A stretch of DNA of 34,033 nt, from assembly GCA_043819555.1 (NCBI GenBank), contig JBDREQ010000019.1, forward strand, positions 1-34,033, written 5' to 3'. Origin of the DNA: Candidatus Zixiibacteriota bacterium. Lineage in GTDB: Bacteria > Zixibacteria > MSB-5A5 > GN15 > JAAZOE01. Position numbers and translations under genes: made by a program. Below, piece by piece: positions 1-34,033 of this stretch. Position 1 is the first letter of the stretch, and the number at the start of each line of letters is the position of its first letter. The notes beneath the pieces are model-generated. The model had not been told where the DNA came from. It made no database searches and worked only from the letters and a program-made list of their open reading frames with translations.

Positions 1-73
1 AGCAGCCCGAGGCTGATAATCTGGAAATCTCACACCGCTCTTCAAGGTTAAATTGTTTGTATCTATGTCCCAT
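1..73 (-). CDS. IS30-family transposase, N-terminal fragment (runs off the window edge)
   Basis: Manual translation from the ATG at 73 gives MGHRYKQFNLEERCEISRLSASGC, matching the Y-x-Q-L/F-x-x-EER-x-x-I start of IS30 transposases. It is absent from the ORF track because it is truncated. Confidence 0.75.
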   Translation of the reverse strand, partial: MGHRYKQFNLEERCEISRLSASGC

Positions 74-113
74 AACACCTCTACGAGGTGTTGCACTTCG
101 TTTGTGAACTTAG
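1..113 (-). mobile_element. Left end of an IS30-family insertion sequence (exact terminus approximate)
   Basis: The minus strand reads AGTTCACAAACGAAGTGCAACACC just upstream of the transposase ATG, resembling the AAGTGCAACA-type core of IS30 terminal repeats. The partner repeat is outside the window. Confidence 0.55.
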
Positions 114-168
114 GGGATTGTCATCTGTTTCCTTATTCGGGTAATTCGTAAAAATTCATTAATAATGG

Positions 169-196
169 AAAAAGGCAGGCTTGAAATGGCCTGCTT
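169..196 (-). terminator. Probable intrinsic terminator after the typA-helicase operon
   Basis: AGGCAGGC-N8-GCCTGCTT stem with an A-run on its left (U-tract on the minus strand), about 50 nt past the helicase stop. Confidence 0.55.
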
Positions 197-246
197 AAAT
201 ATTCATAGTGGTTTGTAATTATGAAATTTGGGATGTGAACCGGATA

Positions 247-1779
247 TTACGTACGCTTGGTACTTCTCTTCCGCCTTGGACCTTGACCCACAGATTTCTT
301 TTTAGATGATCGTTTCTTTTTGAAGTTCGACCGGAAAGAATTTTCATTATTGGAATCATTTTGATTTAAATCGGTTGAGCGTGAGTATTTACGTTTTGAT
401 TTCTTTTGCTTTGAATCTTCTCTTTGAAAATCTTTTCTTTCTGATTTAGTTGGCTTCTTGCCCACTTTTTTAAAATCCGATCGTTTTGATAAGCGCTCTT
501 TTGAATGTTTTCGTTTCGACCGTTTTTCTTCTCTTGAATATTCGCTTCCAAAATTCAATTGATCGATTTCTTTTAAAAGGTTCATTTCGGAAGGCAGGGT
601 CGGCCAAACCGAAATCGCCAATTTGGTATTCATGAATCTTTCAAGATTTCTGATCGATCCTTTTTGAGCGATGGTAGCGTAAGAGACGGCGTGGCCGGTT
701 TTTCCCGCACGGCCGGTTCGGCCGATACGGTGAACATAATCTTCTGAAGTAGCTGGCATGTCATAGTTAACCACCAGTTCAATTCCCAAGACATCGATTC
801 CACGGGCCGCAATATCAGTCGCAATAAGAATTTGATATCTTCCCCGCTTAAATCCTTCCAAAGCAAACCGCCTTTGTCCCTGACTTCTATCGGAATGAAT
901 TTGAGCCGCGGTAAAACCCATTTCATTTATTTTGCCGGTCAATTTGCGTGCCGTATGTTTTGTTCGGGTAAAAACAAGAACCGGGCCGGAGCACTGTTTT
1001 AGCTGGACGGCGAGAAGTCGTTTTTTATCCTGATTATTGACGAAAAACATTTCGTGGCTGACCTCTGCAGGGGTAACACCGGAGCGATCAGTTTCGATGC
1101 GTGTCGGATTTTCCATAAGTTTCTCAGCGATGGCTTCAACTTCTTTCGGCATGGTTGCCGAAAACAGCATCGTTTGACGATTATCAGGAATTGATTTCAT
1201 TATTTTCTTAATGTCGGGGATGAATCCCATATCCAGCATCCGGTCAGCTTCATCTAATATAAAAACCCCAACCTCAGAAAGATCGACGGTTTTTCTTTCA
1301 ATATGATCCATAAGTCGTCCGGGGGTGGCAACAATTATCCGGGGATTCTTCCTTAGAGAATCCCGCTGCAAAGAGATCGATGCTCCACCGATTAAAACTG
1401 TCGTATGCATATGTAATGGGCGGCTAAATATTTGGAGTGCTTCATCCACCTGAATTGCCAGCTCGCGAGTCGGAACTAAAACAAGCCCGATGCCACTTTT
1501 CATTTTTGACAAGCGCTGCAACGTAGGAATTCCGTACGCAATAGTCTTGCCTGAGCCTGTTTTGGCAACAACGATTATATCATCGCCTTGAATGGCAGGC
1601 GGTATCGATTCTTTTTGAACAGGAGTCGGATGCTCAAAATTAAGTTTATCGATCTCCCTTACTAAATTTGGGGTAATACCCAAATCAGAAAATTCGTTAC
1701 TGGCTCGTTTAGTCTTTTTCTTACTTCTTCTACTGTGATTATCCAAAGCAGTATCATGTATTCGTTGGTTTAAGTTCAA
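247..1779 (-). CDS. DEAD-box ATP-dependent RNA helicase (RhlE-like) with Lys/Arg-rich C-terminal tail
   Basis: Motifs Q (PTPVQ), AKTGSGKT, PTRELA, TPGRL, DEAD, SAT, ARGID and HRIGRTGR are all present. TTG start. Confidence 0.95.
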   Translation of the reverse strand: MNLNQRIHDTALDNHSRRSKKKTKRASNEFSDLGITPNLVREIDKLNFEHPTPVQKESIPPAIQGDDIIVVAKTGSGKTIAYGIPTLQRLSKMKSGIGLVLVPTRELAIQVDEALQIFSRPLHMHTTVLIGGASISLQRDSLRKNPRIIVATPGRLMDHIERKTVDLSEVGVFILDEADRMLDMGFIPDIKKIMKSIPDNRQTMLFSATMPKEVEAIAEKLMENPTRIETDRSGVTPAEVSHEMFFVNNQDKKRLLAVQLKQCSGPVLVFTRTKHTARKLTGKINEMGFTAAQIHSDRSQGQRRFALEGFKRGRYQILIATDIAARGIDVLGIELVVNYDMPATSEDYVHRIGRTGRAGKTGHAVSYATIAQKGSIRNLERFMNTKLAISVWPTLPSEMNLLKEIDQLNFGSEYSREEKRSKRKHSKERLSKRSDFKKVGKKPTKSERKDFQREDSKQKKSKRKYSRSTDLNQNDSNNENSFRSNFKKKRSSKKKSVGQGPRRKRSTKRT

Positions 1780-1801
1780 TTAATCCTCTTTAAGTGTAAA
1801 A

Positions 1802-3715
1802 TTACACCGATGGGCGTGATTGCATCGCATTGAAGCTATCGTCTAAGGCAGACTGTTTTCGCATATCGCGTTTTCGTTCATCAAAATCCAAAATTGTTTT
1901 TCTTATCCGAATAGATTTTGGAGTTACCTCGACCAGTTCATCGCCTCTGATCCACTCCATTGCCTGCTCCAGCGTCATCTTGCGCGGGACATCAAGCTTG
2001 ATGCCCATATCTTTTGTTGATGAGCGATGGTTGGTCAGGTTTTTCCTTCTGGTTGGATTGCAGGTCATGTCCTTATTTCTTGAATTTTCGCCAACGATCT
2101 GACCGACATAGATTTTTTCCGCCGGTTCAATAAAAATGACCGACCGTTCCTGAAGCCCTTCCAGGGCATAGGCGGTCGTAGATCCTGTTTCAATACTAAT
2201 GACAGAGCCCTTACTTCTTGATTCAATCTCACCTCGCCACGATCCGTAACCGATGAAACGGGATGTCATAATTCCAAGGCCGCGCGTATCGGTCAAAAAC
2301 TCCGACCTGTATCCGAACAAGCCCCGGGTAGGAATTTCATATTCGATACGAATAGTATTTGTTCCGGAAATTTCAACTGTGGTCAATTCGCCTTTGCGTT
2401 TGGCAAGTTTTTCGATAATGATTCCCTGATGTTCTTCGGGAACATCTATAATAAGATGCTCTATCGGTTCCAGGACATTCTCATCGTCATCAAGGCGAGT
2501 GATGACTTTCGGACGGGAAATACAGAATTCAAGCCCTTCACGCCGCATCTCTTCAATTAAGATAGCCAGATGAAGTTCGCCGCGTCCTGAAACTTTCACA
2601 CCATCAGCGCGTCCGACATCTTCCATTCGAAGAGCAACATTTACGCGAAGTTCTTTTGCGAGTCGTTCTTTTAACTGGCGAAGCATAATCGCTTTACCAT
2701 CCTGACCTGAGAATGGCCCGTTATTGACTAAGAAAAACATTGAAAGAGTAGGTTCTTCGATCTCAAGCGGTTTTAATGCTTCTTTGGGATCTTCATTTTT
2801 GGAAAAGGTATCGCCAATGCCAATCTCCGGAGGTCCGGCTAGCCAGACAATATCTCCTGCAGAAATTTCATCAGTTTCAACCCGTGTCAGACCGCGAGTA
2901 ATCCACATGTGGATTCCTTTGACTTTTGAAGCAGAATCAAACTCCCAGTTTTTATCTTGAGATAATGGATCTTTCAGCTTTGTTACCAGGCGAGTAAACT
3001 CTTCACCTTTTTTTAATGTACCTCGGAGAACTCGTCCGCAAGCAATTTGGCCAATATAGGCATTCCAATCAAGTGAACTGACCTGCATCAGAAAATCGCC
3101 ATCCTGATTGACTGGAGGAGGAGGAACTTCGTCAATGATTGTCTGAAAGAGAGATTCCATTCCTTTGGGTTCGTCTTTGTCCAAATCATTGACAAACCAT
3201 CCGTCCAGACCGGAACCATAGAGTACGGGGAAATGAGCCTGTTCATCAGTGGCGCCCAATTCTATAAACAGGTCAAATGTTTTATTTAGGGCATAATCCG
3301 GACGGGCATTGGGGCGATCGACTTTGTTGATAATAACAATCGGGCGAAGTCCGAGCCTTAAGGCACGCATCAGCACATATCGGGTCTGGGGCATCGGCCC
3401 TTCGTTGGCATCAACTAATAGCAGAACCGAGTCGACCATTGAAAGGACTCGTTCTACTTCTCCTGAGAAATCAGCATGACCGGGAGTATCTATAATATTT
3501 ATCAGGTAATCGTTCCACAATACGGTGCAGTGTTTTGAACGAATAGTTATACCGCGTTCGCGTTCTAATTCATTGTTGTCCATGAGCCGTTCGACTACTT
3601 CCTGATTCTTGCGGAAAGTCTGTGTCTCTTTAAATACAGAATCTATAAGTGTTGTTTTGCCGTGATCAATATGGGCAACAATAGCAAGATTCCGGATACG
3701 AGCGATATCATTCAT
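1802..3715 (-). CDS. typA: Translational GTPase TypA/BipA
   Basis: [37 protein letters not shown] and the BipA C-terminal motif [14 protein letters not shown]. Confidence 0.97.
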
Positions 3716-3911
3716 TAATCATTACACCTTTTCAAGGGCTGAAATATCAGCCAAATCACTTCCTTCAATAAAATCTACCGATTAAACTTTTAGGGAATAA
3801 TCACGCAGAATAATCCGAACAGATATTTGACTGTCCGCAAAATCATAACAGCCTGATAAGTATATAGTTCAATCTTATTTTGTCAAGGCTTATTTTACTT
3901 TGGCCAACCCG

Positions 3912-3980
3912 CAAAAAAACCTCCTCTTTCGATAAGATTCAAGTTTATGGCGGGCTCTTACTAACGGCTTTGGAATTTTC
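3912..3980 (+). repeat. Dispersed att-like motif, family A copy 1
   Basis: A CAAAAAA(A)CCTCCTCTT-x-CGA leader is shared with 20459. The TGGCGGG core (3948) aligns without gaps to the other family A copies. Confidence 0.6.
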
Positions 3981-4105
3981 CTGATCGCAGAGTTCTAATA
4001 AGCAGGTTGGTGGAATTAGCCGACGTTGATAAAAGGTATGCAAATAAGCCACGACATATGAACTCAAGTAAATTGCAGGGTGCGGCCGGAGTAAAAGATC
4101 GCTAA

Positions 4106-4522
4106 TTAGTCAGATGATACGACTGAAAAGGTCGAAACTGGTTCCACGCCATGGGCAGCCCAGGCGATCGCCTGCTCTTCCCAATTGTCAACTTTAGATG
4201 CGTCGATGCGCCGTTCATAGCTGTTCGTTTCTGAGGCAAAAGACAACTGAGTGGCTTGAGCCTTGATAACCGGTGAACGCACGATGACGGCCCTCCGTTG
4301 CAAGCCGTGTTTTTTCGTTAATTGTTCAACATGGCGCAGCAACATCAGAATCTCCGGCCCGGCCGGAATCCATGCCTGTAAATCAACAACTGATGACCAT
4401 GGCTGTTTCTGAGATGACAGAATAGTCTTTACCTCTGATTTAAATCGTAATGCCTCGGCTTCGCTCATCACGCCTGAAAACGTAGTATGATAACCGTAGT
4501 ACGTCTCTTCAATCTTATACAT
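4106..4522 (-). CDS. Hypothetical protein (138 aa, possibly STAS/SpoIIAA-like fold)
   Basis: ATG at 4522 with a GGAGA RBS at 4531-4535. The longer ORF-track start overlaps the next gene. The fold guess rests on the VVDL...RRAVIV...AIAW pattern only. Confidence 0.6.
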   Translation of the reverse strand: MYKIEETYYGYHTTFSGVMSEAEALRFKSEVKTILSSQKQPWSSVVDLQAWIPAGPEILMLLRHVEQLTKKHGLQRRAVIVRSPVIKAQATQLSFASETNSYERRIDASKVDNWEEQAIAWAAHGVEPVSTFSVVSSD

Positions 4523-4616
4523 ATTCAATTTCTCCAATTCGGATCTTCTATAATACTTCTTCGGCCCTAATTGGAAAATCTTGAAATCCTTATCCTGGCC
4601 AAAAGCTAAAATAATT

Positions 4617-5126
4617 CTATTTGGTCGCTGTTCCATCAGAGTTGAATATATCAAGAGCAATCTTCCATTCCCCGTTTTCACGAGTCCAAACGACAACATA
4701 TTTGCCATTTTCTACAGAGCCATCGGCGTTTTTAACCTTTACAATTCCGTAATCATAGGCCATATCATTTGAAGCAGATACGAAGGCGGTTGTGGATTCC
4801 CACGAGATTTCAATCTCTTTAGTACTTATTATTCCTTCCCACGCTGCCTTCAATGCTTCTTTCCCTTGAATCATTTCCGCGCCGGCCGGAAATTGAATTG
4901 CGTCAGCGGCGTGTAAATTCATGATCCAATTAAGATCGCCTTCAGCTAACTTATCCGACCACATATTCGCAAGAACCATGATCTTATCTGATTCGGCTAC
5001 GATTTTTTCCGAGTTTTCATTATGGGCCATTATGATTACATTGTTAAGAGCAGTCAATGAAAGGAGGACTGCCACCGTAATGGCTATTAGGGTGAACGGT
5101 CTATGGGGCTTTAGAAATATCATCAT
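4617..5126 (-). CDS. NTF2-like (DUF4440/YybH/SnoaL-type) protein with N-terminal signal or anchor
   Basis: ADAIQFP...IQGKEA...DMAYDYG...GKYVVVWTRENGEWKIALDIFN pattern; GGAGT RBS at 5131-5135. Confidence 0.85.
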   Translation of the reverse strand: MMIFLKPHRPFTLIAITVAVLLSLTALNNVIIMAHNENSEKIVAESDKIMVLANMWSDKLAEGDLNWIMNLHAADAIQFPAGAEMIQGKEALKAAWEGIISTKEIEISWESTTAFVSASNDMAYDYGIVKVKNADGSVENGKYVVVWTRENGEWKIALDIFNSDGTATK

Positions 5127-5490
5127 AAAAACTCCATTGCAATTTTTGTTATTCCTCATAAGATTCTAATATCAAACGGTTAGATATGAATTCTTAATAT
5201 GGATAGAATTCCTTCGATAAGCAAGAGTGTATTTGTTATTCGATTATCTCGAAGCAATGGCAGGGATGAGAGAGCTCGATGGATGCCAATACGTGAAGCA
5301 GAGAAGTTCAATTTATTGCGGAGTTGTGATATAAAAAAGGCGGGCATCATTCAACGGATTTTGTTACTTACTACAAATTGCCTTTACACATATAGCCCAA
5401 ATATCATTCTCGGAAAACACTTGTTGAATTCAGGATTCCAATGCGGTTGTTCTTTGAGGTAATTAGTGAAAACCGTTGTAAAGTATAAGA

Positions 5491-6183
5491 TTAAATGTCT
5501 AACCCGGCCAAAAATATCAATGAATAGTATATACCGATGAGTATGAAGGCCACTGCCGTTAACCGCCGTGCCCATTTTTCGAAAACCCTGATCTTATTGA
5601 ACAAAGATCCTACATATCTGGCTCCAAGAGCAATTAACACAGCAAATACAACAACAGGCAAGGCAGTACCGATTCCATAAACGGTCGGCATGACAATTGA
5701 TGACTGGTGATCAATGGCGAGAGGGATGAGACTGCCGAAGAAAAGCGCTGCGGATATCGGGCAAAAAGACAATGAAAATAGTAGCCCAAGTGCGCCTGCT
5801 CCCCAGATACCCCGCCTTTCGATTCGAGTGGTAAGTTTTTCGCTAACCCCAAAACCGGGCAGTTTGAGATTAAAGATGCCCAATAAAAGCACTCCCACTA
5901 CGATCAGGATCGGACCGAGGGCCTTGTTCATATTTTGTTGGAGAAACATGGCAATTTCGGGAATGGACAAGACACTCATCACCACCATCACTCCAAGCAC
6001 AATATACGTCACCATACGGCCGACTGTGTACATGAGGCCTGACAACAACACCATGCCAGGCCTATCAACCCGTTTACCAATGTAACTGATCGCGGCGATA
6101 TTAGTGGCCAAAGGGCATGGCGATATTGAAGTAAGAATTCCCAGCCAGACAGCGGAACCCAAAGCAAGGAAATAGCTGTCCAT
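5491..6183 (-). CDS. CcdA/DsbD-like membrane protein, ArsG-type family
   Basis: About 6 TM segments with paired Cys motifs SPCPLATNIAAISY and LSFCP; last gene of the ars-type operon. Confidence 0.8.
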   Translation of the reverse strand: MDSYFLALGSAVWLGILTSISPCPLATNIAAISYIGKRVDRPGMVLLSGLMYTVGRMVTYIVLGVMVVMSVLSIPEIAMFLQQNMNKALGPILIVVGVLLLGIFNLKLPGFGVSEKLTTRIERRGIWGAGALGLLFSLSFCPISAALFFGSLIPLAIDHQSSIVMPTVYGIGTALPVVVFAVLIALGARYVGSLFNKIRVFEKWARRLTAVAFILIGIYYSLIFLAGLDI

Positions 6184-6184
6184 G

Positions 6185-6670
6185 CTACTCTTCTTCTTCG
6201 TGATTCTTGAACTTCTGCACTTCCATCTGAACGTAAGCTATAAACTTCTCCTTGTTTCCAACCAATTGCCAAATTTTATCCAGGTTCTTCCACTCTGTTT
6301 CCCTGCCACCATTCTGTCTTGATAGGATCAACGACTGGCTATACAGTTGATAATCTTTGGCAAAATGCTCGTTGCCCTTTTGTTCGAAGTTCTCGACTTG
6401 CCAAATAACGCTGCTGTCTTTCAACTGCTCGGGAAATCCGGATAATATCGCTTCCTGAGAATATGATTCCAGCTTCCCACATGTCATACATCGTCTATTC
6501 ATATGAAGATAATAGACAACGATCCGATCTGATTCCTGAGACTTTTTTGCTGTGGCTTCCTTCGCTTCGGTGGCGTCTGCCGGCTGAACCGCTGGAGAAT
6601 CTTCGGCGATTATGGCTGCAGTTGATAAAAGCAGCATCAGGCCGACTGCAATAATAGTAACTTTCTTCAT
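6185..6670 (-). CDS. Exported thioredoxin-fold CxxC protein, ArsF-type family
   Basis: Signal peptide MKKVTIIAVGLMLLLSTAAIIA; VYYLHMNRRCMTC motif; WKNLDKIW near the C-terminus. Confidence 0.75.
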   Translation of the reverse strand: MKKVTIIAVGLMLLLSTAAIIAEDSPAVQPADATEAKEATAKKSQESDRIVVYYLHMNRRCMTCGKLESYSQEAILSGFPEQLKDSSVIWQVENFEQKGNEHFAKDYQLYSQSLILSRQNGGRETEWKNLDKIWQLVGNKEKFIAYVQMEVQKFKNHEEEE

Positions 6671-6698
6671 TTTTACCTCTCATCGTTCTACTATTTTA

Positions 6699-6932
6699 TT
6701 AACTAATCATCAGCTTGATATCATCCAGCGAGGGTACTTTACCGGTCACTTTAACTTGACCATCGACAACAAGTGCCGGTGTCATCATTACGCCGTAGCT
6801 AATTATCCGCTGGATATCAGTGATTTTTTCGACAGAACATTCCAATCCGAGTTCCTGAACAGCAAGCTCTGTCTGCTTCATCAACTCCTGACACTTTGGA
6901 CACCCGGGGCCGAGCACTTTTACTTCTTTCAT
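6699..6932 (-). CDS. Small redox-active disulfide protein (MTH895/ArsE-type thioredoxin family)
   Basis: MKEVKVLGPGCPKC...YGVMMTPALVVDG; start at 6932 behind a GGAGA RBS. Confidence 0.9.
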   Translation of the reverse strand: MKEVKVLGPGCPKCQELMKQTELAVQELGLECSVEKITDIQRIISYGVMMTPALVVDGQVKVTGKVPSLDDIKLMIS

Positions 6933-6948
6933 CAATATTCTCCTTCTA

Positions 6949-8244
6949 TTATAATGCTCCATAGATAATTCCGGTAATGGTTGCCATAACTATTACCAAC
7001 GACACAAAGACAAATGTTTTCTTCGTACCCATGACTGATCTTATAACCAGCATGTTTGGAAGTGATAAGGCCGGTCCGGCCAGCAACAAGGCCAATGCTG
7101 GACCTTTGCCCATACCATTGCCAACCAGCCCCCGGATGATTGGAACTTCAGTAAGAGTGGCAAAGTACATAAACGCTCCAACCACCGAAGCAAACAGATT
7201 CGAAGTGAGCGAATTTCCTCCAACTAAACTGCTGATCCACTCTGACGGAATCAATCCCTCCTGACCCTGTCTCCCCAACAAAAGCCCTGCAACCAGAACA
7301 CCAGTGAACAGAAGTGGCAGGATCTTCTTGGCAAAATCCCAGGTCTGAGAAAACCATTCGGCAGATTCATCTTTGCGACAACTCAATATCAATGAAAGCC
7401 CAATAACTCCAGCAGAAAACGCCAGAAGCGGTTCGTGGGGGAAAAGCAACGCAACGGCTGCCGTAATGAGGCCGGTGAGCATGACCTGAATTTTGGACAG
7501 CTTGAACCAGAAAATGAGGATCACGCCAAGCCCAATTGAAGTGATACTGGTAATTATCCATTTATATGAGTAAATAAGAAACCATACACTGTACGTATCC
7601 TCCGGCTGGCCCCAGTTAGCAAATACCAGAATCGCAGTCATCGCAGCGAAATAAACTCCATTTTGCCAGAGTGGCCGAGTAACATCCGATTCCGGCATAG
7701 CCATTTGAGTATTGACCTTTTTCATTTCATCTTTGCGATAGATCAGGTGCATCAGCAATCCGATAACCACGCTAAAGACGATAGCGCCAATGGCTCTCGC
7801 TATGCCCAACTCAAGGCCAAGAATACGAGCGGTAAGCACAATGGCAAGGACATTGATTGCCGGACCAGAATAAAGAAAGGCGGTGGCCGGTCCCAGACCG
7901 GCTCCCATGCGATAAATACCTGCAAAAAGAGGTAGCACTGTACATGAACAAACGGCCAGGATCAGTCCGGATACCGACGCCACACCGTAGGAAAGTACTT
8001 TATTTGCCCTGGCTCCGAGGTATTTCATCACCGATGCCTGGCTAACAAATACTGCCATTGCTCCAGCGATGAAGAACGCCGGTATCAGACATAATATGAC
8101 ATGCTCCTGCGCATACCACTTGGCTAATGCCAGGGCTTCGATCACGGCGCCCTTCATCCGAGGACTATCTATGGGGAGGTAAAATAAAACCAGGAAAACC
8201 GAGACTATCCACGTTAACGGTTTCCATTCGGCCTTCCAATTCAA
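6949..8244 (-). CDS. arsP: ArsP/DUF318-family permease
   Basis: Polytopic membrane protein with AVCSCTVLP, FLYSGPAIN, YFATLTEVP and LLAGPALSLP motifs; TTG start with a GAGGAG RBS. Confidence 0.85.
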   Translation of the reverse strand: MNWKAEWKPLTWIVSVFLVLFYLPIDSPRMKGAVIEALALAKWYAQEHVILCLIPAFFIAGAMAVFVSQASVMKYLGARANKVLSYGVASVSGLILAVCSCTVLPLFAGIYRMGAGLGPATAFLYSGPAINVLAIVLTARILGLELGIARAIGAIVFSVVIGLLMHLIYRKDEMKKVNTQMAMPESDVTRPLWQNGVYFAAMTAILVFANWGQPEDTYSVWFLIYSYKWIITSITSIGLGVILIFWFKLSKIQVMLTGLITAAVALLFPHEPLLAFSAGVIGLSLILSCRKDESAEWFSQTWDFAKKILPLLFTGVLVAGLLLGRQGQEGLIPSEWISSLVGGNSLTSNLFASVVGAFMYFATLTEVPIIRGLVGNGMGKGPALALLLAGPALSLPNMLVIRSVMGTKKTFVFVSLVIVMATITGIIYGAL

Positions 8245-8320
8245 TTGACCTACTCCTCATTGTGGACTGACATCATCCAAGATGATTGACAAAACAGCCA
8301 CATACCGCTGCCAGAAAATT

Positions 8321-8653
8321 CTAACGGGCTGCAACCTTTCGAGCTTCCCTAACGTTTGCTCTAAGAACATCCTCAACACAGCCAAAGAATTTCAAAATGC
8401 AGGGCATTCTAAGATTGTACCAGACCTGTAGCCCCCGTTTCTCATCTTCAACGATCCCAGCTTGCTTTAATACCGATAAATGTTTTGAGACGGTCGAGAT
8501 ATCGACTCCGATCATATCTCGGAGTTCACAAACGCACCGTTCACCCTTTGAGAGTTCATCGACAATGAACAGCCTGGTAGGATGCGCCATGGCCTTGATG
8601 ATCTGTGCTCGGGCTTCGTATTTCTGTTTAGTTCTGCTATCCATACTCATCAT
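8321..8653 (-). CDS. arsR: ArsR/SmtB-family metalloregulatory repressor
   Basis: KAMAHPTRL...ERCVCEL...STVSKHLSVLK; CVC metalloid-binding motif plus two C-terminal Cys. The start could be 8653, 8650 or 8644. Confidence 0.9.
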   Translation of the reverse strand: MMSMDSRTKQKYEARAQIIKAMAHPTRLFIVDELSKGERCVCELRDMIGVDISTVSKHLSVLKQAGIVEDEKRGLQVWYNLRMPCILKFFGCVEDVLRANVREARKVAAR

Positions 8654-8673
8654 TATACCTTTATCCGCTTTGT

Positions 8674-8709
8674 TAGTTGGCAAAATAACCAAATACTATA
8701 AAATGTCAA
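8674..8709 (-). promoter_or_regulatory. Putative arsR promoter with overlapping ArsR operator
   Basis: Minus-strand TTGACA (8709-8704), 16-nt spacer, then TATTTT (8687-8682). An imperfect inverted repeat TAGTTGG-N8-CCAAATA (8674-8695) covers the -10 box. Confidence 0.55.
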
Positions 8710-9027
8710 TAGGAAGTTTTCTGAGAATGAGATTTAGTTTGGATATATGTGGCAACCGACTCGCAGTCAAAAGAATATAAAAAACGCGAACTTCGAGACG
8801 AGTTCATCAACGGGGTTAAAGGAATTTCATCGGCGTAAGAAAAAAAACTATCGTAAAATGTGAATGACCGGGGAAGAAAGTTCTGCAAATAGTTGGTGTG
8901 TATAAAGAAATGTTTTATATTCACTGCCAAAGAGATGGTTTGGCAAATATGACTGTGCCATTAATGTTTAGATAACATATGATTTGTTACGGGGAAAATA
9001 TGAAATGAAAAGAAAGGGAACGACTAT

Positions 9028-10146
9028 ATGATTAAAGCGGATAAATCTGTCGTAATGATAGCGGCAGTGGTCTGTTTTTCCGGTTCGGCTATGGCTGGGA
9101 ATTGGTATGACGATGTTAAAGTGAAAGGCGACCTGCGGTATCGCCACGAAATGATTAAGGATGGAAAAAACGTTGCCCGGCACAGGCAACGGATTAGAGC
9201 CAGATTTGGCATTTATGCCAAGGCAAACGAGATGTTTGATATAGGTATTCAACTTGCGACCGGTTCGTCTGACCCGGTTTCTACCAATCAAACCTTGGAT
9301 GGAGCTTTTTCGACCAAAAGCATAGGTCTTGATATGGCCTATTTCGATTTTAATCATGAAAAAGCGCCGGCGCTGACAGTTACCGCCGGCAAATTCAAAA
9401 ATCCTTTCTTCAAAGCGGGCAGTTCCGAGCTGATTTGGGACTCCGATTGGAATCCTGAAGGCGGCGCGGTTAAAATTAATAAATCCGATGATAATTACGA
9501 AATAAATCTCATCGGGGCCGGTTTGTGGATTGAGGAACGGTCATCGTCGGATGATTCATATATAGCCGTCGGACAGGGCATGGCCAAATTCAAATTCAAC
9601 GAGAAAAAATCAAGTGTGGCTTTTGGCGTCGGTTTCTTCAATTATGCCAATACCCAGGGATTTGGGTTTTTCTTTGACGATGAAAATCCGATGGGTAATT
9701 CCCATGTTGACGTTGTTAACGGCGGTGATACAACCAGTGTTTACGCAAATGACTATGATCTGATCGAACTGTCCATCGAGGCCTCGCACAAATTTGAATC
9801 AACTCCGGTTACTGTAATGGGAGATTATGTAAAAAACTCAGCGGCAGATAGTCTCGATACCGGCTGGTTGGTCGGATTACTGGTTGGCAAAACCAAAGAT
9901 GCCGGTTCTTGGGATTTTCGATATATCTATCGCGAAGTTAAAAAAGATGCCGTATTAGGTATGTTTACCGATTCTGACTTCCGCGGCGGCGGTACTGATG
10001 CTAAAGGCCATGAAATTGGCGGAAGCTGCCAATTGGCTTCCAATGCCACTTTCAGCGTTTCATATTTAATTAGTGAAACCGGCCTTGAATCAACCGAACT
10101 GGTAGATTACAAAAAACTGCAGGTTGACCTGCAATTGAAATTTTAG
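9028..10146 (+). CDS. Putative outer-membrane porin (phosphate-operon-associated beta-barrel)
   Basis: Signal peptide, GDLRYRHE, RQRIRAR, DPVSTNQTL, LIWDSDWNPEG and a terminal Phe (QVDLQLKF); first gene of the pst operon. Confidence 0.85.
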   Translation: MIKADKSVVMIAAVVCFSGSAMAGNWYDDVKVKGDLRYRHEMIKDGKNVARHRQRIRARFGIYAKANEMFDIGIQLATGSSDPVSTNQTLDGAFSTKSIGLDMAYFDFNHEKAPALTVTAGKFKNPFFKAGSSELIWDSDWNPEGGAVKINKSDDNYEINLIGAGLWIEERSSSDDSYIAVGQGMAKFKFNEKKSSVAFGVGFFNYANTQGFGFFFDDENPMGNSHVDVVNGGDTTSVYANDYDLIELSIEASHKFESTPVTVMGDYVKNSAADSLDTGWLVGLLVGKTKDAGSWDFRYIYREVKKDAVLGMFTDSDFRGGGTDAKGHEIGGSCQLASNATFSVSYLISETGLESTELVDYKKLQVDLQLKF

Positions 10147-10155
10147 GAAGCCACA

Positions 10156-11007
10156 ATGAAGAAATTGATGTTGATAATTCTGGCATCGGCAATAGCGGCA
10201 AGCGTTGTAAGCGCCGGATCAAACATTACAATTAAGGGCTCTGACACGCTTGTCAGACTCGGTCAAAGGTGGGCCGAAGAATATATGAAGAAAAATACGG
10301 AAGCTGTTATCCAGGTTTCGGGCGGTGGTTCCGGAACAGGGATTGCGGCTCTCCTAAATGGCGCTACCGATATTTGCGAAGCTTCCCGGGATATGAAAGA
10401 AAAGGAATACAAACTGGCTGAGCAAAAAGGTATCAAACCCTATCGGATTTCAGTGGCACTTGATGGAATAGCTGTTTTCCTAAACGAGAAAAATAAAATC
10501 AAAAATTTAAACTTTGCCCAACTTAAGGGTATTTACACTGGCGCTATTACCAATTGGAAAGAAGTCGGCGGAAATGATGCCAGGATTATTATTTATAGCC
10601 GCGAAAACAATTCCGGAACCTATGCTTTCTTCAAGGAAGAAGTATTGAATAAAGAAGATTATTCGGATTATACACAGACTCTTCCCGGGACAGCCGCCGT
10701 TGTTAACGCCATTGCCAATGACAAAAACGGTATCGGTTATGGCGGCATTGCCTGGGCTAAAGGTGTAAAATACGCTTCCGTTGCCAAGGATGAAAAAAGT
10801 GAATATGTCGAGCCTTCTACTGAATCTGTGTCCGATGGAAGTTATCCGATTTCAAGAGATTTGTACTGGTTTTTTAATGGAAAACCTGCCGGTGAATTGA
10901 AAAAGTTGGTTAATTGGGCATTATCGGAAGAGGGTCAGAAGGTCGCCGCTGATATTGATTACGTCCCGCTTTCCAAAGAACGGGCAATGGCAAGTTTGAT
11001 AAAATAG
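10156..11007 (+). CDS. pstS: Phosphate ABC transporter substrate-binding protein
   Basis: IKGSDT, GGGSGTGI, SRENNSGT, YPISRDLY motifs. Confidence 0.95.
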   Translation: MKKLMLIILASAIAASVVSAGSNITIKGSDTLVRLGQRWAEEYMKKNTEAVIQVSGGGSGTGIAALLNGATDICEASRDMKEKEYKLAEQKGIKPYRISVALDGIAVFLNEKNKIKNLNFAQLKGIYTGAITNWKEVGGNDARIIIYSRENNSGTYAFFKEEVLNKEDYSDYTQTLPGTAAVVNAIANDKNGIGYGGIAWAKGVKYASVAKDEKSEYVEPSTESVSDGSYPISRDLYWFFNGKPAGELKKLVNWALSEEGQKVAADIDYVPLSKERAMASLIK

Positions 11008-11022
11008 GAATCAAATTCTTCT

Positions 11023-11991
11023 TTGTCTAAAATGAAAGAATTGAAGTTCAAACCAAAATCACGTCTCGGGGAATTCATTGGCGAGAAGTTTATTGCCATA
11101 AACGCATTTGTCGCGCTAATAGCGATTGTCCTTATTTTTGTATTCATTTTTAAGGAAGCAATTCCGATATTTACCGATCCCGAAATTCAGGAAGAAGTCA
11201 CTCTGGACAAGATGATTTTCAAGCAGGAATTTTATGAAGGCCGTGACGCCAAATGGTCATGGCAGCCAAATTCAGAGGTCCCCAAATATTCATTATTTGC
11301 CCTGTTTATCGGGACTATAAAAGCCGCAATAATAGCCATGTTGTTTGCCGCGCCTCTGGGGATCGGGGCCGCCATATATTCATCGGAGTTTGCCGGAAAA
11401 CGGCTTCGGGAAATCATCAAACCGGTTATCGAAATGCTGGCCGGGATTCCTTCGGTAGTCCTGGGTTTTTTCGCATTGATTATTCTGGCGACTTTTCTGC
11501 AGGATTTATTTGGATTGACCTTTCGATTAAACGTGTTAAATGCCGGAATTGCTCTCGGCATAGCGGTCATTCCGATAATTTTCACGATAGCTGAAGATGC
11601 AATGACTTCGGTTCCGCATTCTCTTCGCGAAGCCGCGACGGCTCTGGGTGCAAATCAGTGGCAGGTATCATTTACGGTAGTTTTGCCGGCGGCGCTTCCC
11701 GGAATATCGGCAGGAGTCGTATTGGGATTCGGCAGAGCTATCGGCGAAACGATGATTGTACTTATGGCTTCAGGAAATGCCGCCATCATATCAGCAAATT
11801 TTCTGGATTCTGCCAGAACTTTTTCGGCTACGATCGCCGCCGAATTGGCTGAGGTCGTTTTCGGGAGCGGGCATTATACCGTCTTGTTTTTCATCGGCTC
11901 GCTTTTATTCATTTTCACTTTTATAATAAATCTCGGCGGTGAGATGATTTTAGCTCGGATAAAATCCAGATTCCAGGGGAAAATGAATTGA
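11023..11991 (+). CDS. pstC: Phosphate ABC transporter permease PstC
   Basis: LAGIPSVVLG, REAATALGA, GFGRAIGETM. The start may be the ATG at 11032. Confidence 0.95.
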   Translation: MSKMKELKFKPKSRLGEFIGEKFIAINAFVALIAIVLIFVFIFKEAIPIFTDPEIQEEVTLDKMIFKQEFYEGRDAKWSWQPNSEVPKYSLFALFIGTIKAAIIAMLFAAPLGIGAAIYSSEFAGKRLREIIKPVIEMLAGIPSVVLGFFALIILATFLQDLFGLTFRLNVLNAGIALGIAVIPIIFTIAEDAMTSVPHSLREAATALGANQWQVSFTVVLPAALPGISAGVVLGFGRAIGETMIVLMASGNAAIISANFLDSARTFSATIAAELAEVVFGSGHYTVLFFIGSLLFIFTFIINLGGEMILARIKSRFQGKMN

Positions 11992-12953
11992 TGGCGACTA
12001 AGGAAAAAACTACAGGCATCAATCTTGTTGCTGCAAATGATCTGCAGTTTAGCCCAAAAACTCAAGGGTATGTTCCGCGCGGATTGACTCTTGCGGCGGT
12101 AATAATAATCATCGTGATGCTGGCGATTATTTTGGGCAATATAATATATGGTGGGGCCGGAACCATTGATTGGGAATTCTTATCACATCCTCCCGAAAAC
12201 GGAATGGAAGCCGGCGGAATATTTCCCGCGATTTTTGGAACTGTGTTTCTGGTAATACTTATGGTAATTGCGGTTGTTCCGGTAGGCGTTTTTACGGCAA
12301 TTTTTTTGCATGAATACACTTCTCCCTCGTCGAAACTGACAAGATTAATAAGAGTGGCAATTAACAATCTGGCCGGCGTGCCATCGATTGTTTTTGGGCT
12401 CTTTGGCCTGGGGTTTTTCATTGCCTTTATTGGTGGGGGGCTGGATTCAATTTTCTATGAATCGGAAGGACCCGTGTGGGGACAGCCTGCTATTATTTGG
12501 GCGTCGCTGACACTGGCATTACTAACCCTTCCGGTGGTCATTGTCTCGACCGAAGAGGCTCTGAGAACCATACCGCGCGAATTAAAGGAAGCGAGCTACG
12601 CTCTTGGAGGTACAAAATTACAGACGATAGCCCGCATTATTATTCCTCAGGCTTTGCCGGGGATTCTAACCGGAGCCATATTGGCGATTAGTCGCGGTGC
12701 GGGCGAAGTTGCGCCAATTATGTTTACCGGGGCGGCCTATTATTTGCCGTATTTACCATCGAAGCTAAACGATCAATTTATGGAAATGGGTTATCACATC
12801 TATGTCATGGCGACTCAATCACCCGACATTGAAGCTACTAAACCGATATTATATGGGACAGTGCTGGTTTTATTGATTCTCACCTTCCTATTGAATTTTA
12901 TTGCAGTATACATTCGTTCAAGCATGAGGAGAAAACGTGCAGGCATACAATAA
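11991..12953 (+). CDS. pstA: Phosphate ABC transporter permease PstA
   Basis: [28 protein letters not shown]; the ATG overlaps the pstC stop (TGATG). Confidence 0.95.
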
Positions 12954-13749
12954 TTCAGCAAATGGATCATTAAAAATTGATCAAGAAAATAAATCTGAAT
13001 ATAAGATGACCGTGAATGACCTAAATTTCTGGTACGGGGCCAATAAAGTACTGCATAATGTTTCGCTTGATATTCAGGAACACAAGGTAACGGCGTTGAT
13101 TGGGCCATCAGGATGCGGAAAATCAACGTTCCTCAGGACATTGAACAGAATGAACGAAACTATCCCCGGAACAAGGATGGAGGGAACTATAAAACTGGAT
13201 GATATTAATATTTATTCAGACATTAAAGACGTTTCCCAAATTCGAACCAGAATCGGCATGGTCTTTCAGAAATCGAATCCATTTCCAAAATCAATCTTTG
13301 ACAATATCGCCTATGGCCTAAAAGTTAACGGGATTAAAAACAATAATCTCATAGCCGAAGTGGTCGAGGAATCTTTGATTCAGGCGGCTTTGTGGGATGA
13401 AGTCAAAAATAATCTCGATAATAGCGCCTATATGCTGTCTGGCGGACAGCAGCAAAGACTCTGTATTGCCCGCGCCCTGGCTATAAGACCGGAAGTGATT
13501 TTGATGGATGAACCGGCTTCGGCCCTGGATCCTATTTCAACTTCCAAAATTGAGGATTTAATCGGAACATTAAAAAAGAAATATACGATAGTTATTGTAA
13601 CCCATAATATGCAGCAGGCGGCGCGAGTATCAGATTACACGGCCTTCTTTTTTCAGGGAGATTTGGTTGAATTTGGACAAACTAAAGAAATATTTACGAG
13701 ACCCCGCAAGAAAAAAACTGAAGATTATATAACCGGGCGTTTTGGATAA
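12937..13749 (+). CDS. pstB: Phosphate ABC transporter ATPase
   Basis: [48 protein letters not shown]. Confidence 0.97.
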
Positions 13750-13764
13750 ATAAAAGAGGATATC

Positions 13765-14427
13765 ATGACAAAACACTTTCAGAATGAAATAGAAAGATTG
13801 AAGAAGAAAATTCTTCACCTCGCTGCAATGGTTGAGGAGAGTTTGCAGATTGCTGTAAAATCCATAATGGAATATGACATTGTCCGGGCTGATAAGGTTA
13901 TAGAATCTGATCCAAAAGTTGATTCTCTTGAAGTGGAAGTAGAAGAAGAGTGTCTAAAAATACTGGCCCTTCATCAGCCGGTCGCGGCCGATTTAAGATA
14001 TATTATCGCCGTTTTGAAAATAAACAATGACCTTGAGCGAATTGCCGATCTGGCTGTCAATATTGCCGAAAGGACTAAAACTGTGGCACGGCATCCGGAT
14101 GTAGAGATACCTTTTGATCTGCATAATATGCTCAACATTACCGTTGAGATGGTTAAGGACAGTGTTGATTCACTTGTTACCAGCGATACTCAAAAGGCAA
14201 TTCAAGTAATAAATGATGATGATAAAATCGATGACCATGATGCCAATGCTTTCAATTTAGTTCAAAAGCAGATTAAAAAATATCCCGAGTATTCTGAATA
14301 TTATGTCAGCCTTCTAAGTGTTTCGCGAGATCTGGAACGGATTGCTGATCATGCCACAAATATTGCCGAGGATGTGATTTATATGATTGACGGAGAAATA
14401 GTCCGACATCAAAATAAATTGAAGTGA
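13765..14427 (+). CDS. phoU: Phosphate signalling protein PhoU
   Basis: QPVAADLR plus the duplicated DLERIAD-x-A-x-NIAE motifs. Confidence 0.96.
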   Translation: MTKHFQNEIERLKKKILHLAAMVEESLQIAVKSIMEYDIVRADKVIESDPKVDSLEVEVEEECLKILALHQPVAADLRYIIAVLKINNDLERIADLAVNIAERTKTVARHPDVEIPFDLHNMLNITVEMVKDSVDSLVTSDTQKAIQVINDDDKIDDHDANAFNLVQKQIKKYPEYSEYYVSLLSVSRDLERIADHATNIAEDVIYMIDGEIVRHQNKLK

Positions 14428-14502
14428 ATAGTCAAATCCGGGGTTGATAGAAAAAGAATGATATTGACCGGGTAAATAATATCACCATAAATGAAAATGC
14501 CG

Positions 14503-14572
14503 AATCAATAACTTATAGGTAGACAGGCCCAGAATAATATGGTGGAGCTCCTTATGGGAATTTTGCGAATAT
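14503..14572 (+). repeat. Dispersed att-like motif, family A copy 2 (degenerate), with an IHF-consensus site
   Basis: TGGTGGAGCTCCTTATGGGAATTTTGCGAA at 14540 aligns without gaps to the family. AATCAATAACTTA (14503-14515) fits WATCAANNNNTTR. Confidence 0.45.
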
Positions 14573-14699
14573 TCACAATTTAAAACAATTTATGGTGGTC
14601 TAAGAAAATATTTGTTATGAATATTGTTCCTCCTATATTTAAAATACAAAAGCAAACAGTCTTGACGACGAATTGAAGTTATTTATACGGGATACAATT

Positions 14700-15170
14700 A
14701 TGAACTTTCGACCTGCCACAAAAAATGATCTCAAAACAGTTATGTCATGGATACCGGATGCTGAGACATGTCTTATCTGGGCGGGACCCAAAATCAAATT
14801 TCCTTTAAAGTTGAAACAATTACATCAAGCTATCGAGTTCGAAAAGACTCACACTTATTCTTTTGATGATGAAAATAAATTACTGGCCTTTGGTCAGATC
14901 AGAATATTTGAAAATAACAGAGGACATTTATCTCGAATAATCGTCAATCCAGCTTCAAGAGGCCAGGGTATCGGTCGGTTGTTTTGCAAAAAACTAATCA
15001 ACGAAGCCAAAATACTTAAATGCCAAATAATTTCATTAAACGTCGTTAAAGATAATTCTATAGCGAAAAGTCTTTATAAAAAGCTGGGTTTTATAATACC
15101 ATCCAAGCGGCCAGCCGAAATCCGAGAAAACATCATCTATATGGAACGGGGAAAGACTAATCGCAATTAA
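14700..15170 (+). CDS. GNAT-family N-acetyltransferase
   Basis: FRPATKND start, IIVNPASRGQGIG acetyl-CoA motif and N-x-x-A-x-x-LYKKLGF. Confidence 0.9.
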   Translation: MNFRPATKNDLKTVMSWIPDAETCLIWAGPKIKFPLKLKQLHQAIEFEKTHTYSFDDENKLLAFGQIRIFENNRGHLSRIIVNPASRGQGIGRLFCKKLINEAKILKCQIISLNVVKDNSIAKSLYKKLGFIIPSKRPAEIRENIIYMERGKTNRN

Positions 15171-16523
15171 TTAATCTATCGCCATTATATCTTGTTCCCC
15201 TCGTTTGATATCGAATCGGTTTGGTTCGGGATCGACATTCAATTTTATTTCTAAATGATTGATAATCTGTTCTCCAATATTATGTGCCACTTTTTGAAGT
15301 GTTGGATGCACAAACCTGGAATCTCGAATTTCCACCATATAAACTGTCGCCGGCAAATCTCCCGTAAATCTATTCGAAGTATTATATCCTATCGGTATAA
15401 AATATTGTTGTTGTTCTCTCGGAATTTTCAATTCACCGATTACCTTTTTAATCATTTCTAAATGTTCCGGCAGTTTTTCTCTTACTTTATCCGGAAGATT
15501 ATCAATATACCATTGATTAAATCCCAGTTCGGTGGTAAGCAGGGGCATCCGTTGAGTTATCGCACGGTGTCTTTGAATATCTCTAAAGGAACCAAAATCT
15601 AATTGATATTTAATATCAAGAGTGCCTATTTGCCCAACATATTTCGGAAGTCCTGTCTTGGGAGGCCTTTTCTTGAAAAGCTCACTACATTTTTTCAATT
15701 CATCATGATTAATATTGCTAAAATTAATTTCTGGTTCATCGGGGCATTCAGGATCATAATAATAATAATTTTCCGCTATTAAGTCTTGATATGCTTCAGT
15801 ATCTTCAGGTATTTCATGCCCAAAAGAATGAGGGTGGTGTTTTTGAAGCGCTTCTTTTATGGCTGAAGCCATGTTTCTAACTTCAGGTAAAGGATGATGC
15901 ATTAAAAATAGCAATTTATCGGCTGCCTGCCTGAGATCCGTATGCCAGGCAAAATTCGTCGAAGCTCCTGCCGGAAGAAGACTTCTGGTAATATCAAAAG
16001 TCCGGGCATCTATTGCTTTTTCATAGATAGATTTTTTTTCTCGTTCGTTTCTGGGATGAAGTATTTTTAAACACTCTCTCGTCGGTTCTTGAGCATCAAT
16101 ATAGAATTGTCGTTGCCTTTCTAACAGGGTCTTTCCTTCTTTTGTCTGGGTGGGATCAATAAAGGACTGCTTTGAAAAATCAAGATACCTTGTAGAAGAT
16201 TCCTGTCCTCTATAAAGAGGGTTATCCTGAACCGCTTTTACCGCGGGCATAGATACGCCTTCAATGAATATTGTCGTGTCTCCACAATCGCCTATTGAAT
16301 GATGTCCATAACCGACATAGAATTTCTCCATAAAATTGTCGGCCCCTTTTTCGGCCAGGATTTTCAAATGACTTTTCAGGCCCTCGGTAGAACGTGAATG
16401 CAGGGCCTGCAGCATCGCTTCCGCCTCGGCATCAATAACGGCACCGGTATCAAGGATGATTACCTCTCCACCGCCTTTAATATTTACTTTTGTATGTTTT
16501 AAATCAGAAAGACTTTTGGCCAT
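15171..16523 (-). CDS. thyX: FAD-dependent thymidylate synthase, long two-domain ThyX type
   Basis: YGHHSIGD, QESSTRY, RSLLPAGA-x-TN and RDIQRHR motifs; 450 aa is about twice a canonical ThyX. Confidence 0.8.
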   Translation of the reverse strand: MAKSLSDLKHTKVNIKGGGEVIILDTGAVIDAEAEAMLQALHSRSTEGLKSHLKILAEKGADNFMEKFYVGYGHHSIGDCGDTTIFIEGVSMPAVKAVQDNPLYRGQESSTRYLDFSKQSFIDPTQTKEGKTLLERQRQFYIDAQEPTRECLKILHPRNEREKKSIYEKAIDARTFDITRSLLPAGASTNFAWHTDLRQAADKLLFLMHHPLPEVRNMASAIKEALQKHHPHSFGHEIPEDTEAYQDLIAENYYYYDPECPDEPEINFSNINHDELKKCSELFKKRPPKTGLPKYVGQIGTLDIKYQLDFGSFRDIQRHRAITQRMPLLTTELGFNQWYIDNLPDKVREKLPEHLEMIKKVIGELKIPREQQQYFIPIGYNTSNRFTGDLPATVYMVEIRDSRFVHPTLQKVAHNIGEQIINHLEIKLNVDPEPNRFDIKRGEQDIMAID

Positions 16524-16665
16524 CGTTATTCCTCTAAATCAATTTTGGTAAGAAGAAAGGCATATTTCGTTCACGGTCAAATATATAATGGAAATATTTA
16601 AATGGCTATGAGAAAATAACACTTTCAAAACATTAATTTAGGGTCAAACTCACTTGGTTGACCAT

Positions 16666-16760
16666 CCCAAGATCACACTCCCCATACTTTTGTGGAATTC
16701 AATGTTTAGGTGGAAACAGCCTATGTGACAACAAGCGAAACTCTTTGGAGGGGAATTGGA
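16666..16760 (+). repeat. ~95-bp dispersed repeat, family B copy 1
   Basis: Ungapped manual alignment to 17421-17515 gives about 59/95 identities. Confidence 0.65.
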
Positions 16761-16779
16761 TACAATCAGCCTAAATTTT

Positions 16780-17280
16780 CTAAGTCTTATATTCATCTTC
16801 CAGGATTGAATAGCATAGAAGATCGGTAAACTTATCTCCAATAATAATTGCCTCTCTCATGACTCCCTCTTGCACAAATCCGACTTTCTTTATAAGACGT
16901 TCCGAGCGATCATTACCCAGGGTAGCAACAACCCATACACGGTGCATATGAAGGGCATCAAAAGCATACTCCAACATCCTCTTGAGTACAAATTCTCCAA
17001 TTCCTCTGCCCCAGTAGTCAACCTCACCGATTATCAATATCAACTCGCACTTGCGATTTTTCTCGTCTATTGATTCCACGGCGGCATAGCCAATAATTCG
17101 GCCATCGTCAATAACGGCCTTTAGCCATATTTTGGGATGGGTTTTGACCTTATTAAACCATGCCTCGGCTTCTTCTTTCGATTTAAGTCGATTTGATAGA
17201 TGGCGATTGACAATTGAATCATTTCTCCATCGCACTACAGCATCTAAATCATCTACCATTAAATCACGAAATTTCGTCAT
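16780..17280 (-). CDS. GNAT-family acetyltransferase (RimJ/RimL type)
   Basis: RWRND, IGEVDYWGRGIG, N-x-RS-x-RL-x-x-KVGFVQEGVMRE. Confidence 0.9.
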   Translation of the reverse strand: MTKFRDLMVDDLDAVVRWRNDSIVNRHLSNRLKSKEEAEAWFNKVKTHPKIWLKAVIDDGRIIGYAAVESIDEKNRKCELILIIGEVDYWGRGIGEFVLKRMLEYAFDALHMHRVWVVATLGNDRSERLIKKVGFVQEGVMREAIIIGDKFTDLLCYSILEDEYKT

Positions 17281-17416
17281 TTGCATTCTCTCTTGTAAGA
17301 TATTCTTCATTTCCCGAATTACTCGCGCTATTTCCGGCTATCTCTTTTAAAATAAATTGGTTGCGCCAAGACTTCAATAGAAATGTTCGACCCATATCTT
17401 ACCCTTGAGTATATAA

Positions 17417-17511
17417 CGGCCCCAATATAACCCTCCCCAAACTTCTGTGAACTTCCAGTTTCCAGTGCGGTGATACTATGCCACCATCAATAGAACTTGA
17501 TGGAAGACAAT
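17417..17511 (+). repeat. ~95-bp dispersed repeat, family B copy 2
   Basis: Ungapped manual alignment to 19327-19421 gives about 71/95 identities. Confidence 0.8.
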
Positions 17512-17602
17512 TGAATGCTGATAGTCACTTGTCACATTTTACCAATTTGTAGTTCAAATCATAAAAACTCTTCTCTTATAACCAACGTGATTTCGATAAT
17601 AT

Positions 17603-18339
17603 CTAAATAATGGGTAATTTCCCGGTAATCAGGTAATTGACAATTGTGTAGATAATCCCCCCGATCGCACCACCGATGTTTGCCAGTATATGAACGGCAA
17701 TGGCAGGAATGAGACTGCCGGTTTTTGCTCTCAGGTGTCCGGCCATAAGACCGATCGACAAGGTGAAAAAGAAAACTACGACCATCGTAGTCGCATCAAC
17801 TCCTGCAAACAGTAGCACGAAATGCATGCACGCGAAAAACAGTGCGCTGATCAAAACAGGCAGCTCAATACGCACGAAGAGCAACCTGAAGTACTTACCT
17901 GACAAGACAGACAGATGTCCCCGGAGGAATCCACGCGTGAACACCTCTCCTATTATGCTAGAGAAGATCCACACGAACAACACTATCTGGAGAAAAGTAA
18001 GACTCTTGACCAGAGGATTTCCATTTCCACCCAGTGCAAAAATCCGGGTGTTGCGACTATGCCCAGCAACGGCGCGATCAAGCTGATTCGTATCCATCGG
18101 GTTTTGGCTTTTACGAACTGCTGACTTGCTCTTGGCCGACAAAAGCCGTATTCAGAAAACTTACTCTTACCAAAGACCACTATGGCCAGCAGTGAAAGAA
18201 TTAATTCCAATCCCTGTATTGTCATCAATCCCGGAAGTACACTGGAAAATATTAGCTTTGGTAGTACTATTGCTATTACATATATCCCGATTGCAACCGA
18301 TAGTGCCGTGGTGACCTGGGAAGTATTATTGGTGGCCAT
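17603..18339 (-). pseudogene. CPBP (CAAX/Abi) intramembrane protease, frameshifted near 18045
   Basis: The N-terminal half lies in ORF 17983-18369 and the C-terminal half (FTRG, FACMH, AVHILAN) in ORF 17603-18142. The span is 737 nt, one base short of 246 codons. The catalytic EExxxR motif reads GEVFTR. Confidence 0.75.
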
Positions 18340-18481
18340 AAACATGCTCTCCTTACATATAATAGTCATAATACTCGCCGCGACGCATAGTGATAACTTC
18401 TGCCTCGACCATTTCCGTTTACTTGTTGCGGGAGTATTCGGAAACCAAAAAATTAGATATACATTGAGCTTTCAATATCAA

Positions 18482-18514
18482 TGGCGGGGATCAATAGACG
18501 AATTTTGCGACCTT
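18482..18514 (+). repeat. Dispersed att-like motif, family A copy 3
   Basis: TGGCGGGGATCAATAGACGAATTTTGCGACCTT has 27/33 identities with 31070-31102. Confidence 0.7.
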
Positions 18515-18648
18515 TTAAGATATTAATGGGTCACTACAGCTGTAAATGAATTGGCAAAAGAACTTGTTAAATTGTGAAGTTTCGTAAATGCTTGCGGATT
18601 TTCGCCAAACCAAAATAAATTTTCTATCCCCGATACCTACGGTAACTG

Positions 18649-19029
18649 CTAATTCCATCCGCCGTTGGTTGTGCGCAATATTGTGCCATTTCTTCCAACC
18701 GTAGTGCATTTGTTGGCATCAGTAAGACTTACACCTAATAGATCCTTGCTCGTACCGCTCGTCTGGATCTTCCAGGAAGCACCGCCGTTGTTTGTCCGTA
18801 ATATTGTGCCATTTTCTCCAACCGCAGTGCCGTTGTTGGTATCGGTGAAACTTATAGCATAAAGATCATTCCCTTGTGGAATGGGGTTTTGCCAGAACCA
18901 CCCAGTTTTACCCTCTCCAGGCTTGGCAGGACCAGTCGGATTATCGCCGGAACAACTCAACAGTAGTATTACAGCAGCCGATACAATCGCCATGAGAGAT
19001 GGACGATTATAAACCTTTTTGTGATTCAT
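18649..19029 (-). CDS. Short lipoprotein with two YCF48/BNR-type repeats (possibly truncated)
   Basis: Lipobox LLLSC; WFWQNPIPQGNDL; repeats AVGENGTILRTNNGG and TVGRNGTILRTTNGG. Confidence 0.75.
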   Translation of the reverse strand: MNHKKVYNRPSLMAIVSAAVILLLSCSGDNPTGPAKPGEGKTGWFWQNPIPQGNDLYAISFTDTNNGTAVGENGTILRTNNGGASWKIQTSGTSKDLLGVSLTDANKCTTVGRNGTILRTTNGGWN

Positions 19030-19326
19030 TGGAATTTCTCCTGAGCCTGTACATCACTTTCCTGCCTGCAGTCAGCTGTATTCTTGCCAGTCCTAATAGG
19101 TCTTCACCGTGGTTTCACTTGATTAATTGTTGTCCAAAGGGAATTTGTGCAAATCAGAGTTCATGCTCTTGTCATTGTCCAGATGTTCAGACACAAGCAT
19201 ATCCCTATTGACCTTAACAAAATAAACAAAAATATGTGATTCATCAACAATAAATATGGTTAAATCAATCTCTGAATAGTGTTGCTCCACTTAAAAAAAA
19301 CCATTGCAATGGCATGAAAGTCAAAG

Positions 19327-19421
19327 CGGCCCCAATATCACTCTCAGAAAACTTATGTGACCTTCCAATTCGATGTTCAGTTACACTATGCTGCAGTCAA
19401 TGGAACTCGTTGGAAAACAAT
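19327..19421 (+). repeat. ~95-bp dispersed repeat, family B copy 3
   Basis: About 75% ungapped identity to copy 2. Confidence 0.8.
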
Positions 19422-19471
19422 AAGGTAGTGTAGTCTTTATGGTAAATACGCAGGAGATTTAGATCGTTTTG

Positions 19472-19845
19472 CTATTTCGAATCAGCCAATTTAACCGTTG
19501 CAATAAGCACTTCCGACGAACCAACAGCACGACTTTTGTGTCCCTTTCCAGTAATATCTTCTACAAGGACTATACTACCGGGACCAAATTGCCTTATCTC
19601 ACCGTCTGAGGTCTCTGCTTCTATCTCACCTGACAAGTAAAAATGTATTTGGCGATACGGGGCAGGATGCCAATCGCCGTACCAACCCACAGAACCTTTC
19701 AACAATGAACAAGATTCAGTGGGCCAAATTCCGATAAATTTAATGGAGGGGCAGGCGGTGCAAAATCAATTGACCTGAATTCAACTTCAACATCTTCAAA
19801 ATGTGATTCACCATTTTCATCAGTGTACAACCGCGTATAAGTCAT
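19472..19845 (-). pseudogene. Cupin-domain protein, frameshifted near 19721-19723
   Basis: ATG at 19845 gives MTYTRLYTDENGESHFEDV...APPAPPLNLSEFG; the next frame gives PTESCSLLKGSVGWYGDWHPAP...EDITGKGHKS. The span is 374 nt, one base short of 125 codons. Confidence 0.8.
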
Positions 19846-19866
19846 TGTTTTAATCTCGCTTCTCTT

Positions 19867-20400
19867 TTAGGGCTGGCCGTTTTGAGAAGGAGGCGGGAAA
19901 AACCCTAGTTGTGATAACATTGCGACATTGTCCCAGCTTACCCATGACTCAGCAATCTTACCATCTTCGAAACGGTGGACAATGATATTGACACATGTAA
20001 ATGTCTTGCCAGAGGCAGGGAGTTCTCCCATCACCCCGGTCTGCGTCCCTTTCATTGTTGTAACATATGCAACTTTGTCACTGTCTGCCACGATTACATC
20101 AATTGTCTCGCTGAAATCTGAAACAGCCGAGATGAAATCGCTAACAAACGCCTTCAATGGTTCGCTACCGTACATCTCCTGCAAATCAGGAGGCATTGCC
20201 TGACAATGCCTAACATAGTTCGGAGCCAGAGTTTTATCAAAAACATCCATATTCCCTTTGGCCATCTCTGAATGTACATAGCGAATCGTAGCAACATTAT
20301 TTTCTTCCAAGCTTGCGAGGTCGTTATTTTGGGAACATCCTCCCAGGAAGACCAGCGTTAAAGAAACTACCAAATAAATGACACGTCTACCCATATTCAT
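19867..20400 (-). CDS. SnoaL-like ester/polyketide cyclase family lipoprotein
   Basis: Lipobox FLGGC; DKVA...GTQTG...PASGK...RFEDGKIAESW...MLSQLG. Confidence 0.88.
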   Translation of the reverse strand: MNMGRRVIYLVVSLTLVFLGGCSQNNDLASLEENNVATIRYVHSEMAKGNMDVFDKTLAPNYVRHCQAMPPDLQEMYGSEPLKAFVSDFISAVSDFSETIDVIVADSDKVAYVTTMKGTQTGVMGELPASGKTFTCVNIIVHRFEDGKIAESWVSWDNVAMLSQLGFFPPPSQNGQP

Positions 20401-20458
20401 TGTTCTCTCCTTTCAGATTAGACTCTTAGAGTATATTGATTTAGAGGTCTAATCTCAA

Positions 20459-20526
20459 CAAAAAACCTCCTCTTGCGAGAAGGTCAAATTAAATGGCGGG
20501 GGCTACGAGACGAGCTCTTCAACCGG
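20459..20526 (+). repeat. Dispersed att-like motif, family A copy 4
   Basis: Leader AAAAAACCTCCTCTT-x-CGA shared with 3912; core TGGCGGGGGCTACGAGACGAG at 20494. Confidence 0.65.
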
Positions 20527-20792
20527 GTTATTCAAAATACTGCGGCATAATTCGGACAATCGATTCAGCAGTAAGAAGTTAACAATTTCCGGACTATAAG
20601 GATTATTCGTGAAACTTACACGGTTTGTTTAATTGATCATATTAATGGGCAATTAACTCAAATCGGTTTTCCACCTTTTTGATTAGAAATCGCAATTTTG
20701 AAGCGGCCTATTGCTGAATTTGGGGAAATAGACTATCTTATATGGGATGATGAATGATTTATCTTAGCACAAAATGAAGCCGAGGTATAGTT

Positions 20793-22523
20793 GTGGAAGA
20801 TTTTAAAGCCTCGACCATAAAATACTATTATCGTGATTTTTCTTTAGATTATGCCACCATTTTTAATAAAATGCTTGGCATAGCTAATCTCGGCCTGCCT
20901 CGGGCCGAATTTTTAAGCTGCACTGCCAAAATGCTATTAGATTTATCTGGATGTGACTTCATTGAAATTAGAAAAAAGGAGCGAAAAAAACTTATTCGTA
21001 TTGAAGCCTGTGGTTCTGATAATTATACAGATCAGATCAGTATTATCTCAATGAAGGCTGATGATCATGAGCAAATATTTCCCTGCCTGGATGAAACATC
21101 AGACTTTGAACAGATTTGCGCAGATATCGCTAATGGACAGTTCGTTCCTGAGCTGCCTTTTTATACCAAACAGGGCTCATTCTTTGTAGGCGATACCGAT
21201 AAGCCGTTTGAATTAAGTTCAAAGGCGTGTAAATGGGCTGGAGGACGAACAATCAGAATAAATGGAGAGTTTAGATCTTTGGTCGTTATCGGATTTCAGA
21301 TAGACAGTAATAATCCTGGTTTGGTCATATTCAAAAGCAAACAAAAGATGTTTTTTTCGCAGAAAGATGTAGCGGCTCTGGAAGAGATTGCCAAAATATT
21401 GGGGATGGCCTCCTCTCATCGGAGAGCGCAGGAAGCGCTTCGCGAAAGAATCAAAGAGATAACTTGTCTTTATGAAATAGTCAGTATTGCGGCGCGTCCT
21501 AATATCTCAATGAATGAGATTATCGAAGGAGTTTTGAAAATCCTTCCTCCAGGATGGTTTTATCCCGACATTGCCACAGCTCGGATCACCATTGATGGCA
21601 AATCCTACGCTCTGCCCGATTTCAAGAATTCGTTACAGAGTCTTTCTGCAGAGATTAAAGTCAAAGGGAAAAATCGAGGCAAAGTTGAAGTCGCATACAC
21701 GAAAAATATGCAGGAACTCGACGAAGGTCCTTTTATAAAAGAAGAACGCAGTCTGATAAACGCAATAGCCGATGAATTGGCCCAAATTATTGAGCGCTAC
21801 CAAATACAGGAAGAGCAAAAACAACTCAGAGAACAGCTCCAACACGCGGATCGTTTGGCAACCATCGGGCAGCTTGCCGCCGGAGTGGCGCATGAATTAA
21901 ATGAGCCTCTCAGTAGCATTCTGGGCTTTGCGCAATTGGCCAATAACAATCTGGCTAATTCAAAACAGATAGCGAATGATTTGGAGAAAATTGAATCAGC
22001 GTCTCTCCATGCCCGTGAAGTGGTCAAAAAGCTGGTTGAATTTGCTCATCAGAAACCCCAGCAAAAATCACTGGTCAATTTAAGCCAGATTGTCGATGAG
22101 GGCTTATATTTTCTTGAATCACGATGCGCCAAATCCGAAATCAAATTGATCAGGCAGCTTAAGGAAGATCTACCCGAAATCTATGCTAATAAAAGCCAGC
22201 TATATCAAGTATTGACTAATCTAATTGTGAATGCTATTCAGGCTCTGCCTTCGGGCGGAACGATAACGATTACAACGGATAAATGTGAAAATGGCATTTT
22301 GTTGACCGTATCTGATACCGGTACCGGGATAGAAGAAGAAATAATCGATGAGATTTTTAATCCTTTCTTTACAACAAAAGACATTGATGAAGGTACGGGA
22401 TTGGGTCTGGCGGTCGTTCACGGGATCATAGCAGCAAATAAGGGTACAATTAGAGTCGAAAGTACCGTCGGATGTGGAACTAAATTTGACATATTCCTTC
22501 CGATTGGTGAAATGAAACAATAA
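20793..22523 (+). CDS. Soluble sensor histidine kinase with GAF-like input domains
   Basis: H-box AGVAHELNEP, N-box NLIVNAIQA, DTGTGI, FNPFFTTK, GTGLGL; no obvious TM segment. Confidence 0.93.
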   Translation: MEDFKASTIKYYYRDFSLDYATIFNKMLGIANLGLPRAEFLSCTAKMLLDLSGCDFIEIRKKERKKLIRIEACGSDNYTDQISIISMKADDHEQIFPCLDETSDFEQICADIANGQFVPELPFYTKQGSFFVGDTDKPFELSSKACKWAGGRTIRINGEFRSLVVIGFQIDSNNPGLVIFKSKQKMFFSQKDVAALEEIAKILGMASSHRRAQEALRERIKEITCLYEIVSIAARPNISMNEIIEGVLKILPPGWFYPDIATARITIDGKSYALPDFKNSLQSLSAEIKVKGKNRGKVEVAYTKNMQELDEGPFIKEERSLINAIADELAQIIERYQIQEEQKQLREQLQHADRLATIGQLAAGVAHELNEPLSSILGFAQLANNNLANSKQIANDLEKIESASLHAREVVKKLVEFAHQKPQQKSLVNLSQIVDEGLYFLESRCAKSEIKLIRQLKEDLPEIYANKSQLYQVLTNLIVNAIQALPSGGTITITTDKCENGILLTVSDTGTGIEEEIIDEIFNPFFTTKDIDEGTGLGLAVVHGIIAANKGTIRVESTVGCGTKFDIFLPIGEMKQ

Positions 22524-22538
22524 ATTACGCCTGGGAGA

Positions 22539-23888
22539 ATGATGACAGCTAAAATAAAAGAATCCGTATTAGTTGTTGATGATGCACCCGATACATTGGA
22601 AATATTGCAGCGAAATCTATCTTCAAGGGGATATCAGGTTTTTACCGCTACCAATGTTGCGGAAGCCTTACAATTTATGGGTAATCAACCGATAGATTTA
22701 GTCATTACAGATCTCAAGATGCCCAAAATCAGCGGTACTGATCTGGTTCGCCACGTGAGAGCAAATCTCAGAGATACTGAAATCATGATGATAACCGGGT
22801 ATGCCAGCGTAGAAGGGGCTGTCCAGGCCCTCAAAGACGGGGCTGAAGAATATTTGGCAAAACCCTTTACGGACAGGGAATTGTATGATGCTGTCGAAAG
22901 AATCCTTGACAAGTTAAATACTCGGCGCAAGGCTCAGAAAGAAACCAGCCGAATATCTCCTCCTCTGGGAGGAATGATCGCGCAATCTCCACAAATGCTT
23001 GAGGTTTTCAACTCTATTTCCAAAGCTGCCGCGACATCGGCAACCGTCCTGATTACCGGAGAAAGCGGAACCGGAAAAGAACTGGTTGCTCGGGCCATAC
23101 ATTATAATAGCGACCGCGCTTCATCTTCTTTCGTCCCCATAAATTGCGGCAGTATACCGGAAGGTCTTCTCGAAAGCGAACTATTTGGACATGTCAAAGG
23201 GGCGTTTACGGGCGCTTCGGAGTCGCGGGCAGGTTTTTTTCAAACGGCTGAAGGCGGTACGATTTTTCTTGACGAGATAAGCGAAACCAGTCTTGCAATG
23301 CAAGTAAAGCTCCTGCGCGTTCTGCAGGAAAAAGAGGTAAGCATGGTTGGAGCGAGCCGATCCCGGAAAATAGATGTTCGTGTTCTGGCCGCGACAAATA
23401 AGGACTTAACATATCTGGTCAATAAAGGATTGGTGCGAGAAGATCTCTATTTCCGTTTAAGCGTGCTGACAATACTTGTTCCTCCCCTTCGTGAGCGAAC
23501 TGATGATATATTGCTATTGGCCCGGTTTTTTGGAGATAAGTACGCGGCTGAACTGGGAAAAAAGCCGCCTCAATTCTCCGATAATGCCCTAAAGGTATTG
23601 AAAAATTACAACTGGCCCGGAAATATCAGAGAATTGGAGAATTTAATTCAGCGCATGGTGATTATGATTGATGACGATATTATTGATGTTCCTGACTTGC
23701 CTTCATTAATGCGTTTTACTGCCTCCGGCCAGCGCGATTTGACTCGATCTCTGGCTGATGCGGAAACAGAGTATATTCGTCAGGTTTTGGCATCAGTTGG
23801 AGGTAATAAATCCCGGGCGGCTGAAATACTTAAAATCGATCGAAAAACACTTCGTAAAAAACTCGATTATCTTTCCAAACCAGAATAA
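22539..23888 (+). CDS. Sigma-54-dependent response regulator (NtrC family)
   Basis: Receiver domain (VVDD, TDLKMP), GESGTGKE, GAFTGA, FLDEI, WPGNIREL and a Fis-type HTH. Confidence 0.96.
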   Translation: MMTAKIKESVLVVDDAPDTLEILQRNLSSRGYQVFTATNVAEALQFMGNQPIDLVITDLKMPKISGTDLVRHVRANLRDTEIMMITGYASVEGAVQALKDGAEEYLAKPFTDRELYDAVERILDKLNTRRKAQKETSRISPPLGGMIAQSPQMLEVFNSISKAAATSATVLITGESGTGKELVARAIHYNSDRASSSFVPINCGSIPEGLLESELFGHVKGAFTGASESRAGFFQTAEGGTIFLDEISETSLAMQVKLLRVLQEKEVSMVGASRSRKIDVRVLAATNKDLTYLVNKGLVREDLYFRLSVLTILVPPLRERTDDILLLARFFGDKYAAELGKKPPQFSDNALKVLKNYNWPGNIRELENLIQRMVIMIDDDIIDVPDLPSLMRFTASGQRDLTRSLADAETEYIRQVLASVGGNKSRAAEILKIDRKTLRKKLDYLSKPE

Positions 23889-23900
23889 CTTATGTTTCTT

Positions 23901-23933
23901 GGGGAGTAACTCCCCGCCGGGGAATATATCCCC
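23901..23933. promoter_or_regulatory. Tandem palindromes GGGGA-N5-TCCCC: putative enhancer sites for the sigma-54 activator
   Basis: GGGGAGTAACTCCCC (23901-23915) and GGGGAATATATCCCC (23919-23933), about 155-190 bp upstream of the candidate -24/-12 promoter. Confidence 0.65.
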
Positions 23934-24086
23934 AATAAATAGCTTGTAACTATGCTTCCTTTGCCAGATCAGGCATTCGCCTTAAAAAAAATATGTGAAA
24001 TTTTTCACATTGTCATTCAATGAGTTATGTCTAAATATTTCCAATTAAAACTCTAAAGACTCCCCTATATACTCCTTCTTCGCATA

Positions 24087-24103
24087 CTGGTATGCTATTT
24101 GAT
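24087..24103 (+). promoter_or_regulatory. Putative sigma-54 (-24/-12) promoter with variant -12
   Basis: CTGGTATGCTATTTGAT has correct GG-N10 spacing but GA in place of GC at -12; it lies about 55 nt before the first operon gene. Confidence 0.5.
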
Positions 24104-24158
24104 ACACAAAAGCTGATAGAAAAAATATGTAAATAGAAAAGGCAAGGAGATAGATGAT

Positions 24159-24461
24159 ATGTTAAGTTCTGCTCCACTTGATAGGATGGGTTTATGTTCG
24201 ACCTGTAATAATTCACCGGATTGCGGCTACAGAATGTTAAGAGGATTTGACGCGATTTTCTGTGAGTTATTCGATAACTATACCGCCGGCAGCGGCATTC
24301 AAAGGAACAAAATATCTGTACCCGCCCCCAGAGAGAACAGGCTTTACCCCGCTGCAGTAAACAATGGCTTTAAGGGATTGTGTATAAATTGCGAAAACAG
24401 AAGCGTTTGCTTCCTGCCAAAGCATGAAGGTGGAATATGGCATTGTGAGGAATACCGCTAA
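24159..24461 (+). CDS. Small Cys-rich protein with a duplicated GLCxxCxNxxxC...CE module
   Basis: GLCSTCNNSPDC...FCELF and GLCINCENRSVC...HCEEY; AAGGAG RBS. Confidence 0.8.
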   Translation: MLSSAPLDRMGLCSTCNNSPDCGYRMLRGFDAIFCELFDNYTAGSGIQRNKISVPAPRENRLYPAAVNNGFKGLCINCENRSVCFLPKHEGGIWHCEEYR

Positions 24462-24512
24462 AATAGAGCGGTATAAATTTAGAACCTGATTGATAATTAA
24501 AAGGTAACAAAA

Positions 24513-25364
24513 ATGATCAATACTAATGTTGTTGATGGAGGCAAGAGTGCCTCAAAGGATCAAGGCGGTCTGATATCGACATTGGAAAAAATACAAGCCA
24601 AATATGGCTATCTTCCTGAAGAAGAATTGCGGCGTGTTTCGCAAGATGATGGGTTGTCTTTGGTTGATATTTATGGGGTCGCGACTTTTTATAAGGCTTT
24701 TAGTTTAAAGCCAAGAGGGAAACACCTCATTTCGGCATGTTTGGGAACCGCCTGTCATGTTCGCGGCGGCCCGGTGATTGCCAAAGAAATTGAAAAGCAA
24801 CTGAATATAAAATCAGGGGAGACTACTCCCGATGGTGAGTTCACGCTGGAAACTGTGAATTGTCTTGGAGCCTGCGCCCTTGGGCCTGTCGTTGTTGTTG
24901 ATGGCCATTATTTTTCGAACGTGAAGGCTGGGAGAGTTAAAGAAATAATCGAAAAAACTCTGGAAGGATTTGGAGTTGTTGAAACCATATCAGATCAGCG
25001 CGTTTTTCCGATTGAGGTCAGTTGTGCTCGCTGCAATCATAGCTTGATGGATTCCAATCATATCATGGACGGCCATCCCAGCATAAGAGTTACAATATCA
25101 TTTGGCAACAAACACGGCTGGCTTGTCCTATCCAGTGTTTATGGCAGTGATAAGGTTAATCTTCAATATAAAATTCCCCCTGATACCGTCGTCCAGATGT
25201 TCTGTCCCCATTGCCATGCCGAGCTAATCGGCGGAACTGCCTGCCTCCTGTGCGAAGCGCCGATGGTGCCAATGATTGTTCATGGTGGCGGAATCGTTCA
25301 GATTTGCTCTCGTCATGGATGCAAAGGACATTTGCTGGATTTGGGCGGCTCATCCGTTGCATAG
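24513..25364 (+). CDS. HydC/NuoE-like [2Fe-2S] subunit with a Cys-rich C-terminal extension
   Basis: VATFY, CLGTACHVRG, VNCLGAC; extra domain with CARC, CPHC, CLLC and CSRHGCKGH. Confidence 0.9.
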   Translation: MINTNVVDGGKSASKDQGGLISTLEKIQAKYGYLPEEELRRVSQDDGLSLVDIYGVATFYKAFSLKPRGKHLISACLGTACHVRGGPVIAKEIEKQLNIKSGETTPDGEFTLETVNCLGACALGPVVVVDGHYFSNVKAGRVKEIIEKTLEGFGVVETISDQRVFPIEVSCARCNHSLMDSNHIMDGHPSIRVTISFGNKHGWLVLSSVYGSDKVNLQYKIPPDTVVQMFCPHCHAELIGGTACLLCEAPMVPMIVHGGGIVQICSRHGCKGHLLDLGGSSVA

Positions 25365-25400
25365 GCCGGGTTAAACTTCGCTTTTAGGAGAGATTAATAG

Positions 25401-28400
25401 ATGGAAAAACTTACAATGATTGACGGACTTCGTGATTTCCGCGATCGTATTTTAAGTGAAAAAGATATCGAATACGACAAACCTACTTTGGTTATATGCG
25501 GTGGGACGGGTGGGCTGGCAAGCGGCGCTAACGATGTTATCCGGGCCATCAAGCGTTACATGATTGAACGCAATCTGCAGGGCAAACTTGCCATCAGGAT
25601 TACTGGTTGCCAGGGGTTCTGTGAAATGGATCCTTTTATACTGGTGAAGCCGGGAAGCCATTTGTATCCCCGGCTCAAAATGAGTGATGTGCCGATGGTC
25701 ATAGACGCCGCCATGGGCGGCTATGTCGCGGAAAGTCTGATTTATAAGGATTCCAAAAAGAAAGAAATAATTAAAACCCAGAATGATATTCCCTTCTTTA
25801 AAAAACAGACCAGGACCATTCTGGGATTTAACGAACATATCGATCCTATTCGAATTTACAATTATATAGAGCAGGGTGGATATGCCGCGGCCGAAAAAGT
25901 TCTATCCAATCCCGATCCCCAATCGATAATTGATGAGGTTCAAAAGGCTGGAATAAGAGGTCGCGGCGGAGCCGGTTTCCCCACCGGGAAAAAATGGGAA
26001 TTTGCGCATAAATCAGGAAAACCAGGCGAACAGAAATATATAATCTGCAATGCCGATGAAGGCGATCCAGGAGCATATATGGATCGCAGTCTGCTGGAAG
26101 GCAACCCCCATATGATAATTGAGGGAATGCTGGTCGCAGGCGTTGCGATTGGCGCCACAAAAGGCATAATATATGTACGTAGCGAATATCCCCTCGCCAT
26201 AAAACATGCTCTGATTGCCCTCAGGCAGGCCCGTGAGCTGGGAGTTCTCGGACAAAATATTCTGGGCACCGGCATTGATTTTGATATTGAAATATTCCGC
26301 GGAGCGGGAGCCTTTGTCTGCGGCGAAGAAACGGCCCTGATTAAATCAATCGAAAATATGATGGGTGAACCCAGACAGCGTCCTCCCTTTCCGATTGAAA
26401 AAGGACTCTGGGGCCATCCCACTTGTATTAACAACGTCGAAACGCTGGCCAATATTCCTGTCATTATAAATAATGGCGGCGAAGAGTATGCCAAAGTGGG
26501 CATCCCGGGAAATACGGGGACCAAAATATTCTCCCTTGTCGGCAAAATCAGGAATACGGGATTGGTCGAAGTTCCTCTGGGAACCAAAATTAGTGAAGTT
26601 GTTTATGATATCGGCGGCGGCGCGGTAGGAAACGGCAAAATAAAGGCCGTACAGACCGGCGGTCCCTCAGGGGGCTGCATTCCGGCCCATCTGTTTGATA
26701 TGTCAATCGATTATGACAGTCTGGCCGCAGCCGGATCAATCATGGGCTCGGGCGGCATGATTGTCATGGATGATAATACTTGCATGATAGATGTCGCCAA
26801 ATATTTCATGAATTTTCTGAGAGATGAATCATGCGGCAAATGCTTTACCTGCCGCAAGGGTACCCAGCGCATGTATGAAATCCTTGATGACATTTCACGA
26901 GGCCGGGCGACCCTGGCTGATCTGGATCTCCTCGAGGAATTGGCTCTTGTTGTAAAAGATACGACCATGTGTGGTCTGGGCCAGTCCGCCTCCAATCCGG
27001 TTCTAAGCACTCTGCGCTATTTCCGCCATGAATATGAACGCCATATCATCGATAAAAAATGTGACGCCTTTGTCTGCAAGGAATTGGTCGGCTCGCCGTG
27101 CCAGTCGGCCTGTCCGGTCGGGACGGAGGTGTGGCGCTACGTCGCTCATATAGAGAGAGGCGAATTTGATGAGGCCTATCTGACGATTCGCGAGGCCAAT
27201 CCGTTCCCATCAATTTGCGCGCGGGTCTGCAATCATCCCTGCGAATCACGATGCCGGGCGGGCGTCTCCGGAGGCGATCCAATTGCTATCCGTTCCCTTA
27301 AGCGTTTCGTTACCGACCATACGGACCCGGCAATTTACAAACCGGAAATTACCCCCTGGACCAAAGGTGAACCGCCCAGAATCGCGGTTGTCGGATCTGG
27401 CCCGGCAGGTTTAACAACGGCGCACTATCTCTCACTTATGGGATATAAAGTCACAATTTTTGAATCAGAAGATAAACCGGGCGGAATGCTCTATTGTACC
27501 ATCCCATCCTATCGTCTCCCCAGAAATGTGATCGAAAAAGAAATAGATTCCCTCCTAAATGAAAATATCACCTTGAAATGCAATACGGCATTAGGCAAAG
27601 ATTTTACGGTAGAGGGATTACTTGAAGATGGGTACAAAGCTGTTCTGTTGGCGCTTGGCGCTCACAAGAGCAAACCATTGCGTCTCGAAAATGAGGATAT
27701 TGATGGCGTATATCCGTCAATTCAATTCTTGAAATCTCACAATATCAAGGATAAACCTCTGGCCCAGGGTATGGTGGGCATTATCGGCGGAGGCAATTCA
27801 GCCCTTGATGCCGCCCGAACTGCCTTGCGCCAAAAAGGGATTAAGAGTGTAACTATTCTGTATCGAAGAACGCGGGAAGAGATGCCTGCCTTCGACGAGG
27901 AAATTGAAGCGGCTGTTGAAGAGGGCGTCAAGCTGGTCACGTTAGTTTCGCCGACTAAGATTTTTTCTTCAAATGGAAAACTGAACGCAGTCGAATGCAT
28001 TCAGAATGAACTCGGCGAATATGATTCAAGCGGCCGCCGCCGTCCGGTTCCAAAAGAGGGCACCGAACATACCATTGAACTCGATACCCTTATTGTTGCT
28101 ATTTCGGAGGATACGGGAATTGAATCAGTTGCCCCGGCCAGTCTCAACTTGACCAATTGGAACACAATAAAAACGTCGCCGGAAACTTTACAAACCAATC
28201 TGCCGGGAGTATTTGCTGCTGGCGATGTTATCACAGGTCCAAACACGGTTATAGATGCGATCGCCGACGGTAAAAAGGCGGCGATGATAATTGATCGGTA
28301 TATCAATGGAGTTCAAATGAAACAGGATGCATCAACGGCCTTGCCGCAATTCTATATCGCCCCTGCATCAGATGACGGTGATGAAGGAAAAACAACCAAT

Positions 28401-28583
28401 CGCGTTGCGGCCAGGCACACATCAGCCGAATCCCGAAAAAATAATTTCGAGGAAGTCGAACTTTGTCTATCAGAAAATGAGGCAATATGCGAGGCGGGGA
28501 GATGCTTGCGCTGCGATTTGGAATTCACTCAACCCAAAAATAATGCTAATGAACTAATTCCCGAGGGAGTGAAAGAACTATGA
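25401..28583 (+). CDS. HydB/NuoF-like FMN/NADH subunit fused to a GltD/NfnB-like FAD/NADPH oxidoreductase
   Basis: GRGGAGFP, NADEGDPGAYMDR, GAGAFVCGEETAL, ESCGKCFTCR...CGLG; then PCQSACP, CARVCNHPCESRC, GSGPAG, GGGNSA, YRRT and FAAGD. Confidence 0.92.
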   Translation: MEKLTMIDGLRDFRDRILSEKDIEYDKPTLVICGGTGGLASGANDVIRAIKRYMIERNLQGKLAIRITGCQGFCEMDPFILVKPGSHLYPRLKMSDVPMVIDAAMGGYVAESLIYKDSKKKEIIKTQNDIPFFKKQTRTILGFNEHIDPIRIYNYIEQGGYAAAEKVLSNPDPQSIIDEVQKAGIRGRGGAGFPTGKKWEFAHKSGKPGEQKYIICNADEGDPGAYMDRSLLEGNPHMIIEGMLVAGVAIGATKGIIYVRSEYPLAIKHALIALRQARELGVLGQNILGTGIDFDIEIFRGAGAFVCGEETALIKSIENMMGEPRQRPPFPIEKGLWGHPTCINNVETLANIPVIINNGGEEYAKVGIPGNTGTKIFSLVGKIRNTGLVEVPLGTKISEVVYDIGGGAVGNGKIKAVQTGGPSGGCIPAHLFDMSIDYDSLAAAGSIMGSGGMIVMDDNTCMIDVAKYFMNFLRDESCGKCFTCRKGTQRMYEILDDISRGRATLADLDLLEELALVVKDTTMCGLGQSASNPVLSTLRYFRHEYERHIIDKKCDAFVCKELVGSPCQSACPVGTEVWRYVAHIERGEFDEAYLTIREANPFPSICARVCNHPCESRCRAGVSGGDPIAIRSLKRFVTDHTDPAIYKPEITPWTKGEPPRIAVVGSGPAGLTTAHYLSLMGYKVTIFESEDKPGGMLYCTIPSYRLPRNVIEKEIDSLLNENITLKCNTALGKDFTVEGLLEDGYKAVLLALGAHKSKPLRLENEDIDGVYPSIQFLKSHNIKDKPLAQGMVGIIGGGNSALDAARTALRQKGIKSVTILYRRTREEMPAFDEEIEAAVEEGVKLVTLVSPTKIFSSNGKLNAVECIQNELGEYDSSGRRRPVPKEGTEHTIELDTLIVAISEDTGIESVAPASLNLTNWNTIKTSPETLQTNLPGVFAAGDVITGPNTVIDAIADGKKAAMIIDRYINGVQMKQDASTALPQFYIAPASDDGDEGKTTNRVAARHTSAESRKNNFEEVELCLSENEAICEAGRCLRCDLEFTQPKNNANELIPEGVKEL

Positions 28584-29278
28584 TTAAGATAAATATAAAT
28601 GGCCTTGACCTTTCCGTCGAGCAGGGAACGACAATTCTTGAAGCGGCGCAGTTTTTGGGTTTTCCGATTCCGACTTTGTGCCACATGGAAGGCTTGAAAG
28701 ATTACGGCGCTTGCCGATTGTGCATTGTCGAAATCGGCGAAGGCCCCCGCTCAAAACTGGTTTCATCCTGCACCTATCCTGTCGAGGAAGGACTCAAGGT
28801 GCGAACGGCATCAAAACGAGTCATGCGAGCTCGGAAAATGATACTGGAACTCCTGCTGGCATCATGCCCTCAGTCCAAAATCATTCAGGATTTGGCCTCC
28901 AAATTCGAAGTTCGCCAGCAGCGCTTTCGCCAGGAACATGAAGATTGCATTCTCTGCGGATTATGCGTGAGAATGTGCGAAGAGCAGATGGCTGCCAAGG
29001 CGATTGGATTTCGAGGACGAGGTCGAAACCGCAGCATCGGGACGCCTTTTGATGTCAAATCAGAAGTGTGCCGCTTATGCGGAGGATGTATTTATGTTTG
29101 TCCGGCATGTCAATTGAGATGTACTTATACTGATCCCGATAAAGCAATCTGCGGCGGTTGCGCCAATATCAGCGCACCCTGCATTGAAAAAGAAAAATTT
29201 AACGATATGATGTGTTATATGGATCCCTGCGTGGCTTGCGAAATAGACAAAGAGTCATGCGGGAAAGGAGGAAAATAA
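28580..29278 (+). CDS. HydA/NuoG N-terminal-like FeS subunit ([2Fe-2S] + 2x[4Fe-4S]) without a catalytic domain
   Basis: PTLCH...GACRLC...SSC; CILCGLCVRMC; CRLCGGCIYVCP; nine further Cys in the tail; ATGA overlap with the upstream gene. Confidence 0.9.
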   Translation: MIKININGLDLSVEQGTTILEAAQFLGFPIPTLCHMEGLKDYGACRLCIVEIGEGPRSKLVSSCTYPVEEGLKVRTASKRVMRARKMILELLLASCPQSKIIQDLASKFEVRQQRFRQEHEDCILCGLCVRMCEEQMAAKAIGFRGRGRNRSIGTPFDVKSEVCRLCGGCIYVCPACQLRCTYTDPDKAICGGCANISAPCIEKEKFNDMMCYMDPCVACEIDKESCGKGGK

Positions 29279-29280
29279 GA

Positions 29281-30864
29281 ATGTCATTTACCAGAGTAAA
29301 TGCCTCGGCCGCGACTTTGACCAAGAACAGGACAGAGGATTCCGTTACTCGTCTATCAGGAATGTGCGTCACCTGCGTCGATGGCTGTATCGGAATGTGC
29401 GAAATAGGGAAATCGGCTTATAGAGGTCACGAAGTAATTTATCCCCAACCCTTCGGCGTTATTACGACCGCTTCGGAGAAGTCTTACCCCGTCGATTATT
29501 CTCATTTGAATATTATCGGGGGCGTAATAGGCGCCAAAGGCATTGAAGCCGACAGTGATAAGGCAGTCTTTCCCAATGTCAACCTGGAAGTTCATTTTGG
29601 CCATGATAAAGGAATTAAATTCCGTCTGCCTATAATGATTCCGGGGATCGGTTCTACCGATGTCGCCAAAAATAACTGGGAAGGTCTGGCGATAGGTTCC
29701 GCCCTGGCCGGGACCGGTTTAACGATCGGCGAAAATGTCGTCGGTATGGATACTGAGGCGGTCATCAAGAACGGCCGTGTCGTCGATACCGTTGACCTTA
29801 AACGCCGCGTTAACCTGTTCAAAGATAATCAGCGCGATGGCTACGGCGCGACTATCGTACAAGCCAATATTGAAGATACCCGACTCGGCGTCCAGGAATA
29901 TGCCATCGAAAAACTCGGAGTGGAATGGGTCGAGCTAAAATGGGGTCAGGGCGCCAAAAATATTGGCGGTGAGGTAAAAATCAGAGATCTTAAAAAGGCT
30001 CAAATGCTGTACAAACGGGGTTATGTAGTCCTTCCTAATCCCACCAATCCTGATGTTATCAAGGCCTTTGAACGTGGTACCTTTAAAGAATTTGAGCGGC
30101 ATTCACGGGTCGGCATGGTAACCGAAGAATCATTCGCCAAACGCATTGAAGAGTTGCGCGCGGCGGGCGCCAAGTATATATCACTCAAAACCGGCGCCTA
30201 TCGTCCGGCGGCTCTGGCCCTGGCCTTGAAATTCGCGTCGAAATACAAACTTGACGTTCTTACCGTTGACGGAGCCGGAGGCGGTACAGGAATGAGTCCT
30301 TGGCGTATGATGAACGAGTGGGGCATCCCCCCGGTTGAATTGCATTCGCTCCTTTATAACTATGCCAAAAAACTCGCCGACAGGGGCGAACATATCCCGG
30401 CATTGATTCCAGCTGGTGGGTTTACCTTTGAAGATCAAATATTCAAGGGTCTTGCCCTCGGAGCCCCGTTTGTGAAAATGATCGGAATGGCCCGAGGCCC
30501 GATTGCCGCGGCAATGGTTGGTAAAACCCTTGGACGCACAATTAGCCAGCATCAACTTCCCGTTTATGTCGAGCGATTTGGCACCAGTATAGATGAAGTA
30601 TTCGTGACGGCCGGTGATTTGAGAAAAGAGCTGGGAGATGATGAATTTGAAAAACTGCCAACAGGAGCAATCGGTCTTTATACTTATTACGAACGTTTGG
30701 CACAGGGATTACGTCAATTGATGGCCGGAAGCCGAAAGTTTTCGCTGGAGCATATGACTCGCGATGATTTGATAGCTTTAACGCCCGAAGTTTCGAAAAT
30801 ATCCGGCATTACCTATGTCATGGACGTCGATAAAGAAGAAGCCGAAAAAATCCTGAATGCATAA
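29281..30864 (+). CDS. FMN-binding glutamate synthase family protein (stand-alone FMN barrel)
   Basis: TIGEN, ELKWGQGAK-x-x-GG, DGAGGGTG, EWGIP and AGG motifs; N-terminal CVTCVDGCIGMC. ATG at 29281 behind AGGAGG. Confidence 0.88.
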   Translation: MSFTRVNASAATLTKNRTEDSVTRLSGMCVTCVDGCIGMCEIGKSAYRGHEVIYPQPFGVITTASEKSYPVDYSHLNIIGGVIGAKGIEADSDKAVFPNVNLEVHFGHDKGIKFRLPIMIPGIGSTDVAKNNWEGLAIGSALAGTGLTIGENVVGMDTEAVIKNGRVVDTVDLKRRVNLFKDNQRDGYGATIVQANIEDTRLGVQEYAIEKLGVEWVELKWGQGAKNIGGEVKIRDLKKAQMLYKRGYVVLPNPTNPDVIKAFERGTFKEFERHSRVGMVTEESFAKRIEELRAAGAKYISLKTGAYRPAALALALKFASKYKLDVLTVDGAGGGTGMSPWRMMNEWGIPPVELHSLLYNYAKKLADRGEHIPALIPAGGFTFEDQIFKGLALGAPFVKMIGMARGPIAAAMVGKTLGRTISQHQLPVYVERFGTSIDEVFVTAGDLRKELGDDEFEKLPTGAIGLYTYYERLAQGLRQLMAGSRKFSLEHMTRDDLIALTPEVSKISGITYVMDVDKEEAEKILNA

Positions 30865-30915
30865 TAAAAATATGGCAGACTTTATGTTTGCCATAGCAAC
30901 ATAATCGACTCATTA

Positions 30916-30954
30916 ATGACGCCTCTTGTCTCCTTAAGAGGCGTCATATTTTTT
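30916..30954 (+). terminator. Intrinsic terminator of the redox operon
   Basis: Perfect 12-bp stem ATGACGCCTCTT / AAGAGGCGTCAT followed by ATTTTTT. Confidence 0.85.
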
Positions 30955-31012
30955 CCATTCTTTTTTGAGAATCACAAATTTATAAATCCTGCCCTCAAAA
31001 GGGATGATACTG

Positions 31013-31048
31013 CAAAAAAGAATGCGCCAGGCTGACGCATCCTTTTTT
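31013..31048. terminator. Possible bidirectional terminator
   Basis: AAAAAAG-AATGCG...CGCAT-CCTTTTTT hairpin with A and T runs on both sides, between convergent genes. Confidence 0.5.
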
Positions 31049-31049
31049 G

Positions 31050-31102
31050 TATCAATAAGTTAGAAATTGTGGCGGGGGTCATTATACGAATTTCGCAACT
31101 TT
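31050..31102 (+). repeat. Dispersed att-like motif, family A copy 5, with an IHF-consensus site
   Basis: TATCAATAAGTTA (31050-31062) fits WATCAANNNNTTR; core TGGCGGGGGTCATTATACGAATTTCGCAACTTT at 31070. Confidence 0.7.
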
Positions 31103-31181
31103 TTGATGACTGAGAATTGCAAAGTTGTTATTCAGCCGTAGAATAACTTCGAACCCATTTTATCAATTTCTTAACAGATAC

Positions 31182-32183
31182 TTACCAACTTAGGACAATA
31201 CGATAGCGAGCTTTTCCACTATTTAATTTTTTAATTGCTTCGTTGACCTGATCGAAACGATATTCTTCAACAATCGGCTTTATTTTATGCATGGCGGCAA
31301 AATCAAGCATCTTTGCAATAGCCGCAGGACTGCCAACTGGCGAGCCGGATATTGAGCGCTGTCCCATAATTAAGGGAAAGACTCCAACATCCAATGGCTC
31401 CATAACGGCCCCGACTATGTGTAATCTACCTTTTGATTTTAGGGTCGCAAGGTATGTATTCCAATCGAGTTTTACATTTACTGTGGATAAAATAAGATCA
31501 AACTGTCCGGCGACCGCTTCAAGCTCATCAGAGTTACGGGAATTAATTGTTTGATGGGCTCCCATTTCAATCGCCTCTTCTTTTTTCGAATCATTTGATG
31601 TAAAAGCTGTCACTTTACATCCCCAAGCATTCAAGAACATTAAGGCCATATGCCCCAATCCGCCTATACCAATAACCCCCACTTTATCCGTAGGTTTAAT
31701 ATCAAATTGTAACAGCGGATTAAAAACTGTTATCCCACCGCAGAATAGAGGTCCGGCGCTTTTAAAATCAAGCTCTTCAGGCAGTAAAACCACACTTGCA
31801 CTATGCGCACGTACTTTATCAGCAAAGCCTCCATGTCGACCAACGATAGTACCTTCATTTTGGACACACAAATTATGGTCGCCATCCAAACAACTTGGAC
31901 AGGTCATACAATATCCCGAATGCCACCCCAATCCGACTTTTTGGCCAGCTTGAAAACTTGTTACATCTTCTCCTACCTTTGAAATAATCCCGACAACTTC
32001 ATGACCGGGCACTAAAGGAAATTGAGAAAATCCCCATTCATTATTAATCATGCTCACGTCGCTGTGGCAGATGCCACAATGCTTGATGTCGATTTCAACA
32101 TCTTTTCTTCTAAGCGGGCCTGGATCATATTCAAACGGTTTTAATACCCCACCCGGCTCATGAACCGCAAATGCCTTAATCAT
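31182..32183 (-). CDS. Zn-dependent NAD(P)H alcohol dehydrogenase / aldehyde reductase (Ahr/YjgB-like)
   Basis: CGICHSD, GHE, CMTCPSC...C, GPLFCGGITV, GIGGLGH, KARYRIVL. Confidence 0.93.
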   Translation of the reverse strand: MIKAFAVHEPGGVLKPFEYDPGPLRRKDVEIDIKHCGICHSDVSMINNEWGFSQFPLVPGHEVVGIISKVGEDVTSFQAGQKVGLGWHSGYCMTCPSCLDGDHNLCVQNEGTIVGRHGGFADKVRAHSASVVLLPEELDFKSAGPLFCGGITVFNPLLQFDIKPTDKVGVIGIGGLGHMALMFLNAWGCKVTAFTSNDSKKEEAIEMGAHQTINSRNSDELEAVAGQFDLILSTVNVKLDWNTYLATLKSKGRLHIVGAVMEPLDVGVFPLIMGQRSISGSPVGSPAAIAKMLDFAAMHKIKPIVEEYRFDQVNEAIKKLNSGKARYRIVLSW

Positions 32184-32443
32184 TTTATATCCTTTAGAAA
32201 GAATGAATTTATAGATTTACACGGGAGCAATATCCATTTTATTTGATTAAATATTGGATCGCAAATTTAGGCCCTTTGATCAATATGTCAATTGCTGATC
32301 CATTCTCCATATTATGATAATTTTTAGAACGATGATAAACAGGGCCGGTGGCCCACTGCAACTTGTTGCGGTGGGTTCCAGCCGGATTTTCCTTTTCTCA
32401 TAAATCCACAGCGCAACAGCCAAAAAACAGGCCCTTGCCTTGT

Positions 32444-32469
32444 GTCATTCTTGCTTGCGCAGGAATCCA
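32444..32469. repeat. Short palindromic GTCATTC...GAATCCA element
   Basis: GTCATTCTTGCTTGCGCAGGAATCCA resembles the widespread GTCATTCCYGC-N-GCRGGAATCCA palindromic repeats; single copy in this window. Confidence 0.45.
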
Positions 32470-32527
32470 TACATACTCTATCCATGAGGAAAACTTAGTA
32501 ATTAACGGCAAATTAATAGGAATATCT

Positions 32528-32614
32528 TGTAGGGAAGGAGCCCTTAGGCTCCTGCCAATCGCGCAAAGCGCGATACAATAAAATTTATTGGCGGGATCAC
32601 AGGGATCCCGCCCT
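32528..32614. repeat. GTAG-type REP doublet interrupted by the IS110
   Basis: TGTAG plus hairpin GGAAGGAGCC-CTTA-GGCTCCTGCC; central hairpin ATCGCGC-AAA-GCGCGAT; then GGCGGGATC-ACAGG-GATCCCGCC-CT, whose ACA continuation is at 33832. Confidence 0.7.
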
Positions 32615-32628
32615 TGTATCTTAAATCC

Positions 32629-32810
32629 ATAAATCTATTATATTAAGACGAATCGGGATGATTCTGATCCCGCCCTTAAGTTTTGAAGCCTGATTTGTAG
32701 ATAAGAACTCCCGATTCGTTTACAAGATAGCCTGAAGCTGAACGGTATCTTAGGCAATCCGCACAAACGAATTAGCCTGCATTTACAAGGTTAGCATCAA
32801 GCTTCTTACT
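32629..32810 (+). ncRNA. IS110 bridge RNA (boundaries approximate)
   Basis: Two stem-flanked internal loops: target guides GATCCCGCCCT (32666-76) and TTGTAG (32695-700); donor guides ACGGTATCT (32742-50) and TACAAG (32784-89); an 11-bp stem 32648-58/32709-19. Confidence 0.85.
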
Positions 32811-32834
32811 TTAATAATAACAAAGGAGTATGGA

Positions 32835-33821
32835 ATGAGCAAGGCATCTTTTTACGTCGGGATTGATGTTGGTTCTCAAGAATTGGTAGCGGCGGTTGAA
32901 AACCGCAAACCCAGAAGTTTCAAACACAGCCGAGCTGGAATCAAAGCAATGATCAAATGGGCTCAAAAGCTGGCTCCAGAAACACCCTTGCATTTTTGTC
33001 TTGAAGCGACCGGCGTTTATGGTTATTCGCTAGCTTGCCGTTTACATCAAGACCATCAAGTGACAGTAAGCGTTATCAATCCGGCTCAGATTGCTTCTTA
33101 TGCCAAAGCCCAGTTGCGCCGGACAAAAACTGATAATGTTGATGCCAGAGTTATTCATTCTTTTGCTCAAAGCCAGAATCCTCGGGTATGGAAGCCGGAG
33201 TCGTCAACCATTCGCCAGCTCTATTATCTTGTCGTTGAAGCTGACCGAATTGGCAAAACGATGGGACAATGGAATAATCGAAAGCATGGTCATAAATACC
33301 TTAACGATCTCCCTCAAATTATCAAACAAACGAATAAAGCTCTTCAGAGAGCGATGACCAGGCAGTTGGAAAAAATAGAGCAGGCTATTTTGGAACTCTG
33401 CCAACAGAACAAAGAACTTAAGCAAGATGTTCAACTCCTTTGCTCCATCCCGGGTGTTGCAAATCATTCAGCGGTGAGGATTTTGGCTTATGGCAAAAAT
33501 ACGTTAAGGGATTTCAGCCGCAATGCACTGACCGCTCATGCCGGATTGGCGCCAGGACAAAAACAATCGGGAACCTCTATCCACGGCAAATCCCGAATCG
33601 CCAAACAAGGAGACAGTAGACTCAGGAAAACGTTGTATATGCCTGCCCTCGTTGCCGCTTATCACAACCCAACATTAAAATTATTCTATCAAAGATTACT
33701 GGAAAACGGAAAACCGAAAATGGTCGCCATCGTCGCCGTAATGAAAAAACTACTCCTGATGATTCAAGCTATACTCAAAAAGAAAATACCCTATGGCCCT
33801 AACTTTGCTCTTGACTCTTAA
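32835..33821 (+). CDS. IS110-family DEDD recombinase/transposase
   Basis: GIDVG, LEATG and KTDNVDA (DEDD); SIPGV, AGLAP-x-x-x-QSG (catalytic Ser region), GDSRLRK, VAVMKKL. Confidence 0.96.
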   Translation: MSKASFYVGIDVGSQELVAAVENRKPRSFKHSRAGIKAMIKWAQKLAPETPLHFCLEATGVYGYSLACRLHQDHQVTVSVINPAQIASYAKAQLRRTKTDNVDARVIHSFAQSQNPRVWKPESSTIRQLYYLVVEADRIGKTMGQWNNRKHGHKYLNDLPQIIKQTNKALQRAMTRQLEKIEQAILELCQQNKELKQDVQLLCSIPGVANHSAVRILAYGKNTLRDFSRNALTAHAGLAPGQKQSGTSIHGKSRIAKQGDSRLRKTLYMPALVAAYHNPTLKLFYQRLLENGKPKMVAIVAVMKKLLLMIQAILKKKIPYGPNFALDS

Positions 33822-33852
33822 GACGGTATCTACAATTTTTGGGTAAAGGCAC

Positions 33853-33889
33853 AAAAAAAGCCGGGAATCAAAAATCAAATGCCCGGCTT
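33853..33889 (-). terminator. Intrinsic terminator of the right-edge gene
   Basis: AAGCCGGG...CCCGGCTT stem with an A7 run on its left. Confidence 0.6.
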
Positions 33890-33913
33890 ATTCATTGAAA
33901 ATCTTTTATTCGG

Positions 33914-34033
33914 TCACTGCAAAAGCAACATCTTTTTGCTGGCGGTGAATTCATCGGTTGTGATGCGATAATAATAAACTCCTGACGCCGCGTCCCGGCC
34001 ATTATCGTTTTTACTGTTCCACATAATCGAATG
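33914..34033 (-). CDS. C-terminal end of a secreted protein with a FlgD-Ig/T9SS type-A sorting domain (partial)
   Basis: Manual translation HSIMWNSKNDNGRDAASGVYYYRITTDEFTASKKMLLLQ* has the W-x-x-x-N-x-x-G...SGVYYY...KKMLLL signature. Confidence 0.85.
   Translation of the reverse strand, partial: HSIMWNSKNDNGRDAASGVYYYRITTDEFTASKKMLLLQ

Follow-up and report, generated by a model that had tools for sequence, protein, structure and literature searches.

SCCmec and the other SCC elements employ CcrAB or CcrC and target rlmH (orfX). In archaeal SSV-type integration attP lies inside the integrase gene, so that integration splits this gene. Tandem accretion, with decayed remnants left at a single att site, has been described for ICESt1 and ICESt3 of Streptococcus thermophilus and for integrative mobilizable elements (PMC5704250). 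The ssrA islands of Dehalococcoides combine the serine recombinase DsiB with a tmRNA target and a 20-bp repeat (PMC3146451), and among 937 tycheposons of Prochlorococcus 910 have tyrosine recombinases and 27 have serine recombinases (bioRxiv 10.1101/2020.12.28.424599).

We have analysed 34,033 nt of DNA from Candidatus Zixiibacteriota bacterium (GCA_043819555.1, contig JBDREQ010000019.1, here C19, positions 1..34,033 of the + strand), referred to below as the window. The first-pass annotation had marked five copies of a motif, c1 to c5, at 3948, 14540, 18482, 20494 and 31070, and had interpreted them as scars of repeated site-specific integration at an att site inside a recombinase 3' end, by which a tandem array of cargo modules was built. 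In-frame ends of large serine recombinases (LSRs), a link to a tRNA gene and the ends of conserved synteny support this interpretation. We consider it likely that the copies are attachment-site scars of LSR-using integrative elements that insert at the 3' end of tRNA-Asp(GTC). The process is tandem accretion, which is already known; the recombinase type and the layout are unusual. Read in this way, the window consists of acquired gene modules stacked in an island that runs rightwards from c1 beside typA with the oldest scars on the left.

Tail families in the window and across the order

The comparison sample comprised 160 genomes of the same order. Two profiles of the motif, tail A, were built from other genomes only (variant V1 from 28 copies, variant V2 from 53), profile b2 of a second scar family, tail B, was likewise trained solely on other genomes, and a window-trained profile was made from c3, c5 and a copy on contig C52 of the window's genome. 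Pattern counts for V1 and V2 used the reversed pattern as a control. The features are collected in Table 1.

Table 1. Features of the window from left to right.
Feature	Position	Strand	Observations
Decayed hairpin and U-run	3914..3947	-	Directly left of c1; fold weak, z -0.9
c1, strongly decayed V2-type tail	3948..3998	+	WRALTNGFGIFLIAEF, stop; 17-codon frame and stop, 232 nt upstream of typA
c6, possible decayed V1-type tail	5338..5367	+	7 mismatches to first-pass consensus; window-trained profile E 0.63
B-type tail	5395..5483	+	Profile b2 E 5e-7, 31.3 bits
c7, decayed V2-type tail	8782..8838	+	KKRELRDEFINGVKGISSA, stop; between arsR-like gene and porin gene
c2, unsupported	14540..14569	+	Adjoins end of pst-phoU block (14411)
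Decayed IS right end, multi-copy, rve-type transposase tail	14563..14670	+	Outside motif family
B-type tail	16666..16756	+	Profile b2 E 1e-12, 49.4 bits
B-type tail	17417..17511	+	Profile b2 E 9e-18, 65.8 bits
c3, V1-type tail	18482..18526	+	WRGSIDEFCDLLRY, stop; V1 profile E 8e-7 genome-wide, 29-30 bits
B-type tail	19325..19421	+	RPQYHSQKTYVTFQFDVQLHYAAVNGTRWKTIR, stop; profile b2 E 1e-20, 74.7 bits
Hairpin and U6 left of c4	20460..20493	-	-14.6 kcal/mol, z -3.96, 0/200 shuffles as stable
c4, V2-type tail	20494..20550	+	WRGLRDELFNRVIQNTAA, stop; V2 profile E 1e-11; V2 pattern matched exactly
Hairpin and U-run left of c5	31015..31069	-	-22.6 kcal/mol, z -5.22, 0/200 shuffles as stable
c5, V1-type tail, best preserved	31070..31141	+	WRGSLYEFRNFLMTENCKVVIQP, stop; V1 profile E 7e-13, ~50 bits

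All five stretches exist where they had been placed and each is intergenic. As claimed, 27 of the 33 bases agree between c3 and c5; c1 and c4 have a leader of 41 nt in common at 80% identity. The five do not, however, form one family. Allowing up to three mismatches, the first-pass consensus finds c3 and c5 alone (two matches in the window, none in 100 shuffles). Independent profiles recover c3, c4 and c5, but not c1 or c2. Genome-wide, the V1 profile reports c5, a copy at C52:7197-7247 (E 4e-11) and c3, with the next match at E 0.16, and the V2 profile recovers c4 at 41.5 bits. With the window-trained profile, again genome-wide, c2 (E 0.59) and c4 (E 8.2) lie in the noise range and c1 falls outside the best 25 matches. 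Thus c3, c5 and c4 are real members, c4 in the second sequence variant, V2.

None of the three DNA profiles (window-trained, V1, V2) matches c1, but its context supports a decayed copy: the leader common with c4, the same 17-codon frame with its stop, and, in two other genomes, a corresponding tail ahead of typA (G156, E 2e-9; G003, weak). The remaining copy, c2, is not supported, being unreported by the V1 and V2 profiles and reaching only E 5.5 within the window with the peptide profile. It abuts the decayed IS end, which has ~76% identity to IS ends on contigs C10, C55, C7, C47 and C78, where several stand at the very end of the contig. The IHF sites noted before c2 and c5 are present as matches at 14503 and 31050, but IHF matches in the window are at chance level (seven against 3.4 +/- 1.9 expected, with at least seven in 6 of 100 shuffles).

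A further copy, c7, and a weak, possible one, c6, had been missed, together with the B tails. For c7 the V2 profile gives 16.9 bits (E 5e-4 among the loci searched, 0.0085 genome-wide) and the peptide profile E 0.006 within the window. The profiles V1 and V2 from other genomes do not match c6, which precedes a B tail by 28 nt, an order found in other genomes too.

The V1 pattern occurs in 29 of the 160 genomes (reversed control, none) and the V2 pattern in 64 (one control match), both usually in same-strand arrays; all A and B copies in the window are on the + strand. Within the window's own genome the A and B tails are confined to C19 and C52. A peptide profile of the tail has matches in 85 of 160 genomes, with open frames of up to 148 aa among the matches listed. 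Each copy is a start-less mini-ORF, WRGLRDEFRNWVIENAA followed by a stop. In 66 of 85 distinct V2 copies the first in-frame stop falls at codon 16-18. The proximal half of these 85 copies shows almost no variation at any codon position, whereas the distal half, read in this frame, has a synonymous fraction of 0.41 (0.12 and 0.07 in the two other frames) and a third-position variability of 0.49 (0.25 and 0.18). The first half of the tail is fixed as DNA and the second half as protein.

Relation to large serine recombinases and tRNA-Asp

A few tails still stand in frame at the 3' end of an LSR gene, as the first-pass annotation had proposed. A 166-aa C-terminal fragment (L013:1019-1516) carries a V1 tail at its end, and P0003 ends in KWRGLRDEFINWAIRNLAA, a V2 tail. 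Ten longer relatives of the L013 fragment (353-528 aa) were found; nine have PF00239, PF07508 and PF13408, and the 353-aa protein has PF07508 and PF13408. The exact KWRG end is present in five of nine relatives fetched. In-frame recombinase ends are also kept at L071, L085 and L096, and a B tail of the 19325..19421 type is fused in frame to a recombinase in L108 / G131:C4. LSR relatives occur in 76 of the 160 genomes. Of the V2 tails found in these genomes, none continues a full-length recombinase, open frames reaching 148 aa at most, which counts against the model given below. We infer the form of the free element from P0003 and the fragments.

A tie of the motif to a tRNA 3' end, which had been put forward for testing, is also borne out. 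The tRNA-Asp 3' end, CCCCGCCA, has TGGCGGGG as its reverse complement, and the V2 consensus agrees with it at 16 of 18 bases. Among the genome's 44 tRNAs, tRNA-Asp is the best fit to both consensus sequences (scores 14 and 13; next 8 and 6). We fetched 20 recombinase loci, and at 15 of them the LSR 3' end is abutted or overlapped, convergently and tail to tail, by a tRNA gene (Asp 7, Asn 4, Ser 2, Gln 2). The window has no recombinase for the motif, as had been stated, but a matching LSR adjoins tRNA-Asp elsewhere in the same genome: on C67 the tRNA gene occupies 56221-56298 (+) and a 517-aa LSR, ending in ESDKWRG and a stop, 56290-57840 (-).

The leaders of c4 and c5 form hairpins with U-runs on the - strand (Table 1), and unoccupied tRNA-Asp genes in four genomes (G002, G009, G010, G024) have a terminator 8-12 nt past CCA. 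We read the c4 hairpin as a displaced tRNA-Asp terminator, and the decayed one left of c1 likewise, as the B arm of attL.

Proposed island layout and mechanism

Ends of the blocks conserved in relatives, mostly on other contigs, coincide with the copies, in agreement with the claim that these mark module boundaries. The blocks are 1853-3896, 5555-8695, 9241-14411, 15167-16660, 20707-30952 and 31179-32183. Matches to typA and its upstream region in four relatives stop at 3824-3896, short of c1; the block right of c6 and its B tail begins at 5555; those flanking c7 end at 8695 and begin at 9241. A thyX-like block stops at 16619-16662, just left of the 16666 B tail, the block kept in G011:C34 begins at 20707, right of c4, and at c5 the left block stops at 30952 and an ADH block begins at 31179. 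Orthologues of c3 adjoin the same BNR-repeat gene in G001:C27 and G011:C25.

Decay of the copies is greater toward typA: from left to right, profile scores are 16.9, 29.4, 41.5 and 50.3 bits for A tails and 31.3, 49.4, 65.8 and 74.7 bits for B tails. We read c1 as the oldest scar and the one farthest out. In 14 genomes (collated from several searches) there are tails past the tRNA-Asp 3' end, downstream of it on the same contig and on the other strand. In G084:C9 the order tRNA-Asp, recombinase, tails, typA is the layout of the window flipped. In G131:C4 an internal recombinase that runs in frame into a B tail lies upstream of a second recombinase at 229-230 kb; the second abuts tRNA-Asp if G131:C4 and L169 are the same record, as their identical length (853,946) suggests. 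C19 may be part of an island anchored at the tRNA-Asp on C67.

Our model is as follows. The recombinase gene converges on the tRNA gene and runs into its tail; the last recombinase codons, K-W/K-R-G (AAA TGG CGG GG), are antisense to the tRNA end CCCCGCCA. The frame of the free element would run across the att site into the other arm (P'), the conserved tail, whose first ~20 nt would mimic the tRNA acceptor and T-arm and be held as DNA, with the last ~8 codons held only as protein. Integration would split the two, leaving the recombinase fused to the tRNA (attR) and the tail stranded at the far end of the element (attL); at an unoccupied tRNA target the tail would land behind the displaced terminator hairpin. 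The regenerated tRNA could be used again, so that each newcomer would push older elements away from the tRNA while older recombinase genes decay, and a same-strand array of tails between gene modules would result. We place the crossover, tentatively, within GCGGGGT; the order of the integration events is a reconstruction, and any present-day recombination activity would be hypothetical.

Several observations count against this model. The window contains neither a recombinase of this LSR family nor a tRNA, and at its right end C19 shares an overlap of 141 nt with C32. Blocks homologous to the modules of the window, among which are ordinary-looking operons, e.g. pstSCAB-phoU, lack tails on the five contigs of relatives named further below. 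No tRNA-Asp lies within 1.5 kb of typA in any of 29 relatives, so an empty site was not found, and in G028 typA lies between tRNA-Asp and a tail. The score gradient in G084 is not monotonic. A simple one-tRNA model does not predict two copies of one displaced terminator, as the alike leaders of c1 and c4 would be. LSR attP and attB sites are usually described as having very short identity, and the shared stretch here, at ~16-18 nt, is longer. By a crude script, a recombinase remnant lies left of 9 of 92 tails and a terminator-like hairpin left of 16; with neither at the other 67, clean loss of the recombinase genes is left unexplained.

Those 67 tails would be accommodated if the tails were still live sites and the modules flanked by two tails, or by a tail and the recombinase-tRNA junction, were excised and moved as cassettes by a recombinase acting in trans, which would extend the accretion model rather than replace it. 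The modules would then be cis-mobilizable elements, or form an integron-like platform built on a serine recombinase. Their first ~20 nt are almost invariant across families of the order, beyond what would be expected of dead scars, and homologous modules stand in differing contexts in relatives. LSRs, however, recombine attP with attB, or attL with attR given a helper, and are not known to recombine two like sites. Moreover, decay is plain to see in copies at a distance from the presumed tRNA end (c1, c6, c7), and on five relatives' contigs the blocks homologous to window modules have no tails (G011:C34, G156:C82, G003:C12, G011:C21, G001:C33). Cis-mobilizable elements and accretion have both been described (PMC5704250; for the Dehalococcoides ssrA islands, PMC3146451), and we regard live tails as a tentative extension, with perhaps a modest chance of being correct.

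The tails might instead be displaced or duplicated tRNA-Asp 3' fragments from ordinary tyrosine-integrase islands, the link with the serine recombinase being incidental. The best match among the 44 tRNAs would fit, and in G003:C18 a classical tRNA-Asp fragment (52 nt, 94% identity) does lie 13 kb downstream of the complete gene; the Islander paper, moreover, knew only tyrosine integrases at tRNA genes (PMC4383910). Yet the tRNA likeness of the tails ends after ~18 nt, with the T-loop lost, and the remainder is conserved as protein in the recombinase frame together with its stop. The in-frame joins of tail to LSR and the overlap of LSR gene and tRNA in 15 of 20 loci likewise make such an origin improbable. 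A role as a small RNA, an independent small ORF, or an element associated with a transcription factor or a terminator is very improbable indeed for this motif: although the copies are intergenic, often beside hairpins and usually past a gene 3' end (the downstream ORF is convergent in 22 of 27 V1 loci having one), no Rfam family reaches E 1 at them (the one hit nearby, BSnc120, at E 0.21 is far under its gathering score), the window has no tRNA or tmRNA and the tmRNA of this genome is unrelated, a conserved start codon is missing from the frame, often with stops 0-7 codons upstream, and the copies are few per genome and clustered in one region.

Comparison with described systems

As probable scars of LSR-using elements at tRNA-Asp, the tails resemble several known arrangements in part. 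SSV-type integration likewise has its att site in the integrase frame and leaves orphan integrase pieces at island borders near a tRNA gene, but with a tyrosine recombinase whose gene is divided into two large pieces; in the present case the exchange is limited to the last 14-30 codons and leaves the body of the enzyme whole. SCC elements also use LSRs, target the 3' end of a conserved gene and form composite islands whose modules are bounded by direct repeats carrying the target gene end. Their target is the protein gene rlmH (orfX), however, and it is the end of that host gene, rather than of the recombinase, that is repeated.

Tycheposon islands lie beside tRNA genes, with partial tRNAs and fragmented integrases scattered inside; newcomers push older elements further in, and the cargo includes nutrient-uptake genes. 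They belong to another phylum and mostly use tyrosine recombinases, and use of tRNA sites by the 27 serine ones is not stated in the parts of that report available to us (bioRxiv 10.1101/2020.12.28.424599).

The Dehalococcoides islands share a CcrB-like LSR and a stable-RNA target that is entered in its T-loop region; there, too, the gene 3' end is directly repeated many times over the 100 kb downstream, and tandem islands occur both with integration modules and lacking them. They differ in targeting the tmRNA gene and in having a second small recombinase, DsiA; overlap between the recombinase frame and the target, and a coding tail in the repeat, are not described in the portions of that account on which we draw (PMC3146451).

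Alike in process are ICESt1 and ICESt3, in which integration occurs at the end of a target gene, the resident element decays and the att site with the gene end is reused, giving an array of modules separated by direct att repeats (PMC5704250). Such cases mostly involve tyrosine integrases, with protein genes or tRNAs as targets, whereas an LSR would be at work here, with the repeat doubling as its coding tail.

Copies of the motif and the arrays they form

The five stretches picked out by the first-pass annotation (c1 to c5) lie where they had been placed and all five are intergenic. Copies c3 and c5 are identical at 27 of 33 bases and the leader common to c1 and c4 extends over 41 nt at 80% identity. 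The proposed consensus, allowing up to three mismatches, recovers c3 and c5 (two matches in the window, none in 100 shuffles) and leaves the other three copies undetected. The IHF sites said to lie beside copies are matches at chance level. Membership of c2 is not sustained: it is unreported by both independent DNA profiles, attains E 5.5 with a peptide profile within the window and is partly overlapped by the decayed end of a multi-copy insertion sequence (IS). Overall, the observation stands in part and its interpretation, that the copies are integration scars, is supported.

A fuzzy search of the whole assembly (3.35 Mb, 79 contigs) gave one further clear copy, on contig C52, and at seven mismatches also recovered c4 and a new site at 5338. 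The profile built from c3, c5 and the C52 copy leaves c2 (E 0.59), 5338 (E 0.63) and c4 (E 8.2) at noise level, with c1 outside its best 25 matches. Two sequence variants of this family (A) were distinguished. Across 160 genomes of the same order, the V1 pattern, GGGGNTCNNTANANGAATTTYGCRAC with up to two mismatches, occurs in 29 (reversed control, none) and the c4-like V2 pattern, GGCGGGNNCTACGAGACGANNTNNNCAAC, in 64 (control, one match). Independent profiles trained on copies from other genomes only were then decisive for several copies: V1 detects c5 (E 7e-13), the C52 copy (E 4e-11) and c3 (E 8e-7), and V2 detects c4 (E 1e-11) together with a new decayed copy. Peptide-level profiles are too short to judge weak copies, even c4 reaching only E 0.66 genome-wide.

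The 95-nt repeats of the window (family D1) constitute a second family, B. A B profile derived from other genomes only finds four copies in the window, one on C52 and none elsewhere in the genome; A and B copies alike are confined to these two contigs. Site 5338 is listed as a possible decayed A copy because it lies 28 nt ahead of a B copy and the A-then-B order recurs in several other genomes. On C52 (locus L172) the modules parted by copies are very small, the first consisting of a DUF2200 gene and the next of a nucleotidyltransferase–HEPN pair, an unnamed ORF and a DUF6933 gene.

Features of the window (contig C19) and of other contigs of the same assembly
Feature	Contig	Position	Strand
Recurrent contig-end segment	C19	1-118	
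Conserved block	C19	1853-3896	
c1	C19	3948	
Possible decayed A copy (c6)	C19	5338	
B tail	C19	5395	
Conserved block	C19	5555-8695	
Decayed V2 copy	C19	8792-8836	
Conserved block	C19	9241-14411	
c2	C19	14540	
Decayed IS right end	C19	14563-14670	
Conserved block	C19	15167-16660	
Thy1-like gene	C19	15171-16523	-
B tail	C19	16666	
B tail	C19	17417	
c3 (V1)	C19	18482	
BNR/Ycf48-like gene	C19	18649-19029; 18515-18709	-
B tail	C19	19325	
c4 (V2)	C19	20494	
Conserved block	C19	20707-30952	
c5 (V1)	C19	31070	
Conserved block	C19	31179-32183	
Inverted repeat, 31 nt	C19	32580-32684	
IS110-family transposase	C19	32835-33821	
Tails and modules, L172	C52	6433-9665	
V2 tail	C52	6433-6478	-
V1 tail	C52	7196-7247	-
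B tail	C52	9572-9665	-
tRNA-Asp	C67	56221-56298	+
Recombinase ORF	C67	56290-57840	-
Recombinase neighbourhood, L171	C67	54500-63232	
Decayed IS right end	C10	48474-48780	
Decayed IS right end	C78	3606-3672	

Each A copy is a conserved block of about 50-60 nt with a sharp start at (T/A)(G/A)GCGGGG, and its plus strand can be read as a start-less mini-ORF, here called a tail: (W/K)RG(S/W)L(D/Y)EFRNFLMYE... in V1 and (W/K)RGLRDxFRNWVIENAA followed by a stop in V2. Of 85 distinct V2 copies from other genomes, 66 have their first in-frame stop at codon 16-18. The tail frame has a synonymous fraction of 0.41 in the distal half, versus 0.12 and 0.07 in the remaining frames, and third codon positions are the most variable there (0.49 versus 0.25 and 0.18); the proximal half is almost invariant at every codon position. 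These statistics point to constraint on the DNA sequence in one half of the element and on the encoded protein in the other. A conserved start codon is lacking from the tail frame, which is often closed by stops 0-7 codons further upstream. A tail peptide profile finds matches in 85 of 160 genomes, every listed open frame being at most 148 aa. Searching the own genome with the tail peptides (tblastn) revealed no host gene ending in a tail, and IMG/VR held no exact match to the V1 or V2 pattern.

Tails form same-strand arrays and part modules of 1-10 genes in either orientation. In the suggested comparison with synteny breakpoints, the copies coincide with them: six blocks of the window are conserved in relatives, mostly on other contigs there, and their ends lie beside copies. 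Homologous modules in five relatives are without tails, and some modules resemble ordinary operons (pst; a two-component system with NuoEF/GltD-like genes). In 14 genomes (G009, G014, G015, G017, G018, G024, G027, G028, G030, G061, G083, G084, G111 and G116, by our collation) tails lie downstream of the 3' end of tRNA-Asp, on the opposite strand of the same contig. The order in G084:C9 is tRNA-Asp at 128.9 kb, recombinase at 129-130.4 kb, tails at 150.8-175.4 kb and typA at 181 kb; on gene order this is the layout of the window flipped. A V1 tail of G156, about 285 nt upstream of typA and with a weak counterpart in G003, occupies the same place as c1, past a stretch of some 190 nt that is conserved ahead of typA and past a hairpin. 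The search for an empty tRNA-Asp/typA site was negative, with a tRNA within 1.5 kb of typA in none of 29 relatives; in G028 typA is inside the interval from tRNA-Asp to tail.

From the typA side rightwards, A-tail profile scores are 16.9, 29.4, 41.5 and 50.3 bits (c1 and 5338 are too decayed to score) and B-tail scores 31.3, 49.4, 65.8 and 74.7 bits. This rise fits newcomers entering at the tRNA side. The B tails of G131 repeat the trend; G084 follows it only roughly. In G131:C4 an internal recombinase joined to a tail (154.6-156.2 kb) lies upstream of a second recombinase at about 229-230 kb, which abuts tRNA-Asp if the contig is, as its identical length suggests, that of the record for locus L169; such a pairing would be as predicted by a model of accretion.

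Some further features of the window deserve mention. The BNR/Ycf48-like gene beside c3 encodes only 126 aa and looks truncated: in G001:C27 and G011:C25 its counterparts next to the orthologous tail have 436-476 aa and many tandem repeats. A gene conserved at 78-85% DNA identity in G003, G011 and G156 encodes a 450-aa protein that matches the Thy1 (ThyX) domain only in part; in G156 and G011 this gene again lies inside a tail array. The IS110-family transposase (PF01548 and PF02371) is preceded by an inverted repeat containing TTGGCGGGATCAC, slightly like the motif core, and pieces of this element are multi-copy in G001, G003 and G156. The decayed IS right end near c2 recurs on C10 and C78, at the ends of C55 and C47 and at the start of C7; its transposase tail reads ...YYNNERYHESLNNITPADMY... 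(rve-like), its copies break several assembly contigs and the assembly holds no full copy. The first 118 nt of the window recur at 96-100% identity near ends or starts of C14, C32, C33, C48, C51, C67, C68 and C72, and at about 76-81% at contig ends of G084, G156 and G003; they probably mark where an unassembled multi-copy element, or an rRNA operon, ends.

A large serine recombinase at tRNA genes

The suggestion that a copy might be the in-frame 3' end of a large serine recombinase (LSR) holds for some copies: loci L013, L071, L085, L096 and L108 (G131:C4), and protein P0003. A few tails retain the in-frame upstream sequence ...TYKKPF(D/S)ILAEG....(W/K)RG. The longest joined fragment (L013:1019-1516, 166 aa) itself has no Pfam match and is related, at 60-84% identity, to ten longer proteins of 353-528 aa. 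Nine of the ten carry PF00239, PF07508 and PF13408; that of 353 aa has the last two only. The C-terminus is exactly ...KWRG in five of the nine relatives fetched out of the ten. P0003 runs on into LRDEFINWAIRNLAA, which is a V2 tail, and P0001 and P0010 continue differently. Relatives of this recombinase are present in 76 of 160 genomes.

A link to tRNA 3' ends was likewise borne out, a tRNA gene abutting or overlapping the recombinase 3' end convergently at 15 of 20 fetched loci (Asp-GTC 7, Asn 4, Ser 2, Gln 2; the other five have none). Where the partner is tRNA-Asp, the last residues before the stop are ...KRG or ...KRGRRDSNSRPPA and represent the tRNA read in antisense; accordingly, reverse-complementing the tRNA end CCCCGCCA gives TGGCGGGG. 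In the own genome tRNA-Asp fits both consensuses better than any other of the 44 tRNAs (scores 14 and 13 versus 8 and 6 for the next). The V2 consensus agrees with it at 16 of 18 bases, and the similarity fades past the acceptor and first T-stem strand. These loci show a family of predicted LSRs with tRNA genes as targets (Asp, Asn, Ser, Gln), with which they overlap in tail-to-tail orientation.

The window is devoid of such a recombinase, as first reported; a predicted cognate LSR lies on contig C67 instead, next to tRNA-Asp, as a 517-aa ORF with PF00239, PF07508 and PF13408. It ends ...LEYLIKHPEFAESDKWRG and a stop, after which the antisense tRNA follows. Locus L071 reads LEYLLKHPEFAESDKKRGLRDEFRNWVIENAA, the same recombinase subfamily in frame with a V2 tail. 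Homologues at 86-89% identity occur in metagenome-assembled genomes titled Zixibacteria or Ignavibacteriales, and three of four complete ones overlap tRNA-Asp, with tRNA-Val following. Neighbours of the C67 enzyme include ThsB-like TIR, caspase-domain, HerA/TrwB-like ATPase, PD-(D/E)XK nuclease and DUF2958 genes, a set that looks like defence-type cargo. In the own genome tRNA-Asp and the tails are on separate contigs; C19 overlaps only C32 (141 nt), the far end of C67 overlaps no contig, and the link between C19 and C67 is one that we infer.

Junctions, crossover and other readings

Unoccupied tRNA-Asp genes (G002, G009, G010, G024) have an intrinsic terminator 8-12 nt past CCA. At occupied genes the recombinase end replaces this terminator, with an antisense ORF of 488 aa or longer at 7 of 30 loci, and recombinase remnants are found at tRNA-Asp in G001 and G019. 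Many orphan tails have a minus-strand hairpin and U-run on their left (z of -4.0 for c4, -5.2 for c5 and -0.9 for c1, where the hairpin is decayed) and some have a recombinase end there; by a crude script 67 of 92 tails have neither hairpin nor recombinase remnant. All four junction types share GCGGGGT and no other sequence, and we infer that the crossover lies within it. An orphan tail behind a hairpin would be attL, comprising the displaced tRNA flank and the other arm of the element (P'), the recombinase–tRNA junction would be attR and the recombinase–tail junction would be attP-like. The leader shared by c1 and c4 is not predicted by this simple model.

Other conserved sequence is found to the left of tails. 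V2 tails of L079, L088, L102 and L103/L041 are preceded, at a distance of about 50 nt, by a block (C/T)CGTGTATTGAATAGTCC, which in L079 and L041 translates in the tail frame as W-I-x-F-R-V-[FL]-N-S-P; the block recurs left of several tails in different genomes. To the left of two tails of L106 (G003:C30), those at 2961 and 11738, a tail core in inverted orientation, GTCGTCTCGCAGACCC, is placed about 40 nt upstream of GGGTCTACGAGACGAC.

For family B, L108 (G131:C4) carries a full-length recombinase running in frame into the tail, ...KKWRPQYHSPQTFV...GTRWKTIE and a stop. On visual comparison the B tail looks like the ESDKKRG-type recombinase end in reverse complement, as the two arms of a serine-integrase attP would, and the B-tail profile b2 has weak minus-strand matches at four recombinase ends (E 0.007-0.017). 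Such inverted-repeat symmetry was not found for A tails.

That the tails are att scars of LSR elements inserted at the 3' end of tRNA-Asp agrees with a cognate enzyme, on C67 and outside the window, having resolvase, recombinase and zinc-ribbon domains, and with the site being joined in some copies to the recombinase gene or element end. A tRNA island of the Islander type is defined by a correctly oriented piece of the target tRNA gene that lies downstream of the complete gene, an integrase being placed between the two. Orientation and contig agree with this in the 14 genomes named above, and the tail shares only about 16-18 nt with tRNA-Asp. A classical fragment exists in G003:C18, 52 nt long (33719-33770) and 94% identical, 13 kb downstream of the full gene (20576-20653) and on its strand, so this tRNA may also serve a different kind of element. 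Integron attC sites carry R''/R' boxes, RYYYAAC ... GTTRRRY, in an imperfect inverted repeat, and dif is an 11-6-11 site with two inverted arms. An integron array would combine attC inverted repeats of 57-141 nt, an IntI tyrosine recombinase and cassettes that are mostly single ORFs pointing one way; inspection of aligned copies shows no paired GTTRRRY box downstream, the modules of 1-10 genes face either direction and the enzyme is a serine recombinase. A Xer/dif (pdif) site is resembled on one side only, by the minus-strand sequence ATTCGTATAA, and its second arm is absent from aligned copies. For promoters (sigma-70, sigma-54, Bacteroidetes-type -7/-33) neither spacing nor the orientation of neighbouring genes fits. 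Known RNAs can be dismissed, with no Rfam match at the copies up to E 1, no tRNA or tmRNA called by ARAGORN in the window, and the own tmRNA 5' end and tag GEYDYAMAA unrelated.

A possible exchange of tails and comparison with known systems

The recombinase has three C-terminal forms. Joined to tRNA it ends ...KWRG or ...KRGRRDSNSRPPA; joined to an A tail it gains 14-21 residues with a non-polar -AA, -VA or -SAA end, reminiscent of a C-terminal degron of the ssrA type; and joined to a B tail it gains about 30. We were led by the protein-level selection on the distal half of the A tail to consider that the tail may act as a built-in switch. The frame would span its own att site, each recombination would swap the C-terminal tail and the tail might distinguish free from integrated states through activity, directionality or stability, a proposal that we regard as improbable. 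If true, it would amount to directionality control of a serine integrase without a separate directionality factor, and a tail swap at each recombination offers a testable idea on how direction is set.

On the scar interpretation, a 30-kb stretch of an uncultured bacterium would record, layer upon layer, how genes were acquired at a single tRNA gene, the scars giving relative dates to the layers. The natural triplets of LSR, attP and attB, with a conserved tRNA target, could serve as genome-insertion tools. No description of a tRNA-targeting serine recombinase family with a frame across the att site was found in the literature searched, from which newer work may differ.

Tandem accretion, with decay to cis-mobilizable elements, is set out in a review (PMC5704250) and the tail arrays match it. 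A match is likewise seen with the ssrA islands of Dehalococcoides, which pair a CcrB-like serine recombinase with numerous direct repeats of the end of the tmRNA gene (PMC3146451), and with tycheposon islands, in which older layers are represented by partial tRNAs and broken integrases (bioRxiv 10.1101/2020.12.28.424599).

Follow-up and report, generated by a model that had tools for sequence, protein, structure and literature searches.

The window analysed is a 34,033-nt stretch of a Candidatus Zixiibacteriota genome (G000), and contains what is probably part of an island, with four family B and four to five family A sites, all of them on the plus strand. The features are as follows.

1802..3715, minus strand: typA/bipA; of the clearly core genes, it is the last one ahead of the first att-like motif (Pfam, comparison with G012).
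3945..3985, plus strand: weak motif of family A type (ATGGCGGGC...), lying directly upstream of typA and missed by the family A HMM.
5395..5494, plus strand: the most diverged copy of family B (copy 4), located 3′ of the operon that runs from DsbD_2 to ArsR (nhmmer score 42).
14538..14575, plus strand: family A site, a degenerate antisense tRNA-Asp 3′ end (repeat search, family A HMM).
15171..16523, minus strand: cargo, 450-aa Thy1-domain protein (Pfam).
16662..16766, plus strand: family B copy 1, relic tail of a large serine recombinase (LSR) gene with in-frame stops (score 68, translation).
16780..17310, minus strand: cargo, GNAT acetyltransferase; the 745-nt unit from copy 1 to copy 2 has no other gene (Pfam).
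17410..17522, plus strand: family B copy 2, relic LSR tail with two in-frame stops (score 84, translation).
17603..18369, minus strand: cargo, Rce1/CPBP protease, split over two overlapping frames (Pfam, ORFs).
18480..18518, plus strand: family A site, flanked by the BNR and CPBP genes (repeat search, family A HMM).
18649..19029, minus strand: cargo, small BNR-repeat lipoprotein-like gene (Pfam).
19321..19430, plus strand: family B copy 3, the best preserved, with 33 open codons and then a stop (score 90).
19472..20400, minus strand: cargo, a SnoaL-like cyclase and a cupin whose frame is broken near 19705 (Pfam, ORFs).
20492..20530, plus strand: family A site, with a match to the acceptor and T stem of antisense tRNA-Asp over its first ~17 nt.
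31069..31106, plus strand: family A site (repeat search, family A HMM).

In the repeat search over the window, family B was recovered as one family of three ungapped 95-nt copies at 16662–16756, 17417–17511 and 19327–19421, spaced by 755 and 1910 nt. With the copy at 17417–17511 as the reference, identity was 60% for the first copy and 75% for the third. The sequence-only reading from which this work started had described indel-free copies of about 95 bp with 62% and 75% identity, in good agreement with these values. Its starts for the second and third copies (17417 and 19327) are those of this search; the first copy starts at 16662 and not at 16666, and the three peptides that it derived had been ordered opposite to their coordinates. 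The distances of about 20–90 nt that it gave from the stops of a GNAT gene, a CPBP gene and a cupin/SnoaL pair correspond to the 24, 92 and 51 nt measured for these minus-strand neighbours. A whole-genome nhmmer search found exactly five family B copies with E-values of 1e-18 to 1e-25, far above chance: the three flagged ones, a fourth at 5395–5485 (plus strand) and a fifth at C52:9564–9654 (minus strand). The five copies are on two contigs. The family B model matched 39 of 61 related genomes, the family was present in 77 of 151 sampled genomes, and no net indel was found in 72 of 81 unique copies.

Each family B repeat is a remnant of a serine-integrase gene, namely a copy of its last 33 codons. 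The coding signature was analyzed with 72 ungapped copies from relatives, in which the information at codon positions 1, 2 and 3 was 1.04, 1.06 and 0.87 bits (Wilcoxon p 0.026 and 0.016), the synonymous to nonsynonymous ratio of single changes was 306:405 in the tail frame versus 153–256 : 486–603 in the other five frames, and 35 copies were open over 33 codons with the stop at codon 34. The relic coding tail that had been read in this plus-strand frame is thus borne out by wobble-position variation, synonymous excess and the position of the stop. Two other frames were considered and rejected: the minus-strand frame in register (153:558 versus 306:405, with many stops) and an ATG-started small ORF (MAAPISLS...), which was open in just 43 of the 72 copies and had no wobble support.

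The intact parent gene, proposed earlier as something to be sought in related MAGs, was found in G057 (contig C24, locus L007), where family B is the 3′ end of an intact ORF for a 511-aa LSR (L007:1501–3036, minus strand). This protein has the architecture of an LSR, with a Resolvase catalytic domain (PF00239, 1.2e-23), a Recombinase domain (PF07508, 1.2e-16) and a zinc ribbon, Zn_ribbon_recom (PF13408, 3.8e-14); a YARVSS motif is visible at the N-terminus and presumably holds the catalytic serine. Intact fusions of LSR and tail are rare, about three in genomes. An LSR remnant of 181 codons carrying the family B tail occurs in G121:C22, an open 526-codon LSR with a homologous but diverged tail in G105:C81, and one further 511-aa LSR with the tail in the protein collection. 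A metagenome scan for the junction between LSR end and family B gave six loci, none of them with the LSR body, and among the viral contigs scanned for the repeat core there were no matches and no LSR-tail fusion. By count from the matches listed, about 20 of 64 tail-containing tblastn matches also include at least 12 residues of LSR body upstream.

Concerning the genomic location of the recombinase, the reading frame of LSR orthologues elsewhere continues into the 3′ end of a tRNA gene that is itself intact, in most cases that of tRNA-Asp. An intact convergent tRNA gene adjoins the LSR gene in 18 of the 20 LSR loci scanned (Asp 9, Asn 4, Ser 4, Gln 1), and in the loci whose 3′ ends were inspected the LSR frame enters antisense tRNA sequence. 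In G000 itself, the tRNA-Asp gene at C67:56221–56298 is overlapped by a 517-aa LSR ending in KWRG and a stop. The integrase gene lies beside a tDNA, as is characteristic of tandem islands. The tblastn alignments to the G057 LSR end at residues 471–486 in all other LSRs, and the junctions of LSR with tRNA, LSR with family B, and other sequence with family B or tRNA have only GCGG in common, located at the tRNA discriminator/CCA. Because the LSR orthologues run into the tRNA and the junctions share only GCGG, it seems reasonable to interpret family B as the integrase-distal att arm. Family B also shares only GCGG with antisense tRNA-Asp, extended up to 14 nt in a minority variant, and it is not the displaced tDNA fragment by which islands of the Islander or ssrA-GI type are recognized. 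Family A, which resembles ~35 nt of antisense tRNA-Asp, is a parallel kind of scar, a degenerate 3′ end of that gene in antisense orientation.

A second LSR clade, that of G000:C67, was considered as the partner of family B. It was rejected, since only 7 of 61 genomes have an LSR of this type at E ≤ 1e-40, and so there is no association with the repeat. Family B was present in 10 of 22 genomes with a close LSR orthologue versus 29 of the 39 others, meaning that the repeat and the LSR clade are not coupled. In G035, G015, G045 and G037 an LSR is present at tRNA-Asp and a family B copy was not found, and many genomes have arrays and no close LSR.

Given this origin of the repeat, two other identities have to be considered. 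The uniform orientation, attC-like length and 0.3–5 kb spacing of the repeats, together with cassette-like cargo (GNAT, SnoaL, glyoxalase, methyltransferases), would suit unusual attC sites of a tyrosine integron integrase (an integron or CALIN), but the defining features tested refute this reading, to which we give practically no chance. RNAalifold on 31 copies yielded four pairs at −1.09 kcal/mol on the plus strand and none on the minus strand, with no compensatory change in the alignment folds, so that a conserved hairpin is absent on both strands, and single-sequence folds had z-scores from −0.84 to +1.54. The integron integrase model TIGR02249 did not exceed its cut-off of 265 bits in any of five array-bearing genomes (G000, G042, G053, G016, G030; best 93.6), tyrosine recombinase matches were absent from the array contigs and from the 250 kb around the G016 array, cargo orientation is mixed, and family B is itself the 3′ terminus of a gene for a serine recombinase. 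These results agree with the initial description of the repeats as neither palindromic nor attC, and they settle the comparison of RNA covariation with codon-position bias that had been suggested: the codon signature is present and RNA pairing is absent. An identity as MITE or IS end, or as an independent gene for a small RNA or peptide, would account for a multi-copy intergenic repeat, for the inverted copy of the repeat core found 43–48 nt upstream in 7 of 70 copies, and for a tail frame that remains open in about half of the copies. It is nevertheless very improbable, as the copies of each contig lie on one strand in 17 of 17 regions, cluster at a single locus and have no conserved start codon (the open frames upstream range from 0 to 78 codons), while covarying structure is absent and an Rfam 15 scan of the whole window at gathering score gave no matches. 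Neither a known structured RNA nor a MITE/IS end, the matches which the sequence-only reading had named as speaking against it, was encountered.

The family B arrays hold up to 21 copies per contig and their units span 0.3–5 kb; in 56 units from relatives, the median length was 1.7 kb and no recombinase was carried. All the copies of an array are on the same strand (e.g., 21/21 and 14/14). The arrays are also polar, as the HMM score climbs toward the tRNA side in eight of nine arrays (permutation p 0.0014, for an HMM built from the best copies and related, non-independent genomes). In G044, tRNA-Asp is followed by six family B copies; in G052, five copies precede the end of the contig in antisense tRNA-Asp; and in G012 the order is typA, a family B copy, 4.8 kb and tRNA-Asp. 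So, in these three genomes the array abuts the tRNA gene with the repeats oriented toward it. In the complete genome G016, five copies lie 46 kb from tRNA-Asp, with another LSR element between. The contig of the window has no tRNA and no LSR; by analogy with G012, G044 and G052, its island may be linked to the tRNA-Asp of G000:C67. It is worth noting that the tRNA-proximal module of G044, G052 and G012 has no LSR, where the simplest model of serial insertion expects one. The data throughout are MAG assemblies, where contigs break at repeats. A family B copy of G012 lies at the place matching the 3945..3985 motif of the window. As a conserved border of the island, typA was rejected, because it was found as such in G012 only, and G003 shares typA and has no island there.

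Modules common to different genera or families are 74–88% identical and end at repeat starts. The module shared by G016 and G042 is 88% identical over 949 nt, with ends at −3 and +4 from repeat starts; that of G042 and G012:C70 ends at +5 and +5; and that of G000:C52 and G042 is 74% identical. In the window, block 15167–16660 is 85% identical to G003:C77, the homology stopping 5 nt before copy 1, and a gene 69% identical to the CPBP gene adjoins a family B copy in G005. Among the ORFs of the 56 units from relatives, 59 are opposite to the repeat and 49 on its strand, which excludes a rule of cargo orientation; the convergent arrangement of tail and gene that had been taken as the unit is incidental.

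Considering these results together, it is quite probable that family B is the element-side (integrase-distal) att arm of an LSR element whose insertion point is the very 3′ terminus of tRNA-Asp, an arm that in addition codes for the final 33 residues of the LSR. When the element is in its joined (attP-like) form, its LSR gene would cross GCGG into family B and end with ...RPQYHSPQTFVEF...GTRWKII and a stop. In the integrated form, it would read into the antisense tRNA and end after 2–12 tRNA-encoded residues, while the family B arm would stay behind at the far end of the insert. Repeated insertion at the tRNA-proximal crossover would displace older inserts outward. The result would be an array in which family B (and family A) scars all lie on one strand and each scar stands at the head of a small accessory-gene block, and the window would hold part of such a stacked island. 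The position of the crossover, the insertion at the tRNA-proximal end and a functional importance of the two LSR C-termini are what we infer. A point against this explanation is that insertion of attP × attL-like type beside an occupied site is generally unusual for phage-type serine integrases.

Whether the small units are themselves mobile bears on two further readings. A stronger version of the att-arm explanation takes the LSR-less 0.3–5 kb units as real cassettes, each with a complete site (short left half-site, GCGG, family B), whose circles would be excised and reinserted at tRNA-Asp by an LSR acting in trans, as a serine-recombinase counterpart of integron cassettes or CALINs. We hold this possible, although at somewhat less than an even chance. 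It is favored by the recombinase-free units, including the tRNA-proximal ones, and by the finding of one module among differing neighbors in different genera and of one cargo gene after a family B copy in G021 and after a tRNA fragment in G012. The left half-site points in the same direction: the six metagenome loci keep the last ~4 LSR codons before GCGG with the body gone (9–54 open codons upstream), AAGTCTATGG precedes 12 of 72 copies and an LSR-end-like 9-mer 9 of 72, and many copies have a terminator hairpin directly before this half-site. However, the half-site is weakly conserved (19 of 72 classed as 'other' and 17 of 72 merely A-rich), no circular junction or empty site was observed among the MAG assemblies, and differential loss from a common ancestral array could imitate the shuffling of modules.

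The LSR remnants at about 20 of 64 copies are consistent with the decay of full elements, and lead to the opposite reading, in which the units are remnants of full-size LSR elements that lost the integrase and most genes by deletion, nothing is mobile today and the repeats have no present function. The in-frame stops in two of the three flagged copies and in about half of all copies, the decay growing with distance from the tRNA, the many arrays in genomes without a close LSR and the broken frames of the CPBP and cupin genes of the window are in its favor. We consider a purely fossil array rather unlikely, since modules with 74–88% identity across genera and families end at repeat starts, short LSR-end half-sites persist without the LSR body, and many independent deletions, each ending at the same junction, would be needed.

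The att-arm explanation can be compared with known systems. Integrons and CALINs are ordered one-strand arrays with repeats of ~60–140 nt between promoterless-looking accessory genes of 0.3–5 kb, and cassette arrays often occur without the integrase; the present arrays have no attC hairpin, no IntI and no shared orientation of the cargo, they lie at a tRNA gene, and their recombinase belongs to the serine family. In SCCmec/SCC, cassettes enter the 3′ end of the conserved rlmH gene by means of the serine recombinases CcrAB, and composites are tandem, with short direct repeats and some units without recombinases. SCCmec differs in its protein-gene target, repeats of ~15–20 bp, large units and Firmicutes hosts.

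The Dehalococcoides ssrA islands, which the consulted part of PMC3146451 itself compares with SCCmec/SCC, are closer. According to that part, the gene of the LSR DsiB adjoins the 3′ end of a small stable-RNA gene, multiple islands lie in tandem downstream, each bounded by a direct repeat, the cargo is strain-specific and includes CRISPR modules, and about half of the islands have no integration module, for which mobilisation in cis through accretion was proposed. The likeness thus extends to the LSR at a stable-RNA 3′ end, the repeat-bounded tandem units and the many units without integrase. As described there, however, the repeat copies 20 bp of the ssrA 3′ end and not ~100 nt of the integrase's own coding tail, the islands measure several kb to tens of kb instead of a median of 1.7 kb with up to 21 units per contig, DsiB is accompanied by a second small recombinase, DsiA, and the target is ssrA instead of tRNA-Asp (Asn, Ser or Gln for sister LSRs). 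The Prochlorococcus tycheposons, in the portion of bioRxiv 10.1101/2020.12.28.424599 consulted, are tRNA-anchored islands from successive integrations displacing older elements outward, with degenerate integrases, scattered att scars and adaptive cargo; an LSR was present in 27 of 937 elements and tyrosine recombinases in 910. They resemble the present arrays in tRNA anchoring, outward stacking and att scars, and differ, as far as that portion goes, in that the scars are partial tRNAs, replication genes are carried and there are one or two elements per genome. In phage Mx8, attP lies within the integrase coding sequence (intP) and integration gives a new 3′ end, in the excerpts of PMC6070905 and PMC4383910 consulted. 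The rewriting of the integrase gene's 3′ end is common to both systems, but the Mx8 enzyme is a phage tyrosine recombinase and those excerpts describe no tail arrays. In the literature consulted, a description of the family B repeat or of Zixibacteria serine recombinases was not found.

So, it can be said that the repeats bound accretion units, as had been proposed under the name of captured cassettes, but not those of an undescribed kind of system, given the ssrA islands and the tycheposons. The system is serine-integrase accretion at a tRNA gene, of known kind. Its unusual traits are the integrase-tail repeat of 100 nt and units whose size and number resemble those of integrons. A more far-reaching proposal, about which we remain doubtful, is a serine-recombinase analogue of the integron, in which a tRNA-Asp platform would capture and swap LSR-less 0.3–5 kb cassettes via a ~100-nt site doubling as an alternative C-terminal exon of the integrase, the switch between tails of 33 and 2–12 residues setting the direction of recombination.

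In that proposal, the system is spread over at least 13 of the 19 sampled families of the lineage. The att-arm explanation accounts for an integron-like repeat without attC sites, and names an enzyme family and a chromosomal anchor for a major source of variation in gene content in an uncultured lineage. According to the Islander paper (2014), no serine integrases with tRNA genes as targets were known; here a serine integrase targets the very end of such a gene and leaves it unsplit. As the att arm encodes the integrase's own C-terminus, integration rewrites the enzyme, and the arrays reach 21 cassette-sized units on one contig. If the small units are mobile in trans, they would represent a second, mechanistically unrelated route to integron-like gene capture, and would provide serine-integrase att sites that are compact and have a tRNA gene as their natural landing pad.

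The repeat search of the window returned one family, here called family B, with three ungapped 95-nt copies, and an iterated HMM search of the whole 3.35-Mb assembly found exactly five copies. The genes near the three copies were assigned with Pfam, and the two further copies were found with the HMM:

5395-5485 (+): family B copy
16662-16756: family B copy, 60% identical to the middle copy by alignment
16780-17310 (-): GNAT
17417-17511: family B copy, the middle one
17603-18369 (-): Rce1/CPBP protease, two overlapping frames
19327-19421: family B copy, 75% identical to the middle copy
19472-19850 (-): cupin, two overlapping frames
contig C52, 9564-9654 (-): family B copy outside the window

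A small BNR protein and a SnoaL protein, also on the minus strand, complete the neighborhood, so the GNAT, CPBP and cupin/SnoaL genes named in the sequence-only reading were all recovered. The broken frames of the CPBP and cupin genes reflect either decaying cargo or errors of the MAG assembly. The small BNR gene contains an internal 89-nt duplication (18659-18747 and 18782-18870, 80% identity), to which many repeats on contig C27 of the relative G001 are similar; it was rejected as an att site and reflects BNR repeat structure. The window also encodes a 450-aa protein (15171-16523, -) with a Thy1 (ThyX) domain confined to residues 45-232, its gene being 85% identical in nucleotides to that of G003 and more conserved than the adjacent genes. 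An IS110-family transposase (32835-33821, +; DEDD_Tnp_IS110 plus Transposase_20) follows, at about 150-250 nt, a 31-nt inverted repeat pair and a 37-nt direct repeat (32580-32690).

Concerning the nature of the repeat, Rfam at gathering scores gave zero matches in the whole window, six single-sequence folds had z-scores from -0.84 to +1.54, and RNAalifold with 31 copies from different genomes gave four uncovarying pairs (-1.09 kcal/mol) on the plus strand and none on the minus strand. The best score of the integron integrase model TIGR02249 in five array-bearing genomes was 93.6 bits, versus a 265-bit cut-off, with no match on the array contigs or near the array of the complete genome G016. 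The Rfam, folding and TIGR02249 results rule out a structured RNA or attC identity, and the earlier statement that there is no attC structure agrees with the lack of covarying pairs on either strand.

The codon-position analysis gave a positive answer. It was run on the 72 copies without net indel among 81 unique extended copies, in the frame first proposed for a relic coding tail. The third codon position was the least conserved (0.87 versus 1.04 and 1.06 bits; Wilcoxon p 0.026 and 0.016), codons differing from the consensus by one base showed 306 synonymous versus 405 nonsynonymous changes (153-256 versus 486-603 in the other five frames), and 33 open codons were followed by a stop at codon 34 in 35/72 copies. 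The consensus tail peptide is RPQYHSPQTFVEFEFPVQLHYATISGTRWKIIK, then a stop, and at one locus the frame ahead of the tail continues without a stop for 495 codons. The search for an intact parent gene succeeded in the relative G057 (C24:16797-18332; 1501-3036 (-) of extracted locus L007), where a 511-aa protein ends in the repeat (...FKSMRPQYHSPQTFVEFTIEVNTRYSTASGTRWKTIG, stop). It has Resolvase, Recombinase and zinc-ribbon domains and is therefore a large serine recombinase (LSR). The relic coding tail was thus borne out.

Other loci retain more or less of the same gene. One further 511-aa LSR, 80% identical over the tail, was found in a collection of 5.8 billion proteins, in G105:C81 an LSR frame stays open for 526 codons and has a tail that is diverged yet can still be aligned, and locus L155 (G121:C22:46-4997) keeps a 181-codon LSR remnant plus the family B tail. 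Of 64 tblastn matches that include the tail, we counted about 20 in which 12 or more residues of the LSR body immediately precede it. The remnant of L155 directly follows an imuB-like gene and a dnaE2-like polymerase, both identified by eye from the sequence, which would be a mutagenesis cassette carried as cargo.

LSR homologues occur in 36/61 relatives, and the alignments to the G057 protein end at residues 471-486 in every homologue-bearing relative except G057. An intact convergent tRNA gene adjoins the LSR gene in 18 of the 20 LSR loci scanned (Asp-GTC 9, Asn-GTT 4, Ser-TGA 4, Gln-CTG 1). Where 3' ends were inspected, the LSR tails (...KRGRRDSNSRPPA, ...KLPRLDSNQRPAD or KRG, each before a stop) are the translated antisense acceptor and T arm. 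An LSR of 517 aa from a different clade, with KWRG before its stop, overlaps the tRNA-Asp of the window's own genome (C67:56221-56298). Four types of junction were compared:

LSR to tRNA: ...AAATCAA(A/T)GCGG, then GGT(C/T)GACGAGAC
LSR to family B: ...AAATCAATGCGG, then CCCCAATATCAC
array to family B: ...TCTATGGCGG, then CCCC...
LSR-less flank to tRNA: ...TCTATGGCGG, then GGTTGAC

The only sequence common to them is GCGG, which reads antisense to the final two bases of the acceptor, the discriminator base and the initial C of CCA, and we infer from this comparison that the exchange takes place there. A crossover at GCGG would leave the tRNA body unsplit, so that the element would need no tRNA copy, and this would account for the repeat being something other than a tDNA fragment. 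Over its first ~40 nt, family B aligns, save for a 7-8-nt insertion, with the antisense tRNA-Asp and with a second scar type (family A), much as similar half-sites would look.

Two LSR loci were noted in the window's genome. L094 (C67:56287-62700) is the element of the second-clade LSR at tRNA-Asp mentioned above, with a ThsB-like TIR protein, a caspase-domain protein, a TrwB/HerA-like ATPase and a PD-(D/E)XK nuclease as cargo; since LSRs with 87-88% protein identity are found in G016, G042 and G043, of other families, this type of element looks to be spreading recently. L098 (C31:94800-95232, -) is a tRNA-Gln-type LSR cut by the contig end, and its junction is TTTTGGCTGG, continuing in frame into a MacB-like gene rather than tRNA-Gln.

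The arrangement of the arrays relative to tRNA-Asp is illustrated by the following contigs:

G044:C183: tRNA-Val, tRNA-Asp (4548-4624, +), then six family B copies (-) from 6908 to 25814
G052:C74: five family B copies (+), antisense tRNA-Asp at the contig end
G012:C72: typA, a family B copy, 4.8 kb of cargo, antisense tRNA-Asp at the contig end
G016: five family B copies 46 kb from tRNA-Asp, behind an other-clade LSR element

The HMM score climbs toward the tRNA side in 8 of the 9 arrays with at least four copies (summed Spearman rho 3.94, permutation p 0.0014, with an HMM built from the better copies and related genomes that are not independent), and the window copies follow the same order (42, 68, 84, 90). 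This fits insertion at the tRNA-proximal junction, older scars being displaced outward and decaying. Family A motifs, which align to the last ~35 nt of antisense tRNA-Asp, lie at 14538, 18480, 20492 and 31069 of the window, all on the plus strand, and a weaker motif is present at 3945. An HMM built from the first four found one extra genomic copy, C52:7207-7242, on the same strand as the family B copy of C52. Both families taken together, the window therefore has 8-9 co-oriented att-like sites between ~3.9 kb and 31 kb. The series starts directly behind typA, a place at which G012 carries a family B copy and G003 no island, and we infer that the island runs on to the tRNA-Asp on C67.

A full-size element is seen in G057:C24, where a 37-kb island lies between family B at 53487 and the LSR (18.3-53.5 kb; L050, L095, L096), with a type I-E CRISPR-Cas set, a QueC-like gene, two RND efflux systems, ars genes (ArsR, ArsC, ACR3) and a tyrosine recombinase adjoining the LSR. 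The next family B copy forms the tail of this LSR, and a czc-like efflux unit and then a third copy come after it. Separately, an inverted family B core occurs at a fixed 43-48 nt upstream of 7/70 copies (e.g., L034:1008, L050:3953, L009:334), with a partly conserved spacer, and downstream of 0/70; core and copy may form the full two-armed site of a subfamily. Another short class of sites, GCGGGGTTGAC...CAGAACTTTTC, in which 12-14 nt of antisense tRNA-Asp lead into ...CAATAGACAGAACTTTTC, is present at G009:C54:7934, G030:C4:56932, G044:C183:24913 and G053:C5:7551 and ahead of at least six family B copies, often by only about 35 nt; these look like empty or nested scars.

With a sequence-only covariance model, family B was matched in 39/61 relatives (E<=0.001) and, across the phylum, in 77 of 151 genomes (E<=1e-5) and 13/19 families, all 151 belonging to the window's own class. 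This fits a Zixibacteria label better than an Ignavibacteria label for the 34 exact-core matches, titled Candidatus Zixiibacteriota in 10 cases (several submitters), Ignavibacteria, Ignavibacteriales or Ignavibacteriaceae in 19 (one TPA series) and otherwise in 5. Within an array the copies share one strand (21/21 copies on G053:C5, 14/14 on G042:C6), and strand was uniform in the 17/17 array regions examined. The 56 units (stretches between copies) below 6 kb measure 343-5149 nt, with a median of 1734 nt. Of their ORFs of at least 70 aa, 59 run against the direction of the repeat and 49 along it, so the convergent tail-and-gene layout of the window, earlier taken as the unit, is no rule. Their Pfam cargo includes many SAM methyltransferases, RND/HlyD efflux, P-type ATPase, cupredoxin, multicopper oxidase, BlaR1/BlaI pairs, beta-lactamase-fold proteins, GNAT, SnoaL, glyoxalase, CPBP and BNR proteins and c-type cytochromes; no recombinase was found by Pfam within the small units.

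Mobility of the small units themselves has evidence for and against it. In its favor, different genera and families have modules in common that end at repeat starts: G016 and G042 (88% over 949 nt, ends at -3 and +4; the single module of at least 400 nt common to their arrays), G042 and G012:C70 (ends +5 and +5), G042 and C52 of the window's genome (74%), and window 15167-16660 and G003:C77 (85%), where homology stops 5 nt before the first flagged copy. The tRNA-proximal units of G044, G052 and G012 are without LSR, and six metagenome loci keep just the last few LSR codons before GCGG. AAGTCTATGG precedes 12/72 copies and an LSR-end-like 9-mer 9/72, often after a terminator hairpin, but the left half-site is otherwise weakly conserved. 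Against mobility of the units, moreover, LSR remnants are common upstream of copies, and family B occurs in 10/22 genomes with a close LSR orthologue versus 29/39 others.

The closest known system is that of the Dehalococcoides ssrA islands. A serine integrase adjoins the tmRNA gene there, 20-bp ssrA repeats delimit the tandem islands, about half of the islands lack the integration module and movement by accretion was proposed for these (PMC3146451); tycheposons are tRNA-anchored, with successive insertions and scattered scars, and have an LSR in 27/937 (bioRxiv 10.1101/2020.12.28.424599); the attP of the Mx8 tyrosine integrase lies inside its gene and changes its C-terminus (PMC6070905, PMC4383910); and the 2014 Islander paper states that no serine integrase was then known to target a tRNA gene. 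No description of family B or of Zixibacteria serine recombinases was found in the literature searched.

The family B finding is real, and its central interpretation, a relic coding tail plus gene accretion, was right. The system, suspected at first of being undescribed, is of a known kind: accretion by a serine integrase next to a gene for a stable RNA. It is unusual in that the 100-nt repeat is the integrase's own C-terminal coding arm, in that the crossover would lie at the extreme 3' end of the tRNA, and in having units and copy numbers of integron scale across a whole uncultured lineage.

What the first reader, a model, noticed from the sequence alone, without database searches (positions are those of the whole stretch)
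24159..30864. HydABC/Bfu-type flavin-FeS complex paired with an amidotransferase-less glutamate-synthase FMN subunit
Seen: one sigma-54-type operon encodes HydC-, HydB- and HydA-N-like subunits but no H-cluster, NiFe or Mo/W catalytic domain. The only candidate substrate-converting subunit is a stand-alone glutamate-synthase-family FMN barrel. It has an N-terminal CxxCxxxCxxxC, no glutamine amidotransferase domain, and no C-terminal [3Fe-4S] Cys motif. Established: HydABC-type cores couple NAD(H) and ferredoxin to diverse catalytic partners. Inference: this is an uncharacterised NADH/NADPH-linked amino-acid or imine oxidoreductase, for example ammonia-dependent glutamate formation or glutamate oxidation, possibly with electron bifurcation.
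Basis: partly seen in the sequence, partly recalled or inferred. Interest (0 to 1): 0.72.

Follow-up and report, generated by a model that had tools for sequence, protein, structure and literature searches.

The report
Hydrogenase-type redox complex, glutamate-synthase-like subunit
This operon encodes an uncharacterised iron-sulfur flavoenzyme that joins the NADH/ferredoxin core of electron-bifurcating hydrogenases to a very conserved, distant relative of the flavin domain of glutamate synthase; it is widespread in uncultured anaerobes and is repeatedly linked to glutamate dehydrogenase genes.

Summary
Window 24159-30864 is one tightly packed plus-strand operon: a Cys-rich 100-aa protein, then NuoE/HydC-like, NuoF/HydB-like, short HydA-N-like and a 527-aa FMN protein. 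A histidine kinase and a sigma-54 activator precede it and a strong terminator follows.

The core is Bfu-type: its best solved relatives are bifurcating HydB, NfnB and Wor-Bfu. It has mostly lost the N-terminal [2Fe-2S] site.

The FMN protein is only a distant GltS relative, with a partial Pfam hit and an undecided fold. It keeps QGAK and an Arg 20 residues later, where GltS binds 2-oxoglutarate. Its only four Cys form the N-terminal motif.

All 78 of 80 related loci with upstream DNA keep the gene order, at about 80% identity across many phyla. In 14 loci GltD is absent.

Eleven glutamate dehydrogenase genes of several lineages sit in 10 of 80 loci, one behind a duplicated promoter.

Best guess (0.4): an NAD(P)H/ferredoxin-linked, ammonia-dependent 2-oxoglutarate/glutamate oxidoreductase. 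It is not a simple GOGAT substitute.

I found no paper describing it. This scan has met the same cassette on many other genomes.

The parts
20793..22523 (+). Cytoplasmic histidine kinase (576 aa). The N-terminal ~350 aa sensor region has no known domain. Its residues ~215-330 resemble the N-part of the PPDK_N/nucleotidyltransferase protein found next to the cassette elsewhere.
   Evidence: Pfam HisKA and HATPase_c only. tblastn hits of residues 215-330 lie downstream of the FMN gene in several loci. The kinase is conserved upstream of the cassette in other phyla.
22539..23888 (+). Sigma-54-dependent response regulator (REC + AAA+ sigma-54 interaction domain + HTH_8).
   Evidence: Pfam Sigma54_activat E 1e-68, Response_reg, HTH_8. 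Proteins 58-70% identical sit upstream of the cassette in many loci.
23901..23933 (.). Two tandem palindromes, GGGGAGTAACTCCCC and GGGGAATATATCCCC. They are candidate activator binding sites and could also act as the terminator of the regulator gene.
   Evidence: The pattern occurs only 3 times in the 3.35-Mb genome, two of them here. With at most 1 mismatch it is found in 15 of 33 homologous promoter regions and in 0 of 33 control stretches.
23994..24028 (+). Composite element TGTGAAATTTTTCAC...TGAGTTAT (the first part resembles a CRP/FNR site), shared with the promoter region of the GDH-PPDK_N pair on contig C16 of the same genome.
   Evidence: The composite pattern occurs exactly twice in the genome: C19:23994 and C16:1521. 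It is not conserved in other loci.
24088..24103 (+). Sigma-54 -24/-12-like promoter TGGTATGCTATTTGAT (the -12 element reads TTGA instead of TTGC).
   Evidence: A strict pattern is present in 16 of 33 homologous regions, about 200 nt after the regulator gene.
24159..24461 (+). Cys-rich 100-aa protein with two CxxCx5C...C half-repeats. It could be a small Fe-S or Zn protein, perhaps a dedicated electron carrier or an assembly or sensor factor.
   Evidence: No Pfam or NCBIfam family. The protein atlas returns only 'hypothetical protein' clusters. tblastn finds it in 25 of 80 loci at 30-52% identity, always between the regulator and BfuC.
24513..25364 (+). BfuC (HydC/NuoE-like, [2Fe-2S]) with a ~135-aa Cys/His-rich C-terminal extension that resembles a zinc ribbon.
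   Evidence: Pfam 2Fe-2S_thioredx at residues 14-148. The best PDB hits are HydC of bifurcating hydrogenases and cover residues 14-148 only. The extension gives only weak zinc-ribbon hits.
25401..28583 (+). BfuB (HydB/NuoF-like: FMN, NADH site, B1 and B2 clusters) fused at about residue 555 to a GltD-like module (2x[4Fe-4S], FAD, NAD(P)H). The GltD module replaces the usual C-terminal ferredoxin domain.
   Evidence: B1 ligands are C478/C481/C484/C524. B2 ligands are C461, S499, H548, C554 and C559, aligned to 7t2r C438/C476/H525/C531/C536. The B5 site reads C33, G38, C70, C74.
28580..29278 (+). Short BfuA (HydA-N/NuoG-N-like): a [2Fe-2S] site (C34, C45, C48, C64), two CxxCxxCxxxC motifs and eight more conserved Cys at the C-terminus. 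It has no His-ligated cluster and no catalytic domain.
   Evidence: Pfam Fer2_4 and Fer4_7. The best PDB hit is 9mqx_A (Wor-Bfu BfuA, E 4e-39, residues 2-187). Conservation is shown in alignment A2. Its start overlaps the BfuB stop by 4 nt.
29281..30864 (+). Catalytic candidate: a 527-aa FMN (beta/alpha)8 barrel with the N-terminal motif C29-x2-C32-x3-C36-x3-C40. It is a remote relative of the GltS synthase domain. Motifs: Q223-G-A-K226, R246, FERHSR 271-276, K303, DGAGGGTGMSP 330-340.
30916..30957 (+). Intrinsic terminator (13-bp stem followed by a T-run) that ends the operon.

Best explanation
What is shown. The five genes form one sigma-54/two-component-controlled operon for a soluble iron-sulfur flavoprotein complex of the Bfu (HydABC-like) family. 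BfuC and BfuB form the NADH-binding flavin core. A short BfuA wires this core to a separate FMN/[4Fe-4S] subunit, which is a remote relative of the glutamate synthase FMN domain. In this window BfuB also carries a GltD-type FAD/NAD(P)H module.

What is inferred. The FMN subunit binds 2-oxoglutarate through the retained Gln-Gly-Ala-Lys...Arg motif. Free ammonia, with no glutaminase domain involved, forms 2-iminoglutarate, and reduced FMN converts it to L-glutamate; the reaction may also run in reverse. Electrons would travel from NADH to the BfuB FMN, then to cluster B1, the BfuA clusters, the N-terminal cluster of the FMN subunit and finally its FMN. The GltD module would offer a second entry or exit for NADPH. 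Cluster B2, together with the GltD clusters (or the ferredoxin domain in GltD-less relatives), would offer a branch to ferredoxin. The reaction may therefore be coupled to ferredoxin by bifurcation or confurcation.

The physiological direction is open. This genome has no P-II, Amt or GOGAT but has several GDH genes, so I lean towards glutamate/2-oxoglutarate redox balancing in an amino-acid-using anaerobe rather than scavenging of scarce ammonium.
For: Operon anatomy, overlapping or near-abutting genes and the terminator.

Bfu-type core. BfuB residues 25-564 match 7q4v HydB at E 2e-191, followed by 7t2r, 9n5u NfnB, 9mqx and 8oh5; complex I NuoF reaches only 1e-108. B1 and B2 ligands, including the diagnostic His, are kept. 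BfuC matches HydC. BfuA matches the BfuA of Wor-Bfu.

Co-inheritance. BfuA lies directly upstream of the FMN gene in 78 of 80 loci; the other 2 have under 130 nt of upstream DNA. BfuB is seen in 73 of 80 loci. Identity of the FMN protein is about 78-90% under many phylum-level labels.

GltS likeness. Pfam Glu_synthase scores 55 bits against a cut-off of 20.4. The motifs KWGQGAKNIGGE and DGAGGGTGMSP are collinear with GltS KxAQGAKPGEGG and SGHDGGTGASP. K226 and R246 are 20 residues apart, exactly as K937 and R957 in Azospirillum 1ea0, which correspond to Synechocystis K972 and R992. That these residues contact 2-oxoglutarate is recalled, not taken from a call.

Glutamate link. There are 11 GDH genes of at least 3 lineages (24-39% identity between lineages) in 10 of 80 loci. 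They are on the same strand in 8 loci, at either end of the operon. I expect about 1 such locus by chance, reckoning from 3 GDH matches in 3.35 Mb. In L028 the same 16-mer sigma-54 promoter and the same palindrome stand before both GDH and the operon. In the own genome a composite element found only twice precedes this operon and the GDH-PPDK_N pair on C16.
Against: No assay exists. The relation to GltS is remote: no PDB hit by sequence; the profile reaches 1ea0 only at E 0.89; hhalign gives probability 13.5%, with only residues 280-410 aligned confidently.

Fold searches rank lactate monooxygenase, glycolate oxidase, flavocytochrome b2, IDI-2 and IMPDH level with GltS or above it.

A GDH next to an enzyme that catalyses the same net reaction would be redundant. 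Clustered genes more often encode consecutive steps.

The 2-oxoglutarate+NH4+/glutamate couple is more positive than NAD+/NADH at ordinary ammonium levels. Known Bfu third substrates lie near -400 mV (my own knowledge).

The B5 cluster, part of the proposed bifurcating core, lacks a ligand here and keeps all 4 Cys in only 11 of 59 relatives.

The operon does not track absence of GOGAT. GXGXG is found in 0 of 239 genomes of the own phylum, while the FMN protein is found in 103 of those 239. In a Phycisphaerae-class sample GXGXG occurs in 8 of 18 carriers and 127 of 172 non-carriers. In a second class it occurs in 2 of 9 carriers and 40 of 192 non-carriers.
Confidence: 0.4

Rival explanations
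1. The complex is the same, but the FMN subunit acts on another small acid. The most attractive version is reduction of 2-oxoglutarate, the product of GDH, to 2-hydroxyglutarate. Another 2-oxo, imino or enoate dicarboxylate is also possible. GDH and the complex would then catalyse consecutive steps of amino-acid fermentation, with NADH as donor and possibly ferredoxin as a second acceptor.
For: The fold is at least as close to FMN-dependent 2-hydroxy-acid oxidases and dehydrogenases (Z about 26, rmsd 3.4-4.4 over about 300 residues) as to GltS. Gene clustering with GDH fits consecutive steps better than redundancy. The family has an invariant FERHSR motif with a His and two Arg. The own genome has HGD-D/BcrAD-type genes and lacks P-II and Amt, which suggests a life on amino acids.
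Against: Pfam finds Glu_synthase but not FMN_dh. At the position of the catalytic His of the hydroxy-acid oxidases (SNHGGRQ, recalled) the protein has DGAGGGTG, like GltS. The HGD-D cluster looks Bcr-like and has no glutaconate CoA-transferase. The cassette with GDH also occurs in an anammox Scalindua MAG (L027), an autotroph by my own knowledge, where glutamate fermentation is unlikely.
Confidence: 0.25
2. The complex is not electron-bifurcating. It would be a plain NADH- and/or NADPH-dependent reductase built from Bfu parts, and ferredoxin would play no role.
For: The N-terminal [2Fe-2S] site B5 is C33, G38, C70, C74 here. All four Cys are kept in only 11 of 59 relatives. Schut et al. place B5 in the bifurcating core and report that non-bifurcating homologues lack B2-B5 (section 5 part 1 and section 6 part 1 read). 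In the window the ferredoxin-type B3/B4 domain is replaced by GltD.
Against: The B2 ligands are kept, including the His that Schut et al. report as absent from non-bifurcating homologues. The 14 GltD-less relatives keep the normal B3/B4 ferredoxin domain. The closest solved relatives are all bifurcating enzymes.
Confidence: 0.3
3. The NuoE/NuoF-GltD/HydA-N set is by itself an Stn/Nfn-Bfu-like NADH:NADP+:ferredoxin transhydrogenase. The FMN protein would be an accessory electron sink or a regulatory subunit, not the main catalytic site.
For: The domain inventory equals that of Stn and NfnABC. The GltD part matches NfnA 9n5u_A (E 4e-102) and Stn 8oh5_C (E 3e-94).
Against: GltD is missing in 14 loci that keep BfuC, BfuB, BfuA and the FMN protein. 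The FMN protein and BfuA are the most conserved parts (about 80% identity, against about 60-65% for BfuB and BfuC). In Stn and Nfn-Bfu the GltD-like domain sits on BfuA, not on BfuB (section 5 part 1 of PMC9304861 read).
Confidence: 0.1
4. The FMN protein is a piece of a conventional glutamine-dependent glutamate synthase, completed by amidotransferase and GXGXG subunits encoded elsewhere (the archaeal-type split GltS).
For: Split GltS enzymes exist (my own knowledge). One carrier genome (G242) also holds a canonical-type stand-alone Glu_synthase protein.
Against: There is no GATase_2 and no GXGXG in the own genome, which is 97% complete. GXGXG is found in 0 of 239 genomes of the phylum, although the FMN protein is found in 103 of them. 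The [3Fe-4S] motif is absent.
Confidence: 0.03

Closest known systems
WorABCSL (tungsten aldehyde oxidoreductase-Bfu of Acetomicrobium mobile, PDB 9mqx), a 'Type 2' Bfu enzyme in the scheme of Schut et al. 2022 (PMC9304861)
   Same: It has a BfuBC core and a short BfuA of about 230-250 aa without a catalytic domain, which passes electrons to separate catalytic subunits. BfuA aligns to 9mqx_A over residues 2-187 (E 4e-39), BfuB to 9mqx_B (E 1e-177) and BfuC to 9mqx_C.
   Different: Here the catalytic subunit is an FMN/[4Fe-4S] TIM barrel of the GltS superfamily, not a tungstopterin enzyme. BfuB carries a GltD fusion in place of the ferredoxin domain. The B5 site is degenerate. BfuC has a 135-aa Cys-rich tail, and BfuA has eight extra conserved Cys.
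Stn / NfnABC (Nfn-Bfu) transhydrogenases (PDB 8oh5, 9n5u, 9bov)
   Same: They have the same four modules: NuoE-like, NuoF-like, HydA-N-like and a GltD-like NADPH/FAD module. Sequence matches are strong.
   Different: There the GltD-like module is fused to BfuA and there is no further subunit (section 5 part 1 of PMC9304861 read). Here it is fused to BfuB, is dispensable (absent in 14 loci) and comes with an extra FMN subunit.
Synthase (FMN) domain of glutamate synthase large subunit (GltB / Fd-GltS; PF01645; PDB 1ea0, 1ofd)
   Same: It is an FMN (beta/alpha)8 barrel. The motifs QGAK...R and GGTGxSP are shared and collinear. It partners with a GltD-type module in most loci.
   Different: The new protein has no amidotransferase, central or GXGXG domain. 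It has no [3Fe-4S] Cys motif and carries a four-Cys motif at the N-terminus instead. It has an insertion of about 20 residues before FERHSR. Only about 17-18% identity is seen in structure alignment, and sequence searches do not connect the two significantly.
Dihydropyrimidine dehydrogenase and FMN/[4Fe-4S] enoate reductase-type enzymes (my own knowledge)
   Same: The logic is the same: a GltD-like NADPH/FAD/2x[4Fe-4S] module feeds an FMN TIM barrel through Fe-S clusters.
   Different: The barrel family differs (DHO_dh or OYE). Pfam does not assign the window protein to those families.

Membership tests
Bfu (BfuABC/HydABC-like) electron-bifurcating family | BfuB is closer to bifurcating HydB/NfnB than to respiratory NuoF | tested here: met
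   7q4v_B E 2e-191, 7t2r_B 3e-190, 9n5u_B 3e-181, 9mqx_B 1e-177; the best complex I NuoF reaches 2e-108.
Bfu (BfuABC/HydABC-like) electron-bifurcating family | B1 [4Fe-4S] ligands and B2 [2Fe-2S] ligands, including the His reported as absent from non-bifurcating homologues | tested here: met
   C478/C481/C484/C524 are kept in 66-67 of 67 aligned relatives. C461, S499, H548, C554 and C559 align to 7t2r C438, C476, H525, C531 and C536. A Ser at the C476 position is comparable to the Thr that Schut et al. report in two-thirds of BfuB sequences.
Bfu (BfuABC/HydABC-like) electron-bifurcating family | B3/B4: a C-terminal 2x[4Fe-4S] ferredoxin domain on BfuB | tested here: not met
   In the window this domain is replaced by the GltD N-terminal Fer4_20 domain. 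The canonical domain is present in the 14 GltD-less relatives.
Bfu (BfuABC/HydABC-like) electron-bifurcating family | B5: an N-terminal [2Fe-2S] cluster with four Cys | tested here: not met
   The window has C33, G38, C70, C74. Of 59 relatives whose N-terminus is present, 11 have CCCC; the rest have Pro, Ser, Thr, Asn or Cys at the first position and mostly Gly at the second.
Bfu (BfuABC/HydABC-like) electron-bifurcating family | BfuC with the C1 [2Fe-2S] cluster, and a BfuA homologue with an N-terminal [2Fe-2S] and [4Fe-4S] clusters | tested here: met
   Pfam 2Fe-2S_thioredx E 2e-45. HydC of 8a6t matches at E 3e-39. BfuA matches 9mqx_A at E 4e-39, and its Cys are conserved in A2.
Bfu (BfuABC/HydABC-like) electron-bifurcating family | Coupled NAD(H)/ferredoxin/third-substrate activity | not testable with these tools
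   This needs an enzyme assay.
Glutamate synthase synthase domain (PF01645 / GltB) | Match to the family profile above the curated cut-off | tested here: met
   55.3 bits against a cut-off of 20.4, but only profile positions 185-303 of 369 are matched. IMPDH of the same genome also crosses this cut-off (26 bits), so the cut-off is permissive.
Glutamate synthase synthase domain (PF01645 / GltB) | The [3Fe-4S] Cys motif after the last barrel strands | tested here: not met
   The protein has no Cys beyond residue 40.
Glutamate synthase synthase domain (PF01645 / GltB) | Glutamine amidotransferase, central and GXGXG domains, fused or as separate genes | tested here: not met
   No GATase_2 and no GXGXG in the own genome. 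GXGXG is found in 0 of 239 genomes of the phylum.
Glutamate synthase synthase domain (PF01645 / GltB) | The 2-oxoglutarate-binding Gln/Lys/Arg (Synechocystis Q969, K972, R992 = Azospirillum Q934, K937, R957) | tested here: inconclusive
   Q223-G-A-K226 and R246 keep the same 20-residue spacing, and a low-stringency hhalign run pairs these columns. The confident alignment covers only residues 280-410. The role of these residues in GltS is recalled.
FMN-dependent 2-hydroxy-acid oxidase/dehydrogenase family (PF01070) | Profile match and a catalytic His/Arg in the SNHGxRQ motif | tested here: inconclusive
   The fold match is Z about 26. There is no Pfam FMN_dh hit. The aligned stretch reads DGAGGGTG. 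The motif itself is recalled.
Stn / Nfn-Bfu transhydrogenase | The GltD-like NADPH module is fused to BfuA, and the complex has three subunits | tested here: not met
   The GltD module is on BfuB, a fourth FMN subunit is always present, and GltD is absent in 14 loci (section 5 part 1 of PMC9304861 read).

The most novel reading that the evidence does not exclude
The complex is a third, so far unrecognised route between ammonium and glutamate, alongside GDH and GS-GOGAT. It would be an ammonia-dependent glutamate synthase built on an electron-bifurcating Bfu core. In one mode the joint oxidation of NADH (or NADPH) and reduced ferredoxin would pull reductive amination at very low ammonium without spending ATP. 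In the other mode NADH-driven amination would be used to reduce ferredoxin and so conserve energy. That would add amino-acid and nitrogen metabolism to the substrates of the Bfu family, in hundreds of uncultured anaerobic species.
Probability: 0.3. Interest if true: 0.85.

Novelty: new variant of a known kind. Interest (0 to 1): 0.66.

Why it matters
Known or predicted third substrates of Bfu-type enzymes are H2, formate, NADP+, aldehydes, CO, pyruvate, F420, quinones and peroxide (abstract of PMC9304861). A GltS-like FMN subunit would extend the family to amino-acid or 2-oxo-acid chemistry.

The cassette is very widespread: at least 601 species genomes encode a close relative, and more than 8000 protein clusters were scored. 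It is held at about 80% identity across phyla and travels with its own sensor and regulator, so it must do something important in anoxic sediments. It is annotated only as 'FMN-binding glutamate synthase family protein'.

Knowing its reaction would change how nitrogen and redox budgets are read from metagenomes of Zixibacteria, Ignavibacteria, Planctomycetota (including anammox Scalindua), Acidobacteriota and others. Many of these genomes lack GOGAT.

Tried and rejected
1. Complex prediction of BfuA (A2) with the FMN protein (A1): no verdict, score 0.00 in both runs, controls not run. This is evidence neither for nor against binding.

2. RNA runs holding the operon: no RNA holder listed.

3. 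'The operon replaces GOGAT': rejected as a general rule. GXGXG is found in 0 of 239 genomes of the own phylum, whether or not they carry the FMN protein (103 of 239 do). It occurs in 8 of 18 carriers against 127 of 172 non-carriers in a Phycisphaerae-class sample (11 genomes holding only divergent paralogues were set aside, and all 11 have GXGXG). It occurs in 2 of 9 against 40 of 192 in the class of G243.

4. Fold search to decide the family: Foldseek and VIA-align do not separate GltS from hydroxy-acid oxidases, IDI-2 and IMPDH.

5. Profile comparisons. A1 against a single GltB gave probability 4.7%. A1 against 8 GltB FMN domains gave 13.5%. The global mode failed.

6. The palindrome TGTGA-N6-TCACA (TGT-N10-ACA) as a conserved activator site: it is not present in 17 other promoter regions, and none of the other 10 genomic copies has a sigma-54-like site nearby.

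7. Divergent FMN paralogues (42-50% identity, 8 loci) as a clue to partners: none has Bfu genes nearby. One (L103) lies beside an NrpR-like regulator, a class-I amidotransferase/peptidase C26 gene and canonical gltBD, which is suggestive but is a single case.

8. The second PF01645 'hit' in the genome is IMPDH.

9. Literature. Searches found no paper describing this complex. PMC9304861 has no occurrence of 'glutamate' in its main text or in the one supplementary file held as text (its large tables could not be seen). I read passages of PMC12018979, PMC8097209, PMC6046458, PMC6338057 and PMC5736913. None mentions the cassette.

10. The hydroxyglutarate pathway in the own genome: HGD-D/BcrAD genes exist, but in a Bcr-like cluster without a CoA-transferase, so this is inconclusive.

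Full report
**What is in the window**

Window 24159-30864 holds five plus-strand genes with almost no spacing:
- a 100-aa protein with eight Cys in two CxxCx5C...C half-repeats and no family hit;
- a NuoE/HydC-like protein of 283 aa;
- a 1060-aa NuoF/HydB-like protein;
- a 232-aa HydA-N/NuoG-N-like protein whose start overlaps the previous stop;
- an FMN protein.

The longest ORF of the FMN protein begins at GTG 29212. Its likely start is ATG 29281, two bases after the preceding stop, which gives 527 aa, the length of nearly all of the 120 listed homologues. A 13-bp-stem terminator follows at 30916-30947.

A cytoplasmic histidine kinase (20793-22523) and a sigma-54-dependent response regulator (22539-23888) lie directly upstream. 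The rest of the window is unrelated. It holds a Pst phosphate transporter, helicase, BipA and other genes, with an oppositely oriented Zn-alcohol dehydrogenase and an IS110 transposase downstream.

The description is accurate except in one respect. The 'HydB-like' gene carries a fused GltD-like module: Fer4_20 at residues 556-641 and Pyr_redox_2 at 660-957, with NCBIfam 'NAD(P)-binding protein' PRK12771 at E 1e-132. The FMN barrel is therefore not the only substrate-handling part.

The FMN protein has exactly four Cys (C29, C32, C36, C40), so the N-terminal CxxCxxxCxxxC motif is real and the GltS [3Fe-4S] motif is absent. The genome is 3.35 Mb and 97% complete. It has no GATase_2 and no GXGXG domain. 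The only other PF01645 'hit' is IMPDH.

**The redox core is Bfu-type**

Residues 25-564 of the large protein match bifurcating HydB (7q4v, E 2e-191), NiFe-HydB (7t2r), NfnB (9n5u), Wor-Bfu B (9mqx) and Stn (8oh5). These matches are far better than the one to complex I NuoF (1e-108).

Schut et al. 2022 define the ligands of the NiFe-HydB clusters (section 6 part 1 read). Using that definition:
- The B1 Cys are conserved.
- The B2 ligands are conserved (C461, S499, H548, C554, C559), including the His that the authors report as missing from non-bifurcating homologues.
- The N-terminal [2Fe-2S] site (B5) reads C33, G38, C70, C74. All four Cys are kept in only 11 of 59 relatives whose N-terminus is present.
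- The C-terminal ferredoxin domain (B3/B4) is replaced in the window by the GltD Fe-S domain.

The NuoE-like protein matches HydC over residues 14-148 and has an unmatched, Cys/His-rich extension of 135 aa.

The HydA-N-like protein is closest to the short BfuA of the tungsten aldehyde oxidoreductase-Bfu (9mqx_A, E 4e-39). It keeps the [2Fe-2S] site, two ferredoxin-type motifs and eight further conserved Cys.

**The FMN subunit**

More than 8000 protein clusters match it; the 120 best listed are 81-100% identical to it. In contrast, only 1082 representatives out of 1.8 billion reach E 1e-3. The family is therefore tight and stands apart from canonical GltB.

Evidence on its family:
- There is no PDB hit by sequence. 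A family profile reaches 1ea0 only at E 0.89.
- The AlphaFold model (pLDDT 82.9) is an FMN (beta/alpha)8 barrel. Foldseek puts lactate monooxygenase, GltS (1ofd, 17% identity), glycolate oxidase, IDI-2 and IMPDH at the same E of about 1e-10. VIA-align gives Z of about 26 for flavocytochrome b2, glycolate oxidase and IDI-2. The fold alone does not decide the family.
- At sequence level Pfam sees only Glu_synthase.
- The motifs KWGQGAKNIGGE, FERHSR, LKTG, DGAGGGTGMSP and AGGFxxEDxIFKGLALGA are collinear with GltS motifs.
- Mapping a canonical GltB onto 1ea0 and 1llw shows that the GltS QGAK Lys and the Arg of IARLR are K937/R957 in Azospirillum and K972/R992 in Synechocystis, 20 residues apart. 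The window protein has K226 and R246 at the same spacing. That these residues hold 2-oxoglutarate is my recollection of the GltS structures. The confident profile alignment does not reach this region.

**Conservation and distribution**

Of the 80 best loci from species genomes, 78 have the BfuA gene immediately before the FMN gene. The other two have under 130 nt of upstream DNA. BfuB is seen in 73 of the 80 loci. The order kinase, regulator, (Cys-rich protein), BfuC, BfuB, BfuA, FMN recurs under labels from Ignavibacteria, Zixibacteria, Planctomycetota (including Scalindua), Acidobacteriota, Bacteroidota, Verrucomicrobiota, Fibrobacterota and delta- and alpha-proteobacteria.

In 14 loci BfuB is about 616 aa long and ends in the ordinary HydB 2x[4Fe-4S] domain, so the GltD module is optional.

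The distribution is patchy. The FMN protein is found in 103 of 239 genomes of the own phylum, and a same-genus genome lacks it. With about 80% identity across phyla and its own regulators, the cassette looks like a horizontally mobile accessory module. I did not test that with trees.

Divergent stand-alone paralogues (42-53% identity) keep the N-terminal Cys motif but have no Bfu genes nearby.

**Regulation**

- A strict sigma-54 -24/-12 pattern occurs in 16 of 33 homologous regulator-to-BfuC intergenic regions. The window has TGGTATGCTATTTGAT at 24088.
- A palindrome GGGGA-N5-TCCCC occurs three times in the own genome, twice in tandem at 23901 and 23919. With at most one mismatch it occurs in 15 of 33 homologous regions and in 0 of 33 control stretches.

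**The link to glutamate**

Eleven glutamate dehydrogenase genes lie in 10 of the 80 loci:
- between the Cys-rich gene or the regulators and BfuC in L023, L027, L028, L054 and L067;
- on the same strand after the FMN gene in L025, L026, L033 and L067;
- convergent with a PPDK_N-type gene in L045 and L051.

They belong to at least three lineages, only 24-39% identical to each other, and they accompany both GltD-fused and GltD-less forms. This points to repeated, independent recruitment.

In L028 the same 16-mer promoter and the same palindrome precede both GDH and the operon.

In the window's own genome a GDH and a 990-aa PPDK_N/nucleotidyltransferase protein lie together on contig C16. They are 64% and 56% identical to the pair that sits next to the cassette in L045. 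The composite element TGTGAAAnTTTTCAC...TGAGTTAT occurs only twice in the genome: before that pair and before this operon.

The PPDK_N-type protein lies right after the FMN gene in 11 loci. Its N-terminal part resembles kinase residues ~215-330.

**What it probably does**

Shown by the calls: a Bfu-type NADH module, an optional NADPH module, a chain of Fe-S proteins and a GltS-like FMN/Fe-S subunit are inherited and regulated as one unit, and this unit is tied to GDH.

Inferred: the FMN subunit interconverts 2-oxoglutarate plus free ammonia with glutamate, exchanging electrons with NADH, NADPH and perhaps ferredoxin.

Points against this reading:
- It would be redundant with GDH.
- The couple has a fairly positive potential at ordinary ammonium levels.
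- The B5 site is degenerate.
- The relation to GltS is remote.
- The cassette shows no consistent complementarity with GOGAT.

The genome has no P-II, no Amt and no GOGAT, but it has two glutamine synthetase genes and two or three GDH genes. I therefore lean towards a role in glutamate/2-oxoglutarate redox metabolism of an amino-acid-using anaerobe rather than ammonium scavenging. The presence of the cassette with GDH in an anammox Scalindua MAG argues the other way.

The main rival keeps the complex but changes the substrate: reduction of 2-oxoglutarate to 2-hydroxyglutarate, or of another acid, as the step after GDH.

**Novelty**

I found no paper on this cassette. The Bfu family paper does not mention glutamate in its main text or in the one supplementary file held; its large tables could not be seen.

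Earlier agents of this scan met the same cassette on many other genomes and reached similar readings, including the GDH link. I found the GDH link independently, before I read those notes.

Points I believe are added here:
- the degenerate B5 site;
- the independent recruitment of several GDH lineages;
- the duplicated promoter and palindrome in L028;
- the element shared with the GDH-PPDK_N pair in this genome;
- the negative tests for GOGAT complementarity.

Noticed in passing
own genome G000 (outside the window): The 97%-complete genome has no P-II (PF00543), no Amt ammonium transporter (PF00909), no GATase_2 and no GXGXG. It does have two glutamine synthetase genes and two or three GDH genes. 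No genome of 239 in its phylum has a GXGXG domain.
   Followed up: partly
G000:C16:1521-7180; also L004, L007, L037, L045, L046, L051, L080: A protein of about 1000 aa with a PPDK_N (ATP-grasp) domain and an NTP_transf_2 nucleotidyltransferase domain lies next to the cassette in 11 of 80 loci. In this genome it lies next to GDH on another contig. Its N-part resembles the sensor region of the cassette's histidine kinase. It may be a regulatory enzyme of the same system.
   Followed up: partly
L097-L104 (Phycisphaerae-class genomes): Stand-alone paralogues of the FMN protein (42-50% identical) have no Bfu genes nearby. One (L103) sits between an NrpR-like regulator with a class-I amidotransferase/peptidase C26 gene on one side and canonical gltD-gltB on the other.
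   Followed up: partly
G000:C63:146000-165500 (L115): This is a cluster with three HGD-D and three BcrAD_BadFG genes (benzoyl-CoA-reductase-like or 2-hydroxyacyl-CoA-dehydratase-like). It also holds an 842-aa HydA-N + GltD protein (Stn/NfnA-like), an ADP-forming acyl-CoA synthetase, an SSF transporter and a ketopantoate-reductase-family gene.
   Followed up: no
L092 and L095 (Scalindua rubra MAG, G241): The anammox MAG carries two copies of the cassette-type FMN protein and no canonical PF01645 protein. One copy is in an operon with GDH (L027).
   Followed up: no
window 24963-25364: The NuoE-like subunit has a C-terminal extension of 135 aa with several CxxC pairs. It gives weak zinc-ribbon hits only and is not covered by any solved HydC/NuoE. 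Three loci (L065, L067, L069) lack it.
   Followed up: partly
window 9028-14427 and 32835-33821: The first stretch is a porin-PstSCAB-PhoU phosphate uptake operon. The second is an IS110-family transposase at the end of the contig, close to the cassette.
   Followed up: no

Follow-up and report, generated by a model that had tools for sequence, protein, structure and literature searches.

Our analysis indicates that the 3' foot of a REP-like hairpin in a genome of Candidatus Zixiibacteriota bacterium carries a structurally intact insertion sequence of the IS110 group, of the IS621/ISCro4 kind, whose left end is predicted to encode a two-loop bridge RNA and which, by homology with IS621, would work in the way proposed for that element. 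We put the probability of this reading at about 93%. The stretch of DNA analysed (GCA_043819555.1 JBDREQ010000019.1:1-34033; 34,033 nt) is called the window throughout, and its features are collected in Table 1. The mechanism itself has been known since 2024 from IS621, and the element in the window is a new and cleanly readable example of it.

Results

The element and its boundaries

The element is intergenic. Since one full copy and two short relics (C9:79525-79680 and C20:1784-1812) are all that its own genome of 79 contigs contains, its ends were set by comparison with relatives. These close relatives were obtained from a separate genome search, not from the related-locus search of genome contigs, which returned only four distant loci, of planctomycetes, with 33-50% identity. 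When 40 relatives were searched at the DNA level, eight of them (G001, G002, G003, G008, G013, G014, G017 and G034) showed matches inside the element, and G034 has a full ortholog with 77% DNA identity. In 14 aligned left ends homology runs from CC-CT-TGTATC onward, while the DNA to the left varies by copy; in eight aligned right ends it ceases after ...AAGACGGTAT-CT-AC, and additional ends are concordant. The related right ends have ...ACGGTAT-CT-AC in common and then diverge. A CT core is present at both 32613-14 and 33830-31, as it is at the corresponding places in related copies. Read from the sequence, the left end measures 220 nt and the right end extends 8 nt past the stop codon.

Table 1. 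Features of the IS110-group element and its target site, in window coordinates
Feature	Position	Strand	Remarks
REP-like target hairpin, GGCGGGATC-acagg-GATCCCGCC	32590..32612	+	9-bp inverted repeat, 100% complementary; 3' arm is the left target
CT core dinucleotide, left copy	32613..32614	+	homology of 14 related left ends starts at CC-CT-TGTATC
IS110-group insertion sequence	32615..33829	+	1215 bp; boundaries by comparison of related copies
-10-like hexamer TATCTT	32617..32622	+	17-nt spacer from TTGACT across the circle junction
Bridge RNA region (target-binding and donor-binding loops)	32639..32808	+	sole window match of the covariance model
Target-binding loop module	32646..32721	+	outer helix 32646-57/32710-21, inner helix 32662-65/32704-07, top hairpin 32678-91
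Left target guide UCCCGCC+CU	32668..32676	+	identical to 32606-14; identity with flank reaches back to 32666
Right target guide UUGUAG	32695..32700	+	reverse complement of 33830-35; GUAG corresponds to core+AC, the 2-nt extension UU to AA
Target-loop handshake guide AU	32701..32702	+	complementary to the last two right-end bases (AT)
Donor-binding loop module	32725..32806	+	helices 32725-31/32801-06 and 32737-41/32791-95, top hairpin 32752-78
Left donor guide ACGGUAU+CU	32742..32750	+	identical to right end plus core, 33823-31
Right donor guide AUUUACAAG	32781..32789	+	UACAAG reads CT+TGTA; aligned by eye to IS621 A157-G165, position for position
Donor-loop handshake guide GU	32790..32791	+	G pairs with last left-target base C32612; U32791 unpaired with C32611
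Recombinase gene, 328 aa	32835..33821	+	only long ORF; ribosome-binding site AAGGAG at 32823-28, six bases upstream
-35-like hexamer TTGACT	33811..33816	+	TTGAC kept in 8/8 aligned right ends and further ones listed
Right end ACGGTAT, right CT core (33830-31) and right target ACAA (33832-35)	33823..33835	+	

A hairpin foot as target

Both unoccupied and occupied copies of the hairpin bear on where the element inserts. Eight unoccupied target hairpins were found in relatives (G003, G009 and G028); CT-AC follows all eight, and the full GATCCCGCC-CT-ACAA is present in three. Related copies of the element lie at the 3' foot of a hairpin with at least seven pairs in 18 of 24 cases, compared with 270 among 2000 randomly placed positions of the loci concerned, and the other six are without a clear hairpin. 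(The count of 24 is that of 25 rows minus L068 +615, a spurious pattern match.) From the occupied and unoccupied copies together, the target is therefore the 3' foot of a REP-like repeat.

The element's own genome contains about 23 hairpins similar to the target hairpin (46 matches, palindromes being counted on both strands), a few of which are probably unrelated terminators. Y1_Tnp (RAYT-type) genes occur in this genome as well; their link to the hairpins is not established, and the hairpins are therefore termed REP-like only. A search of the same genome for a second copy of the 15-nt target gave no exact match and six with two mismatches, and the exact 11-bp target occurs at just one other place, on contig C45, outside any hairpin. 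Both observations are consistent with a single copy. In the same-genus genome G001 we found no clean orthologous empty site; there the right flank is conserved and the intergenic hairpin is different.

Four guides that match target and donor

An earlier note on this DNA had claimed that four segments of the left end match the element's own target and donor, and all four matches read as it had described them. GATCCCGCCCT at 32604-14 is repeated exactly at 32666-76, and CTACAA (33830-35) is the reverse complement of TTGTAG (32695-700). On the donor side, ACGGTATCT at 33823-31 is repeated at 32742-50, and CTTGTA (32613-18) is the reverse complement of TACAAG (32784-89). The left target guide matches its target on the bottom strand at 9/9 positions, and the right target guide matches its own on the top strand at 6/6; the donor guides of the window likewise match at 9/9 and 6/6 positions. 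Given the base composition of the 216-nt leader, the 11-mer is expected 1e-5 times by chance, the 9-mer 7e-4 times, and the two 6-mers 0.06 and 0.08 times, and none of 200,000 mononucleotide shuffles contained all four matches together. It is the 11-mer and the 9-mer that bear the statistical weight, the two 6-mers being unremarkable on their own.

The exact 11-nt copy on the left side of the target is real, as the earlier note had it, but the guide proposed from it has to be shortened. G32666 is invariant in all related copies, where it forms part of a CUG, and in relatives the base that follows it usually disagrees with the flank, so that the guide in use on this side is most likely 9 nt long, at 32668-76. 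The handshake guides listed in Table 1 do not figure in that note.

A conserved two-loop RNA fold

A consensus fold was derived from 10 related left ends, one of them from a distant planctomycete. It consists of a target module and a donor module, in each of which an outer helix encloses an internal loop whose two sides are separated by a top hairpin, and all four guide blocks lie within the internal loops, not in stems. Within the guide blocks only two pairs are predicted, both of them invariant and thus uninformative. Overall, 92.7% of the cells in the fold are paired, compared with 31-47% after a shift of the partners by 1-3 columns. Compensatory changes on both sides occur in 23 of 43 pairs, and the covariation score was reached by none of 500 shuffles. 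Pairs changed on both sides are spread over both modules, with 6/12 in helix 1, 2/4 in helix 2 and 3/4 in helix 3 of the target module, and 2/6 in helix 4, 3/6 in helix 5 and 7/9 in helix 7 of the donor module. Columns 164 and 216 of the fold alignment form a G-U pair in 9 of the 10 sequences, which is consistent with an RNA read from the + strand. The minimum free energy fold of the single sequence is modestly more stable than those of its shuffles (z = -2.88).

A covariance model built from eight relatives, with the window left out, gave a single match in the window, at 32639-32808 and upstream of the ORF, with 156 bits and E = 5.1e-41. In a sample of 151 genomes of the order, the same model has matches in 19, among them the element's own, and in 13 of 110 when high-quality genomes are taken. 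A scan of 32300-34033 against Rfam 15 (E <= 1) found no match; that library apparently has no fitting family, and the scan is uninformative either way. Folding the left end and searching it with a bridge-RNA covariance model had been proposed in the earlier note, as had asking whether the guide segments fall in stems, and both checks came out in favour of a two-loop RNA. Of the two stems that had been named, the perfect 11-bp stem around the target pair is present (32648-58/32709-19). The GAAGCT/AGCTTC stem around the donor pair exists as an inverted repeat (32734-39/32800-05), but neither the minimum free energy fold nor the consensus supported by covariation makes use of it; the helices that close the donor loop are 32737-41/32791-95 and 32725-31/32801-06.

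The recombinase

The encoded protein has both domains of an IS110-type recombinase: an N-terminal DEDD RuvC-like domain (PF01548, DEDD_Tnp_IS110; E = 2e-20, 73.6 bits against a cut-off of 29, residues 8-151) and a C-terminal Tnp domain (PF02371, Transposase_20; E = 7.6e-20, residues 200-286). Its only relatives among solved structures are the transposases of ISCro4 (PDB 9t56; 9.4e-39, residues 5-321) and IS621 (5.8e-38, residues 6-321). The catalytic residues of IS621 are D11, E60, D102, D105 and S241 (PMC11208158), and in a phmmer alignment to 8wt6_A all five align with D11, E57, D100, D103 and S245 of the recombinase, as counted by hand with a correction for two extra N-terminal residues in 8wt6_A. 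Together with the two-loop RNA and the guide polarity, which is that of IS621, the protein family and catalytic residues bear out the assignment to an IS110/IS621-type element with a bridge-RNA layout that had been made from the sequence of the window. The protein is present in a public collection, where it forms a singleton cluster at 90% identity; given this and the one full copy in a genome of 79 contigs, there is no sign of recent movement.

Guides that vary with flanks and ends

In the relatives, the guide block past the invariant CUG varies from copy to copy while the RNA scaffold is constant. We compared the left target guide of each copy with its own flank and with those of other copies. 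In a first set of 15 copies, read in strict register, the match to the own flank averaged 5.13 of 7 positions against 3.53 for non-cognate pairs, a value reached in 2 of 100,000 permutations; with U-G and G-T wobble allowed, the values were 5.93 and 4.51, with 1 of 100,000 permutations as high. A held-out set of eight copies gave 6.38 of 7 for cognate against 3.78 for non-cognate pairs, with none of 20,000 permutations as high. The held-out copies come from nine new ones found with the window-free covariance model, and they were scored with a register-tolerant rule that was the same for cognate and non-cognate pairs; L079 stands outside this test, as it was missed by the anchor pattern, and fits at 6 of 7 positions by eye. 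Four further copies (L080, L081, L090 and L010) are unscored in the left-end listing, where the pattern located no left end. Over all 22 copies, the fit of left target guide to own flank was again equalled in none of 20,000 permutations. A permutation restricted to nine representatives gave 3/362,880; these were picked by hand as the better-fitting copy of each guide class, and the counts over all copies are the trustworthy ones.

Several copies fit their own guide poorly in strict register (L031 2/7, L033 1/7, L017 4/7 and L057 1/7). The flank of L033 matches the other guide variant of its own genome at 7/7, and that of L031 matches the other variant of its genome at 5/7, or 7/7 with wobble; these two misfits could reflect recombination of co-resident copies or chimeric MAG contigs. 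L017 has decayed, its ORF measuring 171 aa. L057 fits its own guide at 7/7 after a register shift of one base, and the same holds more widely, since L057, L074, L075 and L071 all show a perfect fit with a one-base shift and have CA, CC or a lone C in place of CU.

The donor guide and the right end vary in concert, both being ACGGTAT in the window, ACAGTAT in L057 and ACAGTCG in L010. In G003, the donor guide ACGGTAA and the single right end found, ACGGTAT, differ at position 7, the one position of the left donor that is reported to tolerate mismatches (PMC11208160). On the right side of the target, GUAG is retained in 13 of 14 model-aligned matches of relatives, and all 24 listed right-end junctions have a right flank beginning with AC. 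Past CT+AC, only some copies agree with the right target guide (5/6 in L057, and AC alone in L026 and L015), and the guide common to the family is therefore the 4-base GUAG, as in IS621. Thus the 6/6 match to CTACAA put forward in the earlier note holds for the window, while family-wide it reduces to CT+AC; the additional AA match of the window is a natural extension of the right target guide by two bases. That note's comparison with other copies, which it had named as a way to check its reading, was carried out in the related genomes, where the copies have the same ends and flanks related to their own guides. With a left target guide that tracks the flank, in held-out copies as well, and a donor guide that tracks the right end, that note's reading of the element as programmed for its own target and donor is supported.

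A promoter predicted at the circle junction

If the right and left ends were joined in a circle, the two hexamers of Table 1 would come together as TTGACT-17 nt-TATCTT. This predicted promoter is a match to a sigma-70-like consensus, which may not be the promoter type of the host. In the integrated state, GGATCA stands at the position that TTGACT takes in the circle. A promoter split across the circle junction has been described (PMC11208160).

Discussion

By homology with IS621, we propose that the element excises as a circle, in which the joined right and left ends would form the TTGACT-17-TATCTT promoter that drives the bridge RNA. In the target loop, the left guide would pair with the bottom strand of the hairpin arm and core, and the right guide with the top strand of the core and ACAA; the donor loop would pair likewise with the circle junction ACGGTAT-CT-TGTAT. 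Strands may then be swapped at CT by a tetramer of the DEDD/Ser recombinase, with the 2-nt handshake guides (AU and GU) catching the incoming ones. We infer that the RNA is transcribed, that the circle forms and that the element is active at present.

It could be argued that the repeats in the left end are sub-terminal sites of DNA to which a protein binds, rather than RNA guides, as sequence identity by itself cannot separate a DNA site from an RNA guide. However, the helices around the repeats are kept by the compensatory changes described above, with G-U pairs among them, and the guide block is rewritten to suit different flanks while the scaffold is retained. The protein is, moreover, homologous to recombinases that have been solved with such an RNA (PMC11208158), and we regard a DNA-site reading as very improbable. 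That the four matches arose by coincidence in an AT-rich leader would be plausible for the 6-mers, each expected 0.06-0.08 times by chance. It does not hold for the 11-mer and the 9-mer or for the four matches jointly, which the shuffles never produced, and 22 related copies share the layout; we count coincidence as refuted.

A different possibility accepts the bridge RNA as correctly decoded and holds that the element is now immobile, as a domesticated copy or as a single copy stranded without usable targets in its host. That the genome has a single full copy beside two relics of related elements would fit this, as would the singleton protein cluster and the scarcity of targets, there being no other 15-nt target in the genome and only the non-hairpin site on C45 for the exact 11-bp target. 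The copy number may be under-counted, however, as draft assemblies collapse repeated IS copies. The ORF is full-length with all catalytic residues kept, and the four guides are perfect, as are the two handshake guides, whereas decay would erode them, as it has in L017 and in the relic on C9. An immobile copy thus seems unlikely to us, and we favour an intact element that would work as IS621 does.

A further step can be taken from the relatives. At least 12 siblings in one bacterial order might form a natural reprogramming series, in which scaffold, donor guides, GUAG and handshake guides stay constant and change is confined to the 7-nt left target guide, which follows local variants of the REP-like hairpin, with L031, L033 and the sub-group of CU variants read accordingly. 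This idea is tentative, and the odds are somewhat against it. If it were true, L031 and L033 would represent retargeting or an exchange of flanks by recombination between co-resident copies, not assembly error, and the CA, CC or lone C that stands for CU in L057, L074, L075 and L071 would represent a relaxed reading of the core T.

The element adds to the known systems a compact ortholog of the bridge recombinases (328 aa, with an RNA of ~170 nt) whose host lineage is uncultured. One can read its natural target GATCCCGCC-CT-ACAA, its donor ACGGTAT-CT-TGTAT and the two handshake guides straight from the sequence, and the guides form standard pairs throughout. Its siblings provide a comparison set with one scaffold and many left target guides, mostly at the feet of hairpins, which could inform the design rules of guides and the role of target hairpins; knowledge of the mechanism is unchanged by it.

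Comparison with known systems

The closest parallel in layout is IS621 of Escherichia coli (Durrant et al. 2024, PMC11208160; Hiraizumi et al. 2024, PMC11208158), whose protein has the same two domains and catalytic residues. Its RNA has two internal loops, each in the order stem, guide, stem-loop, guide, and the pairing is between left guides and bottom strand and between right guides and top strand (PMC11208158); the window element shares the left-end bridge RNA with the target loop before the donor loop, the CT core and the strand polarity of all four guides. Both have a 9-nt left target guide behind a conserved G and GUAG as right target guide. In IS621, the handshake guides lie 3' of the right target guide (A81/U82) and 3' of the right donor guide (G166/U167) and, once strands have been exchanged, base-pair with the other DNA at positions 6-7 (PMC11208158). 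The AU and GU of the window have the same positions and letters, and U32791 is imperfect like U167 of wild-type IS621. When the two RNAs are compared by eye, the blocks that align position by position are CUG ahead of the left target guide, CCUGA-UUU-GUAG-AU, GA-ACGGUAUC and AUUUACAAG-GU. A hairpin repeat as natural target is a further point in common, and the promoter predicted at the circle junction of the window element would be split as that of IS621 is. The donor of wild-type IS621 is ACAGTATCTTGTAT and the specificity of its target loop is ATCGGGCCTAC (PMC11208160, Supplementary Table 2); the window donor ACGGTATCTTGTAT differs from ACAGTATCTTGTAT in one base, as the earlier note had stated.

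The differences from IS621 are equally clear. The protein of the window is a distant relative (E = 5.8e-38), and the target arm is TCCCGCC where the loop specificity of IS621 has ATCGGGC. From its predicted start to the target loop, the leader of the window RNA spans ~17 nt without a 5' stem-loop, whereas that of IS621 spans 33 nt and has one. Unlike in IS621, the left donor guide of the window can pair with the core T as well, and, as read by eye, the base facing donor T12 is an A (a standard pair) in place of G161 of IS621 (a G-T pair). The window element also bears naturally the 2-nt extension of the right target guide, which IS621 does not. Among solved structures the best match is not IS621 but the transposase of ISCro4 (PDB 9t56), a likeness that is drawn from the protein alone.

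According to PMC11208160, bridge RNAs are predicted in 85.7% of IS110-group elements, and elements of this class have been catalogued in thousands. An identical 24-nt donor junction, from another element, is present in the donor set of that study, whose covariation input contains ACGGTATCT hundreds of times. The exact RNA of the window was not found in the part of the supplement of PMC11208160 that was searched, a coverage too incomplete to establish its absence. Elements of the IS1111 group are likewise DEDD recombinase elements with RNA-guided choice of target, but have their RNA in a long right end and 7-17-bp sub-terminal inverted repeats, whereas those of the IS110 group have a long non-coding left end that holds the RNA and a short right end (PMC11208160). 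The right end of the window element is 8 nt long and its RNA lies on the left, where the long end is, and it therefore belongs to the IS110 group, not to IS1111.

The choice of site has its closest counterpart in ISPpu10 and ISPpu9 of Pseudomonas putida, IS110 elements that insert beside a GC-rich stem-loop or REP sequence (bioRxiv 10.64898/2026.03.19.712850; PMC12288879). For ISPpu10, the stem-loop is reported to add to target specificity (bioRxiv 10.64898/2026.03.19.712850). The window element and 18 of the 24 related copies share with these elements their position at the foot of a hairpin.

Guide variation among related copies

The left target guide of the bridge RNA, seven nucleotides followed by CU, departs from this form in a sub-group of related copies. 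At loci L057 and L070 of one related genome (G002), and at L074, L075 and L071 of three others (G136, G138 and G092, respectively), CA, CC or only one C takes the place of the CU that the other copies have after this guide. The core of the DNA in this sub-group is still CT, and therefore the guide is predicted to be left unpaired with the core T in these copies.

In two other copies, L031 (G003:C127) and L033 (G013:C305), the flank matches not the copy's own guide but the other guide variant present in its genome. This misfit would be explained either by recombination between co-resident elements or by chimeric metagenome-assembled contigs that end within the repeat.

A promoter-like site, TTAGCA-16-AATAAT (window 32791-32818; identified by consensus match only), lies a short way upstream of the ribosome-binding site of the recombinase gene and overlaps the donor loop on its 3' side. 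This putative promoter could drive the recombinase while the element is integrated.

Relics of related elements

The genome that carries the element also holds relics of its relatives. The orphan fragment L002 is 86% identical across 99 nt and matches the bridge-RNA covariance model with 81 bits. Its target guide reads ATCCTGCC. The fragment has neither a terminal left end nor any recombinase gene, and its target-loop stem is missing the 5' arm. The right-end relic L003 directly follows a terminator-like hairpin (GTCGAAACC-gcaa-GGGTTTCGAC), and CT-ACAAG comes after the relic. It appears to mark a site where a sibling element (target arm TTTCGAC) inserted long ago and then lost nearly its whole body.

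Features in the window and elsewhere in its own genome (G000; C, contig)
Feature	Position	Strand	Remarks
L060, second, distant IS110-family ORF	G000:C70:5422-6408	-	27% identity; 359-aa open frame
L002, orphan degraded bridge-RNA-like fragment	G000:C9:79525-79680 (locus 1501-1656)		DNA search and covariance model
L003, solo right-end relic	G000:C20:1784-1812	-	~33-50 nt
Inverted REP-like hairpin	window 32533-56		part of palindrome cluster left of the IS
Small hairpin ATCGCGC-aaa-GCGCGAT	window 32559-75		part of the same cluster
Target hairpin of the IS	window 32590-32612		also a member of the cluster

Repeated DNA around the element

A cluster of palindromes fills the intergenic DNA left of the IS (window 32529-32614). 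In a DNA search, further copies of this 87-nt block were found at G000:C33:28908-28994 (95%) and C63:20860-20949 (92%), and hairpins of the type ATTGGCrGsATC-n-GATsCyGCC-CTAC number ~23 in the genome.

Farther left, a stretch of ~40 nt, ccggtggcccactgcaacttgttgcggtgggttccagccgg (window 32345-32382), forms an imperfect hairpin that is repeated at 88-100% identity both in its own genome (three times on C25, and on C4) and in the related genomes G001, G004, G005, G006 and G008. An Rfam scan gave no match for this stretch, which is possibly a second extragenic repeat family. At the contig end, the final 141 bases (33893-34033) are 100% identical to the opposite strand of G000:C32:25531-25671, reflecting either an assembly overlap or a contig-end repeat. 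Because left-flank DNA (32382-32590) recurs, at 93% identity, at G000:C25:566-776, much of the intergenic sequence on the left side of the IS consists of repeated DNA.
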